This document shows, piece by piece, positions 1-56,448 of a DNA stretch of 56,448 bases. The stretch covers positions 1-56,448 of IMG/VR virus record IMGVR_UViG_3300046804_006442; one strand, given 5' to 3'. Source of the DNA: a virus (lineage: Duplodnaviria; Caudoviricetes). Within the stretch, counting starts at the first letter, position 1, and every line of letters starts with the position of its first letter. Position numbers and translations under genes: made by a program. The notes beneath the pieces were generated by a model, which had not been told where the DNA came from, did not search any database, and was given only the letters and a program-made list of their open reading frames with translations.

Positions 1-206
1 TGATAGGGTACAATACATTCGTGCCCATGATATCAGTACGCTTGCCTTATATCAGGCAGTTCAACTACAATACAGTGGTCAAGATCGACGATCATGATTT
101 TGCTGCGACCAATCCCGGAGTCTGGTGTCATAGGCTCCATGATTTACAGCGCACGGATTGCTTCACCGATTGGAGCGAATACAGCAAGGATGAGACACTG
201 AAATGA
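1..206 (+). CDS. 3' end of a conserved phage hypothetical protein (truncated by window edge)
   Basis: Frame is open back to the window start; its TGA overlaps the next ATG (ATGA 203-206). Confidence 0.6.
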   Translation, partial: IGYNTFVPMISVRLPYIRQFNYNTVVKIDDHDFAATNPGVWCHRLHDLQRTDCFTDWSEYSKDETLK

Positions 207-424
207 CACTCTGGGACGAAGAAGGTCTGTGGTTGTTTACCCCCGAAGAACTCAAGCAACTACCTGATGGGATCGAGCTCACATCGATCATGGGTGATAC
301 AGCCATCAAGGGAACCAACGAGATCGACGATGACACGAGATTTGGGCATACTGCCTGGGGCGTATATGACCCACTCAATCACAAATATGCGCATCTGTTC
401 ACTGTGTTTGGATTGAAGCGATGA
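203..424 (+). CDS. hypothetical protein
   Basis: ATGA-coupled at both ends. Confidence 0.65.
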   Translation: MTLWDEEGLWLFTPEELKQLPDGIELTSIMGDTAIKGTNEIDDDTRFGHTAWGVYDPLNHKYAHLFTVFGLKR

Positions 425-624
425 TAGATCTGGAATACGACTTCGAAGACCGCGCCCTAAATATCATCGAGATCGGCCTATGGTTAGACTCTAACATGCC
501 TAACCCCCCGTTACCGGAGCCGCAGCGTTGGACCATTGGCTACAGCACCGATGGTCGCGTGGGTGTGCGATTTGCCGAGGACCGGGACGCGACTGTCTTT
601 TGCCTGCGTTGGGGACGACACTAA
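421..624 (+). CDS. small hypothetical protein with C-terminal F..D.DA..F.LRW motif
   Basis: ATGA overlap upstream, TAATG overlap downstream. Confidence 0.65.
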   Translation: MIDLEYDFEDRALNIIEIGLWLDSNMPNPPLPEPQRWTIGYSTDGRVGVRFAEDRDATVFCLRWGRH

Positions 625-1094
625 TGGATCCAAGACAACAAGCTCTAGCCGAACAAACTGTTAAGACGATGCAACAGGCACAACGACGCATCTGGGTGAC
701 CTTCCAGCAGGAAGGCATCCATAAATATCCCGCAGCAGCCACGGATCCCAACCTGGCCACCGGAGATCAGTATGATGTATCGTTTCTTGCCCATCCTCAC
801 CGTCATGTGTTTCATTTCCGGGTGTGGATCGATGTGTTCCACAATGATCGGGACATCGAGTTCATCCAGTTCAAACGATGGCTCGTTTCGCTGTATCGTG
901 GTTCCGATTCCGTTCTAGAACTCGACTACAAAAGCTGCGAGATGATCGCAGACGACCTATATATCCAAATCACAGGCCGCTATCCAGGTCGCAACATATG
1001 GATAGAAGTATCCGAAGACGGCGAGAACGGATGCTTGATCAAGTATGAACAGCCGAAATTTCAATCAAACCCCTGGACTCTAATAGGAAACTAG
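624..1094 (+). CDS. QueD/6-pyruvoyl-tetrahydropterin synthase-like (T-fold) protein
   Basis: IWVTFQQEGIH..HPHRHVFHF..DRDIEFIQFKRWL..SCEMIA..IEVSEDGENG; His/Glu pattern of a PTPS-like fold; TAATG-coupled start. Confidence 0.7.
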   Translation: MDPRQQALAEQTVKTMQQAQRRIWVTFQQEGIHKYPAAATDPNLATGDQYDVSFLAHPHRHVFHFRVWIDVFHNDRDIEFIQFKRWLVSLYRGSDSVLELDYKSCEMIADDLYIQITGRYPGRNIWIEVSEDGENGCLIKYEQPKFQSNPWTLIGN

Positions 1095-1098
1095 TATC

Positions 1099-1317
1099 AT
1101 GGCAAAATTCAAATATACCCCCAACCCCCGCGCACAGGCAGTAATGGACGACCTGGAGAAATATCTCGGGTTCTGTCGAGATTACGGCTATCGTTACAAC
1201 GAGGCCGACCTGGGTAACTGGAAAAGTTACGCCTACCAACAATACAACAAATTCTTGGAGGGTAAACCCGCCAAGAATATGTGGGATCAACTGATCCGCG
1301 CAGTGCGGGGCGCCTGA
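1099..1317 (+). CDS. hypothetical protein
   Basis: AGGA upstream; TGATG coupling to next gene. Confidence 0.7.
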   Translation: MAKFKYTPNPRAQAVMDDLEKYLGFCRDYGYRYNEADLGNWKSYAYQQYNKFLEGKPAKNMWDQLIRAVRGA

Positions 1318-2555
1318 TGAGAAAGCTCTTTTACATGGGACTGGAGTCGTACGAATCACGATACACGCTCCAGCTCACCGAATGGAACCGTCGCGTATTT
1401 GAACGCCGCGGCTTGGACGTGGTCTATGTTCCAGGCTCCACCATCGATGACAGCCAAGCTATCTCGGTGGGTCAGGTCCTGGATGCACATGGGCGCAGCT
1501 ATTTTGCCATGAGCCAGATGATGAATCTGGTGGCGTGGATGCGTCGCGGTGAGGTCACCGCAGATGACGTGATCTACTTTGAAGACATGTTCCAGCCCGG
1601 TATGGAGAGCTTGCCTTACATCATGGATCAGGTCGCGCCCGAATACCGCCCGCGTGTGTTTGTACGCTGCTTGGCCCAGGCCATTGATCCCGATGATTTT
1701 GTGCACGTCTGGGGCATGAGCCGCTGGATGAGCCTGTATGAACAGATGTGCAACGAATTCGTCACTGGCGTGCTGGCTACTTCGGAAGAGATGGTGGCCC
1801 ATATGCGTATCGCGGGTTGGACTGCCCCGATCTATAACGTCTCAGGACTGGCCTTTGGCAAGGAAGAAGTCCAAGAGCGCATCGGTGGTGTGGCCAATAT
1901 CAAACCCTTTGCTCAGCGTCCCATGCGCGTGGGATTCGCTGCTCGCTGGGATCAGGAAAAACAACCTGACTTCTTTATGGATCTCGCGGAACACTGGCAC
2001 GAGCATGGGTTGAATCCAGTAGAGTTCGCTATCTATCAAGGTGGCACTCTGCGCAGCAACAACCACAAGTATGTGATCCGGGCGCGCCAGCTGGCCGAGC
2101 AGGGCAAACTGCGCATCTATGAGAATCTCTCCAAGAACCAGTATTACCAACTGCTGAACGATACCAGGGTGCTGTTCAACTGTGCCCTGCAGGATTGGGT
2201 CAGCAATACTGTGAGCGAAGCCGACGCTCTGGGTGCCAACGTGCTGTATCCGGCATATCGCAGTTTCCCCGAGACGTTTGCCAACGACGCTGAACGCATG
2301 TATATTCCCTGGAGTCAAGATGATGCTGCTCGCAAGCTGGATCGCTTGTTGATCCGCCCGCATGCCAATCAAGGCTTGATCTCAGACTGGACCAATGGTA
2401 CCATCGACCGTATCGTGGACATCATGGAAACAGCCGGTACGACACAGGAAGATGGTATGGGATGCCAGGCCACTACTTGGTATCGCGGGGGAAATAGATA
2501 TCGTGATCATGTGGCCAAACCCAAATACCAACTCAACAACGGGAACACTCAATGA
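1317..2555 (+). CDS. GT-B fold glycosyltransferase
   Basis: GFAARWDQEKQP and QDWVSNTVSEADALG..YPAYRSFPE motifs typical of the GT4-like C-terminal domain. Confidence 0.8.
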   Translation: MRKLFYMGLESYESRYTLQLTEWNRRVFERRGLDVVYVPGSTIDDSQAISVGQVLDAHGRSYFAMSQMMNLVAWMRRGEVTADDVIYFEDMFQPGMESLPYIMDQVAPEYRPRVFVRCLAQAIDPDDFVHVWGMSRWMSLYEQMCNEFVTGVLATSEEMVAHMRIAGWTAPIYNVSGLAFGKEEVQERIGGVANIKPFAQRPMRVGFAARWDQEKQPDFFMDLAEHWHEHGLNPVEFAIYQGGTLRSNNHKYVIRARQLAEQGKLRIYENLSKNQYYQLLNDTRVLFNCALQDWVSNTVSEADALGANVLYPAYRSFPETFANDAERMYIPWSQDDAARKLDRLLIRPHANQGLISDWTNGTIDRIVDIMETAGTTQEDGMGCQATTWYRGGNRYRDHVAKPKYQLNNGNTQ

Positions 2556-3505
2556 AAGTATTAGTAACAGGAGCAGCTGGCTACATAGGTGGCCAGACTG
2601 TGCTACATCTCCGGGATCGTGGCCACGAGGTAGTGGGGCTCGATCTCCGGGCACCCAGCGATGCGATCCGGGCTGCCAGCCAGGAATTCATGATCGCGGA
2701 TATCTCGCATTACATCACGTCTGAACGATTACGTACCGATCAATTTGATGCTGTGATACACTGCGCCGGTACCAGCTTGGTTGGACCCAGCATGCGTAAT
2801 CCCCGGGAATATTACGAAAACAATTTCGTCAAGACCCAACAGTTGGTGGAACATCTGCTGGAGAATAGTTCCAGCACTAGATTTATATTCAGCAGCTCGG
2901 CCAGTGTGTATGGCAATCCAGTCATGACACCTTGCAGCGAGGTCGACCTGATCATGCCCATGTCACCTTATGGCGAGAGCAAGGCCATGATCGAATGGAT
3001 GCTGGCCAGCTATGCCAAAGCGTACCGGCTGGATTCGGTTTCGTTCCGTTATTTCAACGCATGTGGTGCTGATCCACAGGCCCGTCATGGTCAAGAAGCA
3101 GCAGCCACGCATATCATAGCCAGAGTCCTGGAAAGTATCCGGGATCACGCACCATTTACCATATATGGTGATCAGTATCCCACCTTTGATGGTACCTGCG
3201 TACGTGACTATGTGCATGTAGCCGATATTGCCGAAGCACATTGCCGAGCCTTGGATCGCCAGGTCCAGGCCGGAGTATATAACCTAGGAACCGGTGAGGG
3301 ACACAGCGTGAGAGAAATCATCGATGAAGCATGCCGGGTAACCGGTCGTGACGTTGAAGTCATCACTGGAGAACCACGTGCCGGTGATCCACCGGAATTG
3401 ACCGCCACGGCGGCCAAATACGCCCGAGAATCAGGATGGAAGACCACATACAAATTGTCTGAGATAATCTCACATGCCTGGGCATGGTATCAGAAATCCC
3501 GGTAA
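2552..3505 (+). CDS. galE: UDP-glucose 4-epimerase
   Basis: TGAAGYIG, FSSSASVYG, YGESK, RYFNACGA, DGTCVRDYVHV. Confidence 0.9.
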   Translation: MKVLVTGAAGYIGGQTVLHLRDRGHEVVGLDLRAPSDAIRAASQEFMIADISHYITSERLRTDQFDAVIHCAGTSLVGPSMRNPREYYENNFVKTQQLVEHLLENSSSTRFIFSSSASVYGNPVMTPCSEVDLIMPMSPYGESKAMIEWMLASYAKAYRLDSVSFRYFNACGADPQARHGQEAAATHIIARVLESIRDHAPFTIYGDQYPTFDGTCVRDYVHVADIAEAHCRALDRQVQAGVYNLGTGEGHSVREIIDEACRVTGRDVEVITGEPRAGDPPELTATAAKYARESGWKTTYKLSEIISHAWAWYQKSR

Positions 3506-3557
3506 TAATTGCTCACGACCTAAATAATATCTATAATGTATCTAACCGGAGACCGAG

Positions 3558-4388
3558 ATGAACCGTAAATTTCAACCCATATGGCCTAGCCCTCCCAAAC
3601 CAGAATTTCGTACCGATTATTTTCCGCAAGCCACCTACGACCAAGAGGAACAACCATTGTCTGACACCAATAATACCATCAACCCTACTCTGCTTCCCGA
3701 AGCATCTGTCAGTACACAAATTATCAACCGTATCAAAGCCGCGGATGGTAGATACTGGGCCGGTGACAACATCAGCCAGTGGATCCAACCCGGCGAACAC
3801 GAACGTTTGATCGACGAAGCCACCTGTGCGTTTGAACGGGTGTTAGACTGTTTGGTGATCGATCGCTACGATGATCCAAATTCGCGTGGTACTGCGCGGC
3901 GCTTGGCCAAGATGTATTTCAACGAGATCATGAGCGGACGTTACGAACCTGCTCCCAACTGCACCGCTTTTCCCAATGACAGCGAAGGTCGCTATGAGGG
4001 TATGCTGGTGGTGCGTAGTGAGATACGCAGCATGTGCAGCCACCACCATCAACCAGTATCGGGCGTGGCCTATATAGGTATCATCGCTGCCCAAAAGCTG
4101 ATCGGGCTCAGCAAATACACGCGCATCGCCCAGTGGTGTGCGCGCCGTGGGACCTTGCAGGAAGAACTCTGCAATGATATCGCCCGCGAGATCATGCGCG
4201 TCACTGACAGCGCAGATGTGGGTGTCTATATCCAGGCCACCCATGGTTGCTGCGAGAATCGTGGTATCATGGCACATAGTTCTTTGACCCAGACCACAGT
4301 GCTGTCGGGTGTGTTCAAATCCGACAGCGGGGTCAAGAAAGAGTTTATGGACAATATCAAACTGCAACAGGAGTTTGCCCCGCGATGA
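3558..4388 (+). CDS. folE: GTP cyclohydrolase I
   Basis: SMCSHH, IGLSK, RRGTLQEEL, ATHGCCENRG. Confidence 0.95.
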   Translation: MNRKFQPIWPSPPKPEFRTDYFPQATYDQEEQPLSDTNNTINPTLLPEASVSTQIINRIKAADGRYWAGDNISQWIQPGEHERLIDEATCAFERVLDCLVIDRYDDPNSRGTARRLAKMYFNEIMSGRYEPAPNCTAFPNDSEGRYEGMLVVRSEIRSMCSHHHQPVSGVAYIGIIAAQKLIGLSKYTRIAQWCARRGTLQEELCNDIAREIMRVTDSADVGVYIQATHGCCENRGIMAHSSLTQTTVLSGVFKSDSGVKKEFMDNIKLQQEFAPR

Positions 4389-4681
4389 ACAGGACCGATG
4401 AAATACTGACTATCACCCAGGAAGAATGCGCCGAGATCATCCAAGTTATCAGCAAGATATTCCGTTTTGGCATCGGGAATCAACATCTAGCCAGCAATAC
4501 AGGTACCAACGTAGATAAACTCAACCAAGAAGTAGGAGATCTCCTGGCCATGCTGGATCTCCTGCGAGAGGAAGGTATACTTGATACCGCAAAGCTGGCG
4601 GAAGCCAAACAGCGAAAGATTGCCAAGCTCAAGATTTGGTCTGATATATATAAAGATAATCAAACCAAGGACCCAACATGA
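4385..4681 (+). CDS. MazG-like NTP pyrophosphohydrolase
   Basis: QEECAEIIQ..KIFRFG..LNQEVGDLLA. Confidence 0.75.
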   Translation: MNRTDEILTITQEECAEIIQVISKIFRFGIGNQHLASNTGTNVDKLNQEVGDLLAMLDLLREEGILDTAKLAEAKQRKIAKLKIWSDIYKDNQTKDPT

Positions 4682-4863
4682 TACTACTAACCGCTTTGAT
4701 GTGCGCATTACTGGGCTACCAAGTAACCATGCCTGCAGTAGATAATGCCAAATATACCTTTACTGTTTATGAGAACCATATCGTTCGCATGAACACCCAG
4801 AACGGTACATTTGAGACCTGTGACCGAAACCTTAAGTGTGCTTCAGTACAGCAAGAGAAATAA
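4678..4863 (+). CDS. small secreted/membrane hypothetical protein
   Basis: Hydrophobic N-terminus, ATGA-coupled. Confidence 0.6.
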   Translation: MILLTALMCALLGYQVTMPAVDNAKYTFTVYENHIVRMNTQNGTFETCDRNLKCASVQQEK

Positions 4864-4868
4864 ACCAC

Positions 4869-4935
4869 AGCGGACTTGGCGTCAACCCGCTTTACGAAAT
4901 TCTGCCGCCTATGCTATAATCTAACATAGGAGAAT
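4869..4935 (+). promoter_or_regulatory. candidate cis-regulatory RNA (pseudoknot vs SD-sequestering hairpin)
   Basis: AGCGG/CCGCT stem; loop GGCG can pair with CGCC 4906-4909; CCTATG 4908-4913 pairs with CATAGG 4925-4930, covering the AGGAGA SD. Confidence 0.45.
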
Positions 4936-4939
4936 CCAC

Positions 4940-5206
4940 ATGGCAGAATTTATCGTAGAAAAGACCAAAAACGGCTATCTAAGAAAAGAGTATCGTCCAA
5001 CATATGACCCATACTGCGAAGAAACCGATTGGTTCCGTACTTTTTCGATGCTTCCAAGAAATTGCGAAGTAACCGGAGAATCTTTGCTGTTCAAACCTGC
5101 ATATTGCCTGCGACGACAGATCACTGGCTATGATTCTCATGAAACGGAAACGCATTGGCACAGCCAGCAGGGTCATGTCCTCTACCTATTGCAAGGAAAG
5201 AAATAA
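4940..5206 (+). CDS. hypothetical protein
   Basis: AGGAGA SD; TAATG coupling to queD. Confidence 0.7.
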   Translation: MAEFIVEKTKNGYLRKEYRPTYDPYCEETDWFRTFSMLPRNCEVTGESLLFKPAYCLRRQITGYDSHETETHWHSQQGHVLYLLQGKK

Positions 5207-5685
5207 TGGCAAAATATATCAGTACCAAAACATATCGACAGATCGGACCCGTGGCTTACCGCCAATGGCGCGCTGATAGTCACTGCAATCTCATACATGG
5301 TTATGCACTCAGCTTCCATTTTGAATTTGAATGTGATACCCTAGATGCCCGGAACTGGTGCATGGATTTCGGGGGTCTCAAGCCACTCAAAGAAAAACTA
5401 GAGGAATGGTTCGACCATACTCTGCTGGTAGCCGAAGATGATCCTCAGCGCGAAGAATTGCTGCGTCTAGGTAAACTGGGCCTGGCCAAGATCACCGAAG
5501 TAGAACGTACTGGCTGCGAAGGCCTGGCAGCATTCCTGTATGAATATGTCAACACCATCTTCTTGCCCATGTATGGCGCCGAAGAAGCCCGGCGCATCTG
5601 GTGCTGTAAAGTAGAGGTAAGAGAAACTGACTCAAACATGGCCATGCGAGTAGGTCATAGAGAAGATGGGGAATTCAATGAGTAA
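5206..5685 (+). CDS. queD: 6-carboxy-5,6,7,8-tetrahydropterin synthase
   Basis: SHCNLIHGY, DFGGLK, FDHTLL, CEGLA, VEVRET. Confidence 0.9.
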   Translation: MAKYISTKTYRQIGPVAYRQWRADSHCNLIHGYALSFHFEFECDTLDARNWCMDFGGLKPLKEKLEEWFDHTLLVAEDDPQREELLRLGKLGLAKITEVERTGCEGLAAFLYEYVNTIFLPMYGAEEARRIWCCKVEVRETDSNMAMRVGHREDGEFNE

Positions 5686-6523
5686 ACAGTTTGACCTAAG
5701 CCTATTGCTGGCCACCCGGGGACGCACCGACGCCCTGAGTCGCAGCGTAGCCAGCGTGTTTGAGCTAGCAGACCATCCAGAAAAGATCCAGATACTGTTT
5801 GGGTTTGATCGCGATGATGCCCAGGGCTTGGCACACTGGAATCAAGTGCTGCGGCCATGGTTGGATCAACATGGACACAACTATATCGCCATGAAGTTCG
5901 AACCCATGGGCTATACCAGTCTGCATATCTATAACAACAAGATGGCCCAACAAGCCCGTGGCGAATGGTTTGTTATCTGGAACGATGATGCTGTGATGGA
6001 GACACAGGGCTGGGATACCGAGATCCTGCGCCATCGCGACGAATTCCGTCTGCTGGCCTTCCGTACACACCAAGATCATCCCTACAGCATCTTCCCTATA
6101 TTACCGCGCCAATGGTTTGACATGTTTGGCTACATCAGTCCGCACCCCACACAGGATGGTTGGTTGAGCCAACAGGCCTATATGTTGAATATCCTGGAGC
6201 GTATCCCGGCTTGGGTCAAGCACGACCGTTATGATCTTACCGGAAACAATCTCGATGAAACGTTCCGCAATCGACGTATGTTAGAGGGGCAGCTAGATGA
6301 TCCGCGAGATTTTCATAGCCCCCAACAGAACGAACTCAGGAATAGAGATGCGGCCAAGATAGCTGAATATCTCCGCAAAGAGCGTGGACAAGACATGAGC
6401 TTCTGGGACAACATCTGGACCGGCAAACAAGATCCCTGGGAGAAGCTCAAACTCAACGATATCAATCATCAGATGATGCAGTTTGATCCACGCGATCCCT
6501 CTACTTTTCCTGGCAGTAAATAA
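5678..6523 (+). CDS. GT-A (family 2-like) glycosyltransferase
   Basis: SLLLATRGR N-terminus, DRDD, IWNDD metal motif. Confidence 0.8.
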   Translation: MSKQFDLSLLLATRGRTDALSRSVASVFELADHPEKIQILFGFDRDDAQGLAHWNQVLRPWLDQHGHNYIAMKFEPMGYTSLHIYNNKMAQQARGEWFVIWNDDAVMETQGWDTEILRHRDEFRLLAFRTHQDHPYSIFPILPRQWFDMFGYISPHPTQDGWLSQQAYMLNILERIPAWVKHDRYDLTGNNLDETFRNRRMLEGQLDDPRDFHSPQQNELRNRDAAKIAEYLRKERGQDMSFWDNIWTGKQDPWEKLKLNDINHQMMQFDPRDPSTFPGSK

Positions 6524-6526
6524 GGC

Positions 6527-8536
6527 ATGACTTATAAGATAGCCTGGGTCCAGCCCAATTTCCAGCAAGGACCCAAGGAGTTCAATGCTTTCTATCTGCC
6601 CTATTCGGCCGGTGTGATCTGGAGTTATGCCTGCACCGATGAGTGGATCCGGGAAAATTTTGAGTGTACCGAGATGGTGTGGCGCCGGGAGGCTGTAGAA
6701 CCCGTGGCTGAGAGATTGGCCCGCAATGATGTGGTGGCCTTCAGCACCTATGTCTGGAACCATCAGTACAACTATACCCTGGCACGTCGAGTCCGAGAAC
6801 TCAATCCCCGATGCTTGATAATATTCGGCGGGCCCGAACCTGCCGTCACCCAGACCGATATATTCATCGAGAATCCGTTTATGGATCTGGTGGTATGTTT
6901 TGAAGGTGAGATCACCTTCCAGCGAGTGTTGCGGGCATTTGAACAACGTAACTGGCAGGACATACCCGGGCTATTGGTAAACGTCAATGGTCAAGCAGTC
7001 AATACTGGTGCAGCACGCCGTATAGAGACCTTGGACCAAGTACCCAGTCCCTATCTCACGGGAGTGTTTGATGATATCATTCGCGACAATCCCGGCATAG
7101 AATGGAATGGCACCCTGGAGACCAATCGCGGTTGCCCGTTCCAATGCACATTTTGCGATTGGGGTAGCCTGACCTACAACAAGGTCAAACAGTTTGAACT
7201 GCAACGTGTATTCGATGAGCTGGAATGGATGGCCCAACGTCGCTGCGGATTCATATCTATCACCGATGCCAACTTTGGTATGTTTGCCGAGCGCGACAAC
7301 CTCATAGCCGACAAGATCATCGAGATACAAGAGCAGTATGGTTATCCCAAGACCTTCTCGGTGGCCTGGGCCAAGAACCAAAAGCGCGAGGTCGTAGACA
7401 TAGTCAAGAAATTGTTGGATGCTCCGGGATTCAATCAAGGTCTGACTCTCAGTGTGCAGAGCCTGGACAATGGTGTGCTGGATAATATCCGGCGCCGCAA
7501 CATGGAGATGAGCCGCTTGGAAGAAGTGTTTGAGCTGTGCGAGCAGCGCAACATACCCACCTATACCGAGCTGATCTTGGGTCTGCCCGGCGAGAGCCTG
7601 GAGAGCTGGAAGGACAATTTCTGGCGCTTGTTCCGCATGGGCAACCATACCGGACTCACAGTGTTCCAGGCTCAGCTGCTGGAAAACGCCGAGATGAACC
7701 TGGTCCAGAAACAACAGTATGATATACAAGCCCAGAGAGTCACCGACTACTTTTCGGGCAGCTACAGCAATGAGCACGTAGAAGAAGGCATCGATATCGT
7801 GATCAGCACACGAGACATGCCTTTAGAAGCCATGCTGGATGCCGAGGTGTTCAGCTGGTTCATCAATACCTGGCATATCAACGGTATCAGTACCATCGTC
7901 AGCAGATTCCTGTACAAGTATATAGGGGTAGATTACAGCGAGTTCTATTCGGATCTGTTCGATGCCTTGCAGAATGATCCTTGGCTCCTGGACGAACAAA
8001 ACGAAATCCGGAGGTATTACCATAACTGGATGACGCAGGGACGTATACAACACCCCAACATCGGTGGTATCGAGATCCATGGCTGGAACCTCATACATCG
8101 CACGGTCTTGAACATGCATGTAGAACATCAATATGAGCGTATGTTCGATTTTCTGGAAAATTTCGTGCAGCGTTACGGTATATCACCGGACATCATGCAT
8201 GACGTCATGCAGTTCCAACGCCGATATCTGGTGGTATACGATCAGATAGCAACCTATCCCAAAGAATTGACCCTGGGATATAACGTCTGGGAATATATCA
8301 CCGGGGACCAAGGGCTGCGCCGGGCGCCGGCACATTATCTCATGGATTTTCCCGAAGACAAGAGCATGAGCTTCCCGCGCTTCCTGGAACTTTTTTATTT
8401 TGCTAGACGACGTAACTTTGGAAAGACAACCGTAGAGAGAATCGACAATGAAACAGACACAACTAACATGGCACGACGTGGAACGCTACACCCAGGCGCT
8501 TTGCCGGGAAATGACCCTGGAGCAATGGCGTCCTGA
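6527..8536 (+). CDS. B12-binding domain radical SAM protein
   Basis: FSTYVWN, GGPE, FEGE, ETNRGCPFQCTFC (CxxxCxxC), DANFG, ELILGLPGE. Confidence 0.9.
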   Translation: MTYKIAWVQPNFQQGPKEFNAFYLPYSAGVIWSYACTDEWIRENFECTEMVWRREAVEPVAERLARNDVVAFSTYVWNHQYNYTLARRVRELNPRCLIIFGGPEPAVTQTDIFIENPFMDLVVCFEGEITFQRVLRAFEQRNWQDIPGLLVNVNGQAVNTGAARRIETLDQVPSPYLTGVFDDIIRDNPGIEWNGTLETNRGCPFQCTFCDWGSLTYNKVKQFELQRVFDELEWMAQRRCGFISITDANFGMFAERDNLIADKIIEIQEQYGYPKTFSVAWAKNQKREVVDIVKKLLDAPGFNQGLTLSVQSLDNGVLDNIRRRNMEMSRLEEVFELCEQRNIPTYTELILGLPGESLESWKDNFWRLFRMGNHTGLTVFQAQLLENAEMNLVQKQQYDIQAQRVTDYFSGSYSNEHVEEGIDIVISTRDMPLEAMLDAEVFSWFINTWHINGISTIVSRFLYKYIGVDYSEFYSDLFDALQNDPWLLDEQNEIRRYYHNWMTQGRIQHPNIGGIEIHGWNLIHRTVLNMHVEHQYERMFDFLENFVQRYGISPDIMHDVMQFQRRYLVVYDQIATYPKELTLGYNVWEYITGDQGLRRAPAHYLMDFPEDKSMSFPRFLELFYFARRRNFGKTTVERIDNETDTTNMARRGTLHPGALPGNDPGAMAS

Positions 8537-8996
8537 TTATGTGGTAGGACTTACTCGTGGCGGTCTGACCCCGGCCGTGATGGTCAGCCAGTATCTGGAT
8601 ATACCCATGTACGCGCTCAAGGTCAGCTTGCGTGATGCTGTAGAGGATTGCGAAAGCAATCTCTGGATGGCCGAAGAAGCATTTGGTTACGTAAACCAAG
8701 AGGACCAACAGCAAATAGGTAGCCGCTGGGATCCATATCTACGTAAGAATATCTTGGTACTAGACGACATCAATGATTCGGGGGCCACTTTCAATTGGAT
8801 CCGGGATGATTGGCAATCTAGCTGTATGCCCGCCGAGACCGAGGCCTGGAAAACGGTATGGAATCACAACGTACGATTCGCGGTATTGGTCAATAATGAG
8901 ACCAGCGGATTCAAAGATATCGATTACTCGGCCCTGACTGTGAACAAACTGGAAGATCCGCAATGGATCATCTTTCCCTGGGAACAATGGTGGTAA
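8448..8996 (+). CDS. purine phosphoribosyltransferase (Gpt/Hpt-like)
   Basis: VVGLTRGG, ILVLDDINDSGAT PRPP motif, WIIFPWE end. Confidence 0.85.
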   Translation: MKQTQLTWHDVERYTQALCREMTLEQWRPDYVVGLTRGGLTPAVMVSQYLDIPMYALKVSLRDAVEDCESNLWMAEEAFGYVNQEDQQQIGSRWDPYLRKNILVLDDINDSGATFNWIRDDWQSSCMPAETEAWKTVWNHNVRFAVLVNNETSGFKDIDYSALTVNKLEDPQWIIFPWEQWW

Positions 8997-9036
8997 AACT
9001 GTTGATTTCTCCGCGCAAGACCTATATACTTGTATC

Positions 9037-9897
9037 ATGAAAATCAAAATCTCCGAAATATTCTATTCAGCACAGGGCGAAGGTCGCTTCGTAGGTGTAC
9101 CTTCGGTATTCATGCGCACGTTCGGCTGTAACTTTACCTGCGGTGGGTTTGGTATGCCCCCAGGACAAGTCAGCCGCGAACGCGATGCAGTCAATCCCGA
9201 TCGTTATGAAACCTTCGATAGCCTGCCCTTGGTCTCCACTGGTTGTGACAGCTATGCTAGCTGGGATCCGCGCTTCAAACGATTTAGCCCCAGCCTTGAG
9301 ATCGACGAGATCGTAGCGCGTATGCTACGACTAACTCCCAACAATCGCTGGCAGCAGGCCAATGGCAATCGTGTACATCTGGTCATAACTGGTGGTGAAC
9401 CCTTGCTGGGATGGCAACGAGCCTATCCAGAATTGCTGTCACATAGCAGTATGTCAGACCTCCGGGACATCACGTTTGAGACCAACGGTACCCAGCCCTT
9501 GCATGATGCCTTGTACGATTACTTCTGGAACCGTGTGACCCTGCAGGGCCGGCGCAGGACTAACCTTACTTTCTCGGTCAGTGCCAAATTGCCGGTAAGT
9601 GGTGAGGCCTGGAGTGATGCTATATGCCCCGAGGTAGTACGCGAGTATGATAACTTGGGGCATACCTATCTCAAGTTCGTGGTAGAAAAGGCCCAGGACT
9701 TTGAGCTAGTGGATCAAGCCGTGAGCGAGTATCGAGCGGCTGGGTTCGGTGGTGAAGTCTATGTCATGCCCGTGGGTGGCGTGGTATCTGTGTATGATGG
9801 CAATCGGATCAACGTAGCCGACGAAGCCATGCGCCGTGGCTATTACTACAGCCCTAGAATACATATTGACATCTGGGGTAATGCCTGGTCAAAATAA
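9037..9897 (+). CDS. queE: 7-carboxy-7-deazaguanine synthase (radical SAM)
   Basis: ISEIFYSAQGEG, FMRTFGCNFTC...GCDS, VITGGEPL, FETNGT, SPRIH. Confidence 0.92.
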   Translation: MKIKISEIFYSAQGEGRFVGVPSVFMRTFGCNFTCGGFGMPPGQVSRERDAVNPDRYETFDSLPLVSTGCDSYASWDPRFKRFSPSLEIDEIVARMLRLTPNNRWQQANGNRVHLVITGGEPLLGWQRAYPELLSHSSMSDLRDITFETNGTQPLHDALYDYFWNRVTLQGRRRTNLTFSVSAKLPVSGEAWSDAICPEVVREYDNLGHTYLKFVVEKAQDFELVDQAVSEYRAAGFGGEVYVMPVGGVVSVYDGNRINVADEAMRRGYYYSPRIHIDIWGNAWSK

Positions 9898-9933
9898 CCC
9901 ATTCGTTGATAAATATGTAACAAAGGATGGGGT

Positions 9934-10695
9934 ATGAAAAAGGGATCGTATAGTCATCAGGAATTTATAGAGAAAGTCGCTAAAGTCAATCCTGATATAA
10001 AAATATTATCAGACTATCTAGGAATGGATCATCAGGTAATGATTGAGTGTAAACATCAAGGTACTACAAATGTTTATGCTTATAGATTACTCAAACCCAA
10101 TAGGCATTGTTGTAAACAAGGGTATTATGAAAGTAAAAAAGGTAAAAATAAAAAGACGATCGAAGAGAGGATAGATCTATATCAACATAAAGTAGATCAT
10201 AATATATCCTTCGAACATGTTTTTTTGTTAGATGATCAAAAATTACATCATCTATTCTGCCAAACACATAATATGTATTTTGACCAATGGTTTGATTCAT
10301 TACGTAGAGGTATAGCTTGTCCGGAGTGTGGGAAAGAAAACAAAAGGAAAGCTGGAATCCGGATGTTGGGTGTTGCTAGGAAACATCAGGTCAACAAAGG
10401 AAAAGCTAAGTTTATATCTAAAGCAGAAACATTATGGTTAGACTCTCTTTCTATTCCTATTAGGCAACATTGGCTCGAGGATGTACAATATTCGGTAGAT
10501 GGTTTTGATCCATCTACTAACACTGTATATCTTTATCATGGTAGATTTTGGCATGGATGCTTAGAAACATATGATCCAGAAATGATCCATCCTATATTGA
10601 AAGTGAAAATGAAACAGTTATTTGAGAGAACTATGGAGTGGGAACATAAGATTCTAGGAGCAGGATATAACCTAGTAACAAAGTGGGGCAAATAA
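9934..10695 (+). CDS. free-standing homing endonuclease-like protein (Zn-finger + Vsr/DUF559-like nuclease)
   Basis: Markedly AT-rich relative to flanks; CPEC, SKAE, VDGFD, YHGRFWHG. Confidence 0.7.
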   Translation: MKKGSYSHQEFIEKVAKVNPDIKILSDYLGMDHQVMIECKHQGTTNVYAYRLLKPNRHCCKQGYYESKKGKNKKTIEERIDLYQHKVDHNISFEHVFLLDDQKLHHLFCQTHNMYFDQWFDSLRRGIACPECGKENKRKAGIRMLGVARKHQVNKGKAKFISKAETLWLDSLSIPIRQHWLEDVQYSVDGFDPSTNTVYLYHGRFWHGCLETYDPEMIHPILKVKMKQLFERTMEWEHKILGAGYNLVTKWGK

Positions 10696-10714
10696 CCTAG
10701 ATGGAGAATCTGAT

Positions 10715-11113
10715 ATGTTTGATCTGATCAAGAAGTGGCGCCGTAAACGCGCTAAACCAGAACCTCAAGTTCGACCAGCTGAGCCCAAACCGGCGCCAAC
10801 CAAGTCGGCCAAAGAACTGGCCACCGAACGTGGTGAGCCCTGGGTCGAGATTATCTCCATGGATATCGATCCCAATAACCTGCACCAGGGTAGCTTTGAA
10901 CTGGACTGGAACGAGATCTTCGTGGCGCGTTTGGTCAAGGCCGGTTACATGATGAAACCCACAGACACCGATGCTGAGATCGTGGATCGCTGGTTCCAGA
11001 ATGTATGCAGACATGTGGTCATGGAGACCTGGGAACAGGAAGAAGCCATACGTAATTCGGGCATATATGTACAGTCCCGAGACATAGGTGGAGGAAGGAG
11101 CGAAGTTTCATAA
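10715..11113 (+). CDS. conserved phage hypothetical protein
   Basis: GGAGA SD; GSFELDWNEIFV..IVDRWF. Confidence 0.75.
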   Translation: MFDLIKKWRRKRAKPEPQVRPAEPKPAPTKSAKELATERGEPWVEIISMDIDPNNLHQGSFELDWNEIFVARLVKAGYMMKPTDTDAEIVDRWFQNVCRHVVMETWEQEEAIRNSGIYVQSRDIGGGRSEVS

Positions 11114-11169
11114 ACTAAACTGATCTACCAGCAACAGACAAACTGTACCAAAAACCTAGGAAGACCATT

Positions 11170-11571
11170 ATGAGCAAAACTGATCTGCAAGCAAAGCAAG
11201 CAAGAGACAAACTGCGCCATGAACGAGCAACCGTAAAGGACCAATGGGGATATACCTGGGATGAACGACGAGCAAAAGAGAAACTGCGCCATGAACGAGC
11301 AACTGTAAGAGACCAATGGGGATATACCTGGGATGAACGGCATGAGTTGGAATGTATGTACCCGGGCGCAATCACTAATGATTTAAGGGTCAAGGGTGAG
11401 CGGGCTACCCGTGTGAAACGAGCCAAATTTGTAGGCAAATCCGCCGATGGGCTAGAATGGGTGTATCATGTGACCTTGAAAGACGGAACCAAAACACAGG
11501 TTTTTTACCATATCGATAGAACTAAACCGTATAATCCATTTATTTGTCGGCGAGTTGATTTTGGCACGTGA
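11170..11571 (+). CDS. hypothetical protein with 24-aa internal duplication
   Basis: KLRHERATV(K/R)DQWGYTWDER twice. Confidence 0.65.
   Translation: MSKTDLQAKQARDKLRHERATVKDQWGYTWDERRAKEKLRHERATVRDQWGYTWDERHELECMYPGAITNDLRVKGERATRVKRAKFVGKSADGLEWVYHVTLKDGTKTQVFYHIDRTKPYNPFICRRVDFGT
11209..11340 (+). repeat. 72-bp-period tandem duplication (2 copies)
   Basis: AAACTGCGCCATGAACGAGCAAC..GACCAATGGGGATATACCTGGGATGAACG at 11209 and 11281. Confidence 0.9.
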
Positions 11572-11786
11572 TCATTTGGGCTCGTGGCATCATGACCGAA
11601 GTTGAACTGCAGATTCCATTTGGTCAGGCTTGTGAACTTGCCGAGGAAATCTTCGGCACCAAATCACTTTATTACCTGCACAGTCAAGCAGGCTCACGCG
11701 ACTGGGTGGTACGGCAGAGAGAAGGCCGTGTTTTTCTCCGAATTCGCGATCCCCGGATGGCTACATTTTTCCTACTACAAACATGA
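11568..11786 (+). CDS. small hypothetical protein
   Basis: GTGA/ATGA coupling; C-terminal DPRMATFFLL. Confidence 0.6.
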   Translation: MIIWARGIMTEVELQIPFGQACELAEEIFGTKSLYYLHSQAGSRDWVVRQREGRVFLRIRDPRMATFFLLQT

Positions 11787-12337
11787 TATTCAACAAAATC
11801 AAAGAACTCAAGACCCAGGGCAAGCGAGTGGGCATCACCTTTAGCACGTTTGACATGCTGCACGCCGGACACATAGCCATGTTGAGCGAGGCCAAGAATC
11901 ACTGCGATTATCTCATCTGCGGACTACAGACCGATCCCACCATCGACCGTCCGGACACCAAAAATCGTCCAGTGCAGAGCATAGTGGAGCGACAGATACA
12001 ACTGGCCGCGTGTCGTTATGTGGACGAGGTAGTGGTATACCAGACCGAGCAAGACCTAGTGGACCTCTTACTGATACTGCCCGTGGATGTGCGTATCCTG
12101 GGCGTGGAATACCAGGACCAGAACTTTTCTGGACGATCAGAGTGCGAAGGCCGCGGCATCGAGATCGTGTATAACGGCCGTGATCACAGCTTCAGTTCCA
12201 GCAGTCTCCGCAAAAGGGTCGCACACGCCGAGACCGAGCGTGCGCTCAAGTCCGAACCTGATCTCGAAGGTGATCTCATGTACGATACCGTGATAGATCC
12301 CGCAACCTATCTTCCAAAAAAAATACTGCGCCGATGA
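11783..12337 (+). CDS. cytidylyltransferase (TagD-like)
   Basis: FDMLHAGH (HxGH), YVDEV, SSSSLRKR. Confidence 0.88.
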   Translation: MIFNKIKELKTQGKRVGITFSTFDMLHAGHIAMLSEAKNHCDYLICGLQTDPTIDRPDTKNRPVQSIVERQIQLAACRYVDEVVVYQTEQDLVDLLLILPVDVRILGVEYQDQNFSGRSECEGRGIEIVYNGRDHSFSSSSLRKRVAHAETERALKSEPDLEGDLMYDTVIDPATYLPKKILRR

Positions 12338-13059
12338 TTCTCTATGTCAACGGCGACAGCCATACCGCAGGGGCTGAAGCAGTCAACCCCGCTGCATTTG
12401 CCGAGGATGACTGGCGCTATCAAGATCTAGGGCGCCGTCCACACCCGGACAATCTAGCTGTGAGTTGGTGCACGGTGCTGGCCCGTGATCTAGCATGGGA
12501 TCTGGTGTGCGATGCTGAGTCGGCCAGCAGCAATGACCGTATCATCAGGACCACTCGCGATTGGTTGGATCGCAAGGATATCGATCCCGACAAGACCTTC
12601 GTGATCCTGCAATGGAGCACCTGGGAAAGAGAAGAGTGGTTTTACCAAAACCAATGGTATCAGGTCAATGCTTCAGGGCAGGATTCGGTACCACTTGCAC
12701 TACAGGCACGCTATCGAGAATTCGTGATGGATGTGGATTGGCGAGCCAAGACATACCAAGCGCACGCCAAGATCTGGGAGATGCATCACCTGCTGAAACG
12801 ACGATCAATACCGCATGTGTTTTTCAACGGCAACAACTGTTTCGATCGGATGGATTGTGCGTTTGACTGGGGCGATCACTATCTATCCCCTTACCATGCC
12901 CAGGGAACCTTTCATTCTGTGCTGACCCAACAGGGGTTTTCTCCTGTAGATTCAAGCAGTTATCACTACGGGCCAGATGCCCATTGCTTTTGGGCCAGAT
13001 ATATGTTACAATACATGCGTTCTCATAACCTTTTGGACACGCCATGCGATATCTCTTGA
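12334..13059 (+). CDS. SGNH/GDSL-like hydrolase
   Basis: YVNGDSH, SASSNDRI, QWSTWER, terminal H(Y)GPDAH. Confidence 0.65.
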   Translation: MILYVNGDSHTAGAEAVNPAAFAEDDWRYQDLGRRPHPDNLAVSWCTVLARDLAWDLVCDAESASSNDRIIRTTRDWLDRKDIDPDKTFVILQWSTWEREEWFYQNQWYQVNASGQDSVPLALQARYREFVMDVDWRAKTYQAHAKIWEMHHLLKRRSIPHVFFNGNNCFDRMDCAFDWGDHYLSPYHAQGTFHSVLTQQGFSPVDSSSYHYGPDAHCFWARYMLQYMRSHNLLDTPCDIS

Positions 13060-14045
13060 TTGACACTGCCAATATGTTTTTCCGGGCCCGACACGTGGCT
13101 TTCCGGGCATCCGACCCCTGGGAGAAGGTGGGATATGCATTGCACATCACTCTCAGTGCCATCAACAAAGTGGCCCGAAAATTCTCAGCTGATCATGTGG
13201 TATTTGCCCTAGAGGGGCGTAGCTGGCGCAAGGATCACTATGCACCCTACAAACGCAACCGTGCTGATGCCCGTGCTGCCATGTCCGAGACCGAAGCCGA
13301 AGAAGATCGACTGTTCTGGGAAACATACGACAAATTCACGCAGTATCTCAACGAGGGCACCAACTGCTCGGTCATACGCTGCGCCACAGCCGAAGCCGAT
13401 GATGTGATAGCCCGCTGGATCGCGCTGCATCCCCAGGATCATCATACCATCGTGAGCTCGGACACAGACTTTGTGCAGCTCTTGGCCGAGAATGTGGATC
13501 AATACAACGGTATCTCCAACGAGCTGCTGACACTGGCCGGTGTGTTTGACGATCGCGATCGTGCTGTGATCGACAAGAAGACCAAAGCACCCAAACAAGT
13601 GGGCGATCCAGCCTGGTTGTTGTTTGAAAAATGCATGCGCGGCGACAGCAGTGACAATGTGTTTTCGGCCTATCCCGGCGTGCGCACCAAGGGAACTCGA
13701 AACCAGATCGGGTTGATGGAAGCCTTTGCCGACAAGGACAAGAAAGGGTTCAACTGGAACAACCTCATGCTGCAACGCTGGACCGACCATGACGGGGTTG
13801 AGCACAAAGTGGGCGTAGATTATGAGCGTAACTGCCAACTGATAGATCTCACTGCTCAACCCCAGGAGATCAAGGACGTCGTGGATCAGTGCATCCGTGA
13901 ACAGATCAGCCATCGTGACGTGGGGCAGGTGGGCGTAAGATTTATGAAGTTTTGCGGTAAGTTTGAATTGAATCGAGCCAGCGAGCAAGCCGAGCAATAT
14001 GGACGCTGGCTGAATGCAACATATCAAGGAGTACTCAATGATTGA
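13044..14045 (+). CDS. T4 RNase H-like 5'-3' exonuclease/flap endonuclease
   Basis: LIDTAN, SWRK..YK.NR, EADD, SSDTDF, GDSSDN. Confidence 0.9.
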   Translation: MRYLLIDTANMFFRARHVAFRASDPWEKVGYALHITLSAINKVARKFSADHVVFALEGRSWRKDHYAPYKRNRADARAAMSETEAEEDRLFWETYDKFTQYLNEGTNCSVIRCATAEADDVIARWIALHPQDHHTIVSSDTDFVQLLAENVDQYNGISNELLTLAGVFDDRDRAVIDKKTKAPKQVGDPAWLLFEKCMRGDSSDNVFSAYPGVRTKGTRNQIGLMEAFADKDKKGFNWNNLMLQRWTDHDGVEHKVGVDYERNCQLIDLTAQPQEIKDVVDQCIREQISHRDVGQVGVRFMKFCGKFELNRASEQAEQYGRWLNATYQGVLND

Positions 14046-14487
14046 AGCCAAACCCGTGGTAGCCAACCGCTACTGGATATTGAAGCGAGATGATCGCAAG
14101 GTAGGTACCGTAGAAGCCGATTCGCAGGGTTTCCAAGTACGTATCGATGGTGAGACGCAACGATTCCGTACCATACCCATGGTAAGAAAACAAACTGATA
14201 TCGATTTCCAACCTGAATTCCAGACCACGCGAGCCCCGCGTAACCTGGTGCATGGATTTGATGCCGGTTGCCGGGCATACAGTGCCATGTGGGATGTAAG
14301 GCGTCATCTGCCCCTGTTTACCAAGACTGCCAAAAGCAAGAGCTGGTATGCCGCGGGCTGGTATCGTGTGCAACAGCATCGTCGCTGGAGCGTGATGCAT
14401 AATCCCAAGCTCATCATCCTGGATCGTTATCAATTCCAAGGTCCATTCGCAACCAAGGAGCAAGCCAATGACCGACCTCTTCCGTGA
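14038..14487 (+). CDS. conserved phage hypothetical protein
   Basis: AGGAG SD; LPLFTKT.KSKSWYAAGWY, PKLI.L.RY.FQGPF. Confidence 0.75.
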   Translation: MIEAKPVVANRYWILKRDDRKVGTVEADSQGFQVRIDGETQRFRTIPMVRKQTDIDFQPEFQTTRAPRNLVHGFDAGCRAYSAMWDVRRHLPLFTKTAKSKSWYAAGWYRVQQHRRWSVMHNPKLIILDRYQFQGPFATKEQANDRPLP

Positions 14488-14836
14488 TCAAGGTGTGTTT
14501 ATGCAGGCCTGTGGGCAAACCGTGGGCAAAAATAACAAATCACAGTTTGCTCTCTACTGCGATCTCATCGAAGAAGAGCACAAAGAGTTGACTGAAGCGG
14601 TCGAGCAGAATGATCGGGTGGAACAATTAGATGCCCTGATCGATATCCTGGTCGTGACCATAGGTGCTATCCATAGCATGGGAGCCGATGCCGAAGGCGC
14701 CTGGCGTGAAGTCATGCGTACCAATCAGGCCAAGATTGATCCTGCCACAGGACTGGTGCGCCGGCGCGAAGATGGCAAGATTCTCAAACCCGAGGGTTGG
14801 CAACCTCCCAACATCAAACCCTACGTCCATGATTGA
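14468..14836 (+). CDS. MazG/PRA-PH-like nucleotide pyrophosphohydrolase
   Basis: LIEEEHKEL, DALIDILVV, EVMRTN, REDGKILKP. Confidence 0.85.
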   Translation: MTDLFRDQGVFMQACGQTVGKNNKSQFALYCDLIEEEHKELTEAVEQNDRVEQLDALIDILVVTIGAIHSMGADAEGAWREVMRTNQAKIDPATGLVRRREDGKILKPEGWQPPNIKPYVHD

Positions 14837-15269
14837 ACCACTGCGTGACGATCTCATGGTGCAGGAGCAGCTACCTGCAGAGCCGGGTAGTCGTACCTGG
14901 GCTTGGCAGCACATGGTGGCCGTGATCATGCTGAACCAGACCGGCAGGAAACCAGTCAAGACCGTGCTGCCCACATTCTTGTCGCGATGGTATCAGCCCT
15001 GGGATCTATTCATAGCCGAGGATAGCGATATTCAAGATGTGATCTGGCCGCTGGGGTTGGTCAACGTCCGTTTGAAGCGCCTGCGTCGCATGACCGAAGA
15101 TTTTTTAGACTGGGATGATCAATTGTGCGATGCCCAAGATCTCTATGGTATCGGCAAATACGGATCCGATAGCTACGAGATTTTTTACCGTCATAATTAC
15201 TCGGTGACGCCCACCGACAAAGAGCTGCGCCGCTATCTGGAGAAACTACATGAGCCTGCACATACATAA
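14829..15269 (+). CDS. HhH-GPD DNA glycosylase, MBD4-like
   Basis: VIMLNQT, PLGL, LYGIGKYGSDSYEIF, PTDKEL resemble the MBD4 glycosylase domain. Confidence 0.8.
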   Translation: MIEPLRDDLMVQEQLPAEPGSRTWAWQHMVAVIMLNQTGRKPVKTVLPTFLSRWYQPWDLFIAEDSDIQDVIWPLGLVNVRLKRLRRMTEDFLDWDDQLCDAQDLYGIGKYGSDSYEIFYRHNYSVTPTDKELRRYLEKLHEPAHT

Positions 15270-15474
15270 ATTCATAGATCTGGTGCGAGCCACAGAATCA
15301 CGTGGCCAGCGAGATCTGCACATGCCCCTGAAAGACGCCCGGGATCTGCATGCCGATATCACTCGCTTGCTGACCACGCTGGAAGATCTGCGCCGAGGCG
15401 CACCCGCCTCACAGCAGCCGCAAGACCAGATCATAGAACTCGAAGTCACGGGCGGTAGCTTCAAAAACACGTAG
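15250..15474 (+). CDS. hypothetical protein
   Basis: GGAG SD; overlapping operon arrangement. Confidence 0.7.
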   Translation: MSLHIHKFIDLVRATESRGQRDLHMPLKDARDLHADITRLLTTLEDLRRGAPASQQPQDQIIELEVTGGSFKNT

Positions 15475-15496
15475 ATTTTGGCATAAATACTGGACC

Positions 15497-15799
15497 ATGA
15501 GTCGTCCCAAACCCAAAGTCTTGATCGAGCATACCGACCGGCAGACCTATAAAACCGAGCAGGTGCTGTCAGCCGAAGGTGTGTGGGCCGTGTTCTTCCA
15601 AGGACAGCCTATCAATCTCAAGACGCACAATCTCTTGGTACAATATCCGGGACCAAAGTACAAGAAAGTATCGTTCAGCAATCCCGGACATGCTATCAAT
15701 CTAGCCCGCAAACTCAACACTCAATTCCGCACCAGTGATTTTACTGTGGTTCTCCTGAAGGCCGGAGAACAGGTATATCCCAATGCCCAGCAAGCTTGA
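15497..15799 (+). CDS. conserved phage hypothetical protein
   Basis: MSRPKP..PGPKYKKVSFSNPGHA; TAAATA upstream. Confidence 0.75.
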   Translation: MSRPKPKVLIEHTDRQTYKTEQVLSAEGVWAVFFQGQPINLKTHNLLVQYPGPKYKKVSFSNPGHAINLARKLNTQFRTSDFTVVLLKAGEQVYPNAQQA

Positions 15800-16148
15800 G
15801 TTCACCCAGCAGGCCATAGAAAAGCTGGGGCGCGATACCGAGTGGTTGACCGAACATGGCCTTCGAAAATGGTGGAGAAATGTCCTCGGTGAGGGTCTCC
15901 AGCTTTCTATAACCGGATACAGCATCTTCCGCCAAGCGGGTTTTGAATCGTTTGAGTTTGAACTGCAGAACTCAAACCTATCATCTAGAGCACTGTTGGT
16001 CATGGATCGCAAGATCACCCAGCCCTGGGCCTTCGTGCGGAACCGCACAGGTAAACCCAGCTTGGTATTGTTTGGCAGCGCCGATGCCATGATGCTGACC
16101 TTGTATGGTGATTTTGCAGCCTGGATCAAGAGTTTGGATCATAAATAA
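15783..16148 (+). CDS. hypothetical protein
   Basis: Overlapping operon arrangement. Confidence 0.65.
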   Translation: MPSKLEFTQQAIEKLGRDTEWLTEHGLRKWWRNVLGEGLQLSITGYSIFRQAGFESFEFELQNSNLSSRALLVMDRKITQPWAFVRNRTGKPSLVLFGSADAMMLTLYGDFAAWIKSLDHK

Positions 16149-16166
16149 AATATCATTTAGGAGAGT

Positions 16167-16541
16167 GTGATGTCTGCAATATGGAAACAGCTCTGGAAAA
16201 TCGAACCTATTGTCGATATTGATTCGTTGACGCCCGAAGAAGTCAACCAACTATTCGTATCTTTGCGTGGTCGCGAGGTGAATACCGCGATCTCGGACAA
16301 TTCCGCCGAGAAGATCTACCAAAACAAAACGGACCATGACAAATGGAAGTTTGAGGTTGATATGACCAATCGAGTCATGCTACGTTGCCGGGAATTTGTT
16401 GATTTGGCAAGCGCCGAATCCCATCGCGCATGGCATGAGACTTCCCATGGTACTGTGTTTCCAGAATCAGGACCGGCATGGTTTACTCTGATCCGGTATG
16501 AGGTATTGGACGATACTACCCTAGATCAAGTCACAGTATAA
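16167..16541 (+). CDS. hypothetical protein
   Basis: AGGAGAG SD; TAAATA upstream. Confidence 0.65.
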   Translation: MMSAIWKQLWKIEPIVDIDSLTPEEVNQLFVSLRGREVNTAISDNSAEKIYQNKTDHDKWKFEVDMTNRVMLRCREFVDLASAESHRAWHETSHGTVFPESGPAWFTLIRYEVLDDTTLDQVTV

Positions 16542-16627
16542 TTCCAGATCAGTCGACAAAGAAATACTTTTCCCGTAGGCTGTATAAATAAACCGTGCAA
16601 CACTGTTGACTTTTGGTAAAACACAGG

Positions 16628-16656
16628 TTGACGCGGTATAAATAAACCAGTAACAT
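16628..16656 (+). promoter_or_regulatory. sigma70-like promoter overlapping a TATAAATA motif
   Basis: TTGACG-17 nt-TAACAT; TATAAATA at 16637-16644. Confidence 0.55.
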
Positions 16657-16666
16657 AGAGCACATA

Positions 16667-16813
16667 ATGATTTCAAAACTTTCACATATATCGAAACTCG
16701 GGCACTTTATGCCATCATGCCAACCCACATGGGCCGGCTTGGTGCTGGATTATACCCGTGGAATCGAGAATAGTGCGAGTCGGGGGTCTGAGTGTGCAGA
16801 TAGGGACAAGTAG
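16667..16813 (+). CDS. putative attenuator leader peptide (48 aa) MISKLSHISKLGHFMPSCQPTWAGLVLDYTRGIENSASRGSECADRDK
   Basis: Hand-translated; codons 7-37 are 31 different codons covering all 20 aa; contains antiterminator segment GGGGTCT. Confidence 0.6.
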   Translation: MISKLSHISKLGHFMPSCQPTWAGLVLDYTRGIENSASRGSECADRDK

Positions 16814-16835
16814 CAAATAATCCCAAAATGGACAT

Positions 16836-16875
16836 AAAAGACCCCAGGACTAAACACCCTGGGGTTTTTCGTTTT
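16836..16875 (+). terminator. intrinsic terminator/attenuator
   Basis: AGACCCCAGG-9 nt loop-CCTGGGGTTT followed by T-rich tail. Confidence 0.8.
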
Positions 16876-16899
16876 AGTATCAAGTATTTGCAGTCAAGG

Positions 16900-16928
16900 T
16901 TGACAAGTAACATGTGATGCGGCATAAT
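16900..16928 (+). promoter_or_regulatory. sigma70-like promoter
   Basis: TTGACA-17 nt-CATAAT. Confidence 0.6.
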
Positions 16929-16989
16929 TGCACCACGCTAACAACGTGAGGTAATGATTGCAACAGAGTCAACCTGGTAACAACGTAAC

Positions 16990-17180
16990 AAGTGTGAGGG
17001 AACGCGACCCTGCCGGCACTCAAAACATCGGCTGTAATGTGGGCGGCCTACCGGATGAGAAGTTCCTGGCGATAACGGGAATGGTAAAAAGGTAGCGTAA
17101 TAAAGCATATAGGGCTGGCGACTAAGCCGGGGAGAAATCCCAAACTGTATGCTTTATTACACACATTCTACGGAGTGTGT
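16990..17180 (+). ncRNA. unassigned structured RNA at head of tRNA array
   Basis: Several stems, including a perfect 13-bp GTAATAAAGCATA/TATGCTTTATTAC and an ACACATTC-TACG-GAGTGTGT hairpin; no ORF. Confidence 0.45.
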
Positions 17181-17190
17181 TGAACGATTT

Positions 17191-17283
17191 GGGTGTCTTG
17201 ATGCTATGGCGTGTGCATCCCCGGACTGTAAATCCGGTCCCTCGTGGTAAACAATCGCGGTTCGAATCCGTGGACACCCACCA
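17191..17283 (+). tRNA. tRNA-Tyr(GTA)
   Basis: GGGTGTC/GACACCC acceptor, CCGGA-CTGTAAA-TCCGG, CCA. Confidence 0.88.
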
Positions 17284-17288
17284 AAATT

Positions 17289-17375
17289 AGGCTTGACTAG
17301 AAATGGTTTCTTACTCTCACGAAGACCGGTCACTACATGAGAGAGTAGGTGGTTCGATTCCACACTAGCCCACCA
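17289..17375 (+). ncRNA. tRNA-like RNA without clear anticodon
   Basis: T-arm GTGGTTCGATTCCAC and ACCA end; TACTCTC/GAGAGTA stem. Confidence 0.45.
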
Positions 17376-17449
17376 AATCAATACGGCGCGTAGGAGACCC
17401 TCGCGATCCGGATACTTCCGGATGATTCTCTTACAGCCGGACCTTTTAT

Positions 17450-17526
17450 CGGTGTATAGCGCAGCCTGGCAGCGCGTCGGTCTGGGGGACCGAAGGTCGT
17501 CGGTTCGAACCCGGCTACACCGACCA
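17450..17526 (+). tRNA. tRNA-Pro(GGG)
   Basis: Cloverleaf, TCGGT-CTGGGGG-ACCGA, CCA. Confidence 0.93.
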
Positions 17527-17534
17527 ATTTCAAT

Positions 17535-17612
17535 GGTGACTGTCAGCAAGCGGCCTAAGCCTGCGGACTGTGACTCCGCAATTCGTGGGTTCGAATCCCA
17601 CCAGTCACCCCA
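17535..17612 (+). tRNA. tRNA-His(GTG)
   Basis: G-1/C73, GCGGA-CTGTGAC-TCCGC, CCA. Confidence 0.93.
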
Positions 17613-17619
17613 AAGATTT

Positions 17620-17715
17620 GCTCCTCAGCACTCGGCGTGCGGCGCGCCCTTATAAAGCGCGGAGACCGGTCAGATGGGCTGGAACGGCAGGGTTCGAAAC
17701 CCTGGGGGAGTACCA
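17620..17715 (+). tRNA. atypical tRNA, TAT anticodon (Ile by anticodon), long variable arm
   Basis: GCTCCTC/GGGGAGT acceptor, short GCAC/GTGC D-arm, CTTATAA loop, T-arm, ACCA. Confidence 0.7.
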
Positions 17716-17726
17716 ATATAAAATAT

Positions 17727-17803
17727 GGCCCAGACGCATAAATGGTGGTGCACCGGTCTCCAAAACCGGATAAGAGGCGGTTCGATCCCGTCCTGGGTCG
17801 CCA
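17727..17803 (+). tRNA. tRNA-Trp(CCA)
   Basis: CCGGT-CTCCAAA-ACCGG, CCA. Confidence 0.92.
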
Positions 17804-17808
17804 TTTTT

Positions 17809-17884
17809 GCCCTTGTAGCTCAGTTGGCAGAGCAGCGGTTTTGTAAACCGAAGGTCGGGAGTTCGAGACTCTCCGGGGGCACCA
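17809..17884 (+). tRNA. tRNA-Thr(TGT)
   Basis: Cloverleaf, TTTGTAA loop, CCA. Confidence 0.93.
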
Positions 17885-17892
17885 ATTTTATC

Positions 17893-17968
17893 GCCAGTGT
17901 AGCTGAGATGGATTAGCGCCTGCCTGAAGAGTAGGAGGAGGTTGGTTCGATACCAACCGCTGGCACCA
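17893..17968 (+). tRNA. tRNA-Phe(GAA)
   Basis: CCTGC-CTGAAGA-GTAGG, CCA. Confidence 0.92.
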
Positions 17969-17977
17969 ATATCAAAT

Positions 17978-18052
17978 GGATCGTGAGCAGCTGGCGCAGG
18001 CGACTGGCCCTTCAAGCCGGGAAGAGGAGTTCGAATCTCCTACGATCTACCA
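17978..18052 (+). tRNA. atypical tRNA-Glu(TTC) with C33
   Basis: CTGGC-CCTTCAA-GCCGG, T-arm, CCA. Confidence 0.75.
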
Positions 18053-18056
18053 ATCG

Positions 18057-18132
18057 GTTCCCATCTTCTAGAGGCCTAGGAAAACCGCCTTTCACGCGGT
18101 CAACGGGGGTTCGAATCCCCCTGGGAACGCCA
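18057..18132 (+). tRNA. tRNA-Glu(TTC)
   Basis: ACCGC-CTTTCAC-GCGGT, CCA. Confidence 0.93.
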
Positions 18133-18147
18133 CTACAAGGAGAGATC

Positions 18148-18552
18148 ATGGATGTAATCAAGACCTACAATGCCCTGCAGGGGCCGGTGCGTGAGTTCCG
18201 CGAACTCCGGGGTCGTATACTGTGCCGCGCCGAGCAGGACGGCGAAGAGCTACGCCTGTATCTCACCGACGACCACTACGTGAGATTGTATCACGCCCAG
18301 GATTGCTGCGAGTCGGTCTGGATCGAAGACGTCTGTGGCGATCTCCAGGATCTCATAGGTGAGCCCTTGACCGAGGCCGAAGAAGTGCGGGGCTACACAG
18401 GTCCTGAACAAGATTACGAAAGTTATACCTGGACCTTTTACCGTTTTGGTACGCGTCGTGGTAGCGTTACTGTGCGTTGGTTGGGGCACAGCAATGGCTA
18501 CTACGGTGAAGGCGTAGATGTGGCCATCATAGGTGGTCCAGTGGAAGAATAA
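18148..18552 (+). CDS. conserved phage hypothetical protein (YHxQDCCESV motif)
   Basis: AAGGAG SD; QDCCESVWIED, TWTFY, SNGYY. Confidence 0.8.
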   Translation: MDVIKTYNALQGPVREFRELRGRILCRAEQDGEELRLYLTDDHYVRLYHAQDCCESVWIEDVCGDLQDLIGEPLTEAEEVRGYTGPEQDYESYTWTFYRFGTRRGSVTVRWLGHSNGYYGEGVDVAIIGGPVEE

Positions 18553-18553
18553 T

Positions 18554-18631
18554 GTCACCTTAGCTCAGTTGGACTAGAGCATCGGTCTACGAAACCGAGG
18601 GTCGGGAGTTCGAGTCTCTCAGGTGACGCCA
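18554..18631 (+). tRNA. tRNA-Arg(ACG)
   Basis: TCGGT-CTACGAA-ACCGA, CCA. Confidence 0.93.
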
Positions 18632-18637
18632 TACAAT

Positions 18638-18713
18638 GCCTGGTTGAGCAGAGAGGTTATGCACCTCCCTTACAAGGAGGACGATGTTGGTTCGAGTCCA
18701 ACACCAGGTACCA
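18638..18713 (+). tRNA. tRNA-Val(TAC)
   Basis: CCTCC-CTTACAA-GGAGG, CCA. Confidence 0.92.
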
Positions 18714-18720
18714 ATTATAT

Positions 18721-18794
18721 GTCGGTGTGGCCGAATGCTGAGGCTGAGGTCTGCAAAACCTCCTATGCTGGTTGGATTCCAGTCGCCGACTCCA
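18721..18794 (+). tRNA. tRNA-Cys(GCA)
   Basis: GAGGT-CTGCAAA-ACCTC, U73, CCA. Confidence 0.9.
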
Positions 18795-19548
18795 GACACA
18801 TTCGATTGAATTGTTCTATCCGTAGCAACAACTCATTTAAAGATATCGATGACTTCTTATTTTTACTTTGGTTATGTCGATGTGGAACAACTTGGCAGTT
18901 AGCAGGATGTGAGATTATAGTTGGGTCAACTTTATTGATGAACCCATCGCTAACTGAAAATAGGTGATCTCGAGAACATCCGTTAAGATTGTTACCTCGA
19001 TTTGATGCTGAATACCACCCATATTCAGAAATAAGAGACGATACATTAGAAAACCATTGTGGATATGAGCTCAGACTGAACTGAAATCGACATTGATACG
19101 CATAGGTCTTTTTATCTAATATTGTAGTTGGATGGATTGTTTTGATTGTAGGAGAATACCACTTTTTACCAGTTATTTTGCATGTGCAGAGATACACTCT
19201 AGTATGCGGGCCGCTTGCGTCCGGCAGCAATGTTGAACGCCTTTTCCGAGGTGCTTTTGGTTTTGGTGTTTTTGGTTTTGGCCCAGTAACAATCTTATCC
19301 CAATCTTTTTTGGAATTGTTATAAATCGCAGCACATGTTCTCCCACAAAACTTATTGGATTTCCTCCGTAGATATTCAATAGGTTTAGAACAGTTTTTAC
19401 ACAAGCACGGGCTTGACTCATACGCCTCAATTGATTTCTTATGTTTTACTTTACCATTGCGTTTACTAGAACAAGATAGAGAACAATATGTCCCGGTTGA
19501 TCCCGGGGATGGGGTAAAGAGTTTTTGGCAATAATAACAAGTTTTCAT
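18763..19548 (-). CDS. Zn-finger HNH-like homing endonuclease inserted antisense in tRNA array
   Basis: AT-rich; repeated CxxC..YCS/FCGxxC; C-terminal SRDH..HPANC..N; TAAATA upstream on minus strand. Confidence 0.75.
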   Translation of the reverse strand: MKTCYYCQKLFTPSPGSTGTYCSLSCSSKRNGKVKHKKSIEAYESSPCLCKNCSKPIEYLRRKSNKFCGRTCAAIYNNSKKDWDKIVTGPKPKTPKPKAPRKRRSTLLPDASGPHTRVYLCTCKITGKKWYSPTIKTIHPTTILDKKTYAYQCRFQFSLSSYPQWFSNVSSLISEYGWYSASNRGNNLNGCSRDHLFSVSDGFINKVDPTIISHPANCQVVPHRHNQSKNKKSSISLNELLLRIEQFNRMCLESATGIQPA

Positions 19549-19569
19549 AAAGTTATTTATGTTCAAAAC

Positions 19570-19606
19570 AGTATTAGTGTAGGTTCAAATCCAGCCCGTT
19601 GCTCCA
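19570..19606 (+). pseudogene. 3' half of a tRNA (T-arm + acceptor strand + CCA)
   Basis: GTAGGTTCAAATCCAGCCCGTTGCTCCA with no matching 5' half, directly after the endonuclease insert. Confidence 0.5.
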
Positions 19607-19614
19607 AGTTTCAT

Positions 19615-19689
19615 AGCCAGTTAGCTCAGCGGTAGAGCAATCGGTTGATAACCGATAGGTCATTGGTTCGATCCCAATATTGGCTACCA
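19615..19689 (+). tRNA. tRNA-Ile(GAT)
   Basis: ATCGG-TTGATAA-CCGAT, CCA. Confidence 0.93.
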
Positions 19690-19695
19690 AACACG

Positions 19696-19770
19696 GGTGA
19701 TATGGCCTAGACGGATGGGCACGGGACTCATAAGCCCGCGAGGTTGGATCGATACCAACTATCACCACCA
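19696..19770 (+). tRNA. tRNA-Met or Ile2 (CAT)
   Basis: CTCATAA loop, paired 1-72, CCA. Confidence 0.85.
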
Positions 19771-19771
19771 A

Positions 19772-19864
19772 GGAAGGGTTAGCCGAGATGGCCTAGCGGC
19801 GGCGGTTTCGAAAACCGCGGGCCCTGCGAGGGGCGTGTGAGTTCGAGTCTCACCTCTTCCGCCA
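19772..19864 (+). tRNA. tRNA-Ser(CGA)
   Basis: GCGGT-TTCGAAA-ACCGC, long V-arm, G73, CCA. Confidence 0.92.
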
Positions 19865-19870
19865 AAGAAT

Positions 19871-19967
19871 CTCAGCCCAGCAGACGTGCTGGGTATGATA
19901 ACTGCGCCTCCGATGTCACCGCGGGGGATGGAAATACCGGATTCGAGTCTCCGGTGCAACCGTTGAG
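19871..19967 (+). ncRNA. tRNA-like multi-stem RNA
   Basis: CTCAGC/GTTGAG closure, CCCAGCA/TGCTGGG hairpin, T-like ACCGGATTCGAGTCTCCGGT. Confidence 0.4.
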
Positions 19968-20002
19968 TCGGGAGAGAAAAACTAACAGGTGGCCGGAACA
20001 AT

Positions 20003-20074
20003 TGGGGTGAGACTGGAAGTCACACCTGCCTCTGAAGCAGGTTGGAGTTGGTTTGAGTCCAACCGCCCCCGCCA
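20003..20074 (+). tRNA. tRNA-Gln(CTG), reduced D-arm
   Basis: CCTGC-CTCTGAA-GCAGG, unpaired 1-72, GCCA. Confidence 0.82.
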
Positions 20075-20077
20075 GAT

Positions 20078-20169
20078 GGAGAGCTGCCAGAGCCCGGCTT
20101 AATGGCCCTGATTGGAAGTCAGTGGGCGCTGCAAGGCGCACAAAGGTTCGAATCCTTTGCTCTCCGCCA
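20078..20169 (+). tRNA. tRNA-Ser(GGA)
   Basis: TTGGAAG loop, long V-arm, GCCA. Confidence 0.9.
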
Positions 20170-20183
20170 TATATAACAACATC

Positions 20184-20257
20184 GCCCCCATAGTTAAATG
20201 GCATAACGCAGTCTTGGTAAGACTGAATAGAAAGTTCGATTCTTTCTGGGGGCACCA
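20184..20257 (+). tRNA. tRNA-Thr(GGT)
   Basis: CAGTC-TTGGTAA-GACTG, CCA. Confidence 0.93.
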
Positions 20258-20263
20258 GAATCT

Positions 20264-20351
20264 GGAAGAGTGGCAGAGTGGTTGAATGCACCGGTCTTGA
20301 AAACCGGCAGTCCTACGGGGCTCGTGAGTTCGAATCTCACTTCTTCCGCCA
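20264..20351 (+). tRNA. tRNA-Ser(TGA)
   Basis: CCGGT-CTTGAAA-ACCGG, long V-arm, GCCA. Confidence 0.93.
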
Positions 20352-20424
20352 GATGTGTTGCAACTAATCTTAGGGATTGAATGTTAGCCTAAGTTAAAAT
20401 GACAAAAATCATTCACAGATTTAT

Positions 20425-20503
20425 TCCCCATAATCCGAGCAAGGTGCACGGACGTGACTGTTAATCACTGACTAGCAAGGTTCAATTCCTTGATGGGGAG
20501 CCA
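20425..20503 (+). tRNA. tRNA-Asn(GTT)
   Basis: GTGA-CTGTTAA-TCAC, GCCA. Confidence 0.88.
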
Positions 20504-20510
20504 GAACAAT

Positions 20511-20596
20511 TGCGGGGTAGAGAGTAACGGTAGCTTGCGAGTCTCATAAGCTCGCGCCGCAAGGCCCAGGTGGTTCAATTCCATCCCCCGCTACCA
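20511..20596 (+). tRNA. initiator-like tRNA-Met(CAT) with extra variable-arm hairpin
   Basis: TGCGGGG/CCCCGCT with 1-72 mismatch, CTCATAA loop, GCC-GCAA-GGC V-arm. Confidence 0.82.
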
Positions 20597-20601
20597 AAAA
20601 T

Positions 20602-20676
20602 AGTCCCAAAGTGTTCATGGACGCATGCGAGCCTGTCACGCTCGAGGAAGGGGATCGTTACCCCTTGGGACTGCCA
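20602..20676 (+). tRNA. tRNA-Asp(GTC)
   Basis: CGAGC-CTGTCAC-GCTCG, GCCA. Confidence 0.9.
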
Positions 20677-20679
20677 GCA

Positions 20680-20780
20680 TTGAGATCGCACAGTAAAAAC
20701 AACGGGCGGGGTGTGCGGGTTCGATTCCCGGTTGAGGCGGGTGGAAGCCCGGCCTTGGCTGCGCCCAGATCTCAAGACCA
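20680..20780 (+). ncRNA. tRNA-like RNA with internal T-arm (possibly Y RNA/YrlA-like)
   Basis: TTGAGATC/GATCTCAA closing stem, central CGGGTTCGATTCCCG, ends ACCA. Confidence 0.45.
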
Positions 20781-20849
20781 GTACTCCTGTCACCACACCC
20801 TCACTGAGTAGCGCAGGGAAGGGCAGCGTGAGGGCTGCCCGAGAGTTTT

Positions 20850-20935
20850 GCCCCGGTGGTGGAATTGGCAGACACGCGAGCTTCAGGTGCTCGTGCTCAC
20901 AAGGCTTAGGAGTTCGAGTCTCCTCTGGGGCACCA
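20850..20935 (+). tRNA. tRNA-Leu(CAG)
   Basis: CGAGC-TTCAGGT-GCTCG, V-arm, ACCA. Confidence 0.93.
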
Positions 20936-20967
20936 AATACACAGCAGAATCAATGACTCGGCAGTGG

Positions 20968-20996
20968 TTGACCACAATCATCAAACTGCCTATAAT
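20968..20996 (+). promoter_or_regulatory. sigma70 promoter
   Basis: TTGACC-17 nt-TATAAT. Confidence 0.75.
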
Positions 20997-21015
20997 AGCG
21001 GCATAAGTTAGTAAT

Positions 21016-21028
21016 TGCTCTTTAACAA
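21016..21028 (+). promoter_or_regulatory. rrn-type boxA antitermination site
   Basis: TGCTCTTTAACAA, the rRNA-leader boxA consensus, 20 nt after the -10 box. Confidence 0.8.
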
Positions 21029-21029
21029 T

Positions 21030-21152
21030 GCGGCTTTATTCACATGCGCATCTGGGCACTCGGCCGATGCCCTGCATAGTGCAGCCGCGCTCCCTTGGGA
21101 GCGTTCGAGGTGGATGGTGAAAATCCATTGATGTGCAGTTGAATAAGGCTGT
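21030..21152 (+). ncRNA. long-stem multi-branch RNA
   Basis: GCGGCTTTATTCA/TGAATAAGGCTGT closing stem with three internal hairpins. Confidence 0.5.
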
Positions 21153-21250
21153 AACAGTTTATTGGAACATGTGGCGAGATTCCAAAGGGTCGGTGATGTG
21201 TAGTGCAGCATCTGCCAATAGTGACCAAACCACCTCTGAGTCCAAATTTT

Positions 21251-21410
21251 TTGTTAGATTGAAATGTGTTGCTAGTTTAAAGAAAACATGCTTGGCCCTA
21301 AGGCAGCGGTTTTCTCTAAAGGTCATGGGATACTGTGACCACGGAGTCGACCACTTAGTAGGCATATTGGGTGTGGGCAGTGCATCCGGCAGCATATTTC
21401 AATGTAACAA
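21251..21410 (+). ncRNA. long-stem RNA (ATTGAAA...TTTCAAT family)
   Basis: 22-bp closing stem with one mismatch. Confidence 0.5.
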
Positions 21411-21418
21411 TACAGTAG

Positions 21419-21490
21419 CCATATTGAAACACATTGGACCCCCGCAGGGGATGGTTGACAACAGGCTCATGCCAGTGTGTTTCGATATGG
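21419..21490 (+). ncRNA. long-stem RNA (ATTGAAACACATT...AGTGTGTTTCGAT family)
   Basis: 19-bp closing stem with G-U pairs. Confidence 0.5.
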
Positions 21491-21492
21491 TA

Positions 21493-21629
21493 ACAGGTGG
21501 CAGCATGAGCGTGGTGTGATCCTCGAGGTAAGCGCCCGGACATGCGCTCACTCGTGCAGAGCAGTCGGGCGGCCGCCCGGCCTCGGTGGAGTGAGAGATA
21601 TGGGTTCGATTCCCATCTACTTGTGACCA
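21493..21629 (+). ncRNA. enlarged tRNA-like RNA (~137 nt)
   Basis: ACAGGTGG/CTACTTGT acceptor-like stem, ATGGGTTCGATTCCCAT T-arm, CCA end, large central insert. Confidence 0.5.
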
Positions 21630-21728
21630 TATTGAAGCGCATTCAAACACTGTGGCCACAGTGCAGCTGGATGCAGGGTTATACTATGACCCGTTGGGTT
21701 CGATTCCCAGAGTGTGTTTCAATATGGT
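21626..21728 (+). ncRNA. long-stem RNA enclosing a cloverleaf-like module with T-arm
   Basis: ACCATATTGAAGCGCATTC/GAGTGTGTTTCAATATGGT 19 bp; TGGGTTCGATTCCCA inside. Confidence 0.55.
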
Positions 21729-21740
21729 ATTACCCTATAT

Positions 21741-21814
21741 GCGGGATTAGTTTAATGGTAAAACGAGTGCCTTCCAAGCACACGTCAGCGGTTCGATTCC
21801 GCTATCCCGCTCCA
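21741..21814 (+). tRNA. tRNA-Gly(TCC)
   Basis: GTGC-CTTCCAA-GCAC, TCCA. Confidence 0.93.
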
Positions 21815-21819
21815 GATTC

Positions 21820-22140
21820 TGGTTCTTGTCTATATAGCCTCGACCTGTAGGGTTCCGATCTCTACCACTGCCTGGCCCCAAAGCCGGGTCCAAAGATATT
21901 ATGTGAAATATATAGGTGGCATACCGGGACAAACGGCACAGCGGATTAGACACCTGCTGGGAACCGGACCCAATCCCTGAGTCCAGGCAGGTAGCCCTGG
22001 AACACTAGCGACAGTGAGTCAACGTGGAACTCAAACGTTGGGCGTGAAAGAGCCGGTGGTTGACTGTGACGAGCCGGTAAGGAAATGCGCAGCACGGAAC
22101 AGCGGACCCTAAACCAAGATCACGAAGGTCCATGTGATCA
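21820..22140 (+). ncRNA. unassigned ~320-nt structured RNA
   Basis: No convincing ORF; long-range TAGGGTTCCG/CGGACCCTA and CTGCCTGG/CCAGGCAG pairings. Confidence 0.45.
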
Positions 22141-22144
22141 TTTT

Positions 22145-22221
22145 GCCCTGGTGACGGAATTGGCATACGTACTGGTCTTAGAAGCCAGGTTTTGTGGGTT
22201 CGAGTCCCACCTGGGGCACCA
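22145..22221 (+). tRNA. tRNA-Leu(TAG), short variable loop
   Basis: CTGGT-CTTAGAA-GCCAG, ACCA. Confidence 0.9.
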
Positions 22222-22308
22222 TATTCAAGCACATTCTTGTTAGACTGAAACCCTGGTAGAATGCCGATTGGCCGCTTCCAACCCCGGGCATAGAGTGTGC
22301 TCCAATCT
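22222..22308 (+). ncRNA. long-stem RNA (AGCACATTCT/AGAGTGTGCT family)
   Basis: Same closing-stem motif as the 21419 and 21626 elements. Confidence 0.45.
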
Positions 22309-22400
22309 GGAGAGTTGGCTGAGTGGCTGAAGGCAGCGGTTTGCTAAACCGTCGACCGGGGAAACCCGGTCCATAGGTTCGAATCCTATACTCTCCGCCA
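22309..22400 (+). tRNA. tRNA-Ser(GCT)
   Basis: GCGGT-TTGCTAA-ACCGT, long V-arm, GCCA. Confidence 0.93.
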
Positions 22401-22475
22401 AAACACTATGGTTTCTGGATACCTGCATCCAGTGCCGGCGGGTAAGCCGCTATTTTTTCAATCACGAGGTGACGT

Positions 22476-22958
22476 ATGAAGATGAAACTAAACATCCCGG
22501 AAGTGGTTGAGTTCATAAGAGCCCAATCACCCGAAACCCGGATCTACCTGGGTTGCGACAGTGAACGCTATCGCGTTGACAATGTCTGGTATGCCGACTA
22601 CATTCTTGCCGTGGTCGTACACATGGACGGAAATCACGGCTGTCGCCTGTTTGGTGAGGTCGTGACCGAGCGTGATTACGATCAGCGGCGCGATAGGCCC
22701 GCTACCCGGCTCATGACCGAAGTCTACAAGATCTCGGAACTGTATCTCCAGCTGGCCGAAGTCCTGGAAGGACGGCATGTGGAAGTGCACCTCGACATCA
22801 ACCCCGACGAACAGTTCGGTTCCAGCTGCGTGATCCAGCAGGCCGTGGGTTATATCAAGGGTGTATGCAACGTCATACCCATGGTCAAGCCCGACGCTTT
22901 CGCTGCCAGCTATGCCGCTGACCGCCTCAAGCACGTCAGCAGCTACCGCGCAGCATAA
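22476..22958 (+). CDS. RNase H-like YkuK/DUF458 family protein
   Basis: IYLGCDS, RLMTEV, EVHLDIN, KPDAFAASYAAD. Confidence 0.85.
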   Translation: MKMKLNIPEVVEFIRAQSPETRIYLGCDSERYRVDNVWYADYILAVVVHMDGNHGCRLFGEVVTERDYDQRRDRPATRLMTEVYKISELYLQLAEVLEGRHVEVHLDINPDEQFGSSCVIQQAVGYIKGVCNVIPMVKPDAFAASYAADRLKHVSSYRAA

Positions 22959-23020
22959 TCTGACCCGCTTACACTAGCGGCATAAATCCAAGTGGAGGCC
23001 GGTGCAATCCCGGCCACGAT

Positions 23021-23094
23021 GCGGGCTTAGTTTAGTGGTAAAATCAGTCGTTGCCAACGATTAGTTGAGAGTTCGATTCTCTCAGCCCGCACCA
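23021..23094 (+). tRNA. tRNA-Gly(GCC)
   Basis: AGTCG-TTGCCAA-CGATT, CCA. Confidence 0.92.
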
Positions 23095-23109
23095 AACTAA
23101 TTACAATAT

Positions 23110-23628
23110 ATGGATACTCTACGATTACAGCTCGCCTGCACCTATTGCAATGGGTGGCCACGATTACGTGTACGATTGCAGAATGATCTCATATATGATT
23201 TCGCCCCGGACCAAGCCCAGGTCGATCTAGCAGTTGATTTGCCCCAGACTCCTGGACCCTGTTGGATCGAGATCGAGCGTTGGGGCAAGACCGCAGCAAA
23301 CACCCAAGACGGCGCGGATCAAGTCGTGGAGATCAAACAACTCTACGTTAATGACATGGCGATACCGCAATGGTTTTTATGGGGGAACAGTCAATTTCGT
23401 TTCAATGATCAATGCCAGCAATCGTTGATCATGGCGCCGAACGGTGTCTGGCGGTTGGATTTCGCGACCCCGCTGATCACCCACATATTGGATCAAAAGA
23501 TCCTGCACGAAGCTCAATACAACCAGGATTACCAATATCCCTGGAGTTATAAATTTGGTCCCGGGCAGACTGAAGAATTAGATCGAGAATTGGCGAACGC
23601 CATGGATCTGGTGAGGTCTAAGTTATGA
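23110..23628 (+). CDS. hypothetical protein coupled to radical SAM gene
   Basis: ATGA overlap with next gene. Confidence 0.7.
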   Translation: MDTLRLQLACTYCNGWPRLRVRLQNDLIYDFAPDQAQVDLAVDLPQTPGPCWIEIERWGKTAANTQDGADQVVEIKQLYVNDMAIPQWFLWGNSQFRFNDQCQQSLIMAPNGVWRLDFATPLITHILDQKILHEAQYNQDYQYPWSYKFGPGQTEELDRELANAMDLVRSKL

Positions 23629-25112
23629 CCCGGATATCCTGTGTTTCCGTGGATCTGGTCAATGCTGATAAACCTCCGGCCTCGCTGGCTTTTTTGGCCG
23701 CGGCCTGTGAGGAAGCCCAGGTCGATTATCAATGCATCAGTTTCAACGCTTGTTTTTTATCAAGATTTGACCAGTCTACCATGAGTCAAGTCTATAACAA
23801 CGTAATCAAGCTGGGTCGTACCGAACCAGTGATAGAGACACTAAACCCCGCGATCGCGGCTGTGGTATCCGACATCAAGAGCTATGGTTCTACCATCGTG
23901 TTGGTTTCGGTGTTTACCTTTATGCAGCACGATTTGGCCCGGCATTTCCTGACCCGGCTGCGGCAAGAATTACCGCAGGTCACTGTGGTAGTAGGTGGAC
24001 CAGGCACACCCAGCAGGTATCAAGAATACCCCACGTTTGGTAGATTTTTAGTGCAGCAAGGACTCGCGGATTTTTACTGCCTTGGTGAAGGCGATCGAGT
24101 GCTGCCAAGATTTTTAGCCGGTGAACGAGACCTAGTGGGTATAAACCATCCAGGATCGCCGGAGGAGACATGGGTACCGCAGATCGATGATCTGGATCGG
24201 GACTATCTGATTCCCAGTTACAAGAAAATACGTGTAGATGTATACAACAACCTCGAAAACAAAAACTCAGCGGTCTATCCAATCAACACCAGCCGTGGCT
24301 GCGTGAGAGATTGTTCTTTCTGCGACGTAGGTGCTACCTGGAAAAAATTCAGATTCCGCAGCGGACATCATGTGGCGCAAGAAATACTACAGCACCATCG
24401 GGATATCGGGGCGGTAAATTTTACTCTCGTTGACTCGTTGATAAACGGTAGCCTGAAAAGTTTCCGCGAGTTTAACGAACAGATGATCGATCTCAAGACC
24501 CAGCATCCCGGGCTCAAAGGATTCAGTTACAATGGCATGTTTATAGTCCGGGATCGGCGCAGTCATCCCGAAGATCTGTTCAAGACCATGGCCGAGGCCG
24601 GATGTGAGAGTTTGGCCATAGGTGTTGAGACCGGCAGTGATCGAGTACGGTTTGCCATGAATAAAAAATTCACCAACCAGGATCTCGATTGGCATTTTGA
24701 AATGTGTAGCAAATATCGGATCAAGAATGTGATGCTGATGTTTGTGGCCTATCCCACAGAAACCCGGGATGATTTCAACCAGACCCTGGCCATGTTGGAT
24801 CGATATCAAAAATATCTATTAGATGACACTATCTTGGGGATCAATGCCTCGGGCGTGTTTTCTTTGTTAGAGCATGCTCCGGTCTTTGAGAATCGTGAGC
24901 AACTGGGTATCGTTTTACAGAAAGATTGGAAACACCGGCGGCTACAATGGTTTAACCAAAATAATCCAGATCTCACGCTGCGTGAAAGAATCATGCGAGA
25001 TCTTGAATTCCGACGCCATGCGTTGAAACTAAGGTATCCTATACCTTATGCTCGGAGATATATGCAATATCTCGCCGAGATCGATGCTGACTTCGTGTTG
25101 CAAAGTGACTAA
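23625..25112 (+). CDS. B12-binding domain radical SAM protein
   Basis: PPASLAFL, VVGGPG, GEGD, TSRGCVRDCSFC, DSLING, GVETGS, YPTET. Confidence 0.9.
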   Translation: MTRISCVSVDLVNADKPPASLAFLAAACEEAQVDYQCISFNACFLSRFDQSTMSQVYNNVIKLGRTEPVIETLNPAIAAVVSDIKSYGSTIVLVSVFTFMQHDLARHFLTRLRQELPQVTVVVGGPGTPSRYQEYPTFGRFLVQQGLADFYCLGEGDRVLPRFLAGERDLVGINHPGSPEETWVPQIDDLDRDYLIPSYKKIRVDVYNNLENKNSAVYPINTSRGCVRDCSFCDVGATWKKFRFRSGHHVAQEILQHHRDIGAVNFTLVDSLINGSLKSFREFNEQMIDLKTQHPGLKGFSYNGMFIVRDRRSHPEDLFKTMAEAGCESLAIGVETGSDRVRFAMNKKFTNQDLDWHFEMCSKYRIKNVMLMFVAYPTETRDDFNQTLAMLDRYQKYLLDDTILGINASGVFSLLEHAPVFENREQLGIVLQKDWKHRRLQWFNQNNPDLTLRERIMRDLEFRRHALKLRYPIPYARRYMQYLAEIDADFVLQSD

Positions 25113-25115
25113 CAT

Positions 25116-25193
25116 CTGCCCTTAGCTCAGTGGACTCAGAGCAGTGAGCTTCTACCTCACGGGTCGGGGGTTCGAATCCCTCAGGGCGGACCA
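25116..25193 (+). tRNA. tRNA-Arg(TCT)
   Basis: GTGAG-CTTCTAC-CTCAC, CCA. Confidence 0.92.
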
Positions 25194-25224
25194 GTATTTG
25201 AATCGATAAATATTCCAATAAGGA

Positions 25225-25548
25225 ATGATTATGTCAACTACATTTAACTGGACCGTGGAGAAAATGATCTGCGCACCTGAACTCGAGGGTCACACAGATG
25301 TGGTAACATCGGTGATGTTCGCATGTGCGGGCACAGATGGTACCCACGGCGCAGAAATACGCGATACCTGCGCTATTCCATATCACGCTGATAGCTTCGT
25401 CGCTTATCAGGATCTTACCCAGGATCAAGTGCTGGCATGGTTGGATGCTCAAGGCATCAACCGTCCTTATATCGAACAATTGGTGCAGCAAAAGATCAGC
25501 GATCAATATCAAAATCTGCAGATCCAAGATCCGCCCTGGGTTTCTTAG
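25225..25548 (+). CDS. conserved phage hypothetical protein
   Basis: AAGGA SD; FVAYQDLTQDQVLAW..PPW motif common in small phage proteins. Confidence 0.75.
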   Translation: MIMSTTFNWTVEKMICAPELEGHTDVVTSVMFACAGTDGTHGAEIRDTCAIPYHADSFVAYQDLTQDQVLAWLDAQGINRPYIEQLVQQKISDQYQNLQIQDPPWVS

Positions 25549-25580
25549 ATCAGTAGCACCAACAGCGTAAATAGATTTAC

Positions 25581-25656
25581 GGGGGTATAGCTCAGCTGGG
25601 AGAGCGCTAGCTTTGCAAGCTAGATGTCGTCAGTTCGATCCTGACTACCTCCACCA
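25581..25656 (+). tRNA. tRNA-Ala(TGC)
   Basis: G3-U70, CTAGC-TTTGCAA-GCTAG, CCA. Confidence 0.94.
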
Positions 25657-25660
25657 AATT

Positions 25661-26113
25661 ATGTTTGAACTACGAACCAAAACAAGATCATGTGGGGGCT
25701 GCACCCGGTGCTGCGAAGGTTGGCTCACCGGCGATGCCTGGGGACATCAATTCCACCCCGGTAAGCCCTGCGGTTGGTTGTGCCGGTCGGGTTGCCTCAT
25801 ATATGAGAACCGGCCCCGCAATCCTTGCCAGACCTTCTTGTGCGAGTGGAAACGCCTGCCCAGCATACCCGAGTGGATGCGGCCCCAGGAATCTGGGGTC
25901 ATACTGGTATCGCGGCGCTTGGATGAATACAGTTATATACGCGCCCATGCCTGCGGTCGCCCTGTGGAGCCGAAGGTCTTGACCTGGGCCCAGGAATACA
26001 GCGATCAGCATCAGGTGCCGGTCATAGTAGATGCTGACACAGGTGTTTGGTGTTTTAGCCCCGAATCAGGATTCCGGATCGCGGCAGCCAATTTATGGAA
26101 TTTGGTAAACTAG
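25661..26113 (+). CDS. YkgJ-like CxxCxxCC Fe-S/Zn cluster protein
   Basis: CGGCTRCC..C..L...GC.IYENRP..C..F.C. Confidence 0.8.
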   Translation: MFELRTKTRSCGGCTRCCEGWLTGDAWGHQFHPGKPCGWLCRSGCLIYENRPRNPCQTFLCEWKRLPSIPEWMRPQESGVILVSRRLDEYSYIRAHACGRPVEPKVLTWAQEYSDQHQVPVIVDADTGVWCFSPESGFRIAAANLWNLVN

Positions 26114-26116
26114 CGG

Positions 26117-26177
26117 TTGACCTGTAGCGTCAACTCACATATACTAGAGACTATTGCAGTAAACGTTCTTTTACAAA
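26117..26177 (+). promoter_or_regulatory. sigma70 promoter plus boxA-like site
   Basis: TTGACC-17 nt-TATACT; CGTTCTTTTACAA about 20 nt downstream. Confidence 0.65.
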
Positions 26178-26185
26178 TTAGGAAT

Positions 26186-27085
26186 TAGGGGAGTTTGATC
26201 TCCTCCCGAAGCGAAAGCCTAGGGGAAGGATAAGCCTGGTGACAGGCCCAAAGCGGTAGCGTCCTACACGCCCGCGCTGGCAACAGTCCGATCAAGCAAG
26301 CCTGCTCACTGTGGTGACACAGCGATCACTGATAAGACCGGTGGTTGTAACAGCAAAGCTGGTGCGGGGGGAACGACACATATCGACTGGCCCGCAAGGG
26401 AACCAGGGTATGTGAAAAGTAACGGGTGGTGCCGACTTCCCAGCAAAACCAATCAGCTAACTGGTATGAGAAAGGGTAGTGCAAGGGTCCAAGGGGTCGC
26501 TCCCAAGGGCTGGTTGTGCAGTCGGAGTGGTTGGTGGATAGGCCGAGACCGGAGTAAAATCCGTATGCCGACGACACTGATCGCGAAAGACGTCTGAGTA
26601 GCCCGCGGGGCCAAAGGAACGTGGTGTGTTGTATCGTGTATTCCAAAAGAGTGCGCGGCAACAGGAACGGCACATCACAGTAGGTTGATATAGCTCAATG
26701 GTAGAGCAACTCCATTTAAAGGAGTCGGCTGTGGGTTTCGATACTCACTATCGATTAAAAATGCAAAGCCCGTTCCCGGTAATAACGAAAATGGCCTAAT
26801 ACTTGACACGCAAGTGAATCAAGTTACTCAAATGCCGCAAGCAGATGAGCATTGACTAGGATAGTGTCGTAAGAGTTTAGCGACTTTGAACTGCTCGCAA
26901 GGCAGACGAAACTTGAATAATCGAGTAGTTATTACTGTAACGAGAAACGCAACTCGTCAAATGCGGCCATGGTATCAGACTTACTTACCGCAAGGGAGTA
27001 AGTGGATGATGGAGGAAAGTTTCCCGCAAGGAAATTATAATCTCCTGAAGTGATACTGCGATTCTGTGTAATCTCAGCAGATTCA
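26186..27085 (+). ncRNA. GOLLD-like giant structured RNA (~900 nt)
   Basis: No + strand coding; many GCAA/GAAA-capped hairpins; internal tRNA-like module; own promoter; tRNA-array context typical of GOLLD; boundaries approximate. Confidence 0.6.
26683..26756 (+). tRNA. tRNA-like module with TTA anticodon embedded in the large RNA
   Basis: TAGCTCAATGGTAGAGC D-arm, ACTCC-ATTTAAA-GGAGT, T-like arm, no CCA. Confidence 0.6.
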
Positions 27086-27162
27086 CCTTTCCGTTATAAA
27101 TAATAGTGTAGTTCGCGGGATTGGCGTCCCCAACTACTCTAATGCTTAGACGGAGCACCAGG

Positions 27163-27729
27163 ATGTGTATTTACTGTAATACAAAAAACTACCGTAAGAT
27201 CTACGAAAACCATATCGGTCCTATTACTTTAGATTGTGATGGGCGTAGTTTAGAAATCCATCACTGTGATGGAAATCATAATAATAACCATCCAGATAAT
27301 CTCAAACTGGTGACTATACAAGAACATTATGAAATTCATCGTTCTCAAGGAGATTGGGCGGCATGTAAACTAATTTCAAGCAGAATGCGTATTTCAATTC
27401 AAGAACATAAACAGGAACTAAGTCGTGCAACAACTGAGGCAAATTTGCAAAGAGTCAAGGACGGAATTCATCCGTTTATTGGCCCAATGTTGAATCAATC
27501 TAGGATTGAAAAAGGCACTCATAACTTTTTAGGTCCCGAAAATAATAGAAAAAGAGTGATAGAAGGCAAACATAATTTTCTCGGTAAATCAAATACACAA
27601 AAGCAATTAGCAGAAGGAAAACATCCTTCTCAAAAGACTTGGAAATGTCCTTATTGTAATAAAGAAGGTCGTGGTACAGGGATATATTCAAGATATCATG
27701 GTAATAAATGTAAGTTCAAAACAATCTAG
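27163..27729 (+). CDS. HNH homing endonuclease
   Basis: AT-rich; YRKIYE, EIHHCDGNHNNNHPDNL..EH..IH; repeated G.HNF; terminal CPYC..HGNKCK. Confidence 0.85.
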   Translation: MCIYCNTKNYRKIYENHIGPITLDCDGRSLEIHHCDGNHNNNHPDNLKLVTIQEHYEIHRSQGDWAACKLISSRMRISIQEHKQELSRATTEANLQRVKDGIHPFIGPMLNQSRIEKGTHNFLGPENNRKRVIEGKHNFLGKSNTQKQLAEGKHPSQKTWKCPYCNKEGRGTGIYSRYHGNKCKFKTI

Positions 27730-27802
27730 GGGATTCGCCAAGTGGTAAGGCATCGGATTTTGATTCCGACATTCGGTGGTTCGATCCCATCATCCCCTGC
27801 CA
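27728..27802 (+). tRNA. tRNA-Gln(TTG)
   Basis: TCGGA-TTTTGAT-TCCGA, GCCA. Confidence 0.92.
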
Positions 27803-27820
27803 AAATAACAAAGGAGCCAG

Positions 27821-28033
27821 ATGTACAAAGTCTACTGGACCGATAGTCAAGGTCAATCACATGGTCACGAGCATGACAGCATCACTGAGATGCTGGCGCA
27901 TAGCCGACGTCTGCGTGAACAACCGGGCATGAGGTTCATAACCACAGTGGGAGAAGATCCCAACTGTACAAGTCTGCAGGGCGCCACAGATGTGCCCGGC
28001 GATTACACATGGATGAAACGGAGAACTCGATGA
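27821..28033 (+). CDS. hypothetical protein
   Basis: AAGGAG SD; YTWMKRR end. Confidence 0.75.
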   Translation: MYKVYWTDSQGQSHGHEHDSITEMLAHSRRLREQPGMRFITTVGEDPNCTSLQGATDVPGDYTWMKRRTR

Positions 28034-28117
28034 AACGAGGTAAACGCTAGTGTCATCCTAGATCCCATCGTATGGTCTAGGGTTGGCACGTTAAATCAAC
28101 TCTATACGATCAACGAT

Positions 28118-28205
28118 GGGACTGTAGTCGAGTGGCTGAAGACACCGGACTTTTAATCCGGCATCCGAAAGGACATCGTGGGTTCGAATCCCACCGGTCC
28201 CACCA
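28118..28205 (+). tRNA. tRNA-Lys(TTT) with long variable arm
   Basis: CCGGA-CTTTTAA-TCCGG; TCC-GAAA-GGA V-arm; ACCA. Confidence 0.85.
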
Positions 28206-28211
28206 TCAAAC

Positions 28212-28286
28212 GGGGTGTAAACTTTGATGGTGAAGTCCTGCCTCTTAAGCAGCGAGAACCCAGTTCGAGTCTGGGCCACCCCACCA
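28212..28286 (+). tRNA. tRNA-Lys(CTT)
   Basis: CTGC-CTCTTAA-GCAG, CCA. Confidence 0.85.
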
Positions 28287-28292
28287 ATTCCA

Positions 28293-28368
28293 GCCCTGTT
28301 AGCTCACCGGGTAGAGCGCCTGTTTCGTAAATAGGAGGTAGGCAGTTCGAGACTGTCACAGGGCACCA
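28293..28368 (+). tRNA. tRNA-Thr(CGT)
   Basis: CCTGT-TTCGTAA-ATAGG, CCA. Confidence 0.92.
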
Positions 28369-28374
28369 AATTCA

Positions 28375-28403
28375 TTGACATCCAGGTCCGGAGTCAGTAT
28401 AAT
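28375..28403 (+). promoter_or_regulatory. consensus sigma70 promoter, likely leaderless mRNA
   Basis: TTGACA-17 nt-TATAAT; ATG 7 nt after the -10 box. Confidence 0.8.
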
Positions 28404-28409
28404 TACTAG

Positions 28410-28910
28410 ATGACCCAACTAATACATACTCTTGACCCTGCATTACTTGCCGAAGGACTGCCAGACACTCGCTATGACGAGTCTCCTTTCCGCAATCTCA
28501 AAACCCTGGGACCTAGAACCAAAGGCACTAGATTTGAAAATATAACCATAGCTCTCATGCAACAGCTGGGCCATAGTTACAAAAAACGCATTGGTACCGA
28601 TAATGATGCGGTATTCGATGAGGTCTGTTACGAGATCAAGGGTAGCCTACTAGGGCGAGACCATAACAAATTTACTTTCCTCCAAATCAGACCTGATCAA
28701 AACTATGATGCTATACTTTTTTCTATGTTTTATCCGCATCGAGTTATTCTCATGACCATGGATAAATCAACTGTCATAAAAAATATTTCTTCCAAGATAT
28801 TTAAAAAACAGCATGGCGGGGCCAAGGCAAATTCTGGCACCTATAGCTATTACGGAAACGAGAATACCCTGGCGCAGATCGGTGCTCGGATTTTACATGA
28901 AATTGAGTAA
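28410..28910 (+). CDS. PD-(D/E)xK restriction endonuclease-like protein
   Basis: KGTRFE, DAVFD..YEIKGS, FLQIR; overlaps a methyltransferase. Confidence 0.65.
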   Translation: MTQLIHTLDPALLAEGLPDTRYDESPFRNLKTLGPRTKGTRFENITIALMQQLGHSYKKRIGTDNDAVFDEVCYEIKGSLLGRDHNKFTFLQIRPDQNYDAILFSMFYPHRVILMTMDKSTVIKNISSKIFKKQHGGAKANSGTYSYYGNENTLAQIGARILHEIE

Positions 28911-29826
28911 GGATATCACCACAGCTGAATTGATGGCCATGGACTATCGCTATCACTACAGCGATCTAGAATTGATCAACGATTGGCAACGTCTCTGCAC
29001 TACCACGCAATACAAAACCGGTAGCCAATTCCGTCCGGGTATCAAACTATGCCATCACTTCTTCCCCAACTTTTGGGAGATCCAGAACCGGCGCGGTGTG
29101 AGCTTTGCCACTGCTTGGCAGGATCCCAAGGTCATGGATCGTGTGCGACAGTGGGGGCTGGAAGGCATGAGCCAGCTGTGGTTGAGCTGGATACGCCGGG
29201 CCGTGTTCTTGAATGCGGGACTTTGCAACAGTAGTTTCTATAGGCCACATCTGGCACGTCAGATCGTGATGAGTACCGACATCAAAGAAGGTGTAGTGTT
29301 TGATCCCTGTGCCGGCTGGGGTGGACGCATGCTGGGCACAGTGAGCGCGGGCTGGCGCTATGTGGCCTGCGAACCCAATCCCACTACATTTGACAATCTG
29401 CAGCGCATGGTAGATTTTTTGGGCATCGGTTCCTGCGTAGAGTTACATTGCCAACCCGCGGAACAGTTTGATATCGAGAGTTTGGATCGGGTAGATGTGG
29501 TGCTGACTTCGCCGCCCTACTTCAATCTTGAGATCTACAGCCAGGATCCGGATCAATGCTATAACCAATGGAACGATTGGACCGCGTGGAGAGACCAATG
29601 GTTTGAACCATTGGTACGACGATGCCAGCAGAAATTGAGCAGCGGTGGTCTCAGCTGCTGGAATGTCATGAACGTAAACCGTTGTGATCTCGTGGGGGTG
29701 ATTGAAAACACCCACAGCGATCTCCAGCAATGGGAACATGTCCGGGATGTGGGATTCCGTACACCCTTGGCCAATCTAAGAACTTTGAAGAATACCGACG
29801 TCACTAGATGTTACCGACGACGGTAG
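28897..29826 (+). CDS. amino (N4-C/N6-A) DNA methyltransferase
   Basis: FDPCAGWGGR SAM motif then LTSPPYF catalytic motif. Confidence 0.88.
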   Translation: MKLSKDITTAELMAMDYRYHYSDLELINDWQRLCTTTQYKTGSQFRPGIKLCHHFFPNFWEIQNRRGVSFATAWQDPKVMDRVRQWGLEGMSQLWLSWIRRAVFLNAGLCNSSFYRPHLARQIVMSTDIKEGVVFDPCAGWGGRMLGTVSAGWRYVACEPNPTTFDNLQRMVDFLGIGSCVELHCQPAEQFDIESLDRVDVVLTSPPYFNLEIYSQDPDQCYNQWNDWTAWRDQWFEPLVRRCQQKLSSGGLSCWNVMNVNRCDLVGVIENTHSDLQQWEHVRDVGFRTPLANLRTLKNTDVTRCYRRR

Positions 29827-29833
29827 AGGAATA

Positions 29834-29909
29834 CGGTGTGTAGCTCAGTTGGCAGAGCGCGACGTTTGGGACGTTGAGGCCGGGAGTTCGAGACTCTCCA
29901 CACCGACCA
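29834..29909 (+). tRNA. tRNA-Pro(TGG)
   Basis: CGACG-TTTGGGA-CGTTG, CCA. Confidence 0.93.
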
Positions 29910-29914
29910 ACATT

Positions 29915-29991
29915 GCCCCTGTACGCCAGTGGACTAGACTACCTCGCTTCGAACGAGGGAGACGGAGGTTCGAATCCTTCCAGGGGCGCCA
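29915..29991 (+). tRNA. tRNA-Arg(TCG)
   Basis: CCTCG-CTTCGAA-CGAGG, CCA. Confidence 0.9.
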
Positions 29992-30064
29992 GTTTTGCCA
30001 GATCGGTCGCGCCGGCAGCAGCGACCATCTATAATCACTCTAACATCAATACACAAGGAAAAAT

Positions 30065-30628
30065 ATGAACATCAGCCTACGCCGCGCAGCGGCCCTGCAA
30101 GCCAGCATACACGACGCCATCCGCGAGATCCGCTTGGTGCGTTCGATCCGACTCAACGAATTCCAAGCAGCCGAACCCCAGCTTCTCCAGGCCTGCGCAA
30201 ATCATCGCACAGGTCTCCAGACTCGTAGCCAGCTCATGGGGGTGTTGTATCAGATCCGCCAGGCCGTGGGGCAAGCCAACGCCGCAGCCGGTATTGGGGA
30301 TCGCCTGGCCCAGGTGGCGCTGCTGGACAAAGAGATCCAGTTCTACAGCGAACTGGCCGGATGCCAGGCCCGCGAAAGCGCCGAGGTTGTTGCCGGCCGG
30401 CTGGACAAGATCCGCAATAGTCCGGCCGAGAGCAGTTACTACCGCGAACCCGTGGTAGAAAGCTCGGTGTTCGATGCCCAGGACATCCAGGATTTCCGCA
30501 AGCTGGTCTCAGAACATCGACGCGTTCGCCAGACCTACCAGGACCAGATCCTGGAGCTCAACGTGCGCACCGAGATCACGCTCTCGGACGAAGCGGTACA
30601 GATCCTCAAGAACGCGAACATCTTGTAA
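30065..30628 (+). CDS. helical/coiled-coil hypothetical protein
   Basis: AAGGA SD; QDQILELNVRTEI C-terminus. Confidence 0.8.
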   Translation: MNISLRRAAALQASIHDAIREIRLVRSIRLNEFQAAEPQLLQACANHRTGLQTRSQLMGVLYQIRQAVGQANAAAGIGDRLAQVALLDKEIQFYSELAGCQARESAEVVAGRLDKIRNSPAESSYYREPVVESSVFDAQDIQDFRKLVSEHRRVRQTYQDQILELNVRTEITLSDEAVQILKNANIL

Positions 30629-30661
30629 CGAGTTTGGACGCAGGGTTCCGGCCCTGCGTCC

Positions 30662-30904
30662 CGGAGAGTGGGAGGAAATGAGGATAGACAGCCAGTACTA
30701 GTTACTGGGTTGGCTTCAAAACCAACAGTGAAAACCATTGGACATGGTACGCGCAGGCGTGCTCCGGGCCGAGATTATTCGATTTGTCAATTGCTGCCCG
30801 GTGATATGCAGGCCCCTGTAGATTGTGCCTTGTGGTTTGTCGACGGTGGACTAATGGTCTGCCCTGTGGATTGTCTAGTCTATTACTCGCTTTCTCGCTC
30901 TCCG
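30662..30904 (+). ncRNA. candidate ~240-nt RNA closed by long terminal stem
   Basis: CGGAGAGTGGGAGG..GAGGATAGAC pairs with GTCTATTACTC..TTTCTCGCTCTCCG, then T-run. Confidence 0.5.
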
Positions 30905-30913
30905 TCTTTTTTT

Positions 30914-30989
30914 GTCCCCGTAGCTCAGTGAATAGAGCGGCTCCGTCCTAAGGAGCGGGTCAGGGGTTTGAATCCTCTCGGGGACGCCA
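30914..30989 (+). tRNA. tRNA-Arg(CCT)
   Basis: GCTCC-GTCCTAA-GGAGC, CCA. Confidence 0.92.
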
Positions 30990-30995
30990 GTATAT

Positions 30996-31072
30996 CCGAG
31001 TATAGCGCAGCCAGGTAGCGTGCCTGTTTCGGGAACAGGAGGTCGTGAGTTCGAATCTCACTACTCGGACCA
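30996..31072 (+). tRNA. tRNA-Pro(CGG)
   Basis: CCTGT-TTCGGGA-ACAGG, CCA. Confidence 0.93.
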
Positions 31073-31077
31073 TGAGA

Positions 31078-31325
31078 ATTGACATCTGACCTATCGCTGC
31101 GATGCGGTTTGTCGTAGAGGAAGTTCAGGGCTGCCACCGAGAACGTATGGGAGACGCGAGTCGGTTGAACCAGCGTGATATGGGCAGCAAGCCAAACAGA
31201 ACCAGGGAATTCTCGGCCTATTGGTTCGGGTTGGTGCACCCGTGATCCGCTGTGAGGCGGGGAGGACAGTGTTTACTGTAGATGAATGATAGGATAAAAC
31301 AGAACCCTGACTACAGGATGTCAAT
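31078..31325 (+). ncRNA. rnpB: minimal RNase P RNA
   Basis: P1 ATTGACATC/GATGTCAAT; P2 CCTATC/GATAGG; CR-I GAGGAAGTTCAGGGC pairing with CR-V AACAGAACCCTGACTA (P4); GCAGCAAG; CR-IV AGATGAATGA. Confidence 0.8.
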
Positions 31326-31337
31326 ATATACATGCAG

Positions 31338-31414
31338 GCCCCGGTGACGGAATTGGTATACGTGTCGGACTCAAAATCCGAATTGTGTGGGTTCGAGTCC
31401 CACCTGGGGCACCA
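31338..31414 (+). tRNA. tRNA-Leu(CAA), short variable loop
   Basis: TCGGA-CTCAAAA-TCCGA, ACCA. Confidence 0.9.
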
Positions 31415-31453
31415 ATAAAAATCAACCGCAGAGATCTGGAAGTTATATAGTTG

Positions 31454-32554
31454 ATGACGATGATTTCCTCGCCCGACAAATTTGGGTATTATACTGCGGG
31501 TGATCTAAAAACCTATAGCAAGATCGAAGCCATAGAATATTCGCTGCGCACCAATCAACCTGTGGCCTGGCGATTCAACGAAGAAACGTTCCAACAAGTG
31601 GATTGGACCCGCGAACCCGCGTGTTCGCTCTGGGACCTATACAAGCGCCGCTGTGCGCAGATCCGTGCGGCCTATGATTATGTGATCCTGATGTATAGTG
31701 GTGGATCCGACAGCCAGAATATGTTGGATGCTTGGATGGATTCAGGATTGCCCTTAGATGAGGTGGCCAGTCTCTGGAGCCTACAGGGCAGCGGAGATCG
31801 ACAGGCATTTTCCGAGGCCGAGGTAGCCAATGTGGTGCTGCCCAAGATGGAAAAATTACCGGTACGATTCCGACTCATCGATCAGACCACCCTGATATTT
31901 GATTACCTCAATCAGCTACGAGATGATTGGCAATATACGATCAATCGCCATCTCAGTCCCAACAACGGTGCCAGAGCATTGTTACGTACTCATATCAAAG
32001 AGTGGGCCGATATAATCGCGGCCGGGAAAAGGCTATGTATAGTCTGGGGATCAGAAAAACCCAGGTTTGATGATGACGTCGTGACTTTCATGGACATAGT
32101 CGACAACTGTGTCAGTCCATATGTGCAGAGAAAGTATCAGGACGGTTGGTATGATGAACTATTCTACTGGACTCCCGACCTGCCAGAGTTATTGGTAAAG
32201 CAGGCACATACGATACGACGTTTCTTATCAATCCCCCAAGAACTTCCGGGATTTTACAAACCAGGAAAAGACTACTACGGTCGTAATACCGGGTTGGACA
32301 AATATCTGACTGCCAAGGGTGTCAGGCATCTCATATATCCAACATGGAACGATGACACTTTCACAGTGGGCAAGAGTTCAAACAACGTATTCGCCGACCG
32401 TGACCGATGGTTCTGGCGCGGTAATACCGCGGAATCCCTGTTGTTTGGAGAGATCGTAAAGTCCACATTCAATATCATGCTGGGTGATAGCGACCTGGCA
32501 TTGATCGACGCATATCAAAAGAAACTCATGTTCAGCGGCGCATATCGCATATGA
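31454..32554 (+). CDS. adenine nucleotide alpha hydrolase (PP-loop) protein
   Basis: ILMYSGGSDS PP-loop; GSEKP; ELFYW. Confidence 0.7.
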   Translation: MTMISSPDKFGYYTAGDLKTYSKIEAIEYSLRTNQPVAWRFNEETFQQVDWTREPACSLWDLYKRRCAQIRAAYDYVILMYSGGSDSQNMLDAWMDSGLPLDEVASLWSLQGSGDRQAFSEAEVANVVLPKMEKLPVRFRLIDQTTLIFDYLNQLRDDWQYTINRHLSPNNGARALLRTHIKEWADIIAAGKRLCIVWGSEKPRFDDDVVTFMDIVDNCVSPYVQRKYQDGWYDELFYWTPDLPELLVKQAHTIRRFLSIPQELPGFYKPGKDYYGRNTGLDKYLTAKGVRHLIYPTWNDDTFTVGKSSNNVFADRDRWFWRGNTAESLLFGEIVKSTFNIMLGDSDLALIDAYQKKLMFSGAYRI

Positions 32555-33402
32555 AAATCCTAGTTTTGTTTTTGTGTTTACTCACCGGTGTTTGCCATGC
32601 GGAAAAATCCGCGATCTACGTTTCAAATCCGCCCGGGGGTATCAGTGATCTTCTAGCTAGATTCATCGCCAAGAATCGACGCGATACCATGGTGGTCAAT
32701 ATACCCGGAGCTCTGACCCAACAGGCCCCAAAACAGGCGTTCCAGACTCACCAGCCGCTCATAGTCGAGACCTCAACACTGATCATAGATCCGATCATAT
32801 ACGGCCGTGATCGCACCTATGACATAATCACTAATTTTAAAGAGATAATACTACTGGGCACGGCACCTAACGTATTGTTGGTACCAGACAATAATCCAGC
32901 CATCGGCATACAGTCATTCCGTCGCTGGGCCGAAGAATCAAATGTGGACCTGACCTATGCTACCAGCGGATCAATGACTCATATCGCCGCGCTAGAATTG
33001 CTAGAACGATTAGGATTGTCAGGACGGAGGATACCTTATCGCGGTGGTATCAATGCTACCCAAGCAGTTATGCGCAACGAAGTGGTGTTCCATGTTGGCA
33101 ACCTAGTTGGCGCGAAACCAGCATTGGCCACGAAAAAGGTCCGGGGTATAATGTTACCAAAAGAAACGTTCAAGACCCGTGGCTATTATGGTATCGCGTT
33201 CCCACCGGGTATGGCTCCCGAAACTATCGCAGCATGGCGCCAGGTAATATCAGATCTATTTTCCAACAAGGAAACTCGTAGCGAGATCGAACAGTTTGGT
33301 TTTGAAGTGGATCTGGTACAGGGTATCGCGCTGGAACCTTGGATCCGGAAAGAAACCACCTACTACGAAGAAATAATAAAGCGGTACCGGGTCTCAGAGT
33401 AG
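32551..33402 (+). CDS. Bug/TctC tripartite tricarboxylate transporter substrate-binding protein-like
   Basis: Signal peptide; PGGISDLLAR, VVNIPGA, IPYRGG, YGIAFPPG. Confidence 0.8.
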   Translation: MKILVLFLCLLTGVCHAEKSAIYVSNPPGGISDLLARFIAKNRRDTMVVNIPGALTQQAPKQAFQTHQPLIVETSTLIIDPIIYGRDRTYDIITNFKEIILLGTAPNVLLVPDNNPAIGIQSFRRWAEESNVDLTYATSGSMTHIAALELLERLGLSGRRIPYRGGINATQAVMRNEVVFHVGNLVGAKPALATKKVRGIMLPKETFKTRGYYGIAFPPGMAPETIAAWRQVISDLFSNKETRSEIEQFGFEVDLVQGIALEPWIRKETTYYEEIIKRYRVSE

Positions 33403-34242
33403 CCGAATCAAATCGTCTACGATGTCTTGGATGGGTCTTATGGAGGTAATATGATCTATGGCAGTACCACAATACACATGCCCATCACAAAGATCCTTGA
33501 TACCACGCTGTAGCCCCAGGGTATGATTGTTTTCGTCGTCGCTATCGATGATTTTATGTACGATTCCTTGTTTTCCATGACGTCCGAATCTAGTGAGATC
33601 CGCAGAACTGGTCTGGAGCAATTGTTCTTTGGTGACAGCGCTCAATTGGCACTCTTGGCTCATGGCAAATAGTGTTCCTATGGCGACAGCGATCGCACCT
33701 TGATCTAGGTAATATTTTACCTGCTCAGCTGAATGTATCCCGCCCGTTGGTATCACATTTGGCAATAGCGTCTTGAAATAATCGTAGGTATTTTTTAATG
33801 GTTTGATATCACGATTACTCCCCCCAGCACCTTCGGCCCCTTTTATTACATAAGCATCAAACGGTAATTTTAGATTTTTGTGCTCTAAACCACCGCGTAA
33901 TATTACTTTGACGCCGCGTTGCTGTAGTCGATTGACAGCGACAGATATCTGATCTTCGTTATCGGGGGTTAGGTCGTAATATCTGAGAACTTCGACATAT
34001 CTGACGCCCATGTCCACATACCTGCCAATATCTGTCATCAATGCAGTTATAGGTAGCGTCAATATGACGTTGGTTTCATAATAATCTTGTAGATAATCTT
34101 CCAGCTCGGCGTCAGTAATCAATCCCAGCACTATACCAGGCGTTATGCCGGCCGCCGCGGCTGCTCGTATCAATCGCAAATCACTGACATGATTCATGGC
34201 CGCGCATATTATGGGATACTTGCTTGATAAGAATGAACTCAT
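33394..34242 (-). CDS. nitronate monooxygenase/FabK-like FMN oxidoreductase
   Basis: KYPIICAAM, KGAEGAG, PTGGI, GAIAVAIGTLFAMSQE. Confidence 0.8.
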   Translation of the reverse strand: MSSFLSSKYPIICAAMNHVSDLRLIRAAAAAGITPGIVLGLITDAELEDYLQDYYETNVILTLPITALMTDIGRYVDMGVRYVEVLRYYDLTPDNEDQISVAVNRLQQRGVKVILRGGLEHKNLKLPFDAYVIKGAEGAGGSNRDIKPLKNTYDYFKTLLPNVIPTGGIHSAEQVKYYLDQGAIAVAIGTLFAMSQECQLSAVTKEQLLQTSSADLTRFGRHGKQGIVHKIIDSDDENNHTLGLQRGIKDLCDGHVYCGTAIDHITSIRPIQDIVDDLIRLL

Positions 34243-34293
34243 TTTAACATCCTTGGGATGATATTTATAGAGGCATTCTAAACATCGTTTTGA

Positions 34294-34322
34294 TTGACCG
34301 ACTCAACGTCTTACTATATAAT
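34294..34322 (+). promoter_or_regulatory. sigma70 promoter
   Basis: TTGACC-17 nt-TATAAT immediately before tRNA-Val. Confidence 0.7.
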
Positions 34323-34328
34323 TACACT

Positions 34329-34404
34329 GGGTCCTTAGATTAGAGGCTAAATCATCACGTCGACATCGTGAAGACCACTGGTTCGATTCCAGTAGGACCT
34401 ACCA
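34329..34404 (+). tRNA. tRNA-Val(GAC) with C33
   Basis: TCACG-TCGACAT-CGTGA, ACCA. Confidence 0.88.
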
Positions 34405-34405
34405 A

Positions 34406-34482
34406 GGGGACATAGCTCAGCTGGGACGAGCGCTTCGATGGCATCGAAGAGGTCCGGGGTTCGATCCCCCGTGTCTCCACCA
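34406..34482 (+). tRNA. tRNA-Ala(GGC)
   Basis: G3-U70, CTTCG-ATGGCAT-CGAAG, CCA. Confidence 0.93.
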
Positions 34483-34501
34483 TTTTACCAAGGAGAAAGC
34501 A

Positions 34502-35173
34502 ATGAAACGCCAGATAGAAATACGTGCTGCCGAAGGCGGCGAAGACAGTCGGTTGTTTGTGCAGGACCTTGCCCAGGCCTATATCCGCCTGGCCCAGCGA
34601 GTGGGCTGAACAGCTCGCCCCGTGGACCAACGCCCAGGTGAATCACATATCCTGGTAGAAGGTCAGGATCTGCGGGGACTAGACAACGAACCCGGTGGGC
34701 ATCGCATACAGCGAGTACCACCCACCGAACGCCGGGGCCGTGTGCATACCAGCACAGTCACAGTGGCCGTGATAGACCCGGCCCGACCCCAGGTCACCAT
34801 ACGCGAACAAGATCTCGACATCGAATGGTATTCGGGTACCGGTGCCGGGGGTCAATATCGCAACAAACATCAGAATAGCTGCCGTATCCGGCACAGACCC
34901 ACCGGTATCCAGGCCACTGCCCAGTGCCGCAGCCGGGAGAACAGCCTAGCCGAAGCCAAAACTGCGTTATCTGCGCGGGTGCAGGCCGCTGTACAGGGCC
35001 AGCATGATCAGGACCTGGCCAGAGATCGGCGCCAGCAGGTGGGGTCAGGTCAGCGCGGGGACAAGATACGCACCTATCGTTTCCAGGATGATCGGGTGCA
35101 GGATCATGTTACCGGGCGGCGGGCGCGAGTCACGGATGTGATGCGTGGGCAGATCGATCTCTTATGGCCCTAA
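34502..35173 (+). CDS. class I peptide chain release factor (RF1-like, lacking domain 1) with in-frame TGA at codon 36
   Basis: AGGAGA SD + ATG; IEIRAAEGGEDSRLF..AY..G*..GGHRIQRVPPTERRGRVHTS..GAGGQ..KIRTYRF; TGA 34607-34609 in the same frame. Confidence 0.85.
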
Positions 35174-35200
35174 TCCATGTTGCAGTGCATAAATATCTGC

Positions 35201-35377
35201 ATGGACCGAGAACTCATACTAGAATCGATCTCGCAGGGGCAGGCTCTGGATCTGGCACATATCCAGCGTTGCCTGGATCTAGTTGACCACGAACCCGATG
35301 ATCTCATACGCATCTATGCGCGCCTATGGTTAGAGCATCATAGTCTTGACTTCGCCCGAGCACTGGTATTAAAGTAA
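35201..35377 (+). CDS. hypothetical protein
   Basis: TAAATA upstream, intact ORF. Confidence 0.5.
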   Translation: MDRELILESISQGQALDLAHIQRCLDLVDHEPDDLIRIYARLWLEHHSLDFARALVLK

Positions 35378-35383
35378 CGGCTC

Positions 35384-35460
35384 GCGGGAGTGACGGAATC
35401 GGCATACGTATCGGACTTAAAATCCGAGTTTTGAGGGTTCGAGTCCCTCCTCCCGCACCA
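35384..35460 (+). tRNA. tRNA-Leu(TAA), short variable loop
   Basis: TCGGA-CTTAAAA-TCCGA, ACCA. Confidence 0.9.
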
Positions 35461-35463
35461 ATA

Positions 35464-36054
35464 TTATCCCGTGACTGGATCGGTAAAAACTATGGTATCA
35501 CCGCGCCGCATGATATTGTCGGTGAATTTATTGAAAAAATCCAAATCATAATGATCTAGATAGTCTGCCACCTGGGCCAACTGGGGCCAATGTTGTTTTA
35601 GATATGGTCGGTTGTCTCGATCTAGGACCTCTTGCCAAGCTGGATCCTCATCATGTAATTCTACGTCGGGTCCAAGATATTGACCGTATATAGACAATGA
35701 GTATATGTGTTCCAAGCGTTCCATACGTACTGCGTAAGCATGCTCACCGATGCGACGAACACGACCATATAAACGCGGCACGAACGGATTGTTCTGGTGT
35801 TGCAGCACCCACGACATATAGCGGACATATTCCTGATTATCGGCATCAAAGATTTTAATCACGTAGTTGAATTTGGGGTTGGAATAGACCTGTGCATAAA
35901 GACCAGTACCAGCCCGGGTCCAACCCAGTCGATCCATTTCAGCAGTCAATTTATCGCGCACCGCCCTGTAGGTACCGATCTCATAGGCGCCTTGTGCCTG
36001 GGCCGCTTGGAACGCAGGATGTTTTTTGAAAGGTTGTAGTTCGTAAAGACGCAT
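35464..36054 (-). CDS. protein kinase-like (T7 gp0.7-like catalytic domain)
   Basis: GTGLYAQVY, VIKIF, NPFVPRLY, VRMERL, NIMRRG..VFTDPV. Confidence 0.7.
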   Translation of the reverse strand: MRLYELQPFKKHPAFQAAQAQGAYEIGTYRAVRDKLTAEMDRLGWTRAGTGLYAQVYSNPKFNYVIKIFDADNQEYVRYMSWVLQHQNNPFVPRLYGRVRRIGEHAYAVRMERLEHIYSLSIYGQYLGPDVELHDEDPAWQEVLDRDNRPYLKQHWPQLAQVADYLDHYDLDFFNKFTDNIMRRGDTIVFTDPVTG

Positions 36055-36070
36055 ATCAATATTTAGCCTA

Positions 36071-36147
36071 GCCCCGGTGACGGAACTGGCATACGTACTG
36101 GTTCGAGAGACCAGGTTCTGTGGGTTCGAGTCCCACCCGGGGCACCA
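36071..36147 (+). tRNA. tRNA-Leu(GAG), short variable loop, C33
   Basis: CTGGT-TCGAGAG-ACCAG, ACCA. Confidence 0.88.
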
Positions 36148-36207
36148 TTTTTGTCAACTATTCCGGATCCAGCGCGTTAAATAAGAACACTGTCAGGAGG
36201 TACCATC

Positions 36208-36477
36208 ATGAAACAGATTTTAGTAGCTTTGGCGATACTGATTACCAGCACCGCGGCTCTGGCCCACGGTCCGCGATATCATCCGCATCACCCCAGCCCC
36301 ATGTGGTGGGTGGCCCCGGCAGTGATCGGGGGCGTGGTAACCTATGCCATGACCAGACCCACCGTTCCCGAACAACCGCGCATCATAGAAGTGCCGGCTG
36401 CACCGCCGGGTTTCCACTACGAAAACGTCCTGGATGCCCGTTGCAACTGCTACCGCACTGTTTTGGTCAACAACTAA
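36208..36477 (+). CDS. small exported/membrane protein
   Basis: AGGAGG SD; signal peptide, hydrophobic segment, CNC. Confidence 0.75.
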   Translation: MKQILVALAILITSTAALAHGPRYHPHHPSPMWWVAPAVIGGVVTYAMTRPTVPEQPRIIEVPAAPPGFHYENVLDARCNCYRTVLVNN

Positions 36478-36551
36478 CGAGATTTTGTCAACGCAGGGCT
36501 GACAAAGGCGTTATATAGTATGCGCCCTGCGCAATAACCAAGGAGAATCAA

Positions 36552-36773
36552 ATGAAATACGTTCTATTTGCTGTGCTGTCTGTGTTTGGTTTCACCGCTG
36601 TAGCTGCTGAGCCTGCCAAGGCTCCCGAAGTCCGAGTCGAAGCCAAAAAGGAAGCTCCTGCCAAGGCCGAAGCCAAAAAAGAAGCTACCAAAAGCGACGC
36701 CAAGGCCGATAAAAAGGATAGCGCCAAACCTGTTGCTAAGAAAGACGACGTCAAAGCCGACGCCAAGAAGTAA
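36552..36773 (+). CDS. Lys/Ala-rich exported protein
   Basis: AGGAGA SD; signal peptide then AKKE repeats. Confidence 0.8.
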   Translation: MKYVLFAVLSVFGFTAVAAEPAKAPEVRVEAKKEAPAKAEAKKEATKSDAKADKKDSAKPVAKKDDVKADAKK

Positions 36774-36943
36774 TGGCTATTGGCTCTACTGGTGTGAGAC
36801 ATCGGATTATGAATTTGATACCCACCCCGGACGAGCCAGATTTCAAGTCGAGGATGCATCAACCACCGAAGATGATGAACTCAGCGACGAAATCATAGTC
36901 AGACTGTGGCTGGCGCGGCTACGTGCGCTGGCCCTATTGGACC

Positions 36944-36973
36944 GAACCCAGACCTAGTGTCTGGGTTCTTTTT
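36944..36973 (+). terminator. intrinsic terminator
   Basis: GAACCCAGAC/GTCTGGGTTC + T-run. Confidence 0.8.
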
Positions 36974-37045
36974 GGTTAGACTATTATTGACCGATACCAA
37001 AATCAGCTATATAATAGCGACTTGATCATAAACACCGGAGACACA

Positions 37046-37222
37046 ATGAACGCCGACAAGAACTTCCGCATGAAACAGACCACCAAGCGCGTGGCTGCTA
37101 ACATTCTAGATGCCCATGAGCGTGGCGAATTCCTGCGCATGATGACGCAGGCCCAACTGATCGCTAGTCGCGTTCCCGCACGCCGAGACCGCAGCGAGCG
37201 CCGTGAGGCCGACAATGTCTAA
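37046..37222 (+). CDS. hypothetical protein
   Basis: GGAG SD after TTGACC..TATAAT promoter. Confidence 0.7.
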   Translation: MNADKNFRMKQTTKRVAANILDAHERGEFLRMMTQAQLIASRVPARRDRSERREADNV

Positions 37223-37439
37223 GCATACCACCAGCGATCTGGCAGCAGCGGCCGTGGGTGGTCGTTATGACCTCGTGCTGATCGCTGCCAACCGTGTGCG
37301 CGAGATGCGCCTCCGACAGGCCCAACCCTTGGTGGAAAAACAGGGCAGCGATATCTCTACTGCTCTCCTGGAGATCGAACAAGGGCACGTGGGGCGCGAT
37401 TATCTCCAACGCGACGTCGACGACCGATCTCGCAAGTAA
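37215..37439 (+). CDS. rpoZ: RNA polymerase omega subunit-like protein
   Basis: VGGRYDLVLIAANRVRE..PLV..TALLEIEQG matches the omega signature. Confidence 0.82.
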   Translation: MSKHTTSDLAAAAVGGRYDLVLIAANRVREMRLRQAQPLVEKQGSDISTALLEIEQGHVGRDYLQRDVDDRSRK

Positions 37440-37441
37440 TT

Positions 37442-37570
37442 GGATCAGGGCCGACAGCGATACCGGGCTACGAACCTAGAGTCCCTCGCTGCCTGATCCT
37501 CCCAACCAAATCAGGGCTCACGGTGATACTTGCCCCAGACGCATGAGTCCCTCACCGCCTGATCCTCCAA
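37442..37570. repeat. two tandem covarying hairpin units
   Basis: ATCAGGGC..GATAC..GAGTCCCTC..GCCTGATCCTCC twice (37442, 37510). Confidence 0.7.
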
Positions 37571-37610
37571 AACTACCCAGATTTTGACATCTGTGATATA
37601 TACGGGTATT

Positions 37611-38045
37611 ATGATACGTATAATCACCGATGCCGCCGATCCCTGGCTGGATTTCGTCCGCGACGATCCGGTGCGACCCGAGATTCCCCGTGAGTTCCGG
37701 GTAGCCCCCAATCGTTTCGTGGCGGCGCTGGGTGATGATCAGATAGAGGCCATGGTCTGCGTGAGCCTGCAACACGAGGTTCCCGCTGAAGTGGCTCAGC
37801 TGGGTGACGCCGAACCGGAACCCACCTGTGCTGTGTTCTATACCATCTGGAGTTATGCCGCCGGTGCCGGATCTCGCCTGTTGTTTGATACCGTGGCCGA
37901 GATCCAGCAGCGTTGGCCCACAGTGACACGCTATGTGACCCTGAGCCCCCAGACCGCGACCGCGCATAGATTCCATACCCGCAACGGGGCGCAAGTGTAT
38001 CGCATCAACCCCGATACTGTCAACTACGAATATAATCCCGGGTAA
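37611..38045 (+). CDS. conserved phage protein, possible GNAT-like fold
   Basis: DDPVRP, AVFYTIWSY..GAG, VTLSP.T..A.RFH.RNGA. Confidence 0.7.
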   Translation: MIRIITDAADPWLDFVRDDPVRPEIPREFRVAPNRFVAALGDDQIEAMVCVSLQHEVPAEVAQLGDAEPEPTCAVFYTIWSYAAGAGSRLLFDTVAEIQQRWPTVTRYVTLSPQTATAHRFHTRNGAQVYRINPDTVNYEYNPG

Positions 38046-38120
38046 ATCTGTTTGGGATCAAACGGTTAGCGCACCTAGATTCGGGTTGACTCGAATCTAG
38101 GTACCGTGTATTATTTGGCT

Positions 38121-38645
38121 ATGGACGTCGAATCACATCTCCGGGAACGCGGGCTTGATCCCCGGCTCTATACAGTGAGCTGGGACGATGAGACCGCTTG
38201 TTTCGCGCTGTGGAACCTGTCGGGCCAGTGGGTTGGCTACCAGCAGTATCGTCCGTTCGCGCCCAAGACCACGCGCAATGATCCGCGTGAGGGTCGTTAC
38301 TTTACCTGGGCCCGGGATCGCTTGGCCGTATGGGGTCTCGAAACCTGGCACTTCCGGCGCGACGTTCTGTTCCTGACCGAAGGCGTGTTTGATGCCTGCA
38401 AGTTACATAACCTGGGCCTGCCCGCTGTGGCTGTGCTGGCCAATGATCCCAAGCGATTGCGCCCCTGGTTGGGGTCGCTGGCACGGCGCACTGTAGCGGT
38501 CTGTGACGCGGATGCCGCGGGTGCCAAATTGGGCCGCTTGTGTGATCGCGCCCTGACCGTGCAGGGCGGCAAAGATCTAGGCGATATGACCCAGCTGCAA
38601 GTGCTTGATTTTGTTAGAGAAAATATGCCCGGGCTTTTTGGTTGA
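38121..38645 (+). CDS. Toprim-domain (primase-like) protein
   Basis: LFLTEGVFDA, VAVCDADAAG, KDLGD. Confidence 0.8.
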   Translation: MDVESHLRERGLDPRLYTVSWDDETACFALWNLSGQWVGYQQYRPFAPKTTRNDPREGRYFTWARDRLAVWGLETWHFRRDVLFLTEGVFDACKLHNLGLPAVAVLANDPKRLRPWLGSLARRTVAVCDADAAGAKLGRLCDRALTVQGGKDLGDMTQLQVLDFVRENMPGLFG

Positions 38646-38690
38646 CCAGAATCACCGGATCGCCTACAATAGCGGTATAGTCAATAACAA
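38641..38690 (+). promoter_or_regulatory. repeated early-type promoter
   Basis: GGTTGACCAGAA..TACAATAGCGGTATAGTCAATAA; near copy at 41298. Confidence 0.75.
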
Positions 38691-38700
38691 GGAGCCAGCG

Positions 38701-38888
38701 ATGACCACCATGACGTATATGCTGATTTTGATGTTGGGTGCGCAGTCTACAATACCGCAGCGGTCACGGCTGTGACTGTGCCCATGCTGAACGAAGCGGC
38801 ATGTTTGGCAGCGTATGAAAAAGCCAAGGCGCATTGGGGTGATCGTCTCAAAGGTGCGCAATGCCTTTCAACCGGTGCTCAAAAATGA
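38701..38888 (+). pseudogene. possibly frameshifted small exported protein
   Basis: Strong SD + hydrophobic start stops after 24 codons; the -1 frame continues to a TGA overlapping the next ATG. Confidence 0.4.
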
Positions 38889-39052
38889 GCAAGACGCGAA
38901 TAAAAGTCCTCAACACGTCTTACACGTGGGGGTCTACGAAGCAACGTGAATTTCGGGTATGTGAGCTGAAGCCCTTTGCGGGCTGGACGACTCGTGGTGT
39001 GTTTTTTAATCAAGCTGATGCGCGAGTGTTCGCAAAGGCCCTGAAAGGATAA
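38885..39052 (+). CDS. hypothetical protein
   Basis: Operon-coupled. Confidence 0.55.
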   Translation: MSKTRIKVLNTSYTWGSTKQREFRVCELKPFAGWTTRGVFFNQADARVFAKALKG

Positions 39053-39053
39053 C

Positions 39054-39176
39054 ATGGACAAGATTGATATTCTGATGTTGTGTGTTTGGTTTCATGGTAT
39101 TGCGGCGGGATTCTTTTTTGGCTGGTTCCTTGCCAAAGGTTACTTTCTCAAACGTGTGCAGGTGGTGGAGAAATGA
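39054..39176 (+). CDS. small membrane protein (40 aa)
   Basis: AAGGA SD; hand-translated MDKIDILMLCVWFHGIAAGFFFGWFLAKG..; ATGA-coupled. Confidence 0.5.
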   Translation: MDKIDILMLCVWFHGIAAGFFFGWFLAKGYFLKRVQVVEK

Positions 39177-39349
39177 TCAAAATCACTCTTGAAATCGCCG
39201 CCCAAGATATTCCCACCCAGGATCTGCGGGCATTGTTGGCAGCGGCCCTGATGCGTGGCGCTGGTGAAACCAACAGTTATATGGCCGAAGATGCGGTTAT
39301 TGCAGCGGCACGTGCCATGCGTGATGCTGAGATTACGGAGACTGTATAA
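39173..39349 (+). CDS. hypothetical protein
   Basis: GGAG SD. Confidence 0.6.
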   Translation: MIKITLEIAAQDIPTQDLRALLAAALMRGAGETNSYMAEDAVIAAARAMRDAEITETV

Positions 39350-39529
39350 TGATTAGAAAGATGAACCTGTTCTACGTGGTGGGTCGGTCCGGTAGAGACG
39401 ACGTGGATCTGCCCTACATCGACGGCCCGTTCAGAACCTGGGACGATGCCCGCGAGGCCAAGAATCGTATGCAGGACAGTCATCTCTTGGGCATTGCTCA
39501 ACAGGTTGTTCACGTGGAGGTCGACTGAC

Positions 39530-39676
39530 ATGAAACTAAGTGACTTCAATCTGTTTATTTCCGGCTTTGCTGTGGGTGTGGCCCTGGGTGCCGTCAAGCT
39601 GGGGTTGGTGTGGCCGGCGGTGTTGATGACCGCGCTGGCGGTATTGAACTTTTGGATGTATTGGAGATGCCGATGA
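39530..39676 (+). CDS. small membrane protein
   Basis: GGAGG SD; two hydrophobic segments. Confidence 0.6.
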   Translation: MKLSDFNLFISGFAVGVALGAVKLGLVWPAVLMTALAVLNFWMYWRCR

Positions 39677-40047
39677 AGATCAAGATTTTGAGTTATGTGG
39701 GCGACTACGACAGCAACGATGACTATATCCACATCCTCCGCGGTGTAACCGACTGGGAAGAAGTGGATGCGGATACTTACCACAAGCTGGCAGGTTGGTG
39801 CGCCATGAAGAATCGCGCCACCAGCATGGCCGATGTGCGTTATACCATATTCCGCCAAGACCAAATCAACGTCATGAGCTGCGTCCAGGAATACTTGGAT
39901 CACATGGCCGCCGAGGAAAAGAAGCGAGCTGCGGCTGCCAAGAAGCGTCTTGAAAATAAGCGTCTGAAGCTGGCCAAGAAGCAAAAGCTGGCCGAAGATC
40001 AGGAACGCAAGCTGCTTCAAGATCTCAAGCAAAAATACGGAGAATAA
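39673..40047 (+). CDS. hypothetical protein with basic coiled-coil tail
   Basis: ATGA-coupled. Confidence 0.7.
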   Translation: MKIKILSYVGDYDSNDDYIHILRGVTDWEEVDADTYHKLAGWCAMKNRATSMADVRYTIFRQDQINVMSCVQEYLDHMAAEEKKRAAAAKKRLENKRLKLAKKQKLAEDQERKLLQDLKQKYGE

Positions 40048-40048
40048 C

Positions 40049-40363
40049 ATGACTAACGAATACACTGAACAAGACCGCGCCTGCGTCAACTGCCGTCATT
40101 TCCGACGCCGCTGGAATCCCATCGCCTTGATCGATACTGTCATCAGCGATGGCACCATGCATTACCGTTGCCAATTAAATGGCGTCTCGGAATCTATAAA
40201 TCCCATTACTGGGCGCAAGACCATAACCATCAGGGATCAATCTTGTAAGGACATGCGCAGCAGTCGTCATTATTGTGGACGCGAAGGTGATCATTGGCAT
40301 CCCAGCGAACAGTTTATGCGACGCAAAGAGAACCTGCTCAAGGTCATAAAAAATGCCCGATAA
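40049..40363 (+). CDS. Cys-rich hypothetical protein
   Basis: CVNCRHF..C..C..CGREG..W. Confidence 0.7.
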   Translation: MTNEYTEQDRACVNCRHFRRRWNPIALIDTVISDGTMHYRCQLNGVSESINPITGRKTITIRDQSCKDMRSSRHYCGREGDHWHPSEQFMRRKENLLKVIKNAR

Positions 40364-41072
40364 CAAACCCATCGCAGTATTCCGGCTAGATCCCAGCGAT
40401 GGTCCGGGCTATCTTGGCACGTTCTTGACTGCCAAGAATCTGCCCTGGCAGCTGATCTGCGTGGACCAAGGCGATGCCATCCCCCGAGATGTGACCCGCT
40501 TTGCCGGTCTGGTATTCATGGGCGGTGCCATGAGCGTCAACGATGATCTGCCCTGGATCGAGCCGGTATTGGATCGGATCCAGGCAGCAGTGGCCACCGA
40601 CGTCCCGGTCATGGGACATTGCCTGGGCGGTCAGCTGCTATCGCGGGCCTTGGGCGGTGCTGTCACCGCCAATCCAGTCCAGGAGATCGGTTGGCACAAG
40701 ATCCGGATCGCCGACAACGATGCCGCACGCCATTGGTTCGGGCACGTGGGTGACGGGTTCTTGTCGTTCCACTGGCACAACGAGACCTTCAGCATACCCG
40801 CAGGTGCCACAGCCATAATGTCGAGCGCACATTGCGCTAATCAAGGCTTTGCCCTGGGACCGCATCTTGGCATGCAGTGCCATATCGAGATGCAGCCGTT
40901 TATGGTGCTGGAATGGTGTGAATCTGAAGCCAGCTCGCTCTTATGCGAAGCACAGGGTGCGAACATCCAGACTCCTGACCAGATGCGAGACCAGTTGGTG
41001 GATAGGATCACCCAATTGCATCTGGTGGCCGATGGTGTCTATGAGCAATGGATCAAAGGACTCAGGTGCTGA
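40353..41072 (+). CDS. class I glutamine amidotransferase
   Basis: MGGAMS, GHCLGGQ, EIGW, HWH.E, QCHIE. Confidence 0.9.
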   Translation: MPDNKPIAVFRLDPSDGPGYLGTFLTAKNLPWQLICVDQGDAIPRDVTRFAGLVFMGGAMSVNDDLPWIEPVLDRIQAAVATDVPVMGHCLGGQLLSRALGGAVTANPVQEIGWHKIRIADNDAARHWFGHVGDGFLSFHWHNETFSIPAGATAIMSSAHCANQGFALGPHLGMQCHIEMQPFMVLEWCESEASSLLCEAQGANIQTPDQMRDQLVDRITQLHLVADGVYEQWIKGLRC

Positions 41073-41073
41073 C

Positions 41074-41283
41074 ATGTCGGATCCGTTGGTGGATATGGTG
41101 CATGAATACGAAGCGCAGCAACGTTGGCAGCGAGGTCTGCGTCCTAGCTTTAGTCAGGGTATCTGCGGGTCAATTACCGCAGGCTATGGCGAGTTAGATC
41201 CCAGTGGCTATTGGCAATTTCCCTTGTATCCTGGTGAACTATACTTGGAAAAGTACGAAAAACGTTATAAATCAAGCACTTAG
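41074..41283 (+). CDS. hypothetical protein
   Basis: TAGYGELD..GYWQFPL. Confidence 0.6.
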   Translation: MSDPLVDMVHEYEAQQRWQRGLRPSFSQGICGSITAGYGELDPSGYWQFPLYPGELYLEKYEKRYKSST

Positions 41284-41297
41284 CGCATCTATATTTC

Positions 41298-41346
41298 GGT
41301 TGACCAGAATCCCCGGTTCACCTATAATAGTGGTATAGTGAATAAG
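41298..41346 (+). promoter_or_regulatory. repeated early-type promoter
   Basis: GGTTGACCAGAA..TATAATAGTGGTATAGTGAATAA. Confidence 0.75.
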
Positions 41347-41501
41347 GGGCGTGAGATGAAAACATTCTGCATTGTTGCCTCAGTTGGTGGTATGTTGACG
41401 GGTTGTGCCTTGGGTGCATGGGATGTTTTCGTGGTATTTGGTCTGTTCTATGTTGGTTTCCTGCATATGATAGCCAAAGGTTACTAATACAAGGAATAAC
41501 C

Positions 41502-41666
41502 ATGACAGTCCGAGAACTCATGGCTTTGCTGGCGACGATGCCGCAGGATGTGGAAGTCGAAGTCAATGACCAGCGCGGTGGCGAAGTCTATGCCGTGGAA
41601 CATTGTTTCCTGGCACCCGCTGACCGATATGATCCCGAAGCTGTGATCATTGCAGTGAACAGATAA
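41502..41666 (+). CDS. hypothetical protein
   Basis: AAGGA SD; MTVRELM..L..MPQD.EV. Confidence 0.65.
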   Translation: MTVRELMALLATMPQDVEVEVNDQRGGEVYAVEHCFLAPADRYDPEAVIIAVNR

Positions 41667-41685
41667 TTAAAATCAAGGAATAGAG

Positions 41686-42897
41686 ATGACTATCAAACAA
41701 ATAATCGGCAACGGCGTTACCGCCGACGGCAGATACGAACTGCGAGTGCCGGTAAAGATCTGGACCAATGACATCGAGCCCACGGCTCTTGAACAGGCTC
41801 GTAAGCTGGCTCAGCTGCCCTTTATCCACAAGAACGGCGTGGCGCTTATGCCCGACGTGCATGCTGGTATTGGCTCTACTGTGGGCTCAGTGATCGCGAC
41901 TGAACATGCTGTGATCCCGGCGGCTGTGGGTGTGGATATTGGCTGCGGTATGAACGCGATCCGCACCAGCCTGCGCGCCGAGGACTTGCCCGACAGCCTG
42001 CGCACTGTGCGTCTGCAGATTGAGCGCGACGTGCCCCTGGGCGCGGGTGGTGCTCACAAAGAAGACTTGGCGGTGTTTCCGCAGCCCTTGGGTACCCGGG
42101 CTCGCCAACTGTTCGCAAAGCATCCCAACTTGGAAACCCGGCAATGGCATCGCCAGCTGGGCACGTTAGGTTCGGGCAACCACTTTATCGAGCTGTGCCT
42201 GGACGAAGCGGGCGCGGTGTGGATCATGCTGCACTCGGGTAGCCGTGGTGTTGGTAACACGATCGGCCGTCACTTTATCGATCAAGCCAAGCGCCTGATG
42301 GAACGGTTTTTCATTACGCTGCCGGATCGCGACTTGGCTTATTTGCCGGATGGCACCCAGGAATTTGCTGACTACATCGAAGCGATTGGTTGGGCGCAGG
42401 ATTATGCTCGCGAAAACCGTGCTATCATGATGACTGCGGTGATCGCGTCGCTGCGCCGGCATATCCCGGTAGAGTTTGAGCTGACGTCTGAAGCGGTCAA
42501 TGCACATCATAACTACCTGGAGATCGAGAACCACTTTGGCACCAACATGTATATCACTCGCAAGGGTGCTATCCGTGCGCGTCGAGGTGATCTTGGTATT
42601 ATCCCGGGCAGCATGGGCGCGAAGAGCTACATCGTGCAGGGCCTGGGCGATCCGGAATCCTACTGCTCGTGTAGCCATGGTGCGGGTCGTAAGATGTCGC
42701 GCACTGAAGCGAACCGGCGGTTTACTGTAGAGGACTTGAAGGCGCAGACTGCGGGTGTGGAATGCAACAAGACGTCCGCGGTTATCGACGAGATTCCCAG
42801 TGCATACAAGGACATCGATGTGGTCATGGAGAACCAGCGGGACTTGGTTCGTGTGGTGCATACCCTGAAGCAGGTTATGTGCGTCAAAGGTGCGTAA
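41686..42897 (+). CDS. rtcB: RtcB RNA ligase
   Basis: MPDVHAG, VGVDIGCG, LGSGNHFIE, HSGSRG, HHNY, RKGA, PGSMG, SHGAGR, DEIPSAYK. Confidence 0.96.
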   Translation: MTIKQIIGNGVTADGRYELRVPVKIWTNDIEPTALEQARKLAQLPFIHKNGVALMPDVHAGIGSTVGSVIATEHAVIPAAVGVDIGCGMNAIRTSLRAEDLPDSLRTVRLQIERDVPLGAGGAHKEDLAVFPQPLGTRARQLFAKHPNLETRQWHRQLGTLGSGNHFIELCLDEAGAVWIMLHSGSRGVGNTIGRHFIDQAKRLMERFFITLPDRDLAYLPDGTQEFADYIEAIGWAQDYARENRAIMMTAVIASLRRHIPVEFELTSEAVNAHHNYLEIENHFGTNMYITRKGAIRARRGDLGIIPGSMGAKSYIVQGLGDPESYCSCSHGAGRKMSRTEANRRFTVEDLKAQTAGVECNKTSAVIDEIPSAYKDIDVVMENQRDLVRVVHTLKQVMCVKGA

Positions 42898-43109
42898 TGG
42901 TCAAGGTCAAGCTAGACACTGAACTGACCGGCTGGGTCGACACCGATGCTGCCGAAACTGTGGTATGTCCGCAATGCGGTGCTGGTTTTGGAGAATCATG
43001 CAGGACCATGACCAGCACCCCCAAGGACGAAGTCCATCCGCGGCGCCGGGACGTATTCGCGAAACACGTGGCACCAGCTGGTTATCATCCTCGAATCATC
43101 GAATTCTAA
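42897..43109 (+). CDS. small Zn-finger protein
   Basis: CPQCGA..C..H..R; TAATG-coupled. Confidence 0.65.
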   Translation: MVKVKLDTELTGWVDTDAAETVVCPQCGAGFGESCRTMTSTPKDEVHPRRRDVFAKHVAPAGYHPRIIEF

Positions 43110-43129
43110 CATTTCACAAGGAGTAAATC

Positions 43130-43597
43130 ATGGGTTTGGACATGTATCTCAATGGTAAGCGGTTTCTCAGCGAGTATTTCCACAAGGGTGACGACGGGAT
43201 CAAACAGACCGTGGGCCAGCTATTTCCCGAGCTCGCGGCCATGCAGACCGGTCGTGATGAGGGCCTGGTCAAACAAATCGAGATCGAGGCCGGCTATTGG
43301 CGCAAGGCCAACCAGATCCATGCGTGGTTCGTGCGGAACGTGCAGGATGGCCGGGACGAATGTCAACCGCATCATGTAGAACGCGATCAGCTGCGCGAGC
43401 TCCGAGATACCTGCCAGCGGGTTCTAGACGATCATGCCCTTGCCCAAGAGCTCCTACCCGCGCAGTCAGGGTTCTTTTTTGGCGGCACCGATTACGACGA
43501 ATGGTATTTCCGGGATCTGGAGAACACGATCAAGATCATCGATCAGTGTCTGGCTCTGCCCCGGGACTGGTCTTTCGAATACTGTTCCAGCTGGTAG
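43130..43597 (+). CDS. conserved phage hypothetical protein
   Basis: MGLDMYL, YWRKANQIH.WF, GFFFG.TDYDEWY, Y.SSW. Confidence 0.85.
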   Translation: MGLDMYLNGKRFLSEYFHKGDDGIKQTVGQLFPELAAMQTGRDEGLVKQIEIEAGYWRKANQIHAWFVRNVQDGRDECQPHHVERDQLRELRDTCQRVLDDHALAQELLPAQSGFFFGGTDYDEWYFRDLENTIKIIDQCLALPRDWSFEYCSSW

Positions 43598-43604
43598 ATC
43601 TACC

Positions 43605-44168
43605 ATGACCCGGATCCGAAGTGACAGCCATGGTTTGTATGTGAGGACCAACGGGTCTGTGTATCGACCCGTTGAAACACCTTGGTCCTATTACGTTACC
43701 CAGGCCGCGGTGCAGGGTATCACGCAGTTTGCCGAGGGCGAAGAGATCAAAGTCAGTCATGTGACTGGTTCACCCTTTGCACGTCTGCGTGGCGCGGATA
43801 CCAGGGATTTTTCAAATCGTGTGGAATTGTGGCATAGTCATGGTTGCTATTACGATGATCAGGGCAAGATCCGCAAAAGTGATGAACTTTGGGAACCCAA
43901 AGCTGAAGCCGCAGTTCGCAGCGTCCCGGTTACAGAAAGTATACGCTATCAGCATGGCCCATATTATCGTGTTCCGGACTATTGGCTGCAATTCATAGAA
44001 TCGGTCAAGCGCGATAATCCAAACATGCGTCTGCCCTTGAATATACACCATATAAACGAGTATCTGGTGCCATACAATGGTAGAATTATCGAAGAAGGCT
44101 ATGTCAGCTGGACTTTGATTTTTGAATCACAACGAGATTTCGCTTTCTTTTTATTGAGGTTTGCATAA
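43605..44168 (+). CDS. hypothetical protein (possible two-domain fusion)
   Basis: Ends FESQRDFAFFLLRFA. Confidence 0.65.
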   Translation: MTRIRSDSHGLYVRTNGSVYRPVETPWSYYVTQAAVQGITQFAEGEEIKVSHVTGSPFARLRGADTRDFSNRVELWHSHGCYYDDQGKIRKSDELWEPKAEAAVRSVPVTESIRYQHGPYYRVPDYWLQFIESVKRDNPNMRLPLNIHHINEYLVPYNGRIIEEGYVSWTLIFESQRDFAFFLLRFA

Positions 44169-44611
44169 TGACAGAAGAACTTAAACCCTGGATCGAAAAC
44201 GTGGCCGCGTCTGATGTGCCGCAAGGTTTTCATCATGACTGCGGTGCCAATGCCATGCTGATCCAGATCCGCGATCCCCGCAGCAAGTGGTGGCCCCAAC
44301 CACGGCATCAATTCCGGGAAATACACCAGTTTGAATTCCTGGATGCTGACTGGAAGGATGGCTTCCCGGAAGCGGACAAGATCCAGCCGGATCAGGCCCG
44401 GACCATCGTGGTGCTATTGCAGCATGCCCTGGCTCACAACATGAACGTGGTGGTGCACTGCATGGCCGGCGTCTGCAGATCGGGTGCTGTGGCCGAAGTA
44501 GGCGTCATGATGGGTTTCCGTGATGTGGGTCGCATGCGTATACCCAACATCCGGGTCAAGAAGATGATGATGCAAGAACTGGGATGGACCTATGACGAAG
44601 AAACGGTTTAA
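44168..44611 (+). CDS. Cys-based (PTP/dual-specificity) phosphatase
   Basis: VHCMAGVCRS CX5R motif. Confidence 0.85.
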   Translation: MTEELKPWIENVAASDVPQGFHHDCGANAMLIQIRDPRSKWWPQPRHQFREIHQFEFLDADWKDGFPEADKIQPDQARTIVVLLQHALAHNMNVVVHCMAGVCRSGAVAEVGVMMGFRDVGRMRIPNIRVKKMMMQELGWTYDEETV

Positions 44612-44819
44612 GCGCCCCCCGCAGTGGTTCCTGATCCGGACCTGGCAATTCCTGCATCGGCGGGTCAGCCACTCGGATGATCGCTATCCCAACGTCCGCC
44701 GGCGCTGGCTCAGGGCCATGCAGAGGTTCAACGATCATCACTTTGCCGAGCGTGGGCTAAGATACCGGAGGACCACTGCTCGTTTCGTCAATCGCTATAC
44801 CGCGCACCGCTGGATGTGA
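44592..44819 (+). CDS. basic hypothetical protein
   Basis: Operon overlap. Confidence 0.5.
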   Translation: MTKKRFKRPPQWFLIRTWQFLHRRVSHSDDRYPNVRRRWLRAMQRFNDHHFAERGLRYRRTTARFVNRYTAHRWM

Positions 44820-45196
44820 ACATGTCCCGAGATTCCCGTTACAGGTTTTTTGATCGGCACATGACCAACAAACATGGCCGTACCTGGGGCCATGTGCACG
44901 AAGATTGCCGTGATGCCATTTTCAACTATCTGGTGCATGGTTATGAACCCGGTGGTTTCTTGACTGCGGTCATCACCAATGATCTCCGGCGCGCAGCCTG
45001 CGTGGCCGATTTCGAAAACATCGAGCGCCTGGGACATGTGGCGCGGTTCGTCGCGCATGCCCTGCCCGAGATCTGCACCGGTAGCTGGAACGCCATGTCA
45101 TACTGGATGCAGCTCAGCGAGCGTGAACGTGAAGAGATACTGATCGAAGTCCGTTTGCTGCCCACTTTGTTTGATGTGATCAAGGATCCCTATTGA
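44816..45196 (+). CDS. conserved phage hypothetical protein
   Basis: YLVHG.EPGGFLTAV..NDL..A...AD..N. Confidence 0.75.
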   Translation: MNMSRDSRYRFFDRHMTNKHGRTWGHVHEDCRDAIFNYLVHGYEPGGFLTAVITNDLRRAACVADFENIERLGHVARFVAHALPEICTGSWNAMSYWMQLSEREREEILIEVRLLPTLFDVIKDPY

Positions 45197-45227
45197 CCTG
45201 TGTGGATACATCTGCTACAATACAGGG

Positions 45228-45800
45228 ATGAAAACTACATTCTTGATCGGTGATACGCATTTTGGACACGCCAATATCTGCCGTTTTCCGGCCTCAGACG
45301 GTCGCGGAAAACTACGTCCCTGGGATGACGTGGCAGACATGGACGAGGCCATGGTCGAAAAATACAATGCCAAGGTCGGACCAAATGACAAATGTTATTT
45401 CCTAGGTGATGTGTGTATCAACCGAAGAGCCCTGCCTATACTGGGTCGTCTCAACGGCGACAAGGTCCTGATCAAGGGCAATCATGACATCTTCAATCTA
45501 GCCGACTATGCGCCCTACTTCCGGGATATCCGGGCCTATCATGTCATGAATGGCATGATCCTGAGCCATATCCCGGTGCATGAATCGGCACTGTATCGCT
45601 TTGGTGCCAACATACACGGTCACCTGCATGACAAGCGAGTCATGCTGGCCGACGGTAGCGGGATCGATCCACGCTATATTACCGTGAGCGTGGAGCAGAC
45701 CGACTATGCGCCCATCAGCTTGGATGAAGTGCAGGATCGTATCCGGGCCCAGGGTGGGGTAGTAGGTTTCCGTAATGGCAATGGACCACAGGTGGACTAG
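45228..45800 (+). CDS. calcineurin-like metallophosphoesterase
   Basis: GDTHFGH, LGD, GNHD, LSH.P, HGHLH. Confidence 0.9.
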   Translation: MKTTFLIGDTHFGHANICRFPASDGRGKLRPWDDVADMDEAMVEKYNAKVGPNDKCYFLGDVCINRRALPILGRLNGDKVLIKGNHDIFNLADYAPYFRDIRAYHVMNGMILSHIPVHESALYRFGANIHGHLHDKRVMLADGSGIDPRYITVSVEQTDYAPISLDEVQDRIRAQGGVVGFRNGNGPQVD

Positions 45801-45801
45801 C

Positions 45802-46029
45802 ATGAGATCTGCACATAGAAAACATGGTGATCAACTGCCCTGGCGGATTCGTTTCGCTTGGTTTCCGGTATATATCTATGACTCCCATGAAGAACGCTGG
45901 TACTCGGTATGGTGGGAACGCTATACCGAACAGCGTACTTGGATAGTCAAAGAACGTCCTACCAAGTTTGGTTACCACATAACCTGCGGTGCGTGGGAAG
46001 TACAACGCAAGATGATAAAGAAATGCTAA
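45802..46029 (+). CDS. hypothetical protein
   Basis: FAWFPV..VWWE. Confidence 0.6.
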   Translation: MRSAHRKHGDQLPWRIRFAWFPVYIYDSHEERWYSVWWERYTEQRTWIVKERPTKFGYHITCGAWEVQRKMIKKC

Positions 46030-46149
46030 TGGGTGGCTACCGACCCAGGCCTCTGCTATGTACGCTGAATGGGGTGGGGTGATTAGTTATAATCGAGCCG
46101 CGATAACCTGATGATCGCACCGGATACGGTAACCGGTAAATACCCAGTT

Positions 46150-46347
46150 ATGACTTTGGCACAATTCATGATTATGTTATTGGTGTTGGGGGCGGTTGGC
46201 CCAGATGCCGGCGCCTATCAAGTGCGTCGAGTCTGCGAGGAAGTCATGACCAAACAAGGTCGTAAAGAGTATTGTCGAACCGTGTTAGACAACAGCGTCA
46301 AACCCGTGGATGAGAAAGACAAAAAGGACAAAGCAAAAAATAAATAG
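46150..46347 (+). CDS. small exported protein
   Basis: Signal-like N-terminus, C..C. Confidence 0.55.
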   Translation: MTLAQFMIMLLVLGAVGPDAGAYQVRRVCEEVMTKQGRKEYCRTVLDNSVKPVDEKDKKDKAKNK

Positions 46348-46482
46348 AAATATGCTGTGCGGGGGTAAGCCCCAGGTGGCGCTGGTTTTCTATCTGCCTG
46401 AAGGTTGTTGCCGTGAAAGACGCAAGGTCAGTCGCAGACATCACACGCCCCGGCGGTTGCGACATATATTTGGGAGTTTGAT

Positions 46483-46617
46483 ATGCCAGATGATGATGTA
46501 AGAGCCAGAGTCAGCGTACAAACACCTTGGTTCAAATTGTTTGTGGACCGGATAGACTGGAAAGAGGTCGTGGTAGTAGGCATGGTGTTGTTGACCATAG
46601 TTTATTTGGTCCGGTAA
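46483..46617 (+). CDS. small membrane protein (44 aa)
   Basis: GGGAG SD; hand-translated, C-terminal TM segment. Confidence 0.5.
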   Translation: MPDDDVRARVSVQTPWFKLFVDRIDWKEVVVVGMVLLTIVYLVR

Positions 46618-46910
46618 GAATTGCTGTATGAAGCAGATCCAAAGACGGACAAGACAGGGGTTCGACTCCCCTCCAGTCCACCAGAAAGTATACTGCATAG
46701 GTTTTTGCGGATGGCGCCATCCAACACAATTCAGTAGTATACTTTCTAATGGGCTGGTCATGGTATCGATTGACGGACAAGTAGACGAGTGGACAGCAGG
46801 GTAGGCGAAGACCCTAAATCTAGCGAAACTATAGACGCTAACGACGATCTATTCGCACAGGCCGCGTAAAACCGGCTGCTGAGGCAGGAATGCCAAGAAA
46901 CAGAAAATCC
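46618..46910 (+). ncRNA. ssrA: two-piece (circularly permuted) tmRNA, tag ANDDLFAQAA
   Basis: T-arm + CCAGTCCACCA (ends 46683) precede GGGCTGG (46751; G3-U70); tag ORF 46837-46869; intervening long stem. Confidence 0.9.
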
Positions 46911-46912
46911 AG

Positions 46913-46940
46913 AAATAGGCTCTTCGGAGCCTATTTTTTT
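46913..46940 (+). terminator. intrinsic terminator
   Basis: AAATAGGCTC-TTCG-GAGCCTATTTTTTT. Confidence 0.9.
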
Positions 46941-46990
46941 GACAACAGATCCCGTGGATAGTAAAATTGTTCTTTGAGAAAGGAAATCTT

Positions 46991-47527
46991 ATGCCCTATT
47001 TTGCACCTGACAACGTGACCTTTGCCTTCAGGCAAGGAGATGAAGCCCCCGCGGGTGGTGGTTGCCCCATCGGTGGTGAGTTTGTTTACCGAACCAGCCG
47101 AGAACTGTTTGGCGGTAAACGTGTGATCGTGTTTAGCCTACCCGGCGCTTTCACACCCACCTGCAGCACCTACCAACTGCCCGGCTTTGAAGAACGCTAT
47201 GATGAGTTCCGGGCTCGCGGCATCGACGAGATCTATTGTTGCAGCGTCAACGATGCTTTTGTCATGAACGCCTGGGCCCAGCAGCTGGGTATCCAGAAGG
47301 TCAAGATGCTGCCCGATGGCAATGGTGACTTCACGCGCCTCATGGGCATGCTGGTCAGCAAAAGCCAGCTGGGTTTCGGTCAGCGCAGCCATCGTTATGC
47401 CATGATCCTTACCGACATGGTACGCGAGAAATTGTTCGTGGAACCCGGACGCGAAGACAATTTCGGCAGCGATCCCTATGGGGAGAGCAGCCCAGAAAAC
47501 GTCCTGAAGTATCTCCAGTCGCAGTAA
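46991..47527 (+). CDS. peroxiredoxin (Prx5-like)
   Basis: LPGAFTPTCS, SVNDAFVM, PDGNG.F, RS.RYAM. Confidence 0.92.
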   Translation: MPYFAPDNVTFAFRQGDEAPAGGGCPIGGEFVYRTSRELFGGKRVIVFSLPGAFTPTCSTYQLPGFEERYDEFRARGIDEIYCCSVNDAFVMNAWAQQLGIQKVKMLPDGNGDFTRLMGMLVSKSQLGFGQRSHRYAMILTDMVREKLFVEPGREDNFGSDPYGESSPENVLKYLQSQ

Positions 47528-47529
47528 TG

Positions 47530-47553
47530 AAAAGCCCGCAACAGCGGGCTTTT
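47530..47553. terminator. bidirectional terminator between convergent genes
   Basis: AAAAGCCCGC..GCGGGCTTTT. Confidence 0.8.
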
Positions 47554-47826
47554 CTATTTGTATCCTATGCGATTGAGTATGTTGATGGCCCGGCGCCGCA
47601 GCTGATCCTCAAACTCGCTTTCGTTCAGCACACCCTTGGCCAGATTGCATTTGCGGCAGGTGACCTGCAGATTGGCCAGGCTGGTCGCCCCACCTCGAGC
47701 TTCGGGTATGACATGGTCCAAGTGGATCTCCTGGCCCACTAGATCTTCACCGCAATAGACACAGCGAGGCCCATCGCGTTCGATCACCATGCGGCGTAGA
47801 TTGGTTGGTATGCGGGCTTTGGGCAT
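47554..47826 (-). CDS. small HNH endonuclease
   Basis: RD..CVYCG..DHVIP..GG....NL..C..CN.AK. Confidence 0.9.
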   Translation of the reverse strand: MPKARIPTNLRRMVIERDGPRCVYCGEDLVGQEIHLDHVIPEARGGATSLANLQVTCRKCNLAKGVLNESEFEDQLRRRAINILNRIGYK

Positions 47827-47908
47827 CAGGTATTTACTCGGAGTAAATAGCGTTGACGTTCAAAAGCGGTTGTCGTATAATAGAAAATACTCACTACCAG
47901 GAGCCACC

Positions 47909-48088
47909 ATGCAATGTCAATTCATCTCTTCGCGCCAAGTGGGTGGGCGTAATCTCAAGCTATTCCGCATCGGCGAATATCAATACGAGATCTGTGAGCT
48001 ATTGCTGGGTGAATTCCGGCGCATCCGCTTGCTGATCGGGGTGGATTACGATGGTGCGCAAGCGGCTCTTGCTGCGGAACGCGGATAA
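47909..48088 (+). CDS. hypothetical protein
   Basis: AGGAG SD after TTGACG..TATAAT. Confidence 0.65.
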   Translation: MQCQFISSRQVGGRNLKLFRIGEYQYEICELLLGEFRRIRLLIGVDYDGAQAALAAERG

Positions 48089-48127
48089 TTCCCTGCAGAA
48101 TCAAGCACTTAGCACGCCTATACACAG

Positions 48128-48160
48128 GTTGACCAAAAACGCCAATTCCGGTATAATAGC
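48128..48160 (+). promoter_or_regulatory. repeated early-type promoter
   Basis: GGTTGACC-17 nt-TATAAT. Confidence 0.7.
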
Positions 48161-48185
48161 TCTATACTAACAGAACGGAGCAGGT

Positions 48186-48512
48186 ATGCAAACTCGTGAA
48201 TTGGAACGCGCAAAGGCACCCTGGGCCTGGGTAGCAGCCCGCGATGCTCGCCAGCGCAGCCTTGCAGCCCAGAGCCATTATACCCAGGCCCAGCAGGTTG
48301 CTGCCGAACGCATGCGCCTGGTCTTGGAATGTGTCTACGCCAACCGTAAGACCTACGTAACATACCGCCAGAAATTCATCTCGGTCAAGGTAGAGGCTGC
48401 CTTGGTTCGCGATCGTCGTGCTCTGCGAGAAATGGAAACTGAATGGGCCCAGCTGGGCTACGAAAAACTCGTTACAGATCAAGGGGTTACCTACCGTATC
48501 CCGCGCCAATAA
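48186..48512 (+). CDS. hypothetical protein
   Basis: GGAG SD. Confidence 0.75.
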   Translation: MQTRELERAKAPWAWVAARDARQRSLAAQSHYTQAQQVAAERMRLVLECVYANRKTYVTYRQKFISVKVEAALVRDRRALREMETEWAQLGYEKLVTDQGVTYRIPRQ

Positions 48513-48573
48513 TTCAGTTGACCAGAAATGCAGGTCACGCTACAATAGTCCTACACTAACAAACGGAGCACAA

Positions 48574-48768
48574 ATGAACAAGTTCGCGCAGCAAGTCCGC
48601 CAAGTCATCAATAGCCTGGATGCCGAGCACCGCACCGTGGTCGCTGACAGCCTGAGCTTCAGCGATGGCACCCTGGCCAGTTTTGAACTGGAGCTCACTG
48701 CGGCGCGCTGGGAGCATCCGGCCCTGCCGGTTGAAGAAATCATGCAGCAAGTCCTGGTTGACCAGTAA
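48574..48768 (+). CDS. hypothetical protein
   Basis: GGAG SD after GTTGACC..TACAAT promoter. Confidence 0.7.
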   Translation: MNKFAQQVRQVINSLDAEHRTVVADSLSFSDGTLASFELELTAARWEHPALPVEEIMQQVLVDQ

Positions 48769-48825
48769 TCTCAACCCCCATATAATAGCATCACGTTCGT
48801 TACATAACCAAGAAAGGAAAGCCCT

Positions 48826-49911
48826 ATGTCTGACAATCGCACTGTTACTTCAATCGGCGCCCACAAGGCCATCCGCAAATGTTTCAACAAGAAACGCCCG
48901 CTGTTCCTCTGGGGTCCGCCCGGCATCGGCAAGTCCGACGTGGTCGCCGAGATCACGCAGGAGATGGGTGGTTTCATGATCGACCTGCGCCTGGGTCAGA
49001 TGGATCCCACTGATATCCGTGGTATCCCGTTCTACAACAAAGACACCGGCTTGATGGACTGGGCTCCGCCCGTGGACCTGCCGAACGCTGAGCTGGCTGC
49101 TCAGTATCCTATTATCGTCCTGTTCATGGACGAGATGAACTCGGCTGCCCCGGCCGTGCAGGCTGCGGCATATCAGCTGGTGCTGAATCGCCGGATCGGC
49201 AAGTATCGCCTGCCCGACAACGTGGTCATGATCGCTGCTGGTAACCGTGAGTCGGACAAGGGCGTCACGTTCCGTATGCCGACCCCGCTGGCCAATCGTT
49301 TCGTGCACATCGAAATGCGCCCGGATTTCGCTGCCTGGCAGGAATGGGCTGTGAAGAACCAGGTCCACAAGGACGTGGTGGGTTACCTGACCTTTGCCAA
49401 ACAGGACCTGTATGACTTTGATGCCAAGAGCTCGAGCCGTGCATTTGCCACGCCGCGCAGCTGGTGCTTCGTCAGCAATCTCCTGGAAGACGAGGACATG
49501 GACGATGTCACTGCTACCGACTTGATCGCTGGCACTGTGGGCGAAGGCCTGGCTGTGAAGTTCATGCAGCATCGCAAGATCGCGGGTCGCTTGCCCAAGC
49601 CCGAAGACATCCTGGCTGGCAAGGAGAAGGATCTCAAGGTCAAGGAAGTGTCGGCGATGTATTCGCTGGTGATTTCCATGTGCTACGAGCTCAAGAACGC
49701 TGTGGATACCAAGGTCGCTGACAAAGAGTTCCACGCCATGTCCGATAACTTCTTCGGCTACATGATGAAGAACTTCGAGACCGAGCTGGTGATCATGGGT
49801 GCGCGGATCGCGCTTACCACGTATAACCTGCCGTTCCAGCCCACCAAGTTGAAGAACTTCAACGAGTTCCACGACAAATACGGCAAGTATATCCTCCAGG
49901 CCAACTCGTAA
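48826..49911 (+). CDS. MoxR-like AAA+ ATPase
   Basis: GPPGIGKS, LFMDEMN, AAGNR, PLANRF, ATPRSW. Confidence 0.92.
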   Translation: MSDNRTVTSIGAHKAIRKCFNKKRPLFLWGPPGIGKSDVVAEITQEMGGFMIDLRLGQMDPTDIRGIPFYNKDTGLMDWAPPVDLPNAELAAQYPIIVLFMDEMNSAAPAVQAAAYQLVLNRRIGKYRLPDNVVMIAAGNRESDKGVTFRMPTPLANRFVHIEMRPDFAAWQEWAVKNQVHKDVVGYLTFAKQDLYDFDAKSSSRAFATPRSWCFVSNLLEDEDMDDVTATDLIAGTVGEGLAVKFMQHRKIAGRLPKPEDILAGKEKDLKVKEVSAMYSLVISMCYELKNAVDTKVADKEFHAMSDNFFGYMMKNFETELVIMGARIALTTYNLPFQPTKLKNFNEFHDKYGKYILQANS

Positions 49912-49956
49912 TTGGCTACACGGGGTCGGATCAGACGCGAAAGCGGACATAGGGCT

Positions 49957-50199
49957 ATGTCAGATCCGACCCCTTCTTTTACCTGTGTCTGCAAAGAATG
50001 GCGGCCCTATAGCTACTCGGGAGTCCGCAATACCTTGGAGAACACTCACAAAGAGTTTGGGTTTATCAACCGACAAAAATGGTATTTCCGGACTCGGGAC
50101 ATACTCGATGATCACGGATCGCTCGTGGGTTATGCCATAGATTTTTACTTTTCCAATCCGCACGATGCTATGATTTTCGCCCTTAAATATCTAGAATGA
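49957..50199 (+). CDS. small hypothetical protein
   Basis: Ends FSNPHDAMIFALKY. Confidence 0.6.
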   Translation: MSDPTPSFTCVCKEWRPYSYSGVRNTLENTHKEFGFINRQKWYFRTRDILDDHGSLVGYAIDFYFSNPHDAMIFALKYLE

Positions 50200-50567
50200 A
50201 ATACTCAACACAAAAGCTCGACGGGCGATATAGCTACAACGATCGCTTCCAATACATGGTCGCCTTCCGAGAACGCATGGATCTGGATCAAGGCCCCCTT
50301 GAGTTCAATCGCGCACTGCAATGGTGCATCCAGACCTGGGGTTGGACCGCTGAAGTCCAGCAATATTATGAGATCATACGCTGGGCCCAGGTGTCGATAG
50401 TGCAGACCCAACCTGTACGCTGGGTCAAGACCCCGGATATCAAGCTTCCCCCGGAGTGCAATCCCTGTTGGACCTGGAGCAATGGTTTCGATGACCTGCG
50501 TATCTACTTGAAAAGCGGGGCAGAATTAGCGTTTTTCCAGCTGGCGCACCCGGTTGACCAGAAATAA
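50196..50567 (+). CDS. hypothetical protein
   Basis: ATGA-coupled; RIYL...ELAFFQL. Confidence 0.7.
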   Translation: MKYSTQKLDGRYSYNDRFQYMVAFRERMDLDQGPLEFNRALQWCIQTWGWTAEVQQYYEIIRWAQVSIVQTQPVRWVKTPDIKLPPECNPCWTWSNGFDDLRIYLKSGAELAFFQLAHPVDQK

Positions 50568-50606
50568 CGATTCCCGTATAATACTGAAACAATGCAAGGA
50601 GCCCAT

Positions 50607-51935
50607 ATGTCATACAATTTGCAAAATCGTTCCAACGTGCTGCATGCTGCGGTCAAAGGCACCCAGAACAAAGATGACGCCAAACGTTTCGCTAACCTGA
50701 TCGGTCCCATGGATCCCAAACTGGACCGTGAAGTGCGCGAGCTACTGGTCACTGCCCGCGTGGGTATGCTACTCAAGTCCAGCTTCTTTGGTAACTTGGC
50801 CACGCGGCTCAAGTTGGTCAATGCCGACGAGTGGTGCGCGACCGCTGCCACAGATGGTCGTCACTTCTACTACAATACCCGCTTCATCAAAATGCTGCGA
50901 CCCCGTGAGATCGAATTCCTGTTCGGACATGAGGTCCTGCACTGCGTTTATGACCACTTTGGTCGCCGCGGTGATCGCGATCCCCAGATCTGGAATTGCG
51001 CCAATGACTTCTGCGTCAACGGTGACCTCAAGAAACACAAGGTCGGTGAGTTCATCACTTCGGTGCCGTGCCTGTATGACGACAAGTATGATGGCATGAG
51101 CTCGGAGCAGGTCTACGATGATCTCATGAAGAATGTGCAACAGATCACCCTGGACCAGCTGCTGGATAAACTGCTGGACGATCACCTGGACGGCGATGAC
51201 GACAGCGACGGCGGTGGCGACCAAGACGGCGAGGGCAAAGAAGGCAAAGGCAAGGGCCGTCCCAAACTCAGCGAAGAAGAAAAACAACAGATCCGCGATG
51301 AGATCAAGGAGGCTGTGCTCAGCGCGGCCCAGACCTGTAGCGCCGGCGACTTGCCCCTGGGTGTGCGACGCATGATCCAGGACCTAACCGAACCCAAGAT
51401 GAACTGGCGCGAGCTGATCCGCCAGCAGATCCAGAGCACTGTCAAGAGCGACTTTACTTGGATGCGGGCGAGCCGTAAAGGCTGGCACATGGACGCGGTC
51501 ATGCCGGGCATGAAGACCACTGACGCTATCGATATCGTGATCTTCCTGGACATGTCAGGTTCCATCGGTGAGGAACAGGCTCGGGACTTTATCTCCGAGA
51601 TCAAAGGCATCATGGAAACGTTTGAAAACTACCGTATCCATATCGCATGCTTTGATACTGAGGTCTACAACCCGCAACAGTATGACAGCGAAAACCTTGA
51701 GGACATCGCCGAATACCAGCTGGACGGTGGTGGCGGCACCATGTTTGAGTGCATGTTCAAGTATCTCAAGGACCAGAGCATCGAGCCCAAAAAGATGATC
51801 GTGTTCACTGACGGCTACCCCTGCGGCAGCTGGGGTGATCCCAACTACTGCGACACTGTTTGGATCATCCATGGTGATCCCAATCCCAATCCGCCCTTTG
51901 GTGTGTTCGCGCTCTACGACGATCACCGTAACTAG
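50607..51935 (+). CDS. metallopeptidase + vWA domain protein (DUF2201-like)
   Basis: TAATDG, HEVLH (HExxH), DMSGS MIDAS, GGGGT, FTDG. Confidence 0.9.
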   Translation: MSYNLQNRSNVLHAAVKGTQNKDDAKRFANLIGPMDPKLDREVRELLVTARVGMLLKSSFFGNLATRLKLVNADEWCATAATDGRHFYYNTRFIKMLRPREIEFLFGHEVLHCVYDHFGRRGDRDPQIWNCANDFCVNGDLKKHKVGEFITSVPCLYDDKYDGMSSEQVYDDLMKNVQQITLDQLLDKLLDDHLDGDDDSDGGGDQDGEGKEGKGKGRPKLSEEEKQQIRDEIKEAVLSAAQTCSAGDLPLGVRRMIQDLTEPKMNWRELIRQQIQSTVKSDFTWMRASRKGWHMDAVMPGMKTTDAIDIVIFLDMSGSIGEEQARDFISEIKGIMETFENYRIHIACFDTEVYNPQQYDSENLEDIAEYQLDGGGGTMFECMFKYLKDQSIEPKKMIVFTDGYPCGSWGDPNYCDTVWIIHGDPNPNPPFGVFALYDDHRN

Positions 51936-51947
51936 GTTGTCCAAAAT

Positions 51948-51976
51948 AGCCCCGGGATTTATTCCCGGGGCTTTTT
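51948..51976 (+). terminator. intrinsic terminator
   Basis: AGCCCCGGGA/TCCCGGGGCT + T-run. Confidence 0.85.
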
Positions 51977-51994
51977 CTTGGCGTAAATATCTGC

Positions 51995-52192
51995 ATGGAT
52001 ACTCAACTCACAGTGGCTGACATAGCCAACATCAAAACCTTATTGGAAGCTGCATGTGCTCGTGGCGCATTCAGGGCCAATGAAATGAGTCAAGTAGGTA
52101 CCATCTATGACAAGGTAGATCGATTCCTACAGCAAGCTTCGCAACAATCACAGCAATCCGATACACCCACACAAGGAGAACCCAATGCTTAA
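51995..52192 (+). CDS. conserved phage hypothetical protein
   Basis: RGAFRANEM..VG..YDK. Confidence 0.75.
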   Translation: MDTQLTVADIANIKTLLEAACARGAFRANEMSQVGTIYDKVDRFLQQASQQSQQSDTPTQGEPNA

Positions 52193-52913
52193 ACATGTAG
52201 GCCGCCATGGCGACCGTAAAGTAGCCATAGTATTCCGAGAAATCCCCGGTGAAGATCATATGTGCCTGGTAATATACCCCGAGACACTGCCCAGTAGTTT
52301 TGAAACCACTATCATGAAGGTGATTGAGAGTCCTGCTGGGCAAGCCGAAACCACATTGGCCAATGCCCTGCACCGTAACCTCCTACCCGATGGACGTGTG
52401 ATCCTTGAAGCTTTACACAAAGAAGGTATGCTCAAGAAAATCCCCACCAATCAAGTCATCGTCACTCCAACACCGTCTAGCTCGGTCAAACTAGATGAGC
52501 TAAATCGTCTGGTCCGAGAGATGGAATCCGGCGCCGATGCCGCCAAACGCATGGCCGAATTAGACAAGAACTCGGGATTGGTCAACCCCGAAGTCAAGCG
52601 CGAAGCCGAGCGTGAATTCAAACGTCGGCAACTAGAGCAGCAAGCCGCACAGCAACGAGCCGGTCAACCTCCCATGCAGGCCGAGCAATCCACGGCACTG
52701 GATGACCGCTCCTTGGCCGGTAATATGTTGGCCCAGGCCAAACGCATGGAAGCCGAAGCCAAAGGTCTTATTGCCGAAGCAGCTCGCATGAAGAAAGAAG
52801 CCGAACAGATGTTCCCGGGTGTGGTACAAACCGACGCAGCACCTGTGGTTGCCGCAGCACCAAAGCGGCGTGGACGTCCTGCCAAAGCTGCGACTAATGC
52901 AGCAGCTCAGTGA
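52185..52913 (+). CDS. conserved phage hypothetical protein
   Basis: AGGAGA SD; MLKHVG..; terminal KRRGRP. Confidence 0.8.
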   Translation: MLKHVGRHGDRKVAIVFREIPGEDHMCLVIYPETLPSSFETTIMKVIESPAGQAETTLANALHRNLLPDGRVILEALHKEGMLKKIPTNQVIVTPTPSSSVKLDELNRLVREMESGADAAKRMAELDKNSGLVNPEVKREAEREFKRRQLEQQAAQQRAGQPPMQAEQSTALDDRSLAGNMLAQAKRMEAEAKGLIAEAARMKKEAEQMFPGVVQTDAAPVVAAAPKRRGRPAKAATNAAAQ

Positions 52914-53205
52914 TGAGTTTCTAGCCAAGTGGGAACACATCATCCGAGATGTGGACATCACTGACCTACCATTGGAATGTATCAAAAAGGTCACCATCAA
53001 GCTCAGGGGCAACCGTCGCAAGACTATCAACATCTCTGTTCTGAAAAAACAAGGACTAGAGATGGAGCAGATCGAAGAAGCACTAAACAAAACTCTGATA
53101 GCCTACGAAGACGAAGTCCTTGACCTTGACTGGACCATAGATGTCAAGGCCGTGGCAGAACTGGTACAACCCGTGACCGATCGATTACTCAAAGCCATCA
53201 AATGA
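52897..53205 (+). CDS. hypothetical protein
   Basis: Operon overlap. Confidence 0.7.
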   Translation: MQQLSDEFLAKWEHIIRDVDITDLPLECIKKVTIKLRGNRRKTINISVLKKQGLEMEQIEEALNKTLIAYEDEVLDLDWTIDVKAVAELVQPVTDRLLKAIK

Positions 53206-53891
53206 ACGTAAAATTAGTTTCTTACAGTCAACCCACCGCGGAATTCCGAGATCAAGGAATCGAGGATGCACAAGAGCTCATCGCCTTCTGTGCCCGAGTC
53301 TCAAATCCAGCTAACCAGTTCAACACCGATACCAGTGAAAAACTCATTAGGTACCTCATACAGCACCAGCACTGGAGCCCCCTTGAGATGGTTTCAGCTT
53401 GCCTGGAAATTACGACGACACGAGATATCGCAAGGCAGATCCTGCGACATCGAAGTTTTAGTTTCCAAGAGTTCAGTCAGCGTTACGCAGATCCAACCCG
53501 GGACCTTGAATTCGTTGTACGCGAGGCCCGACTCCAGGACACCCGTAATAGACAAAATAGTATAAAGCTAGACGTAGATAACAATCTCGAACACCGCGAG
53601 ATCTATCAGCTCTGGGAAGAGAAACAGCTAGAACTCATACGCCTGGCCCGCGAAACCTATCAGTGGGCCACCGCAGCGGGCATCGCCAAGGAGCAAGCCC
53701 GGGCTGTGCTACCCGAAGGACTGACTACCAGCCGCATGTATATGAACGGTACCCTGCGTAGCTGGATCCACTTTATCGAATTGCGTTCAGCCAATGGCAC
53801 CCAGCTGGAACATCAAGCCATAGCTCGCGAGTGTGCTTGCGTGATCGCTACTGTGTTTCCCATGAGCGCCGAATTCGTAGCAAACCCATAA
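53202..53891 (+). CDS. thyX: FAD-dependent thymidylate synthase
   Basis: HWSPLE, QILRHRSFSFQEFSQRY, ARAVLP, LRSWIHF..LR..TQ.EH. Confidence 0.96.
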   Translation: MNVKLVSYSQPTAEFRDQGIEDAQELIAFCARVSNPANQFNTDTSEKLIRYLIQHQHWSPLEMVSACLEITTTRDIARQILRHRSFSFQEFSQRYADPTRDLEFVVREARLQDTRNRQNSIKLDVDNNLEHREIYQLWEEKQLELIRLARETYQWATAAGIAKEQARAVLPEGLTTSRMYMNGTLRSWIHFIELRSANGTQLEHQAIARECACVIATVFPMSAEFVANP

Positions 53892-53911
53892 CTACCCTGC
53901 TATACTAGAGC

Positions 53912-54160
53912 ATGCGTCTAGAGTTTCAAAGATTCGTGCTGGGTTATATTGATATCCACGATCCCATTATATCGAATCCTGTATTGGAATGGGAAAGCAG
54001 CGAGCAGGGTCAATGGGTGATGGAACACGCCCAAAATTTGACATACTTCCGAGGTCACCAGATGGCTTCGCTCCAGACAATGGTAATGATAACCGGTGAA
54101 CTTGATGGCGTTGAACTAACGGAGTACTTGTTGAGATGGGCAAATCCAAAATCCTCGTAA
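53912..54160 (+). CDS. small hypothetical protein
   Basis: WE.SE.GQWVMEH; YLLRW. Confidence 0.65.
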   Translation: MRLEFQRFVLGYIDIHDPIISNPVLEWESSEQGQWVMEHAQNLTYFRGHQMASLQTMVMITGELDGVELTEYLLRWANPKSS

Positions 54161-55116
54161 CCGGGGGCCTGGGCTTTATAGGGCATCGCGTGGTACATTT
54201 CCTAGAGCGCCTGGGCCACGACGTCGTCATAGCCGATACCAGGACCACGTACGGCATCATTCCCCAGGCCGAACTGGACTATGTCATGTCCACACGCCTG
54301 CCCTGGATCCAGACCCAGAACATACACCGCATCGACATAGCCGATGCCGGGGGAATTGATTATCTGATGCGAGTCCATCAGCCCAACTGCGTCATACATC
54401 TAGCCAGCTTTCCCCGGCAGAAAGCCGTGAACGCTAACCCACAATTGGGATCACGCGCCATGAGCGAGGGTCTGCTCAACTTGCTGGAGCATTCAAAACG
54501 ACACGGTGTCCAGAAGTTCGTATATGTCAGTTCCAGCATGGTGTATGGGGAATTTGAAGACGATACACCCGAGTGGGTCTTTTGCGAACCGCGGGGACAA
54601 TACGGTATCATGAAACTGGCCGGGGAATGGCTAGTGAAGGATTATCATCGCCGGGGTAGTTTTGACTATGCCATAGTACGACCCAGTGCTGTATATGGTC
54701 CCGGGGACGTAGAAGATCGCGTGGTGAGCCGGTTCTTGCTGGCTGCGCATCGTGGAGAAGTGCTGCATGTGCATGGTGCTGCGGAAGCCCTGGACTTTAC
54801 CTATGTTGATGACACCGCATCAGGTATCGTTGCTGCCGCCGTCGCTGAGCCCGGCAACATACGTGTATTCAACATAACACGCGGACGCAGCCGGACACTA
54901 TTAGAAGCAGCCGAGCTGGCTGTACGTATAGCAGGACGTGGTTCTATTGAGGTAGTAGACCGTGATCCCGACTACCCGCAGCGTGGTGCTCTCCGTATTA
55001 CCACTGCGCGCCAGCATCTAGGCTTCAATCCCCAAACCGACATCGAACAAGGATTCCAGACATACTATGACTGGCTTGCGAATTCCCTTTATTGGTCTCC
55101 AAAAACAGTATCATAA
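54136..55116 (+). CDS. NAD-dependent epimerase/dehydratase
   Basis: TGGLGFIG, SSSMVYG, YGIMK, RPSAVYGP, DFTYVDD. Confidence 0.92.
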   Translation: MGKSKILVTGGLGFIGHRVVHFLERLGHDVVIADTRTTYGIIPQAELDYVMSTRLPWIQTQNIHRIDIADAGGIDYLMRVHQPNCVIHLASFPRQKAVNANPQLGSRAMSEGLLNLLEHSKRHGVQKFVYVSSSMVYGEFEDDTPEWVFCEPRGQYGIMKLAGEWLVKDYHRRGSFDYAIVRPSAVYGPGDVEDRVVSRFLLAAHRGEVLHVHGAAEALDFTYVDDTASGIVAAAVAEPGNIRVFNITRGRSRTLLEAAELAVRIAGRGSIEVVDRDPDYPQRGALRITTARQHLGFNPQTDIEQGFQTYYDWLANSLYWSPKTVS

Positions 55117-56173
55117 TCTCCGGCAGGAGATCCTAGATGCCACGGATCAGGTCCTGCGCAGCGGGCAGATCATGAACGGCAACTGGACCCAGGAGTTTGA
55201 GAATTGGTTGGCCCAGCGCAACCAGGTGCAATACGCCGTGACTTGCCATTCGGGTACCCAGGCTCTGGAGATCCTGGCTACATATCTCCTTAGGCTTATA
55301 AGACCAACTAGGCCGCTTACGGTGTTATTACCGGCATTGACCTATCCAGCCACAGCCAATGCCTGGATCCGCGCCGGCTGGCATGTACATTTCGTTGACG
55401 TGGATCGTTATGGCGTTATGTCGCTCGAGGATCTGCCCCGGCTCACAGAATTCAATGCCGTATGCCCGGTTGGACTATATGGCGCCGCTATCTCGCATTT
55501 TGGTGCTGTCATGTATCTACATAACGCCTTCGTGATGGAAGATGCTGCCCAACATTGGCTCAGTGCCAGATCAGCGCGGTTTGGTGATGGGTCTGCCATC
55601 AGTTTTGATCCTACCAAGAACCTAGGTAACTTCGGCAACGGCGGGGCCGTACTAACCAACAATAGCGAGCTAGCCGACTTTGCCAGTAACTGGCGCGATA
55701 ACGGGCGTGATAACCAGTTCTCGCACGATTATCCGGTGACCAACAGTCGCATGAGCGAAGTAGACTGCGCCCAGATGCTAGTCAAGACCCACCACATCAA
55801 CGCATGGCAACAGCGGCGTGAAATGATCGCCCGGCACTGGATAGATCGCCTCAGGGGTTCGGGCATAAGGTGCCTCATAGATGACAGCAATATCCGCGAT
55901 CATTGTTTCCACAAGTTCGTAGTCGATACCGACATGCGGGATCGCATACACCGACAGATGAACATACGCAAGATCGAGACCCGCATACATTACGAGCAGC
56001 CGCTGTCGGAACTGGCCGCGTTCCAAAAGTATCCCGGTACCGATATGCTGAGCAAGGCCACCGCCCTGAGCCGGCGCGTATTGAGCCTGCCGATCTACCC
56101 CGAGCTCACGGATCTTGAAGTAGAATACATCATCGATCAGCTATTAGATTCCTACGCAGAAGTGCATAGCTAG
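55067..56173 (+). CDS. DegT/DnrJ/EryC1 PLP-dependent sugar aminotransferase
   Basis: SGTQAL, EDAAQ, SFDPTKNLG..G.GG, NSRMSE, LSLPIYP. Confidence 0.93.
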   Translation: MTGLRIPFIGLQKQYHNLRQEILDATDQVLRSGQIMNGNWTQEFENWLAQRNQVQYAVTCHSGTQALEILATYLLRLIRPTRPLTVLLPALTYPATANAWIRAGWHVHFVDVDRYGVMSLEDLPRLTEFNAVCPVGLYGAAISHFGAVMYLHNAFVMEDAAQHWLSARSARFGDGSAISFDPTKNLGNFGNGGAVLTNNSELADFASNWRDNGRDNQFSHDYPVTNSRMSEVDCAQMLVKTHHINAWQQRREMIARHWIDRLRGSGIRCLIDDSNIRDHCFHKFVVDTDMRDRIHRQMNIRKIETRIHYEQPLSELAAFQKYPGTDMLSKATALSRRVLSLPIYPELTDLEVEYIIDQLLDSYAEVHS

Positions 56174-56448
56174 CCAGCCAGGACCAGTCATAGCTTTTTC
56201 GTAGCTGCGCAAAATCACCCCCAACCGAGTCGTAGTATTCCATGGCATCTTGGGCACCTACGTGGCTCCATTTGAAATAATCATTAGTGTTGTTCTCCCG
56301 GAGCCAACACTTCAATCTATATTCATTTTCTATGTCGGGTAGGCTGTGTCGTAGCTTGATCGCTTCACGGAACGCTGTGCGCCAGGCCATCCAGGCCGTG
56401 TTACAATACTGCGCGGTGCCCGACAACATGGGCACCGCGCAGTATTGT
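56130..56448 (-). CDS. 3' end of a gene, possibly glycosyltransferase-like (truncated by window edge)
   Basis: AWRTAFRE.IKL..RL..W..GA motif; frame open to the edge. Confidence 0.55.
   Translation of the reverse strand, partial: QYCAVPMLSGTAQYCNTAWMAWRTAFREAIKLRHSLPDIENEYRLKCWLRENNTNDYFKWSHVGAQDAMEYYDSVGGDFAQLRKSYDWSWLASYALLRRNLIADR

What the first reader, a model, noticed from the sequence alone, without database searches (positions are those of the whole stretch)
16628..16875. Candidate pan-codon attenuator: a leader ORF sampling 31 different codons sits upstream of the tRNA island
Seen: a promoter is followed by a 48-codon ORF (16667-16813). Codons 7-37 (CAT ATA TCG AAA CTC GGG CAC TTT ATG CCA TCA TGC CAA CCC ACA TGG GCC GGC TTG GTG CTG GAT TAT ACC CGT GGA ATC GAG AAT AGT GCG) are all different and encode all 20 amino acids. 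Just after this run lies GGGGTCT (16783-16789), complementary to AGACCCC (16839-16845), the 5' arm of a strong intrinsic terminator. Established: this is the geometry of ribosome-mediated attenuation (trp/his), but those leaders repeat one amino acid. Inference: this leader maximises codon diversity instead, so loss of nearly any host tRNA (anticodon nucleases, starvation) would stall the ribosome, free the antiterminator and turn on the 42-tRNA array. I do not know of a described system like this. Caveat: a second sigma70-like promoter at 16900-16928 lies downstream of the terminator and could drive basal expression, and the leader has no clear SD.
Basis: partly seen in the sequence, partly recalled or inferred. 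Interest (0 to 1): 0.93.

Follow-up and report, generated by a model that had tools for sequence, protein, structure and literature searches.

The report
Leader ORF sampling all codon classes
At the head of this giant phage's tRNA gene array sits a tiny conserved reading frame that uses nearly every kind of codon once, fused to an RNA on/off switch, which looks like a gauge of the cell's whole tRNA supply controlling the virus's own tRNA genes.

Summary

- **A conserved unit.** The window is an uncultivated huge-phage fragment. The same unit (promoter, roughly 46-codon ORF, antiterminator, hairpin terminator) lies upstream of same-strand tRNA arrays in about 90 other viral contigs.
- **A maintained reading frame.** All 19 of 19 indel events are multiples of 3. 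The other two frames carry about 3.6 stops each. The peptide sequence itself drifts almost freely.
- **Maintained completeness.** 61 of 78 distinct peptides contain all 20 amino acids, against nulls of 1–3%. 77 of 78 have an internal Met.
- **Codon classes.** Leaders cover a mean of 28.4 of 32 codon classes. Ordinary genes cover 22.0, and synonymous resampling gives 26.3. The window's leader covers 31 of 32.
- **Drift test.** Random drift would keep completeness in 4–21% of relatives; 87–94% keep it.
- **The RNA switch.** GGGGTCT/AGACCCC is part of a covarying helix that excludes the terminator.

Best reading: a ribosome-mediated attenuator in which any slow codon lets transcription run on into a conserved RNA and the tRNAs.

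Nothing is shown experimentally. The window also has a bypass promoter, and one short-ORF clade is incomplete. I found no description in print.

The parts
16628..16656 (+). Sigma70-like promoter (TTGACG, 17 nt, TAACAT). Its spacer holds a conserved ATAAATA-type motif at 16637-16646.
   Evidence: 9 of 12. In 31 of 76 relatives with enough upstream DNA, a TTGACN-16..18-TANNNT site ends 2-10 nt before the first ATG in all but 2 (there 25 nt). 30 of the 31 carry the ATAAATA-like spacer motif.
16667..16813 (+). Leader ORF of 48 codons plus TAG. Near-leaderless, with the ATG 10 nt after the -10 hexamer. Holds all 20 amino acids, an internal Met at codon 15, and 31 of 32 codon classes.
   Evidence: Family conservation and frame.
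16701..16713 (+). Small hairpin inside the ORF (GGCA / TGCC) with the internal AUG at its loop-stem edge. Possibly a pause or structural hairpin.
   Evidence: Read. By eye, relatives swap the stem in alignment A7, but RNAalifold predicted no consensus pair there. Inference only.
16783..16789 (+). P1 5' strand (GGGGTCT) of the antiterminator. It lies inside the ORF and starts 28 nt before the stop codon.
   Evidence: Covariation. P1 forms in the nascent RNA fold.
16792..16836 (+). Inner helices of the antiterminator (P2, and P3 = 16803-16806 with 16821-16824). The stop codon 16811-16813 lies in the P3 loop.
   Evidence: Fold of 16780-16857. The same three-helix layout appears in L023, L013, L009, L039, L048 and L002.
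16839..16875 (+). Intrinsic terminator: 5' arm 16839-16848 (its first 7 nt are the P1 3' strand), loop ACTAAACAC 16849-16857, 3' arm 16858-16867, T tract to 16875.
   Evidence: The 19-nt core is identical in 61 viral contigs. In further relatives the stem covaries and the loop stays close to AYUARAMAC.
16876..16984 (+). Window-specific insert that carries a strong sigma70-like promoter at 16900-16928. It would bypass the terminator.
   Evidence: 11 of 12. Absent from L002-L006. Contigs in runs X18 and X19 join 16869/16875 to 16997 with 23-25 other letters between.
16985..17190 (+). Conserved structured 'array-head' RNA of about 200 nt that ends at the first tRNA. It is the first conserved element downstream of the terminator.
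   Evidence: RNAalifold on 24 sequences gives 36 pairs, 29 with compensatory changes. No Rfam family at E <= 1.
17191..36147 (+). Array of 42 tRNA genes on the same strand. By anticodon they cover all 30 codon classes scored (ATA and ATG were left out of that scoring).
   Evidence: Class coverage: (window row).

Best explanation
The element is a ribosome-mediated transcription attenuator at the head of the phage's tRNA operon. Its leader ORF has evolved as a near-minimal 'covering set' of the genetic code.

Proposed mechanism:
1. Host RNA polymerase starts at the 16628-16656 promoter.
2. A ribosome initiates on the near-leaderless AUG and follows the polymerase.
3. The RNA from 16783 to 16845 folds by itself into a long interrupted hairpin (P1 GGGGUCU:AGACCCC, then P2, then P3 with the stop codon at its tip). 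This hairpin uses up the 5' arm of the terminator, so the default outcome is read-through.
4. If the ribosome runs unhindered to the stop codon, it unwinds and covers the 5' strands of P3 and P2 and has just passed P1.
5. AGACCCC then pairs with the adjacent 3' arm, and transcription stops at 16868-16875.
6. If the ribosome is delayed at any codon, the antiterminator forms first. The cause could be a missing or cleaved tRNA, an uncharged tRNA, or poor initiation. The polymerase then continues into the conserved head RNA and the tRNA genes.

Because the ORF holds all 20 amino acids, an internal Met and 31 of 32 codon classes, almost any single gap in the tRNA pool would be sensed. The products of the array would then close a negative feedback loop.

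Shown here: the conserved frame, maintained completeness, the two covarying and mutually exclusive structures, the fixed geometry, and the position in front of tRNA arrays.

Inferred: translation of the ORF, that termination is regulated, the polarity of the response, and what is being sensed.
For: **Conserved unit.**
- The exact 19-nt hairpin core is in 61 viral contigs. Of 62 occurrences including the window, 50 have the ORF, 5 are cut by a contig end and 7 lie in another context.
- A second set was found through the downstream RNA only (94 stretches in all, including loci already held from the first set; 80 loci not held before were scanned). It gave 44 loci with a hairpin variant. 42 of these carry a usable ORF.
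- 68 of 78 distinct units have a same-strand tRNA within 2.5 kb, at a median of 404 nt.

**Reading frame.**
- 19 of 19 distinct indel events in a codon-blind alignment are multiples of 3.
- Frames +1 and +2 carry a mean of 3.6 and 3.7 stops. They are open in 0 and 2 of 43 sequences.
- In 31 of 76 units a promoter ends 2-10 nt before the ATG in all but 2.

**The peptide itself is not conserved.**
- Differences at codon positions 1/2/3 are 0.36/0.36/0.37 at 60-70% identity. Non-synonymous codon changes far outnumber synonymous ones.
- No Pfam or PHROG family matches.

**Completeness is maintained.**
- 61 of 78 distinct peptides have all 20 amino acids.
- Nulls: 2.2% of length-matched windows of long ORFs; 9 of 1054 other small ORFs; 3.3% for independent codon draws.
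- For the 41 peptides of set 1: 1.3 expected from the family's own composition, 4.4 after column shuffling, 33 observed.
- Every amino acid's count is under-dispersed. For Cys the mean is 1.27 and the variance 0.29, and Cys is absent in 2% against 28% expected.
- 77 of 78 peptides have an internal Met.
- Drift test: after the same number of random stop-free substitutions, 21%, 5% and 4% of simulated copies stay complete. 87%, 94% and 88% of real relatives do.

**Codon level.**
- Leaders cover 28.4 of 32 classes. Gene windows cover 22.0 (sd 2.2). Synonymous resampling gives 26.3, and 0 of 300 resamples reach the observed mean.
- Both codon boxes are used for Leu, Arg and Ser in 95%, 89% and 99% of leaders, against 74%, 58% and 92% expected.

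**The switch.**
- P1 is paired in 94% of cells. It shows CG to UA double changes at two positions. Its covariation score is 0.180 against 0.105 for shuffles (0 of 500 reach it) and 0.01-0.10 for slid partners.
- The 78 units show 22 different P1 strand pairs, including helices of 11 and 14 bp.
- P1 forms in the nascent fold in 37 of 44 units. The terminator forms in the full fold in 28 of 44.
- The gap from stop codon to hairpin is 22-36 nt, with an interquartile range of 28-31.

**Leader classes versus the phage's own tRNAs.** Classes the leader lacks more often lack a phage tRNA too: odds ratio 4.3 over 15 loci. This is confounded by codon usage.
Against: - **No direct evidence.** There is no experimental or read-level evidence of translation, of 3' ends at the terminator, or of regulated read-through.
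- **Weak initiation signals.** There is no Shine-Dalgarno sequence. 45 of 76 units have no sigma70-like promoter within 60 nt of the ATG.
- **Bypass promoters.** The window has a stronger promoter after the terminator. So do 15 of 68 relatives, mostly near the 3' end of the head RNA. The attenuator cannot be the only control of the array.
- **Incomplete leaders.** 17 of 78 peptides are incomplete. A short-ORF clade (L005, L049, L053, L081, L085, L125, L142) has only 15-18 amino acids and 22-27 classes.
- **Some sensed codons lie close to P1.** Only 10 of 78 hold all 20 amino acids at four or more codons upstream of P1, and Glu is usually the late one. 52 of 78 hold all 20 before the P1 start. 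A stall on the last few sensed codons might therefore not free P1.
- **No protector hairpin.** No conserved 1:2 'protector' hairpin was predicted. The logic differs from trp, because no translation would mean read-through.
- **Unexplained loop conservation.** The hairpin loop is conserved far beyond what a terminator needs. The same hairpin also ends unrelated genes in 7 of 62 occurrences. A sequence-specific factor may be involved.
- **Residual motif.** Trp is nearly invariant and a short motif (DRTPE-like) recurs. Some constraint on sequence therefore exists, whether on the RNA or the peptide.
- **Relatedness.** 58 of 78 peptides fall in one cluster at 40% identity. Only 10-19 clusters are independent, and 11 of the 19 clusters at 50% identity average 19.8 or more amino acids.
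Confidence: 0.6

Rival explanations
1. A factor-driven RNA switch. A phage or host protein recognises the conserved hairpin loop (AYUARAMAC; a similar loop sits in the head RNA) and decides between terminator and antiterminator. The candidate could even be the small protein encoded just downstream in many relatives. Under this reading the ORF is translated but is not the sensor.
For: The loop is identical in 61 contigs and nearly so in others, while the stem covaries. The same hairpin ends unrelated genes in 7 of 62 occurrences. A similar loop occurs in a covarying hairpin of the head RNA. In at least 17 loci a conserved 50-65 aa protein of no known family starts 21-31 nt after the hairpin core.
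Against: It does not explain why the ORF is kept in frame, why all 20 amino acids and about 28 of 32 codon classes are maintained against drift, or why the stop codon sits at a fixed distance inside the antiterminator. The window has no copy of the small protein gene between the terminator and the head RNA.
Confidence: 0.15
2. An independent small gene, encoding a micro-protein or a dual-function small RNA, with its own promoter and terminator. It merely neighbours the tRNA array, which is transcribed from other promoters.
For: The unit has a promoter and a strong terminator of its own. The window and 14 relatives (15 of 68 units) have sigma70-like sites after the terminator. A short peptide motif and an invariant Trp recur. 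The 221-nt region folds better than shuffles, with z = -3.15.
Against: Substitutions are nearly equal at the three codon positions, and amino-acid positions move: by eye, Cys sits at ten or more columns. A covarying helix that destroys the gene's own terminator is not expected for a plain gene. 53 of 68 units show no sigma70-like site between the terminator and the first tRNA. Completeness of composition has no obvious use in a 46-aa protein.
Confidence: 0.12
3. An attenuator of the opposite polarity. Efficient translation of the leader promotes read-through, and stalled or absent ribosomes cause termination.
For: Polarity was not tested. In the minimum-energy fold of the whole 16660-16880 RNA, the terminator forms and GGGGUCU pairs with the 5' end of the ORF.
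Against: The P1 5' strand and the 5' strands of P2 and P3 lie inside the last 10 codons, so a ribosome that finishes the ORF must melt the antiterminator. Without the 3' arm, P1 forms in 37 of 44 units. No conserved upstream partner for P1 was found.
Confidence: 0.05
4. Chance. The ORF is a spurious open frame, and its codon diversity is an extreme picked from a large window.
For: The 31-codon run is only two longer than the next longest of 20,311 runs.
Against: The same unit with the same properties recurs in about 90 contigs that were found through other features: the terminator core or the downstream RNA.
Confidence: 0.01

Closest known systems
Leader-peptide attenuators of amino-acid operons in enterobacteria (trpL, hisL, pheL, thrL, ilvL). 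Recalled; listings for pheL and the his leader were seen (PMC3082878, PMC4046918).
   Same: A short ORF after the promoter, an intrinsic terminator, and an alternative helix that takes the terminator's 5' arm. Ribosome position decides between the two structures.
   Different: Those leaders carry runs of codons for one to three amino acids and control biosynthetic enzymes. This leader has no runs, holds each amino acid about once or twice, covers about 28-31 of 32 codon classes, precedes tRNA genes in a virus, is near-leaderless, and shows no conserved 1:2 protector hairpin, so its default state would be read-through.
General translation-stress attenuators with an upstream ORF, such as the mycobacterial whiB7 leader. 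Mechanism recalled; only the listing and the start of the abstract of 10.1101/2023.06.02.543512 were seen. Also the antibiotic-responsive leader peptides of resistance genes (recalled).
   Same: Ribosome stalling on a short upstream ORF relieves a terminator. The signal is translation trouble in general, not one end product.
   Different: As far as I recall, those upstream ORFs are not composed to cover the code. They respond to drugs or to one amino acid, and they control a transcription factor or a resistance gene, not tRNAs.
T-box riboswitches (recalled)
   Same: A terminator/antiterminator switch that reports on tRNA status.
   Different: A T-box binds one uncharged tRNA directly and needs no translation. 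No T-box or any other Rfam model matches here at E <= 1. This element has a conserved ORF.
pyrBI-type attenuation by coupling of ribosome and polymerase (recalled)
   Same: The outcome depends on how closely the ribosome follows the polymerase to the terminator.
   Different: In pyrBI the variable is polymerase speed, set by UTP, and a close ribosome prevents termination. Here the variable would be ribosome speed, and a ribosome that arrives favours termination.

Membership tests
Ribosome-mediated (leader-peptide) transcription attenuator | A short ORF between the promoter and the regulated genes, kept in frame among relatives | tested here: met
   34-55 codons in 78 distinct units. 19 of 19 indel events are multiples of 3. 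The other frames are closed.
Ribosome-mediated (leader-peptide) transcription attenuator | An intrinsic terminator between the ORF and the downstream genes | tested here: met
   A 10-bp stem, 9-nt loop and T tract at 16839-16875. The stem covaries among relatives.
Ribosome-mediated (leader-peptide) transcription attenuator | A mutually exclusive antiterminator whose 5' strand lies where a translating ribosome can mask it | tested here: met
   P1 covaries. P1 forms in 37 of 44 nascent folds. P1 starts 6-34 nt before the stop codon in set 1; two rows (L016, L034) read -53 because the script picked an upstream G run.
Ribosome-mediated (leader-peptide) transcription attenuator | Regulatory codons: a run or excess of codons for the sensed amino acid(s) | tested here: not met
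   There are no runs. Counts per amino acid are under-dispersed, at about one or two each. The signature is completeness instead.
Ribosome-mediated (leader-peptide) transcription attenuator | An upstream 1:2 protector or pause hairpin that gives termination when the leader is not translated | tested here: inconclusive
   RNAalifold predicts no conserved pair in the ORF body. A small hairpin around the internal AUG seems to swap its stem by eye in alignment A7.
Ribosome-mediated (leader-peptide) transcription attenuator | Leader translated, and read-through raised by stalling | not testable with these tools
   Only assembled contigs of RNA-library runs were available. They cannot show transcript ends, strand or level.
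T-box riboswitch or any other Rfam cis-regulator | A match to the family covariance model | tested here: not met
   No match at E <= 1 over 16400-17190 or over the unit of L023.
Conserved small-protein gene | Purifying selection on the amino-acid sequence, or a known family | tested here: not met
   Differences are nearly equal at codon positions 1, 2 and 3, and non-synonymous changes dominate. One chance-level hit each in Pfam and PHROGs among 41 members.
Non-coding small RNA | No constraint on a reading frame | tested here: not met
   The frame, the start, the stop position and the codon content are all constrained.

The most novel reading that the evidence does not exclude
Huge phages carry a dedicated gauge of the whole tRNA pool. 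The gauge is a leader ORF selected to contain every amino acid and almost every decoding class once. A shortage of any single tRNA would delay the ribosome, flip a covarying antiterminator and switch on the viral tRNA array. Shortage could come from host shut-off, starvation or anticodon nucleases. The array would then refill the pool and shut itself off. This would be the first attenuator that reads the genetic code as a whole, and the first known regulatory circuit for viral tRNA genes.
Probability: 0.5. Interest if true: 0.95.

Novelty: new variant of a known kind. Interest (0 to 1): 0.9.

Why it matters
- **How phage tRNA arrays are controlled.** Phage tRNA arrays are common, but how they are regulated is not known to me. 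Six full-text searches found nothing that describes this. A leader that samples the whole code would give viruses a simple read-out of host translation capacity. It would link tRNA supply to need.
- **Link to defence and counter-defence.** The element bears directly on the arms race around tRNA-cleaving defence systems.
- **A new design principle for attenuators.** Here the selected property is completeness, where known leaders rely on repetition. This gives a signature that can be searched for: small ORFs with under-dispersed amino-acid counts and near-complete coverage of codon classes. The same search could be run upstream of other translation-related operons.
- **A compact sensor part.** At about 210 nt, the element could serve synthetic biology as a sensor of global tRNA charging.
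- **A by-product.** The work also uncovered a widespread, covarying structured RNA of about 200 nt at the head of tRNA arrays. This RNA is not in Rfam.

Tried and rejected
**Searches for cultured or annotated relatives**
- Cultured-phage records: the window's region found nothing in either the near or the distant mode.
- The unit of L023 gave only two 21-nt matches at E = 1, which is noise.
- The protein encoded upstream (16167-16541) gave no relatives in viral contigs.
- A degenerate hairpin pattern gave no match in 185,579 prokaryote genomes.

**Steps that failed or added little**
- My pattern allowed too short a gap. The window's gap is 49 nt. Its 9 loci (L063-L071) were not used.
- A profile search of 5.8 billion proteins with the 41 leader peptides returned only 7 proteins, all close to members already in hand. 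Gene callers seldom call this ORF, so this added no independent sample.
- RNAalifold on the whole unit returns only the terminator. It predicts nothing in the ORF body.

**Sequencing runs**
- Only assembled contigs were available.
- One 203-nt contig of an RNA library (X17) lies on 16705-16907, and so crosses the terminator. DNA carry-over cannot be excluded, and contigs show no ends or strand.
- I draw no conclusion on expression, and none from uncovered parts.

**Other negatives**
- Region 21509-21713 also reaches 30 codon classes but has no matching ORF. I treat it as chance.
- The association between leader codon classes and the phage's own tRNA set is confounded by codon usage and by arrays cut at locus ends. 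I treat it as a hint only.

**Rows dropped before counts**
- Set 1: 7 of 62 hairpin occurrences lie in another context (L008, L010, L033, L035, L047, L054, L062). 5 are cut by a contig end (L007, L015, L020, L040, L045).
- Identical units or peptides were counted once.
- Set 2: only the 44 of 80 new loci with a hairpin within 5 mismatches were analysed.
- Of the other 36, 5 of 34 scanned showed a motif-defined hairpin. By eye, 13 of 14 printed carry a unit with another loop length, and one (L092) is an unrelated GC-rich hit. None of these 36 entered the counts.
- L111 (a 27-codon ORF in another frame) and L130 (cut by the contig start) were dropped from then on.

**Closed or unused sources**
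- Supplementary files of papers were not consulted.
Full report
**What the window is.** The window is one whole IMG/VR viral record of 56,448 nt, rated 16% complete. It is therefore a fragment of a phage of roughly 350 kb. It carries 42 tRNA genes and a tmRNA on the plus strand, and a GOLLD RNA. Nothing similar is found among cultured phage records or in 185,579 prokaryote genomes.

**The observation.**
- ORF 16667-16813 has 48 codons plus TAG.
- Codons 7-37 are 31 different codons that encode all 20 amino acids.
- GGGGTCT lies at 16783-16789 and AGACCCC at 16839-16845.
- AGACCCC opens a hairpin with a 10-bp stem, a 9-nt loop and a T tract ending at 16875.
- Promoter-like sites lie at 16628-16656 (9 of 12) and 16900-16928 (11 of 12).
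- The ATG follows the -10 hexamer by 10 nt, and there is no Shine-Dalgarno sequence.

**Chance, from the window alone.** The 31-codon run is the longest of 20,311 maximal runs in six frames. The next longest is 29, so the run by itself is not compelling. I therefore counted 32 codon classes (NNY and NNR for each pair of first letters, plus ATA, ATG and TGG). These roughly match decoding classes, and the scheme is my own. The leader covers 31, missing only GTY. Among 28,056 stop-free 48-codon frames of the window (mean 22.8 classes), only three reach 31. All three lie on the leader.

**Relatives.**
- *Set 1.* The 19-nt hairpin core is identical in 61 viral contigs.
  - Of 62 occurrences including the window, 50 carry an ATG ORF that ends 26-39 nt before the core.
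  - 5 are cut by a contig end, and 7 are the same hairpin behind unrelated genes.
- *Set 2.* This set was drawn without reference to the leader. I used a motif of the conserved RNA that lies downstream (94 stretches in all, including loci already held from set 1; 80 loci not held before were scanned).
  - 44 of the 80 have a hairpin within 5 mismatches of the core, and 42 of these give a usable ORF.
  - The other 36 were not counted. By eye, 13 of 14 printed hold a unit whose hairpin has another loop length.
- *Combined.* Together the sets give 78 distinct peptides of 34-55 codons, median 46.

**Position.** 68 of the 78 units have a same-strand tRNA within 2.5 kb downstream, at a median of 404 nt. 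Most of the other 10 loci end too early to tell. Arrays of up to 41 tRNAs follow. In most loci no tRNA lies upstream within the DNA held.

**Is the ORF read?**
- In a codon-blind nucleotide alignment of 36 units, all 19 distinct indel events inside the ORF are multiples of three. In the noisier 43-sequence alignment the figure is 27 of 40.
- Frames +1 and +2 hold a mean of 3.6 and 3.7 stops. They are open in 0 and 2 of 43 sequences.
- In 31 of 76 units a TTGACN-16..18-TANNNT site ends 2-10 nt before the first ATG in all but 2. This is the layout of a leaderless or nearly leaderless mRNA.
- The other 45 units have a hairpin and an A-rich AAGGA-type stretch upstream instead.
- Yet the peptide drifts. 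At 60-70% nucleotide identity the three codon positions differ equally (0.36, 0.36, 0.37), and non-synonymous codon changes dominate.
- Only Trp is nearly invariant. No Pfam or PHROG family matches.

**What is conserved is completeness.**
- 61 of 78 peptides contain all 20 amino acids.
- Null expectations are far lower:
  - 2.2% of length-matched windows of long ORFs from the same loci;
  - 9 of 1054 other small ORFs;
  - 3.3% for independent codon draws.
- For the 41 peptides of set 1, 33 are complete. The family's own composition predicts 1.3 (maximum 7 in 5000 draws). Column shuffling of the alignment predicts 4.4 (maximum 11 in 2000).
- Counts of every amino acid are under-dispersed. Rare residues are absent in 0-5% of peptides, where a binomial expects 22-33%.
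- By eye, Cys occupies ten or more alignment columns. Its presence is kept, but its place is not.
- 77 of 78 peptides have an internal Met. A sensor of elongator tRNA-Met would need this.
- Shared ancestry does not explain the result. I started from a complete leader and applied as many random stop-free substitutions as separate it from a real relative. Completeness survived in 21%, 5% and 4% of trials (identity bins 80-95%, 65-80%, 50-65%). It survives in 87%, 94% and 88% of the real relatives.

**The signal extends to codons.**
- Leaders cover 28.4 of 32 classes on average, and three cover all 32.
- Gene windows cover 22.0 (sd 2.2), and 0.5% of them reach 28.
- With the amino-acid sequence held fixed and synonymous codons redrawn from each phage's usage, the mean is 26.3. 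None of 300 redraws reaches the observed mean.
- Both codon boxes of Leu, Arg and Ser are used more often than expected: 95%, 89% and 99% against 74%, 58% and 92%.

**Exceptions.** 17 of 78 peptides are incomplete. A clade of short ORFs has only 15-18 amino acids and 22-27 classes. Of 19 clusters at 50% identity, 11 average 19.8 or more amino acids.

**The RNA switch.**
- The terminator stem covaries among relatives in six stem versions. The loop stays close to AYUARAMAC.
The tip of this hairpin holds the stop codon.
- On an anchored alignment of 42 units:
  - P1 is paired in 94% of cells;
  - it shows CG to UA double changes at two positions;
  - its covariation score is 0.180, against 0.105 for shuffles (0 of 500 reach it) and 0.01-0.10 for slid partners.
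- Over 78 units there are 22 different P1 strand pairs, including helices of 11 and 14 bp.
- P1 and the terminator share the C run, so they cannot coexist.
- Before the 3' arm is made, P1 forms in the minimum-energy fold in 37 of 44 units. With the 3' arm present, the terminator wins in 28 of 44 and P1 persists in 11. The switch is balanced.
- The gap between stop codon and hairpin is 22-36 nt, with an interquartile range of 28-31.

**Mechanism.** Without a ribosome, the antiterminator forms first and the polymerase reads on. A ribosome that reaches the stop codon has melted and covers the 5' strands of P3 and P2, and has just left P1. The freed 3' strand then closes the terminator. Any delay earlier in the ORF leaves the antiterminator intact. 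Completeness of the ORF makes the delay sensitive to almost any tRNA. These steps follow from the anatomy and from established attenuation logic, and none of them is shown.

One weak point: the last sensed codons, usually Glu, lie only 4-6 codons before P1. 52 of 78 peptides have all 20 amino acids before the P1 start, but only 10 of 78 have them four codons earlier.

**What is controlled.** Downstream of the terminator comes a conserved structured RNA of about 200 nt (window 16985-17190).
- 64 of the 68 units with a tRNA nearby have this RNA before the first tRNA.
- RNAalifold gives it 36 pairs, 29 with compensatory changes.
- It is not in Rfam.
- In at least 17 loci, a Shine-Dalgarno-led gene for a conserved 50-65 aa protein of no known family lies between the terminator and this RNA.

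The window instead has an insert with a strong promoter at 16900-16928. Relatives lack this insert. 15 of 68 units have a sigma70-like site somewhere between the terminator and the first tRNA. In the window, then, the attenuated promoter can only add to a basal level. In 53 of 68 units I see no other sigma70-type promoter, though phage-specific promoters would escape my scan.

**Rivals.**
- *A protein that reads the conserved loop.* This could drive or assist the switch. The same hairpin serves as an ordinary terminator elsewhere, and a similar loop recurs in the head RNA. But it leaves the ORF's properties unexplained.
- *A stand-alone micro-protein or small RNA gene.* This is contradicted by the free drift of the peptide, the constrained frame and a covarying helix that destroys the gene's own terminator.
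- *Chance.* This is excluded by the relatives.

**Comparison with known systems.** The element works like the trp/his class of leader-peptide attenuators. It meets three structural criteria: a short ORF, an intrinsic terminator and an exclusive antiterminator. It departs in three ways:
- it has completeness where those leaders have codon runs;
- it lacks a protector hairpin;
- it controls a viral tRNA operon.

General stress-sensing upstream ORFs such as the whiB7 leader are the nearest in logic. For whiB7 I saw only the listing and the start of an abstract; the mechanism is recalled. Six full-text searches found no description of a leader that covers the code, or of an attenuator before phage tRNA arrays. 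Papers outside that library, and supplements, were not seen.

**Limits.**
- All evidence is comparative.
- The sample is dominated by one clade: 58 of 78 peptides fall in one cluster at 40% identity.
- Set 1 was ascertained through an identical hairpin.
- The codon-class scheme is mine.
- The host is unknown. The tmRNA scores as the betaproteobacterial type.

Noticed in passing
window 16985-17190; also L002, L013, L017, L023, L037 and about 60 other loci: A conserved structured RNA of about 200-250 nt lies between the attenuator and the first tRNA (often tRNA-Tyr). RNAalifold on 24 sequences gives 36 pairs, 29 with compensatory changes. It has no Rfam match at E <= 1. A 17-letter motif from it occurs in 94 viral contig stretches. 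Some copies carry a tRNA-like T arm in the variable tip of the long hairpin.
   Followed up: partly
L019:4383-4556, L060:931-1101, L048:2652-2819 and 14 other loci (absent at this place in the window): A conserved, apparently helical protein of 50-65 aa is encoded 21-31 nt after the hairpin core, before the head RNA. It has a Shine-Dalgarno-like AAGGA upstream and no consistent Pfam or PHROG family.
   Followed up: partly
window 16849-16857; hairpins in L008, L010, L033, L035, L047, L054, L062: The terminator hairpin keeps a 9-nt loop close to AYUARAMAC while its stem covaries. The same hairpin ends unrelated genes in 7 of 62 occurrences. A similar loop sits in a hairpin of the head RNA. This suggests a sequence-specific partner, which a plain intrinsic terminator does not need.
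   Followed up: partly
window 16637-16646 (and a second copy at about 16583-16594): An ATAAATA-type motif lies in the spacer of the promoter in 30 of 31 promoter-type units. From memory it resembles the T4 late-promoter element. The window has a second copy about 55 nt upstream.
   Followed up: no
window 16876-16984: This insert with a strong sigma70-like promoter (16900-16928) is absent from relatives. Contigs in two metagenome runs join 16869/16875 directly to 16997 with 23-25 other letters between.
   Followed up: partly
window 26621-27080: A GOLLD RNA (191 bits; gathering score 150) has a tRNA with anticodon UUA, which would read the stop codon UAA, inside it at 26683-26757.
   Followed up: no
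window 46576-46960: A phage-encoded tmRNA scores as the betaproteobacterial and permuted type, with tag peptide ANDDLFAQAA. This may hint at the host.
   Followed up: no
window 17191-17283 and 17620-17715: Two unusually long 'tRNA-Tyr' calls of 93 and 96 nt. One has anticodon AUA. The first gives only a weak tRNA-Sec-like Rfam score (28 bits, below the gathering score).
   Followed up: no
window 21509-21713 (+): A second stretch where 48-codon frames reach 30 of 32 codon classes, between two tRNA genes. No ATG-led ORF resembling the leader lies there.
   Followed up: partly

Follow-up and report, generated by a model that had tools for sequence, protein, structure and literature searches.

The locus described here raises the question whether the tRNA genes, structured RNAs and proteins of translation that lie side by side on a phage genome belong to one inherited kit or have been gathered separately. 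They are found on a 56-kb contig (56,448 nt; this whole stretch is called the window), which is part of the genome of a very large phage from freshwater. CheckV gives the contig a completeness of 16%, hence the whole genome should comprise about 350 kb. Large phages are known to carry many tRNAs, RF1/RF2, tmRNA and RtcB-type ligases, and such sets have been interpreted, in the parts of the two papers used here, as sustaining translation or as countering attacks on translation (Al-Shayeb et al. 2020, PMC7162821; Iyer et al. 2021, PMC7824862). The latter authors specifically discuss phage tRNAs, RNA ligases and peptidyl-tRNA release as counter-measures against translation attacks. The term RNase P does not appear in the main text of either paper, and both main texts are silent on a release factor with an internal UGA and on phosphatases next to it; in the main text of Iyer et al., tmRNA is not mentioned and the release factor occurs in a reference only.

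Our analysis indicates that the region is probably a translation-support island of a huge phage, which is built as a mosaic of a conserved core and lineage-specific additions rather than as one co-inherited kit. Every functional step beyond the presence of a gene or an RNA is what we infer from this arrangement.

Composition of the island

All named parts share the plus strand within 30 kb (Table 1). The parts list of the initial annotation proved correct regarding the RNase P RNA, the two-piece tmRNA, the stop-gated release factor, RtcB, the CX5R phosphatase and the metallophosphoesterase. It had also counted 42 CCA-ended tRNA genes. ARAGORN indeed made 42 calls, all on the plus strand, and the gathering score of the Rfam tRNA model was met at 34 places; all 20 amino acids are represented, but the CCA end is encoded in 41 of the calls. 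The 42nd is a tRNA-like module (26683-26757, "anticodon" TTA) inside a GOLLD RNA, which was absent from the earlier list. This GOLLD RNA matches its Rfam family (RF02032) over the full length and above the threshold, while its embedded module is without CCA and the "anticodon" varies among relatives; it is also covered by RNA-library contigs. A tRNA in the linker and a location in a phage tRNA island, as found here, are described for known GOLLD RNAs in the part used of a preprint (10.1101/2024.12.08.627333). The segment 29596-35300 was recovered on an independent 5.7-kb DNA contig from a different study with 133 differences. Unrelated genes are scattered within the island, namely HNH endonucleases, a radical SAM enzyme, a methylase, a primase piece and a GATase, and at least five separate strong promoters split it.

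Table 1. Features of the island, with positions in the window.
Feature	Position	Strand	Evidence or remark
Sigma-70-like promoter TTGACG-17-TAACAT, 9/12	16628..16656	+	transcript start ~4 nt before small ORF
48-codon ORF, candidate leader peptide or small RNA	16667..16813	+	no clear Shine-Dalgarno
Intrinsic terminator, 10-bp stem then T run	16841..16873	+	conserved in L093, L094
Strong promoter TTGACA-17-CATAAT, 11/12, first tRNA block	16900..16928	+	conserved in L093, L094
tRNA island, 41 tRNA genes with encoded CCA, 20 amino acids, protein genes between	17191..36147	+	ARAGORN, Rfam
Promoter 11/12 and exact rrn-type boxA TGCTCTTTAACAA	20968..21028	+	boxA 21016-21028
Promoter 10/12 and boxA-like CGTTCTTTTACAA, 10/13, upstream of GOLLD	26117..26176	+	boxA-like 26164-26176
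GOLLD RNA with embedded tRNA-like module	26621..27080	+	Rfam 191.4 bits, cut-off 150
Consensus promoter 12/12	28375..28403	+	promoter scan
Miniature class-A RNase P RNA, catalytic domain only	31078..31329	+	between tRNA-Pro(cgg) and tRNA-Leu(caa)
Promoter 11/12 for tRNA-Val, tRNA-Ala and release-factor gene	34294..34322	+	promoter scan
RF1-type release factor without domain 1, 223 codons	34502..35173	+	ATG 34502; in-frame TGA 34607-34609 (codon 36); stop 35171-35173
Hairpin region, begins 8 nt past UGA	34617..34678	+	family register 34617-34627 with 34668-34678
RtcB RNA ligase	41686..42897	+	Pfam E 6.9e-126
CX5R dual-specificity-type cysteine phosphatase	44168..44611	+	motif HCMAGVCRS
Calcineurin-type metallophosphoesterase	45228..45800	+	phrog_547 E 3.7e-48; motifs GDTHFGH, GD, GNHD, GHLH
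Permuted (two-piece) tmRNA, tag ANDDLFAQAA	46576..46960	+	ARAGORN, Rfam

The release factor interrupted by UGA

The release factor is of the RF1 type. Its PDB matches reached 141 bits with RF1 versus 78 bits with RF2, with the alignment beginning at about RF1 residue 88-113, and the NCBIfam model prfA scored 154 bits. The in-frame UGA aligns to a Trp of Thermotoga RF1, and TGA occupies the identical conserved-Trp codon in all 76 tabulated loci; four of the 80 release-factor loci had been dropped, because the match begins at the locus edge. All 61 distinct 75-nt contexts contain the TGA, with synonymous changes on either side, and the gene is present in 15 of the 19 whole records surveyed, each time with exactly one TGA. 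The full protein can be made only if this conserved UGA is read through.

One possible explanation is a code change late in infection from UGA stop to Trp, with the RF1-type factor serving UAA and UAG only, as proposed for the TGA-recoded Jade phages. The RF1 type, the UGA at a Trp position and the RF1 genes reported for TGA-recoded phages in the part used of a preprint (10.1101/2021.08.26.457843) fit this idea. However, 11 of the 37 window genes with family support end in TGA, which is therefore a normal stop here, and ARAGORN found no tRNA(UCA) in the window, nor is there one among the 45 tRNAs of the complete relative G001. The anticodon stem of the phage tRNA-Trp is of the ordinary 5-bp kind, this tRNA bears no mark of a special UGA reader, and the same part of that preprint has the code-change genes themselves written in the standard code. 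A change of the code is hence highly improbable.

The UGA is followed by a hairpin. The helix shared by the family is paired in 90.8% of 600 cells compared to 18-48% when slid, and 31 compensatory cells were found versus 3.0 +/- 3.2 in shuffles (0/500 reach the observed value), although the helix was derived from one member and the sequences are related and coding, both of which inflate such covariation counts. For example, pair 31-76 occurs as AU in 25, GC in 18 and GU in 17 cases. The minimum-energy fold of the window itself after the UGA takes another register than the family helix, and six further loci (L037, L043, L046, L052, L056 and L060) also misfit it in our reading. Selenocysteine insertion, with the hairpin acting as bacterial SECIS, would profit from the distance of the hairpin to the UGA, since bacterial SECIS elements have a spacing similar to 8 nt. 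But the position corresponds to Trp in cellular RF1 and not to a redox cysteine, the hairpin spans about 62 nt with a loop that is not conserved, and the tRNA-Sec model gave only 25-34 bits (cut-off 47) on seryl and tyrosyl tRNAs, with no convincing tRNA-Sec among them. The probability of this explanation is close to negligible.

The gene resembles prfB, which encodes RF2 and is autoregulated via an early in-frame UGA and a +1 frameshift. Both release-factor genes are broken early by UGA and their output hinges on UGA termination. In contrast to prfB, the frame continues in the phage gene, i.e. read-through replaces the frameshift, and a downstream hairpin stands in place of the upstream SD-like stimulator. 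Moreover, the RF1-type phage factor should not itself recognise UGA, hence the gene is not a simple prfB-like self-feedback. It might well be that UGA and hairpin would tie the release-factor output to the contest between tRNA-Trp and the host RF2 and would thus serve as throttle or gauge. The earlier proposal of a putative read-through sensor fits the conserved UGA with a hairpin on its 3' side. Our search found no paper describing a UGA-gated release factor.

PrfH (RF-H) was also considered. It is a release-factor homologue that acts with RtcB2 in ribosome rescue and rRNA repair, according to the parts used of three papers (PMC9304027, PMC13166195, PMC6514570). The phage locus likewise combines a factor without the N-terminal domain and an RtcB ligase. 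However, PrfH is ruled out by sequence (33 bits with the NCBIfam model prfH, cut-off 167), the phage factor keeps the PxT and GGQ motifs, and RtcB is missing from nearly all of the relatives bearing the factor.

Conserved core and persistent neighbours

The relatives were picked via the release factor or an RNase P pattern, so that the co-occurrence counts given below are biased accordingly, and kinship is ignored in them. The nearest relatives are short fragments, 3-39% complete, hence absences among them say little. When the 83 window ORFs were compared against the 80 release-factor loci, only the phosphatase (74/80) and the phosphoesterase (52/80) recurred widely near the release factor. 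All 74 phosphatase genes share the strand of the release-factor gene; 24 of them precede it and 50 follow it, and the median gap is 834 nt. The phosphoesterase gene likewise shares that strand in each of its 52 loci, and in 15 of these it is no more than 25 nt away. Both are thus persistent co-oriented neighbours of the release-factor gene across the clade, and would act on some substrate of the same pathway. Of the 80 loci, 27 were scanned for tRNA arrays, and in 26 of these the release-factor gene has such arrays at its flanks; GOLLD is located 2.4-14.8 kb from the gene in 10 records. The conserved core comprises, besides the tRNA island and GOLLD, this RF1-type release factor that lacks domain 1.

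Additions: RtcB, tmRNA and a miniature RNase P RNA

The initial annotation had read all parts as one anti-defence module, in which a leader and UGA read-through act as sensors that trigger tRNA replacement, maturation, repair and rescue upon shut-off. The parts are real and lie on one strand within 30 kb, the concept has been published for jumbo phages (PMC7824862, in the part used), and a viral tRNA neutralises PARIS according to the part used of PMC11464382. The check by co-occurrence, set beforehand, gave a split result: tRNA island, GOLLD and the group of release factor, phosphatase and phosphoesterase hold together, whereas RtcB and RNase P are sporadic.

RtcB (155 bits against the "release_rtcB" cut-off of 272) is present in two of the 19 whole records searched, and all four release-factor-bearing relatives with a completeness of at least 92% lack it; conversely, none of 80 RtcB loci contained the release factor. 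The tmRNA, placed by ARAGORN at 46590-46960, scored 122.5 bits with the beta_tmRNA model (cut-off 84) and 108.8 bits with tmRNA_permuted (cut-off 47). All six records of at least 90% completeness encode it, but its distance to the release-factor gene is 11 to 140 kb, usually 44-140 kb; L097 has a syntenic copy. A miniature RNase P RNA was found in none of 13 relatives selected by the release factor, while versions of 242-258 nt exist on five other large-phage contigs, three of them amid same-strand tRNA genes. Since conservation with the rest extends neither to RtcB and the mini RNase P nor to the location of the tmRNA, the one-module reading is only partly supported, and we hold it to be quite improbable in its complete form.

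The RNase P RNA deserves a closer description. It scored 61.8 bits with the bacterial class A model RF00010 (E 1e-16), below the gathering score of 100, and covers model positions 1-367. P1, P2 and P3 align over the whole model, as do the conserved regions GAGGAA..GGGC and ACAGAACCC and the P15-loop CGGGU. P1 and P2 covary (96.3% paired, 11 of 16 pairs compensatory, matched by 0/500 shuffles). Different from the bacterial RNA, the phage-encoded version of 252 nt lies inside a tRNA array and has the 140 positions of the specificity domain reduced to 33 nt. Natural minimal forms of RNase P exist, for example the type T of Pyrobaculum. The RNA together with the host RnpA would trim the 5' leaders of the phage tRNAs; following the known biochemistry of RNase P, it would recognise them by the encoded 3'-CCA and not by the tRNA elbow. 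Genes for RnpA or SmpB turned up neither in the window nor in any of four complete relatives, and no paper on such a phage mini RNase P RNA was found.

Transcription of the array and the putative leader

Several matches to sigma-70-type promoters precede the near-complete set of CCA-encoding tRNA genes, and boxA-type sites follow two of these matches. The two boxA sites claimed initially differ in strength. The first, 20 nt past the promoter at 20968-20996, agrees at 13 of 13 positions with what we take to be the rrn-type consensus and is expected about 0.002 times by chance in the window by an arithmetic estimate; no exact copy occurs in the 95 loci examined. The second, 19 nt past the promoter at 26117-26145, is a variant that alone does not exceed chance (13 sites with at most three mismatches were counted versus 12 expected). 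BoxA would keep the RNA polymerase elongating across the structured array.

In its full amino-acid coverage, its strong promoters and its boxA, the island is similar to a cellular rRNA/tRNA operon, and huge phages commonly hold tRNAs, RF1/RF2 and tmRNA (PMC7162821, in the part used). The island could simply raise the translation capacity, match the codon use of the phage or offset a host shut-off made by the phage, with release factor, tmRNA and ligase as housekeeping copies that have no link to host defence. This reading, which we regard as unlikely, leaves unexplained the UGA and hairpin in the release-factor gene of every relative, the two phosphatases staying beside it, and a ligase for cyclic-phosphate ends.

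The putative leader upstream of the array bears on the one-module reading. Its ORF was called pan-codon; it is indeed pan-amino-acid, with all 20 in 48 residues, but uses just 40 distinct codons. L093 and L094 have retained it, with lengths of 48 and 50 aa, respectively; both versions again comprise all 20 amino acids and precede the conserved terminator, and an equivalent of its promoter is kept in L093, L094 and L095. GGGGUCU within the ORF could pair with an upstream ACCC or with the AGACCCC arm of the terminator, which gives a trp-like 1:2/2:3/3:4 layout. In trp-type attenuation, a short leader-peptide ORF is likewise followed by an intrinsic terminator and a segment with alternative pairing. 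Unlike there, the phage ORF has no run of one regulatory codon but all 20 amino acids, the genes have their own promoter past the terminator, and the putative leader is found in three close relatives only. Several points speak against a sensor. All 20 amino acids in 48 residues are expected for 5.6% of random peptides, and the conservation counts as a single observation because the three relatives are close kin. The 55-nt core of the ORF is invariant at the nucleotide level, wobble positions included, which points to an RNA-level constraint. Finally, since the terminator is followed by the strong promoter of the array itself, the putative sensor cannot gate the array, and the leader would at most add read-through transcription to the output of that promoter. 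The at least five strong promoters and many unrelated genes dividing the region also argue against one regulated module.

Implications for phage translation

Collectively, the data favour a mosaic island in which RtcB, the 252-nt RNase P RNA and, in this lineage, the tmRNA are nearby additions to the core. The phage tRNAs would supplement the host pool or take its place. The release factor, once made, would terminate at UAA/UAG or free stalled ribosomes, tmRNA together with the host SmpB would free non-stop ribosomes, and RtcB would reseal RNAs cut to 2',3'-cyclic-phosphate and 5'-OH ends. The island may serve an anti-defence purpose, a concept that has already been published. The net effect would be that phage protein synthesis is kept going while the apparatus of the host runs short or comes under attack.

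A release factor gene with a conserved in-frame UGA

The release factor (RF) gene described in the initial annotation as stop-gated does carry a TGA in frame between its ATG and its final stop codon. The encoded protein is of the RF1 type, with 141 bits against solved RF1 structures versus 78 bits for RF2, and its translation contains PPT (a PxT codon-recognition motif) as well as the peptidyl-hydrolase motif GGQ. Its alignment with RF1 begins at about residue 88-113, at the start of RF1 domain 2, and domain 1 is absent. The protein reaches neither the prfA equivalog cut-off (154 bits versus 400) nor that of PrfH (NCBIfam release_prfH, 33 bits versus 166.65), and RF-H structures in the PDB matched only with E 1.2e-05. 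In the alignment, the UGA coincides with a conserved Trp of Thermotoga RF1.

Among the best 80 of the 171 relatives of this factor in IMG/VR, TGA stands at the equivalent codon in 76 of the 76 loci tabulated, four loci in which the match starts at the locus edge having been dropped. All 61 distinct 75-nt contexts have the TGA, and the flanking codons on both sides show synonymous variation. The gene was also recorded in a set of 19 whole records, comprising the window, 13 records selected by the RF gene and five selected by the RNase P pattern (Table). A changed genetic code was ruled out, because TGA terminates 11 of the 37 family-supported genes of the window and no tRNA(UCA) is found among the 45 tRNAs of the complete relative G001; a stop-removal test was uninformative on the code, since dropping any single stop lengthens ORFs on both strands. 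Likewise, a special UGA-reading tRNA-Trp was ruled out: such a tRNA with a 4-bp anticodon stem is described in PMC13092985, and the tRNA-Trp of the window has the normal 5-bp anticodon stem. Two distant huge-phage homologues that were examined have TTT or TTC, not TGA, at the Trp position, and therefore the UGA gate is specific to this clade. One of these homologues contains other in-frame stops, the other has stops in the same frame immediately upstream of the aligned part. Full-text searches covering main texts turned up no publication that describes a phage release factor interrupted by UGA.

Alignment columns 23-33 and 74-84 form a helix that begins 8 nt past the UGA. It was derived from a single member and then tested on the family, a set of coding sequences that are related to one another. 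In 60 distinct sequences, 90.8% of the 600 cells are paired, compared with 18-48% when the partner is slid, and the helix shows 31 compensatory cells versus 3.0 in shuffles, the observed value being reached by none of 500 shuffles. One subgroup of relatives and the minimum-energy fold of the window itself use a register different from the family helix, and RNAalifold gave almost no consensus for the 60 post-UGA sequences (-0.3 kcal/mol).

Table. Window positions of the features and their occurrence among 19 whole records
Feature	Position (strand)	Occurrence	Remarks
GTP cyclohydrolase, QueD-like and QueE-like genes	3558-9897		
Leader ORF, 48 codons	16667-16813 (+)		
P16900, promoter of the first tRNA block	16900-16928		
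Segment from P16900 to first tRNA	16929-17190		about 260 nt
tRNA island	17191-36147 (+)		
Insert between tRNA-Tyr and tRNA-Pro	17284-17449		166 nt
tRNA-Tyr, anticodon ATA	17620-17715 (+)		96 nt
tRNA-Leu (cag)	20850-20935 (+)		86 nt
Exact rrn-type boxA	21016-21028		13/13 match
tRNA-Leu (tag)	22145-22221 (+)		77 nt
Radical SAM methyltransferase-like gene	23625-25112		inside tRNA island
GOLLD RNA	26621-27080 (+)	12/19	2.4-14.8 kb from RF gene in ten
Mini RNase P RNA	31078-31329 (+)	6/19	252 nt; window plus the five chosen for it; 0/13 RF-selected
tRNA-Leu (caa)	31338-31414 (+)		77 nt
RF gene	34502-35173 (+)	15/19	TGA 34607-34609; stop 35171-35173; exactly one TGA apiece
Helix after the UGA	34617-34627 with 34668-34678		
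tRNA-Leu (taa)	35384-35460 (+)		77 nt
ORF between two tRNA-Leu genes	35464-36054 (-)		
tRNA-Leu (gag)	36071-36147 (+)		77 nt
Region with poor ORFs	36500-40300		
Primase fragment	38106-38645		
RtcB	41686-42897 (+)	2/19	0/4 RF-bearing relatives at least 92% complete
CX5R phosphatase	44168-44611 (+)	14/19	
Metallophosphoesterase	45228-45800 (+)	15/19	
Permuted tmRNA	46576-46960 (+)	12/19	all 6 records of 90% completeness or more; 11-140 kb away from RF gene

Linked phosphatases and variable companions

When 83 ORFs of the window were compared with the 80 RF loci, only the CX5R phosphatase (74/80) and the metallophosphoesterase (52/80) proved to be widespread, the next best ORF being present in 13 loci. 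The phosphatase is encoded on the same strand as the RF gene in 74/74 cases, separated from it by a median of 834 nt, upstream in 24 and downstream in 50, and the phosphoesterase shares the strand in 52/52, lies downstream in 51 and is at most 25 nt away in 15. Because the linkage persists despite rearrangement, it argues for a functional trio of these three genes. In the window, the trio is interrupted by 9 kb with two tRNA-Leu genes, primase pieces, a GATase and RtcB.

Both hydrolases had been correctly recognized. The phosphatase has the P-loop HCMAGVCRS, and across 17 homologues the pattern HC.AG.CRSGA is kept with H, C, A, G, C, R, S, G and A invariant and two other positions variable. 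Its AF2 model (pLDDT 88) resembles atypical dual-specificity phosphatases, the best Foldseek matches being DUSP12, OH1 and VH1 (TM 0.45-0.54); the Pfam DSPc score of 24 bits is under the cut-off of 33.5. An apparent in-frame stop codon was seen inside the phosphatase homologue of one relative (L062, 1280-1795). The metallophosphoesterase shows the motifs GDTHFGH, LGD, GNHD and GHLH and matches phrog_547 (E 3.7e-48), with no Pfam match at E 0.01 and with a match to PDB 1xm7 at E 9e-06. An uncharacterised protein of Aquifex is its closest counterpart, and it has a weak similarity to PdeM.

RtcB and the two-piece tmRNA were equally verified. The ligase matches PF01139 over its full length (421 bits, model positions 1-426) and is, by the NCBIfam cut-off, not of the PrfH-associated type. 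The tmRNA is called by ARAGORN as tmRNA* with permuted order and the tag ANDDLFAQAA, and scores 108.8 with RF04321 (cut-off 47) and 122.5 with RF01850 (cut-off 84). The RF gene is present in 0/80 RtcB loci, and the phosphatase in only two of these, the closest relatives (95% and 86% identity); one of these two is collinear with window 40-54 kb, the tmRNA included. Neither the RF gene nor RNase P was found in three loci selected by RtcB (L096-L098) and two selected by the leader (L093, L094), which are fragments of 3-39% completeness, so that this absence says little.

The initial annotation had combined all these components into one module directed against translation-shutoff defences of the host. 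Its observation is confirmed, and the single-module reading is only partly supported: the trio is linked to tRNA arrays and GOLLD, whereas RtcB is rare among the 19 records, the mini RNase P is missing from the RF-selected ones and the tmRNA lies 11-140 kb away (Table). Of the 80 loci, 27 were scanned for tRNA arrays, and in 26 of these such arrays flank the RF gene; the 45 tRNAs of G001 are all contained in a single 15-kb island, 3.9 kb away from the RF gene. The same genome has a lone tRNA with a CUA anticodon (amber-suppressor type) at 363,408-363,482, 900 nt past the tmRNA and distant from the island.

The tRNA island, GOLLD and the leader ORF

ARAGORN called 42 tRNAs in the window, all on the plus strand, plus one permuted tmRNA. 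The claim that they serve 20 amino acids stands, while an encoded CCA is present in 41 of the 42, the exception being the tRNA-like module of a GOLLD RNA that the earlier list had omitted. This RNA matches RF02032 over its full length (191.4 bits, cut-off 150; model positions 1-416). An ochre suppressor was ruled out as identity of the module, because none of five aligned copies has CCA and no two of them share the same 'anticodon' loop. The presence of tRNAs in the linker of GOLLD is already described in a preprint (10.1101/2024.12.08.627333). Among the RNA-library contigs of one study, those of two runs span GOLLD (26500-27064), and in one run the mini RNase P is represented by 191 nt (31131-31321). 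Several protein genes are covered by a third run. The coverage of GOLLD and the mini RNase P fits stable RNAs, but such contigs, from libraries that may contain DNA, do not prove transcription, and parts without coverage prove nothing.

Several peculiarities of the island were noted. Four putative tRNA-Leu genes have just 77 nt and lack the long variable arm seen in bacteria, the fifth is longer (Table), and short tRNAs with Leu anticodons also exist in relatives such as L015 and L031. The tRNA-Tyr with the unusual anticodon ATA was called by ARAGORN and gave no match to the Rfam tRNA model even at E 1. The insert between tRNA-Tyr and tRNA-Pro contains a T-arm-like segment ending in CCCACCA that resembles a tRNA 3' half; in L093 and L094 only 8 nt separate these two tRNAs. 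The segment between P16900 and the first tRNA has no ORF and no Rfam match and may be a leader or small RNA, its first 35 nt being nearly identical in the same two relatives. A gene for a B12-binding radical SAM methyltransferase-like protein may act in RNA modification; its best NCBIfam matches are P-/C-methyltransferases and MiaB-like enzymes, all under cut-off.

Of the two boxA sites claimed, one is exact (13/13) to the rrn-type consensus TGCTCTTTAACAA and lies 20 nt past a strong promoter (11/12), whereas the other, upstream of GOLLD and at a similar offset of 19 nt past another promoter, matches only 10/13. The exact boxA is absent from the 95 relative loci searched.

The leader ORF ahead of the array contains all 20 amino acids; of the 107 window ORFs with 44-52 aa no other does (random expectation 5.6%). 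It starts about 4 nt past the predicted transcript start, has no clear ribosome-binding site, and is followed by a conserved terminator and then by the array's own 11/12 promoter. ORF and terminator are kept in 2-3 close relatives, two of which preserve the entire layout and the all-20 property. Substitutions are biased to the third codon position (1, 3, 8 and 1, 3, 4 in two comparisons), a 55-nt core is invariant in the comparisons, and an attenuator-like alternative pairing is possible. Judged from these sequences, the leader may be a translated sensor or a small RNA. Only three relatives of it were found in IMG/VR, and a 24-nt pattern from its core had no match in the metagenome collection.

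A miniature RNase P RNA

The RNase P RNA proved to be genuine, although of miniature size. With RF00010 it scores 61.8 bits (E 1e-16), under the Rfam gathering threshold of 100, and aligns to model positions 1-367, the specificity domain (P7-P14) being missing and 33 nt replacing 140 positions. The catalytic-domain helices P1 and P2 are present together with the conserved regions GAGGAA..GGGC and ACAGAACCC. Covariation was counted for P1 and P2 only, the MAFFT alignment of the middle part being unreliable, and over 5 distinct sequences these helices are 96.3% paired, compensatory changes being seen at 11 of the 16 pairs. A pattern scan of large phage contigs revealed five further copies of 242-258 nt and 60.9-84.9 bits, three of them amid same-strand tRNA genes and one 2 kb from GOLLD. 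The P15 loop of RNase P RNA pairs with the tRNA 3'-RCCA, and its CGGGU is kept in the mini version; this pairing could be the reason why a ribozyme devoid of the elbow domain sits amid tRNA genes that all encode CCA. Searches of the window and of four complete relatives revealed neither rnpA nor smpB, therefore host proteins would be needed. Full-text searches covering main texts likewise turned up no publication on a phage-encoded RNase P RNA.

The window among its relatives

The window of 56,448 bases makes up its entire record. CheckV estimated its completeness at 16%, consistent with relatives of 320-364 kb, and the gene content is phage-like, with QueD, QueE and GTP cyclohydrolase (7-deazaguanine synthesis), thymidylate synthase, HNH endonucleases and a virion protein. 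The first three suggest 7-deazaguanine modification of DNA or tRNA. GenBank phages gave no DNA match to the window, and every match of their proteins to the release factor was under 60% identity. Near-identical DNA turned up in metagenomes from several studies (freshwater, reservoir and estuary), and positions 29596-35300 recur in one contig from another study with 133 differences. Part of the region behind the island has poor ORFs, and the primase fragment in it matches a phage primase profile of 435 positions at positions 146-330 only. The gene is perhaps split or decayed, or there is an intervening element. The minus-strand ORF between two tRNA-Leu genes has a weak match to a phage protein-kinase family (phrog_15752, E 9e-08).

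Significance

The idea of a translation kit in large phages is already published as a concept, as PMC7162821, PMC7824862 and PMC11464382 document; new with respect to the papers searched are the interrupted release factor, the miniature RNase P and the division into core and add-ons. As a tentative reading, to which we give rather low confidence, this huge-phage clade might possess a unit for termination and rescue that gauges itself and has no earlier description. The trio would make up this unit, with the output of the factor set by hairpin-assisted UGA (Trp) read-through that reports tRNA-Trp versus host RF2, and with the two phosphatases acting either on broken RNA ends or on the apparatus of translation. 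The RNase P without specificity domain would be an addition of some lineages, including that of the window, for their own CCA-encoding pre-tRNAs, making tRNA maturation partly host-independent, and the all-20 ORF may serve as a general charging sensor.

The interrupted factor would be a natural phage-borne case of programmed UGA read-through in bacteria, and it may double as a sensor of termination capacity. A catalytic-domain-only RNase P amid CCA-encoding tRNA genes raises the question of how little ribozyme suffices in vivo. The separation of core and add-ons by co-occurrence guides the choice of genes to be deleted jointly, and the anti-defence reading is relevant to the fast-growing field of tRNA-targeting immunity.

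Follow-up and report, generated by a model that had tools for sequence, protein, structure and literature searches.

A miniature, bacterial type A-derived RNase P RNA gene in the tRNA array of a huge freshwater phage

RNase P RNA, a ribozyme that trims new tRNAs at their front (5´) end, counts as a hallmark of cellular life and of organelles, and apart from the phage genes considered here we know of it only from cells and organelles. In type A enzymes, the GGU of the L15 loop pairs with the 3´-CCA of the tRNA, the P18 loop docks into P8, and the canonical P6 helix comprises about 4 bp. Organellar RNase P RNAs are reduced and that of Mycoplasma fermentans is the smallest bacterial one. These RNAs share with the phage RNA a natural size reduction in small, fast-evolving genomes; each is the sole RNase P RNA of its compartment or cell, whereas the phage copy is accessory beside the host enzyme.

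Closer parallels come from RNAs that lack the specificity domain (S-domain). According to PMC3579882, the archaeal type T RNA of Thermoproteaceae keeps the catalytic domain (C-domain) with the universally conserved P4, J2/4 and J15/2, mostly lacks the S-domain and is likewise missed by the standard Rfam model; its C-domain is of archaeal type, with a 3-bp P2, a 2-nt linker between P5 and P15, no P18, and archaeal proteins as partners. PMC5839562 models P6 as present in type T, ascribes to class B RNAs an L5.1/L15.1 contact in place of P6, and states that catalysis by a C-domain alone needs P15-17 and a P6-like contact. The same paper describes Eco CP RPR, a man-made ribozyme that consists of the E. 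coli type A catalytic domain and has no S-domain: with the T-loop-binding part removed, RNA-alone cleavage of a model substrate is almost 500-fold less efficient than that by the full-size RNA.

The window analysed here, a 56,448-nt stretch of DNA from a huge freshwater phage, holds 42 tRNA genes, a tmRNA and a GOLLD RNA in which a tRNA-like element is embedded. This is the genomic module of large phages in which the RNase P RNA is found as well; its other members are substrates or RNAs of unknown role, whereas the RNase P RNA would be their maturing enzyme. A preliminary description, drawn from the letters of the window, had placed an RNase P RNA of about 250 nt between tRNA genes, and this proposal is borne out. 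A permissive Rfam scan of 31060-31345 gave 61.8 bits (E 9.1e-19) against RF00010, the bacterial class A RNase P RNA, with model positions 1-367 spanning 31078-31329 end to end rather than truncated, and class A was also the best match within the Rfam clan. The support from the covariance model is qualified in one respect: in gathering mode Rfam returns no RNase P match for this RNA, the cut-off being 100 bits, because about 140 specificity-domain positions are swapped for a 39-nt stub. An unaided search for terminal helices returned 31078-31325 (248 nt), the same ends as those first proposed, and nhmmer with the family profile found a single copy in the window (195 bits, 31079-31323). We are nearly certain that 31078-31325 is an RNase P RNA homolog. 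Single-sequence thermodynamic folding is distinctive on neither strand, and the folding energy is ordinary (z -1.05, matched or bettered by 29 of 200 shuffles).

Table 1. Features of the phage RNase P RNA and the adjoining tRNA genes (window coordinates)
Feature	Position	Strand	Details
tRNA-Pro(CGG)	30996..31072	+	upstream; CCA end; 5-nt spacer to RNA
Miniature RNase P RNA gene	31078..31325	+	248 nt; RF00010 match; ends are those of the P1 helix
P1 5´ strand	31078..31087	+	pairs with 31316-31325, 10 bp
P2 5´ strand CCUAUC	31090..31095	+	pairs with 31288-31293 GAUAGG, 6 bp
P3 hairpin	31097..31117	+	6 bp, 9-nt loop
CR-I / J3-4 and P4 5´ strand GAGGAAGUUCAGGG	31117..31130	+	aligned with Rfam consensus GAGGAAAGUCCGGG
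P4	31122-31124 and 31126-31130 with 31305-31312	+	3+5 bp around bulged U
P5 5´ strand	31131..31135	+	pairs with 31183-31187
P6 pseudoknot 5´ strand CCGAGAA	31137..31143	+	7 bp with 31210-31216 UUCUCGG in P16 loop
Specificity-domain stub	31144..31182	+	39 nt; P7-like stem and small hairpin
P7-like stem	31144-31145, 31148-31150 / 31170-31172, 31174-31175	+	predicted by RNAalifold
3-bp hairpin	31153-31162	+	GCGA loop; within stub
J5/15 block GCAGCAAGCC	31184..31193	+	includes P15 5´ strand 31191-31193; aligned with Rfam consensus GgaGCAAggcc
P16 arm	31199..31227	+	6 bp, 31199-31204 / 31222-31227; loop contains P6 3´ strand
L15 loop GGGUU	31228..31232	+	contains GGU
Extra hairpin between P15 and P18	31239..31265	+	read from sequence
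P18-position hairpin	31266..31279	+	5 bp, GUUU loop
J18/2 (CR-IV) AGAUGAAU	31280..31287	+	aligned with Rfam consensus AGAugAAUG
CR-V / J2-4 and P4 3´ strand AACAGAACCCUGACUA	31298..31313	+	aligned with Rfam consensus ACAGAACCCGGCUUA
tRNA-Leu(CAA)	31338..31414	+	downstream; 12-nt leader starts at 3´ end of RNA

The window RNA is a reduced RNase P RNA gene derived from bacterial type A, with the catalytic domain complete (Table 1). With class A RNA (rnpB, M1 RNA, RF00010) it shares P1-P5, P15/P16 with the GGU loop, the P6 pseudoknot, P4 with its bulged U, and the blocks CR-I, J5/15, J18/2 and CR-V; chemistry and protein partner are presumably the same. The P1, P2 and P4 pairings named in the preliminary description are present with 10, 6 and 3+5 bp, and all four of its conserved blocks could be located, namely GAGGAAGTTCAGGGC (31117-31131), GCAGCAAG (31184-31191), AGATGAATGA (31280-31289) and AACAGAACCCTGACTA (31298-31313). 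The bulged U of P4 is set at 31125, although either U 31124 or U 31125 could bulge, and the linker between P5 and P15 comprises 3 nt (CAA, 31188-31190). The differences from class A are equally clear. The class A model has 367 positions and the phage RNA 248 nt, the P7-P14 region with the T-loop binding site being reduced to 39 nt; P6 is lengthened to 7 bp, a separate P17 helix is absent, and an extra hairpin stands between P15 and P18. Further, the class A gene stands alone, whereas the phage copy is viral and embedded in a tRNA array. That most of the specificity domain is missing had been recognized from the start: the stub replaces about 140 positions of RF00010 (roughly 75-214), about 33 nt being aligned there, and the window RNA contains no P7-P14 with CR-II/CR-III and no T-loop binding site.

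The earlier comparison with type T RNAs stands as an analogy, in the loss of the S-domain, but not as a class assignment: the phage RNA has a 6-bp P2, a 3-nt P5/P15 linker and a hairpin at the P18 position, and within the clan it matches bacterial class A best. Type T and the phage RNA came to the same reduction independently, and their common loss of the S-domain is no evidence of membership. Class B is set apart by the covarying P6 of the phage RNA and by its class A clan match. In comparison with Eco CP RPR, the phage RNAs are natural and under selection, their P6 is longer, and a small P7-like stub is kept.

The window RNA is one of a family of phage RNAs, 192-344 nt long, found on contigs from 45 kb up to genomes of more than 490 kb and in the cultured T4-like Stenotrophomonas phage DLP_6, the only cultured-phage carrier found (1 record). 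Relatives were studied with nhmmer, MAFFT, RNAalifold and pair counts. Among 32 distinct sequences (192-344 nt), 86.4% of cells in the proposed helices are paired as against 62.0% after shuffling, a value that none of 500 shuffles reaches; the covariation score is 0.577 versus 0.172 for shuffled alignments and at most 0.146 in slid registers, and in 45 of 56 pairs both partners change. RNAalifold predicts P1, P3, P4, P5, the P7-like stem, P15 and P16 unprompted, with compensatory change in 26 of 52 pairs. Taken singly, P2 is paired in 90-98% of cells (6/6 pairs change on both sides), P3 in 98.0% (5/6 pairs covary), P4 in 98.8% (3 pairs covary), P5 in 87.4% (2 pairs covary), P15 (31191-31193 with 31233-31235) in 94.8% (3/3) and P16 in 88.5% (6/6). 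P1 reaches 80.9% with all 10 pairs covarying, a figure biased by the choice of the relatives' ends for maximal complementarity; the P7-like stem is paired in 68.1% on MAFFT columns. The structure of this RNA family is under selection.

The motifs CR-I, J5/15 and CR-V served to collect or filter sequences, with a CR-V regular expression picking the full-length relatives, so the invariance of these blocks is partly by construction. The L15 block played no part in selection, and it reads GGGU in all 32 sequences and GGGUU in 28 of them. In J18/2, A203, G204, A209 and U210 are invariant in the same set. An independent set of 108 loci was chosen by the 3´-half motif (J18/2 with CR-V) only; GAGGAR lies upstream in 93 of these, and in 84 the perfect 6-bp 5´ complement of P4 stands at a constant distance, 15 combinations of sequences being represented. 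With shuffled partners, 1000 trials averaged 26 such loci and never exceeded 38. Both this test and the pair counts use a 6-bp register of P4 that includes 31125-31310 and is equivalent to the 3+5 register. The P4 pairing of the preliminary description is one that homologs keep.

These results bear on whether there is an RNA gene at all. Two minus-strand ORFs, 30925-31239 and 31091-31333 (104 and 80 aa), overlap the RNA, and blastp finds cross-phage matches between such antisense ORFs, which would favour a stretch that codes for protein on the minus strand or resembles RNase P RNA by chance. The conserved RNA sequence accounts for the blastp matches. Neither ORF has a Pfam match, one of them overlaps two tRNA genes, and a covariance-model E of 9e-19 together with base-pair covariation is not expected from coding sequence. 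We regard the chance that no RNA gene exists here as vanishingly small.

Likewise, the family might be thought to consist of decaying host rnpB relics, picked up by chance with tRNA genes and functionless now. Scores do lie under the Rfam cut-off, which was reached by none of 20 member loci and none of 15 loci in a second set, and truncated copies occur in some phages. One of them (L030) lacks the 5´ part and lies in a complete 436-kb phage; another phage carries a 3´-truncated copy (L052). A split gene was rejected for the former, the CR-I motif being absent from the whole complete genome, and an insertion-interrupted gene for the latter, CR-V being absent within 1.3 kb. We read both as truncated remnants, and the existence of such decayed copies implies that the gene is dispensable in some lineages. 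Against a relic, however, compensatory changes preserve every helix in 32 divergent sequences and P4 in 84 of 108 independent loci, the loss of the S-domain is clean and shared while the universally conserved blocks are intact, and the family extends from 45-kb contigs through genomes above 490 kb to a cultured T4-like phage. A functionless relic is thus highly improbable.

One member (L284) was found in a cellular genome, on a 546-kb contig of a MAG. There is no RF00010 match throughout this MAG, and the 20 kb surrounding the gene contain mostly ORFans and a ribosome recycling factor; the contig may be a mis-binned huge phage. A combined two-motif pattern had no matches in viral contigs, and blastn gave no cultured-phage matches to the divergent members L092, L080 and L077.

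Family members lie among tRNA genes of their own strand. Forty-nine of 84 unbiased members have tRNA genes on the same strand within 450 nt, 107 such tRNAs in all and none on the opposite strand, and for 14 of 31 relatives a tRNA lies no more than 40 nt away. Beside the window RNA, no promoter- or terminator-like site was seen on the + strand. CCA is encoded by 41 of the 42 tRNA genes in the window. As the preliminary description had remarked, rnpA is absent: no match to the RnpA family (PF00825) exists in the record of the window, nor in any of five carrier records (four 90-100% complete plus the complete DLP_6 genome).

We suggest that this is a working catalytic RNase P RNA which is co-transcribed with tRNAs, uses host RnpA and matures the CCA-encoding phage pre-tRNAs; we consider this reading probable. 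In such a scheme, the RNA would be transcribed within the tRNA polycistron. Its 5´ side would be freed by 3´ trimming of tRNA-Pro, and its 3´ side when RNase P cleaves tRNA-Leu at its 5´ end. The freed RNA would then join the RnpA protein of the host, the partner we infer because carrier phages encode none. The resulting RNase P would cut 5´ leaders off the CCA-bearing pre-tRNAs of the phage, and it might add to, or outlast, host RNase P capacity in infection. Both the P15-17 region and the P6-like contact are retained in the window RNA (P17 not as a separate helix), and catalytic activity of the phage RNA is likely. As the T-loop-binding part is gone, and its loss costs the E. coli RNA about 500-fold, the activity may be weak without a helper.

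Alternatively, the RNA may be a non-catalytic mimic that sequesters host RnpA, or pre-tRNAs, and so re-routes or throttles host tRNA maturation. The retained regions also contact the protein in bacterial holoenzymes, and the carrier phages do not encode RnpA. What such a mimic would not be expected to keep are the nucleotides for chemistry and docking, yet P4 with its bulged U, the L15 GGU (32/32), J5/15, J18/2 and P6 are all preserved; moreover, a phage with 42 tRNAs needs more RNase P activity, not less. In spite of the strongly lowered activity that follows S-domain loss according to PMC5839562, we find this explanation distinctly unlikely.

The remaining possibility keeps catalysis and changes the job. 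The RNA, no longer able to read T-loops, would act alone or with an unrecognised phage protein and would be specialised for substrates other than, or beyond, ordinary pre-tRNAs. Candidates are the precursor of the phage tmRNA, the tRNA-like element that GOLLD contains and odd tRNAs, or the RNA might serve to free itself from the polycistron. This would agree with an S-domain cut down to 39 nt, with the lack of RnpA in carriers, and with the presence in one window of a tmRNA, a GOLLD with its tRNA-like element and 10 of 42 tRNAs that depart from TTCRANY. However, the canonical TTCRANY T-loop stands at the expected place in 32 of the 42 tRNAs, and most of the remaining 10 depart from it at a single position, so that the proposed tolerance of atypical T and D arms finds little support; most tRNAs are canonical and encode CCA. 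The invariance of the CCA-binding GGU loop points to ordinary pre-tRNA substrates, many family loci have no GOLLD or tmRNA in view, and no conserved neighbouring protein, a candidate phage cofactor, was found within about 4 kb among six carrier phages. An altered job therefore seems rather unlikely to us, if less so than mimicry.

The longer P6 and an extra, possibly kink-turn-like hairpin, which an altered job could recruit to replace lost tertiary contacts, are parts of the RNA under the preferred reading of an active tRNA-maturing enzyme as well. In an alignment-free comparison of 80 distinct sequences, the P6 duplex formed with a member's own loop averages 6.44 bp versus 5.15 bp with the loops of other members; the highest of 200 shuffles is 5.47 bp, and 61 distinct duplexes occur. 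The extra hairpin has the layout CC, CGU bulge, tandem G.A and A.G, 6-bp stem and GUGA loop, which visual inspection shows in 7 of the 32 aligned members, that of the window included; judged from this layout, its internal loop may be kink-turn-like. It sits where P15.1 of type B lies. The P18-position hairpin is variable or missing in relatives, and P8 is absent from the window RNA. Somewhat short of an even chance, we would place the stronger proposal that these RNAs form a structural class of RNase P ribozyme peculiar to viruses. Members would be active without the domain that reads the T-loop, their shape being held by the longer P6 and, in the phage of the window, by the kink-turn hairpin; they would be cut from a tRNA polycistron by tRNA processing, with their own 3´ end made by RNase P, and would render tRNA maturation in tRNA-rich phages independent of host rnpB expression.

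In the literature covered, which included PMC11143913 and PMC5349666, with subscription-only journals and preprint supplements lying outside its scope, we could find no account of an RNase P RNA from a phage or other virus. The kind of family is known (RNase P RNA); the widespread phage variant is one for which we found no description in print. With a conserved, streamlined RNase P RNA in many large phages, the parts of the translation apparatus that viruses encode would come to include a ribozyme, and the specificity domain would prove to have been discarded repeatedly in nature, in phages and in archaeal type T. If the stronger proposal above holds, members of 192-250 nt would be among the smallest natural RNase P RNAs of bacterial type; the range of 192-344 nt would offer a natural series of minimal ribozymes for probing the contributions of the S-domain, P6 and P18. 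Because all scanned members fall below the Rfam cut-off, current pipelines miss the genes, and the DLP_6 record, for example, does not annotate its copy; a covariance model built for the family would mend this gap. Function can be tested directly in the cultured pair of DLP_6 and its Stenotrophomonas host.

Among public sequencing runs, no RNA data set was listed as containing this sequence; two runs labelled METAGENOMIC RNA-Seq are probably DNA, with patchy cover of coding and non-coding parts. Natural variants of the window RNA occur in contigs from other studies, where U>C at 31270 appears together with A>G at 31275, turning the closing U-A pair of the P18-position hairpin into C-G. The variants of these studies affect a hairpin loop, this compensated closing pair and a linker, and the cores are spared.

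We consider it close to certain that a miniature RNase P RNA, genuine and maintained by selection, is encoded by the phage at 31078-31325 (+) of the window; it occurs there in one copy. The preliminary description quotes four sequence blocks, along with pairings for P1, P2 and P4, and all are found where it placed them; an automatic search for terminal helices returned identical ends, 31078-31325. No RNase P match was obtained in the window at the Rfam gathering mode; in the permissive mode, the model of bacterial class A RNase P RNA (RF00010) matched with 61.8 bits (E 9.1e-19), its whole length (1-367) being aligned to 31078-31329, which bears out the proposed homology. The score stays below the cut-off (100) on account of the specificity domain (S-domain), which spans about 140 model positions (~75-214) and has a few dozen bases in its place here; most of this domain is indeed missing, as had been supposed. 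The covariance model aligned conserved region I (CR-I) to the consensus GAGGAAAGUCCGGG, in agreement with the register that leaves U48 bulged and gives P4 its canonical layout (3 bp + U + 5 bp). The folding energy of the single sequence is unremarkable (z -1.05 on the + strand, -1.84 on the - strand), and thermodynamics alone would not flag this RNA. A coding reading of the minus strand is disfavored: neither of the two ORFs overlapping the RNA matches any Pfam family.

Features of the window (window coordinates) and elements of the miniature RNase P RNA (position 1 = 31078), with the share of paired cells among 32 sequences, whose lower values partly reflect visible MAFFT shifts
Feature	Position	Strand	Cells paired	Remark
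GTP cyclohydrolase I, QueD-like PTPS, QueE-like radical SAM protein, glutamine amidotransferase	3558-9897 and 40353-41072	+		
Long "tRNA-Tyr", anticodon GUA	17191-17283	+		93 nt; Aragorn; under Rfam tRNA-model cut-off
Long "tRNA-Tyr", anticodon AUA	17620-17715	+		96 nt; Aragorn; under Rfam tRNA-model cut-off
GOLLD RNA	26621-27080	+		RF02032, 191.4 bits (cut-off 150)
tRNA-like element inside GOLLD	26683-26757			anticodon UUA; no encoded CCA
HNH / intron-like endonuclease ORF	27121-27729			directly after GOLLD
Release-factor-like protein	34622-35173	+		short (183 aa); PCRF + RF-1 domains
RtcB RNA ligase	41686-42897	+		full; 421 bits
Two-piece (permuted) tmRNA	46576-46960	+		phage-encoded; tag ANDDLFAQAA
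P1	1-10 / 239-248		80.9%	biased: ends of relatives picked for best complementarity
P2	13-18 / 211-216		90-98%	
P3	20-25 / 35-40		98.0%	
CR-I	from 40			
P4	45-47 + 49-53 / 228-235		98.8%	bulged U48 (U47 equally possible)
P5	54-58 / 106-110		87.4%	
P6 pseudoknot	60-66 / 133-139		64-80%	7 bp
Stub: P7-like stem + 3-bp hairpin with GCGA loop	67-105		68.1% (P7-like)	39 nt
J5/15	111-113			CAA
P15	114-116 / 156-158		94.8%	
P16	122-127 / 145-150		88.5%	
L15	151-155			GGGUU
Hairpin with kink-turn-like internal loop	162-188			GUGA tetraloop
P18-position hairpin	189-202			
J18/2	203-210			
CR-V	221-236			

Membership of the family was decided by an nhmmer profile built from ten hand-checked members. The profile accepted 13 of the 74 viral-contig loci found with a J5/15 16-mer; the phage-type CR-I pattern occurs at no fewer than 118 viral loci, with 29 members among the matches listed, and at no fewer than 120 loci of prokaryote genomes, with one member among the matches listed. 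Setting aside 8 incomplete copies and 5 duplicates leaves 31 relatives (192-344 nt), all distinct and full-length; their contigs run from a few kb up to 494 kb, and some have terminal repeats and are rated 100% complete. The only cultured phage matched (blastn) is Stenotrophomonas phage vB_SmaS-DLP_6 (DLP_6), where the copy lies in a stretch of 258 nt, left unannotated, that separates a CDS from tRNA-Arg within a tRNA cluster. Rfam does not detect this copy even at E <= 1; judged by its sequence, it is plainly homologous to the window RNA. The one member listed from the prokaryote genomes (L284 / L316, G005:C90) comes from a MAG labelled Bacteriovoracaceae, where it sits on a contig of 546 kb; RF00010 gave no match in this MAG. 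A tRNA-like match lies directly upstream, the surrounding 20 kb hold mostly ORFans and a ribosome recycling factor gene, and the contig may belong to a huge phage that was wrongly assigned to a bacterial bin.

Unguided RNAalifold prediction on ten sequences yielded P1, P3, P4, P5, the P7-like stem, P15 and P16, with compensatory change in 26 of 52 pairs. Further, the window helices, pseudoknots included, were projected on a plain MAFFT alignment of 32 sequences. Standard pairs occupy 86.4% of 1710 cells, compared with 62.0% after shuffling, and none of 500 shuffles came up to this share. Covariation scores 0.577; shuffled partners give 0.172, and partners slid by 1-3 columns at most 0.146. Both sides change in 45 of the 56 pairs. 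L15 contains GGGU in all 32 sequences, a block that was not used in their selection. The invariance of CR-I, J5/15 and CR-V is partly built in, because the same motifs served to collect and filter the sequences. To escape this bias, an independent set was drawn with the 3'-half pattern only (J18/2 + CR-V), giving 108 loci in a complete listing. GAGGAR precedes the pattern within 340 nt in 93 of them, and a perfect 6-base P4 complement at fixed offset from GAGGAR occurs in 84, in 15 sequence combinations; the remainder comprises four loci with 5/6 pairs, five with two or fewer, and 15 without CR-I. Shuffling of partners among loci gave a mean of 26.0 perfect helices (maximum 38 in 1000 trials). 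The P4 pairing, on which the preliminary description had let its reading depend, is conserved in homologs by both measures. With 161 nt between CR-I and J18/2 (range 117-275, median 155 in the independent set), the window RNA is a typical member.

The P6 pseudoknot was tested without alignment on the 80 distinct sequences, from 140 collected, that have all anchors. Paired with the P16 loop of the same sequence, the segment after P5 forms on average 6.44 bp, in 61 distinct duplex sequences; with loops of other members the average is 5.15 bp (maximum 5.47, 200 shuffles). For the RNA as a whole, minor support comes from aquatic metagenomes of other studies, which contain DNA near-identical to the window at low depth. 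Contigs from two of these data sets (X3 and X5) span the RNA at 1-2% difference. The changes 31270 U>C and 31275 A>G (X3, X20) together convert the pair that closes the P18-position hairpin from U-A to C-G, others fall in its loop (31271-31272) or in the P4-P1 linker (31314, 31315), and none affects the conserved cores.

At 31239-31265 (+), in the interval from P15 to the P18-position hairpin, is a hairpin that matches a kink-turn consensus: a 2-bp C stem and a 3-nt bulge are followed by tandem G.A/A.G, a stem and a GNRA loop. It occupies the site of P15.1 in type B RNAs. By eye, this layout is found in 7 of 32 sequences (window, L018, L054, L064, L088, L150, L080). The largest members (L137, L088, L150, L080; 256-344 nt) retain a J5/7-P7 sequence that looks more bacterial, and their S-domain region has longer insertions; they may represent either intermediate stages of S-domain loss or expansions acquired later. 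They reach only 48.6-68.5 bits with RF00010; even the members of 341-344 nt stay under the cut-off, so these cannot be taken for ordinary full-size bacterial RNAs. Some copies are decayed: L030/L072 lack the whole 5' part (P1-P4 5'), and the complete 436-kb genome behind L030 contains no CR-I motif; L052/L065 end after J18/2, where an ORF begins, with no CR-V within 1.3 kb of the break. The gene can therefore be lost in some lineages.

Sequence comparison indicates that the miniature RNA is a descendant of bacterial type A RNase P RNA, and by analogy it would work like that enzyme; it departs from the RF00010 family in two respects, the gathering score and the S-domain. The suggested likeness to archaeal type T RNAs stands as far as the reduced S-domain is concerned; kinship does not, the resemblance being one of convergence. 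According to PMC3579882, type T RNAs show that an RNase P RNA whose S-domain is degenerate can be enough to sustain a cell. We found no description of a phage- or virus-encoded RNase P RNA in literature other than subscription journals and preprint supplements; the DLP6 genome paper (PMC5349666) mentions neither RNase P nor ribozyme, and term look-up in a 2024 RNase P review (PMC11143913) returned none. The phage RNA is a novel form of a known RNase P RNA.

In the window, the RNA is separated by 5 nt from the CCA end (31072) of tRNA-Pro(CGG) upstream and by 12 nt from the start (31338) of tRNA-Leu(CAA) downstream. A tRNA lies within 40 nt, mostly 0-7 nt, in 14 of the first 31 relatives. Among the 84 loci of the unbiased set, 49 have same-strand tRNAs within 450 nt and 40 have one directly adjacent, with 107 nearby tRNAs on the strand of the RNA and 0 opposite; such counts are minimum values, as some tRNAs recognized by Rfam escaped Aragorn. 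No promoter- or terminator-like sites were found on the + strand flanking the window RNA, and 41 of the 42 window tRNA genes encode 3'-CCA, the exception being the tRNA-like element within GOLLD. Taken together, these observations point to a tRNA polycistron in which the RNA would form one unit. Its 5' side would be freed by 3' processing of the upstream tRNA, and its 3' side when RNase P cuts at the tRNA that follows.

According to PMC5839562, activity of the catalytic domain (C-domain) alone depends on the P15-17 region and a P6-like interaction, with little weight on P18. In comparison with the engineered E. coli C-domain, phage RNAs retain P15/P16 with the GGU loop and keep and lengthen P6; the P18 region is optional, one relative (L015) having no hairpin there. 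Catalytic activity of phage RNAs is plausible by this analogy. As the E. coli C-domain suffers an almost 500-fold loss on a model substrate (PMC5839562), the phage RNA would probably need a helper, most simply host RnpA, the bacterial RNase P protein. As noted in the preliminary description, no rnpA is present: the RnpA family (PF00825) was absent from the record of the window and from all five carrier records searched (four rated 90-100% complete and the complete DLP_6 genome), in a search that recovered rnpA in 10 of 14 control genomes. No protein is common to the neighbourhoods (within ~4 kb) of six carrier phages. We moderately favor RnpA-dependent maturation of phage pre-tRNAs as the mechanism, and the cultured DLP_6 system offers a direct way to test it. 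The suggested tolerance of atypical tRNA arms is not supported: canonical T-loops occur in 32 of the 42 tRNAs, and in most of the rest a single position differs.

CheckV rates the record as 16% complete, so its 56,448 bases represent a fragment of a ~350-kb genome; 20 of the 42 ORFs tested match PHROG phage families. All 42 tRNA genes and the tmRNA lie on the + strand, and 8 of these Aragorn tRNAs have no Rfam match. RNase P RNA, tmRNA, 42 tRNAs, RtcB and the release-factor-like protein form an unusually complete toolkit for RNA maturation and rescue. For the tmRNA, the best-matching family is the betaproteobacterial one (122.5 bits), which may point to the group of the host. Both the release-factor-like protein and RtcB are encoded within the tRNA-rich module. 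The window also encodes ThyX, and the four enzymes in the first row of the table constitute a 7-deazaguanine (queuosine/archaeosine-type) pathway; such pathways serve DNA or tRNA modification in some phages.
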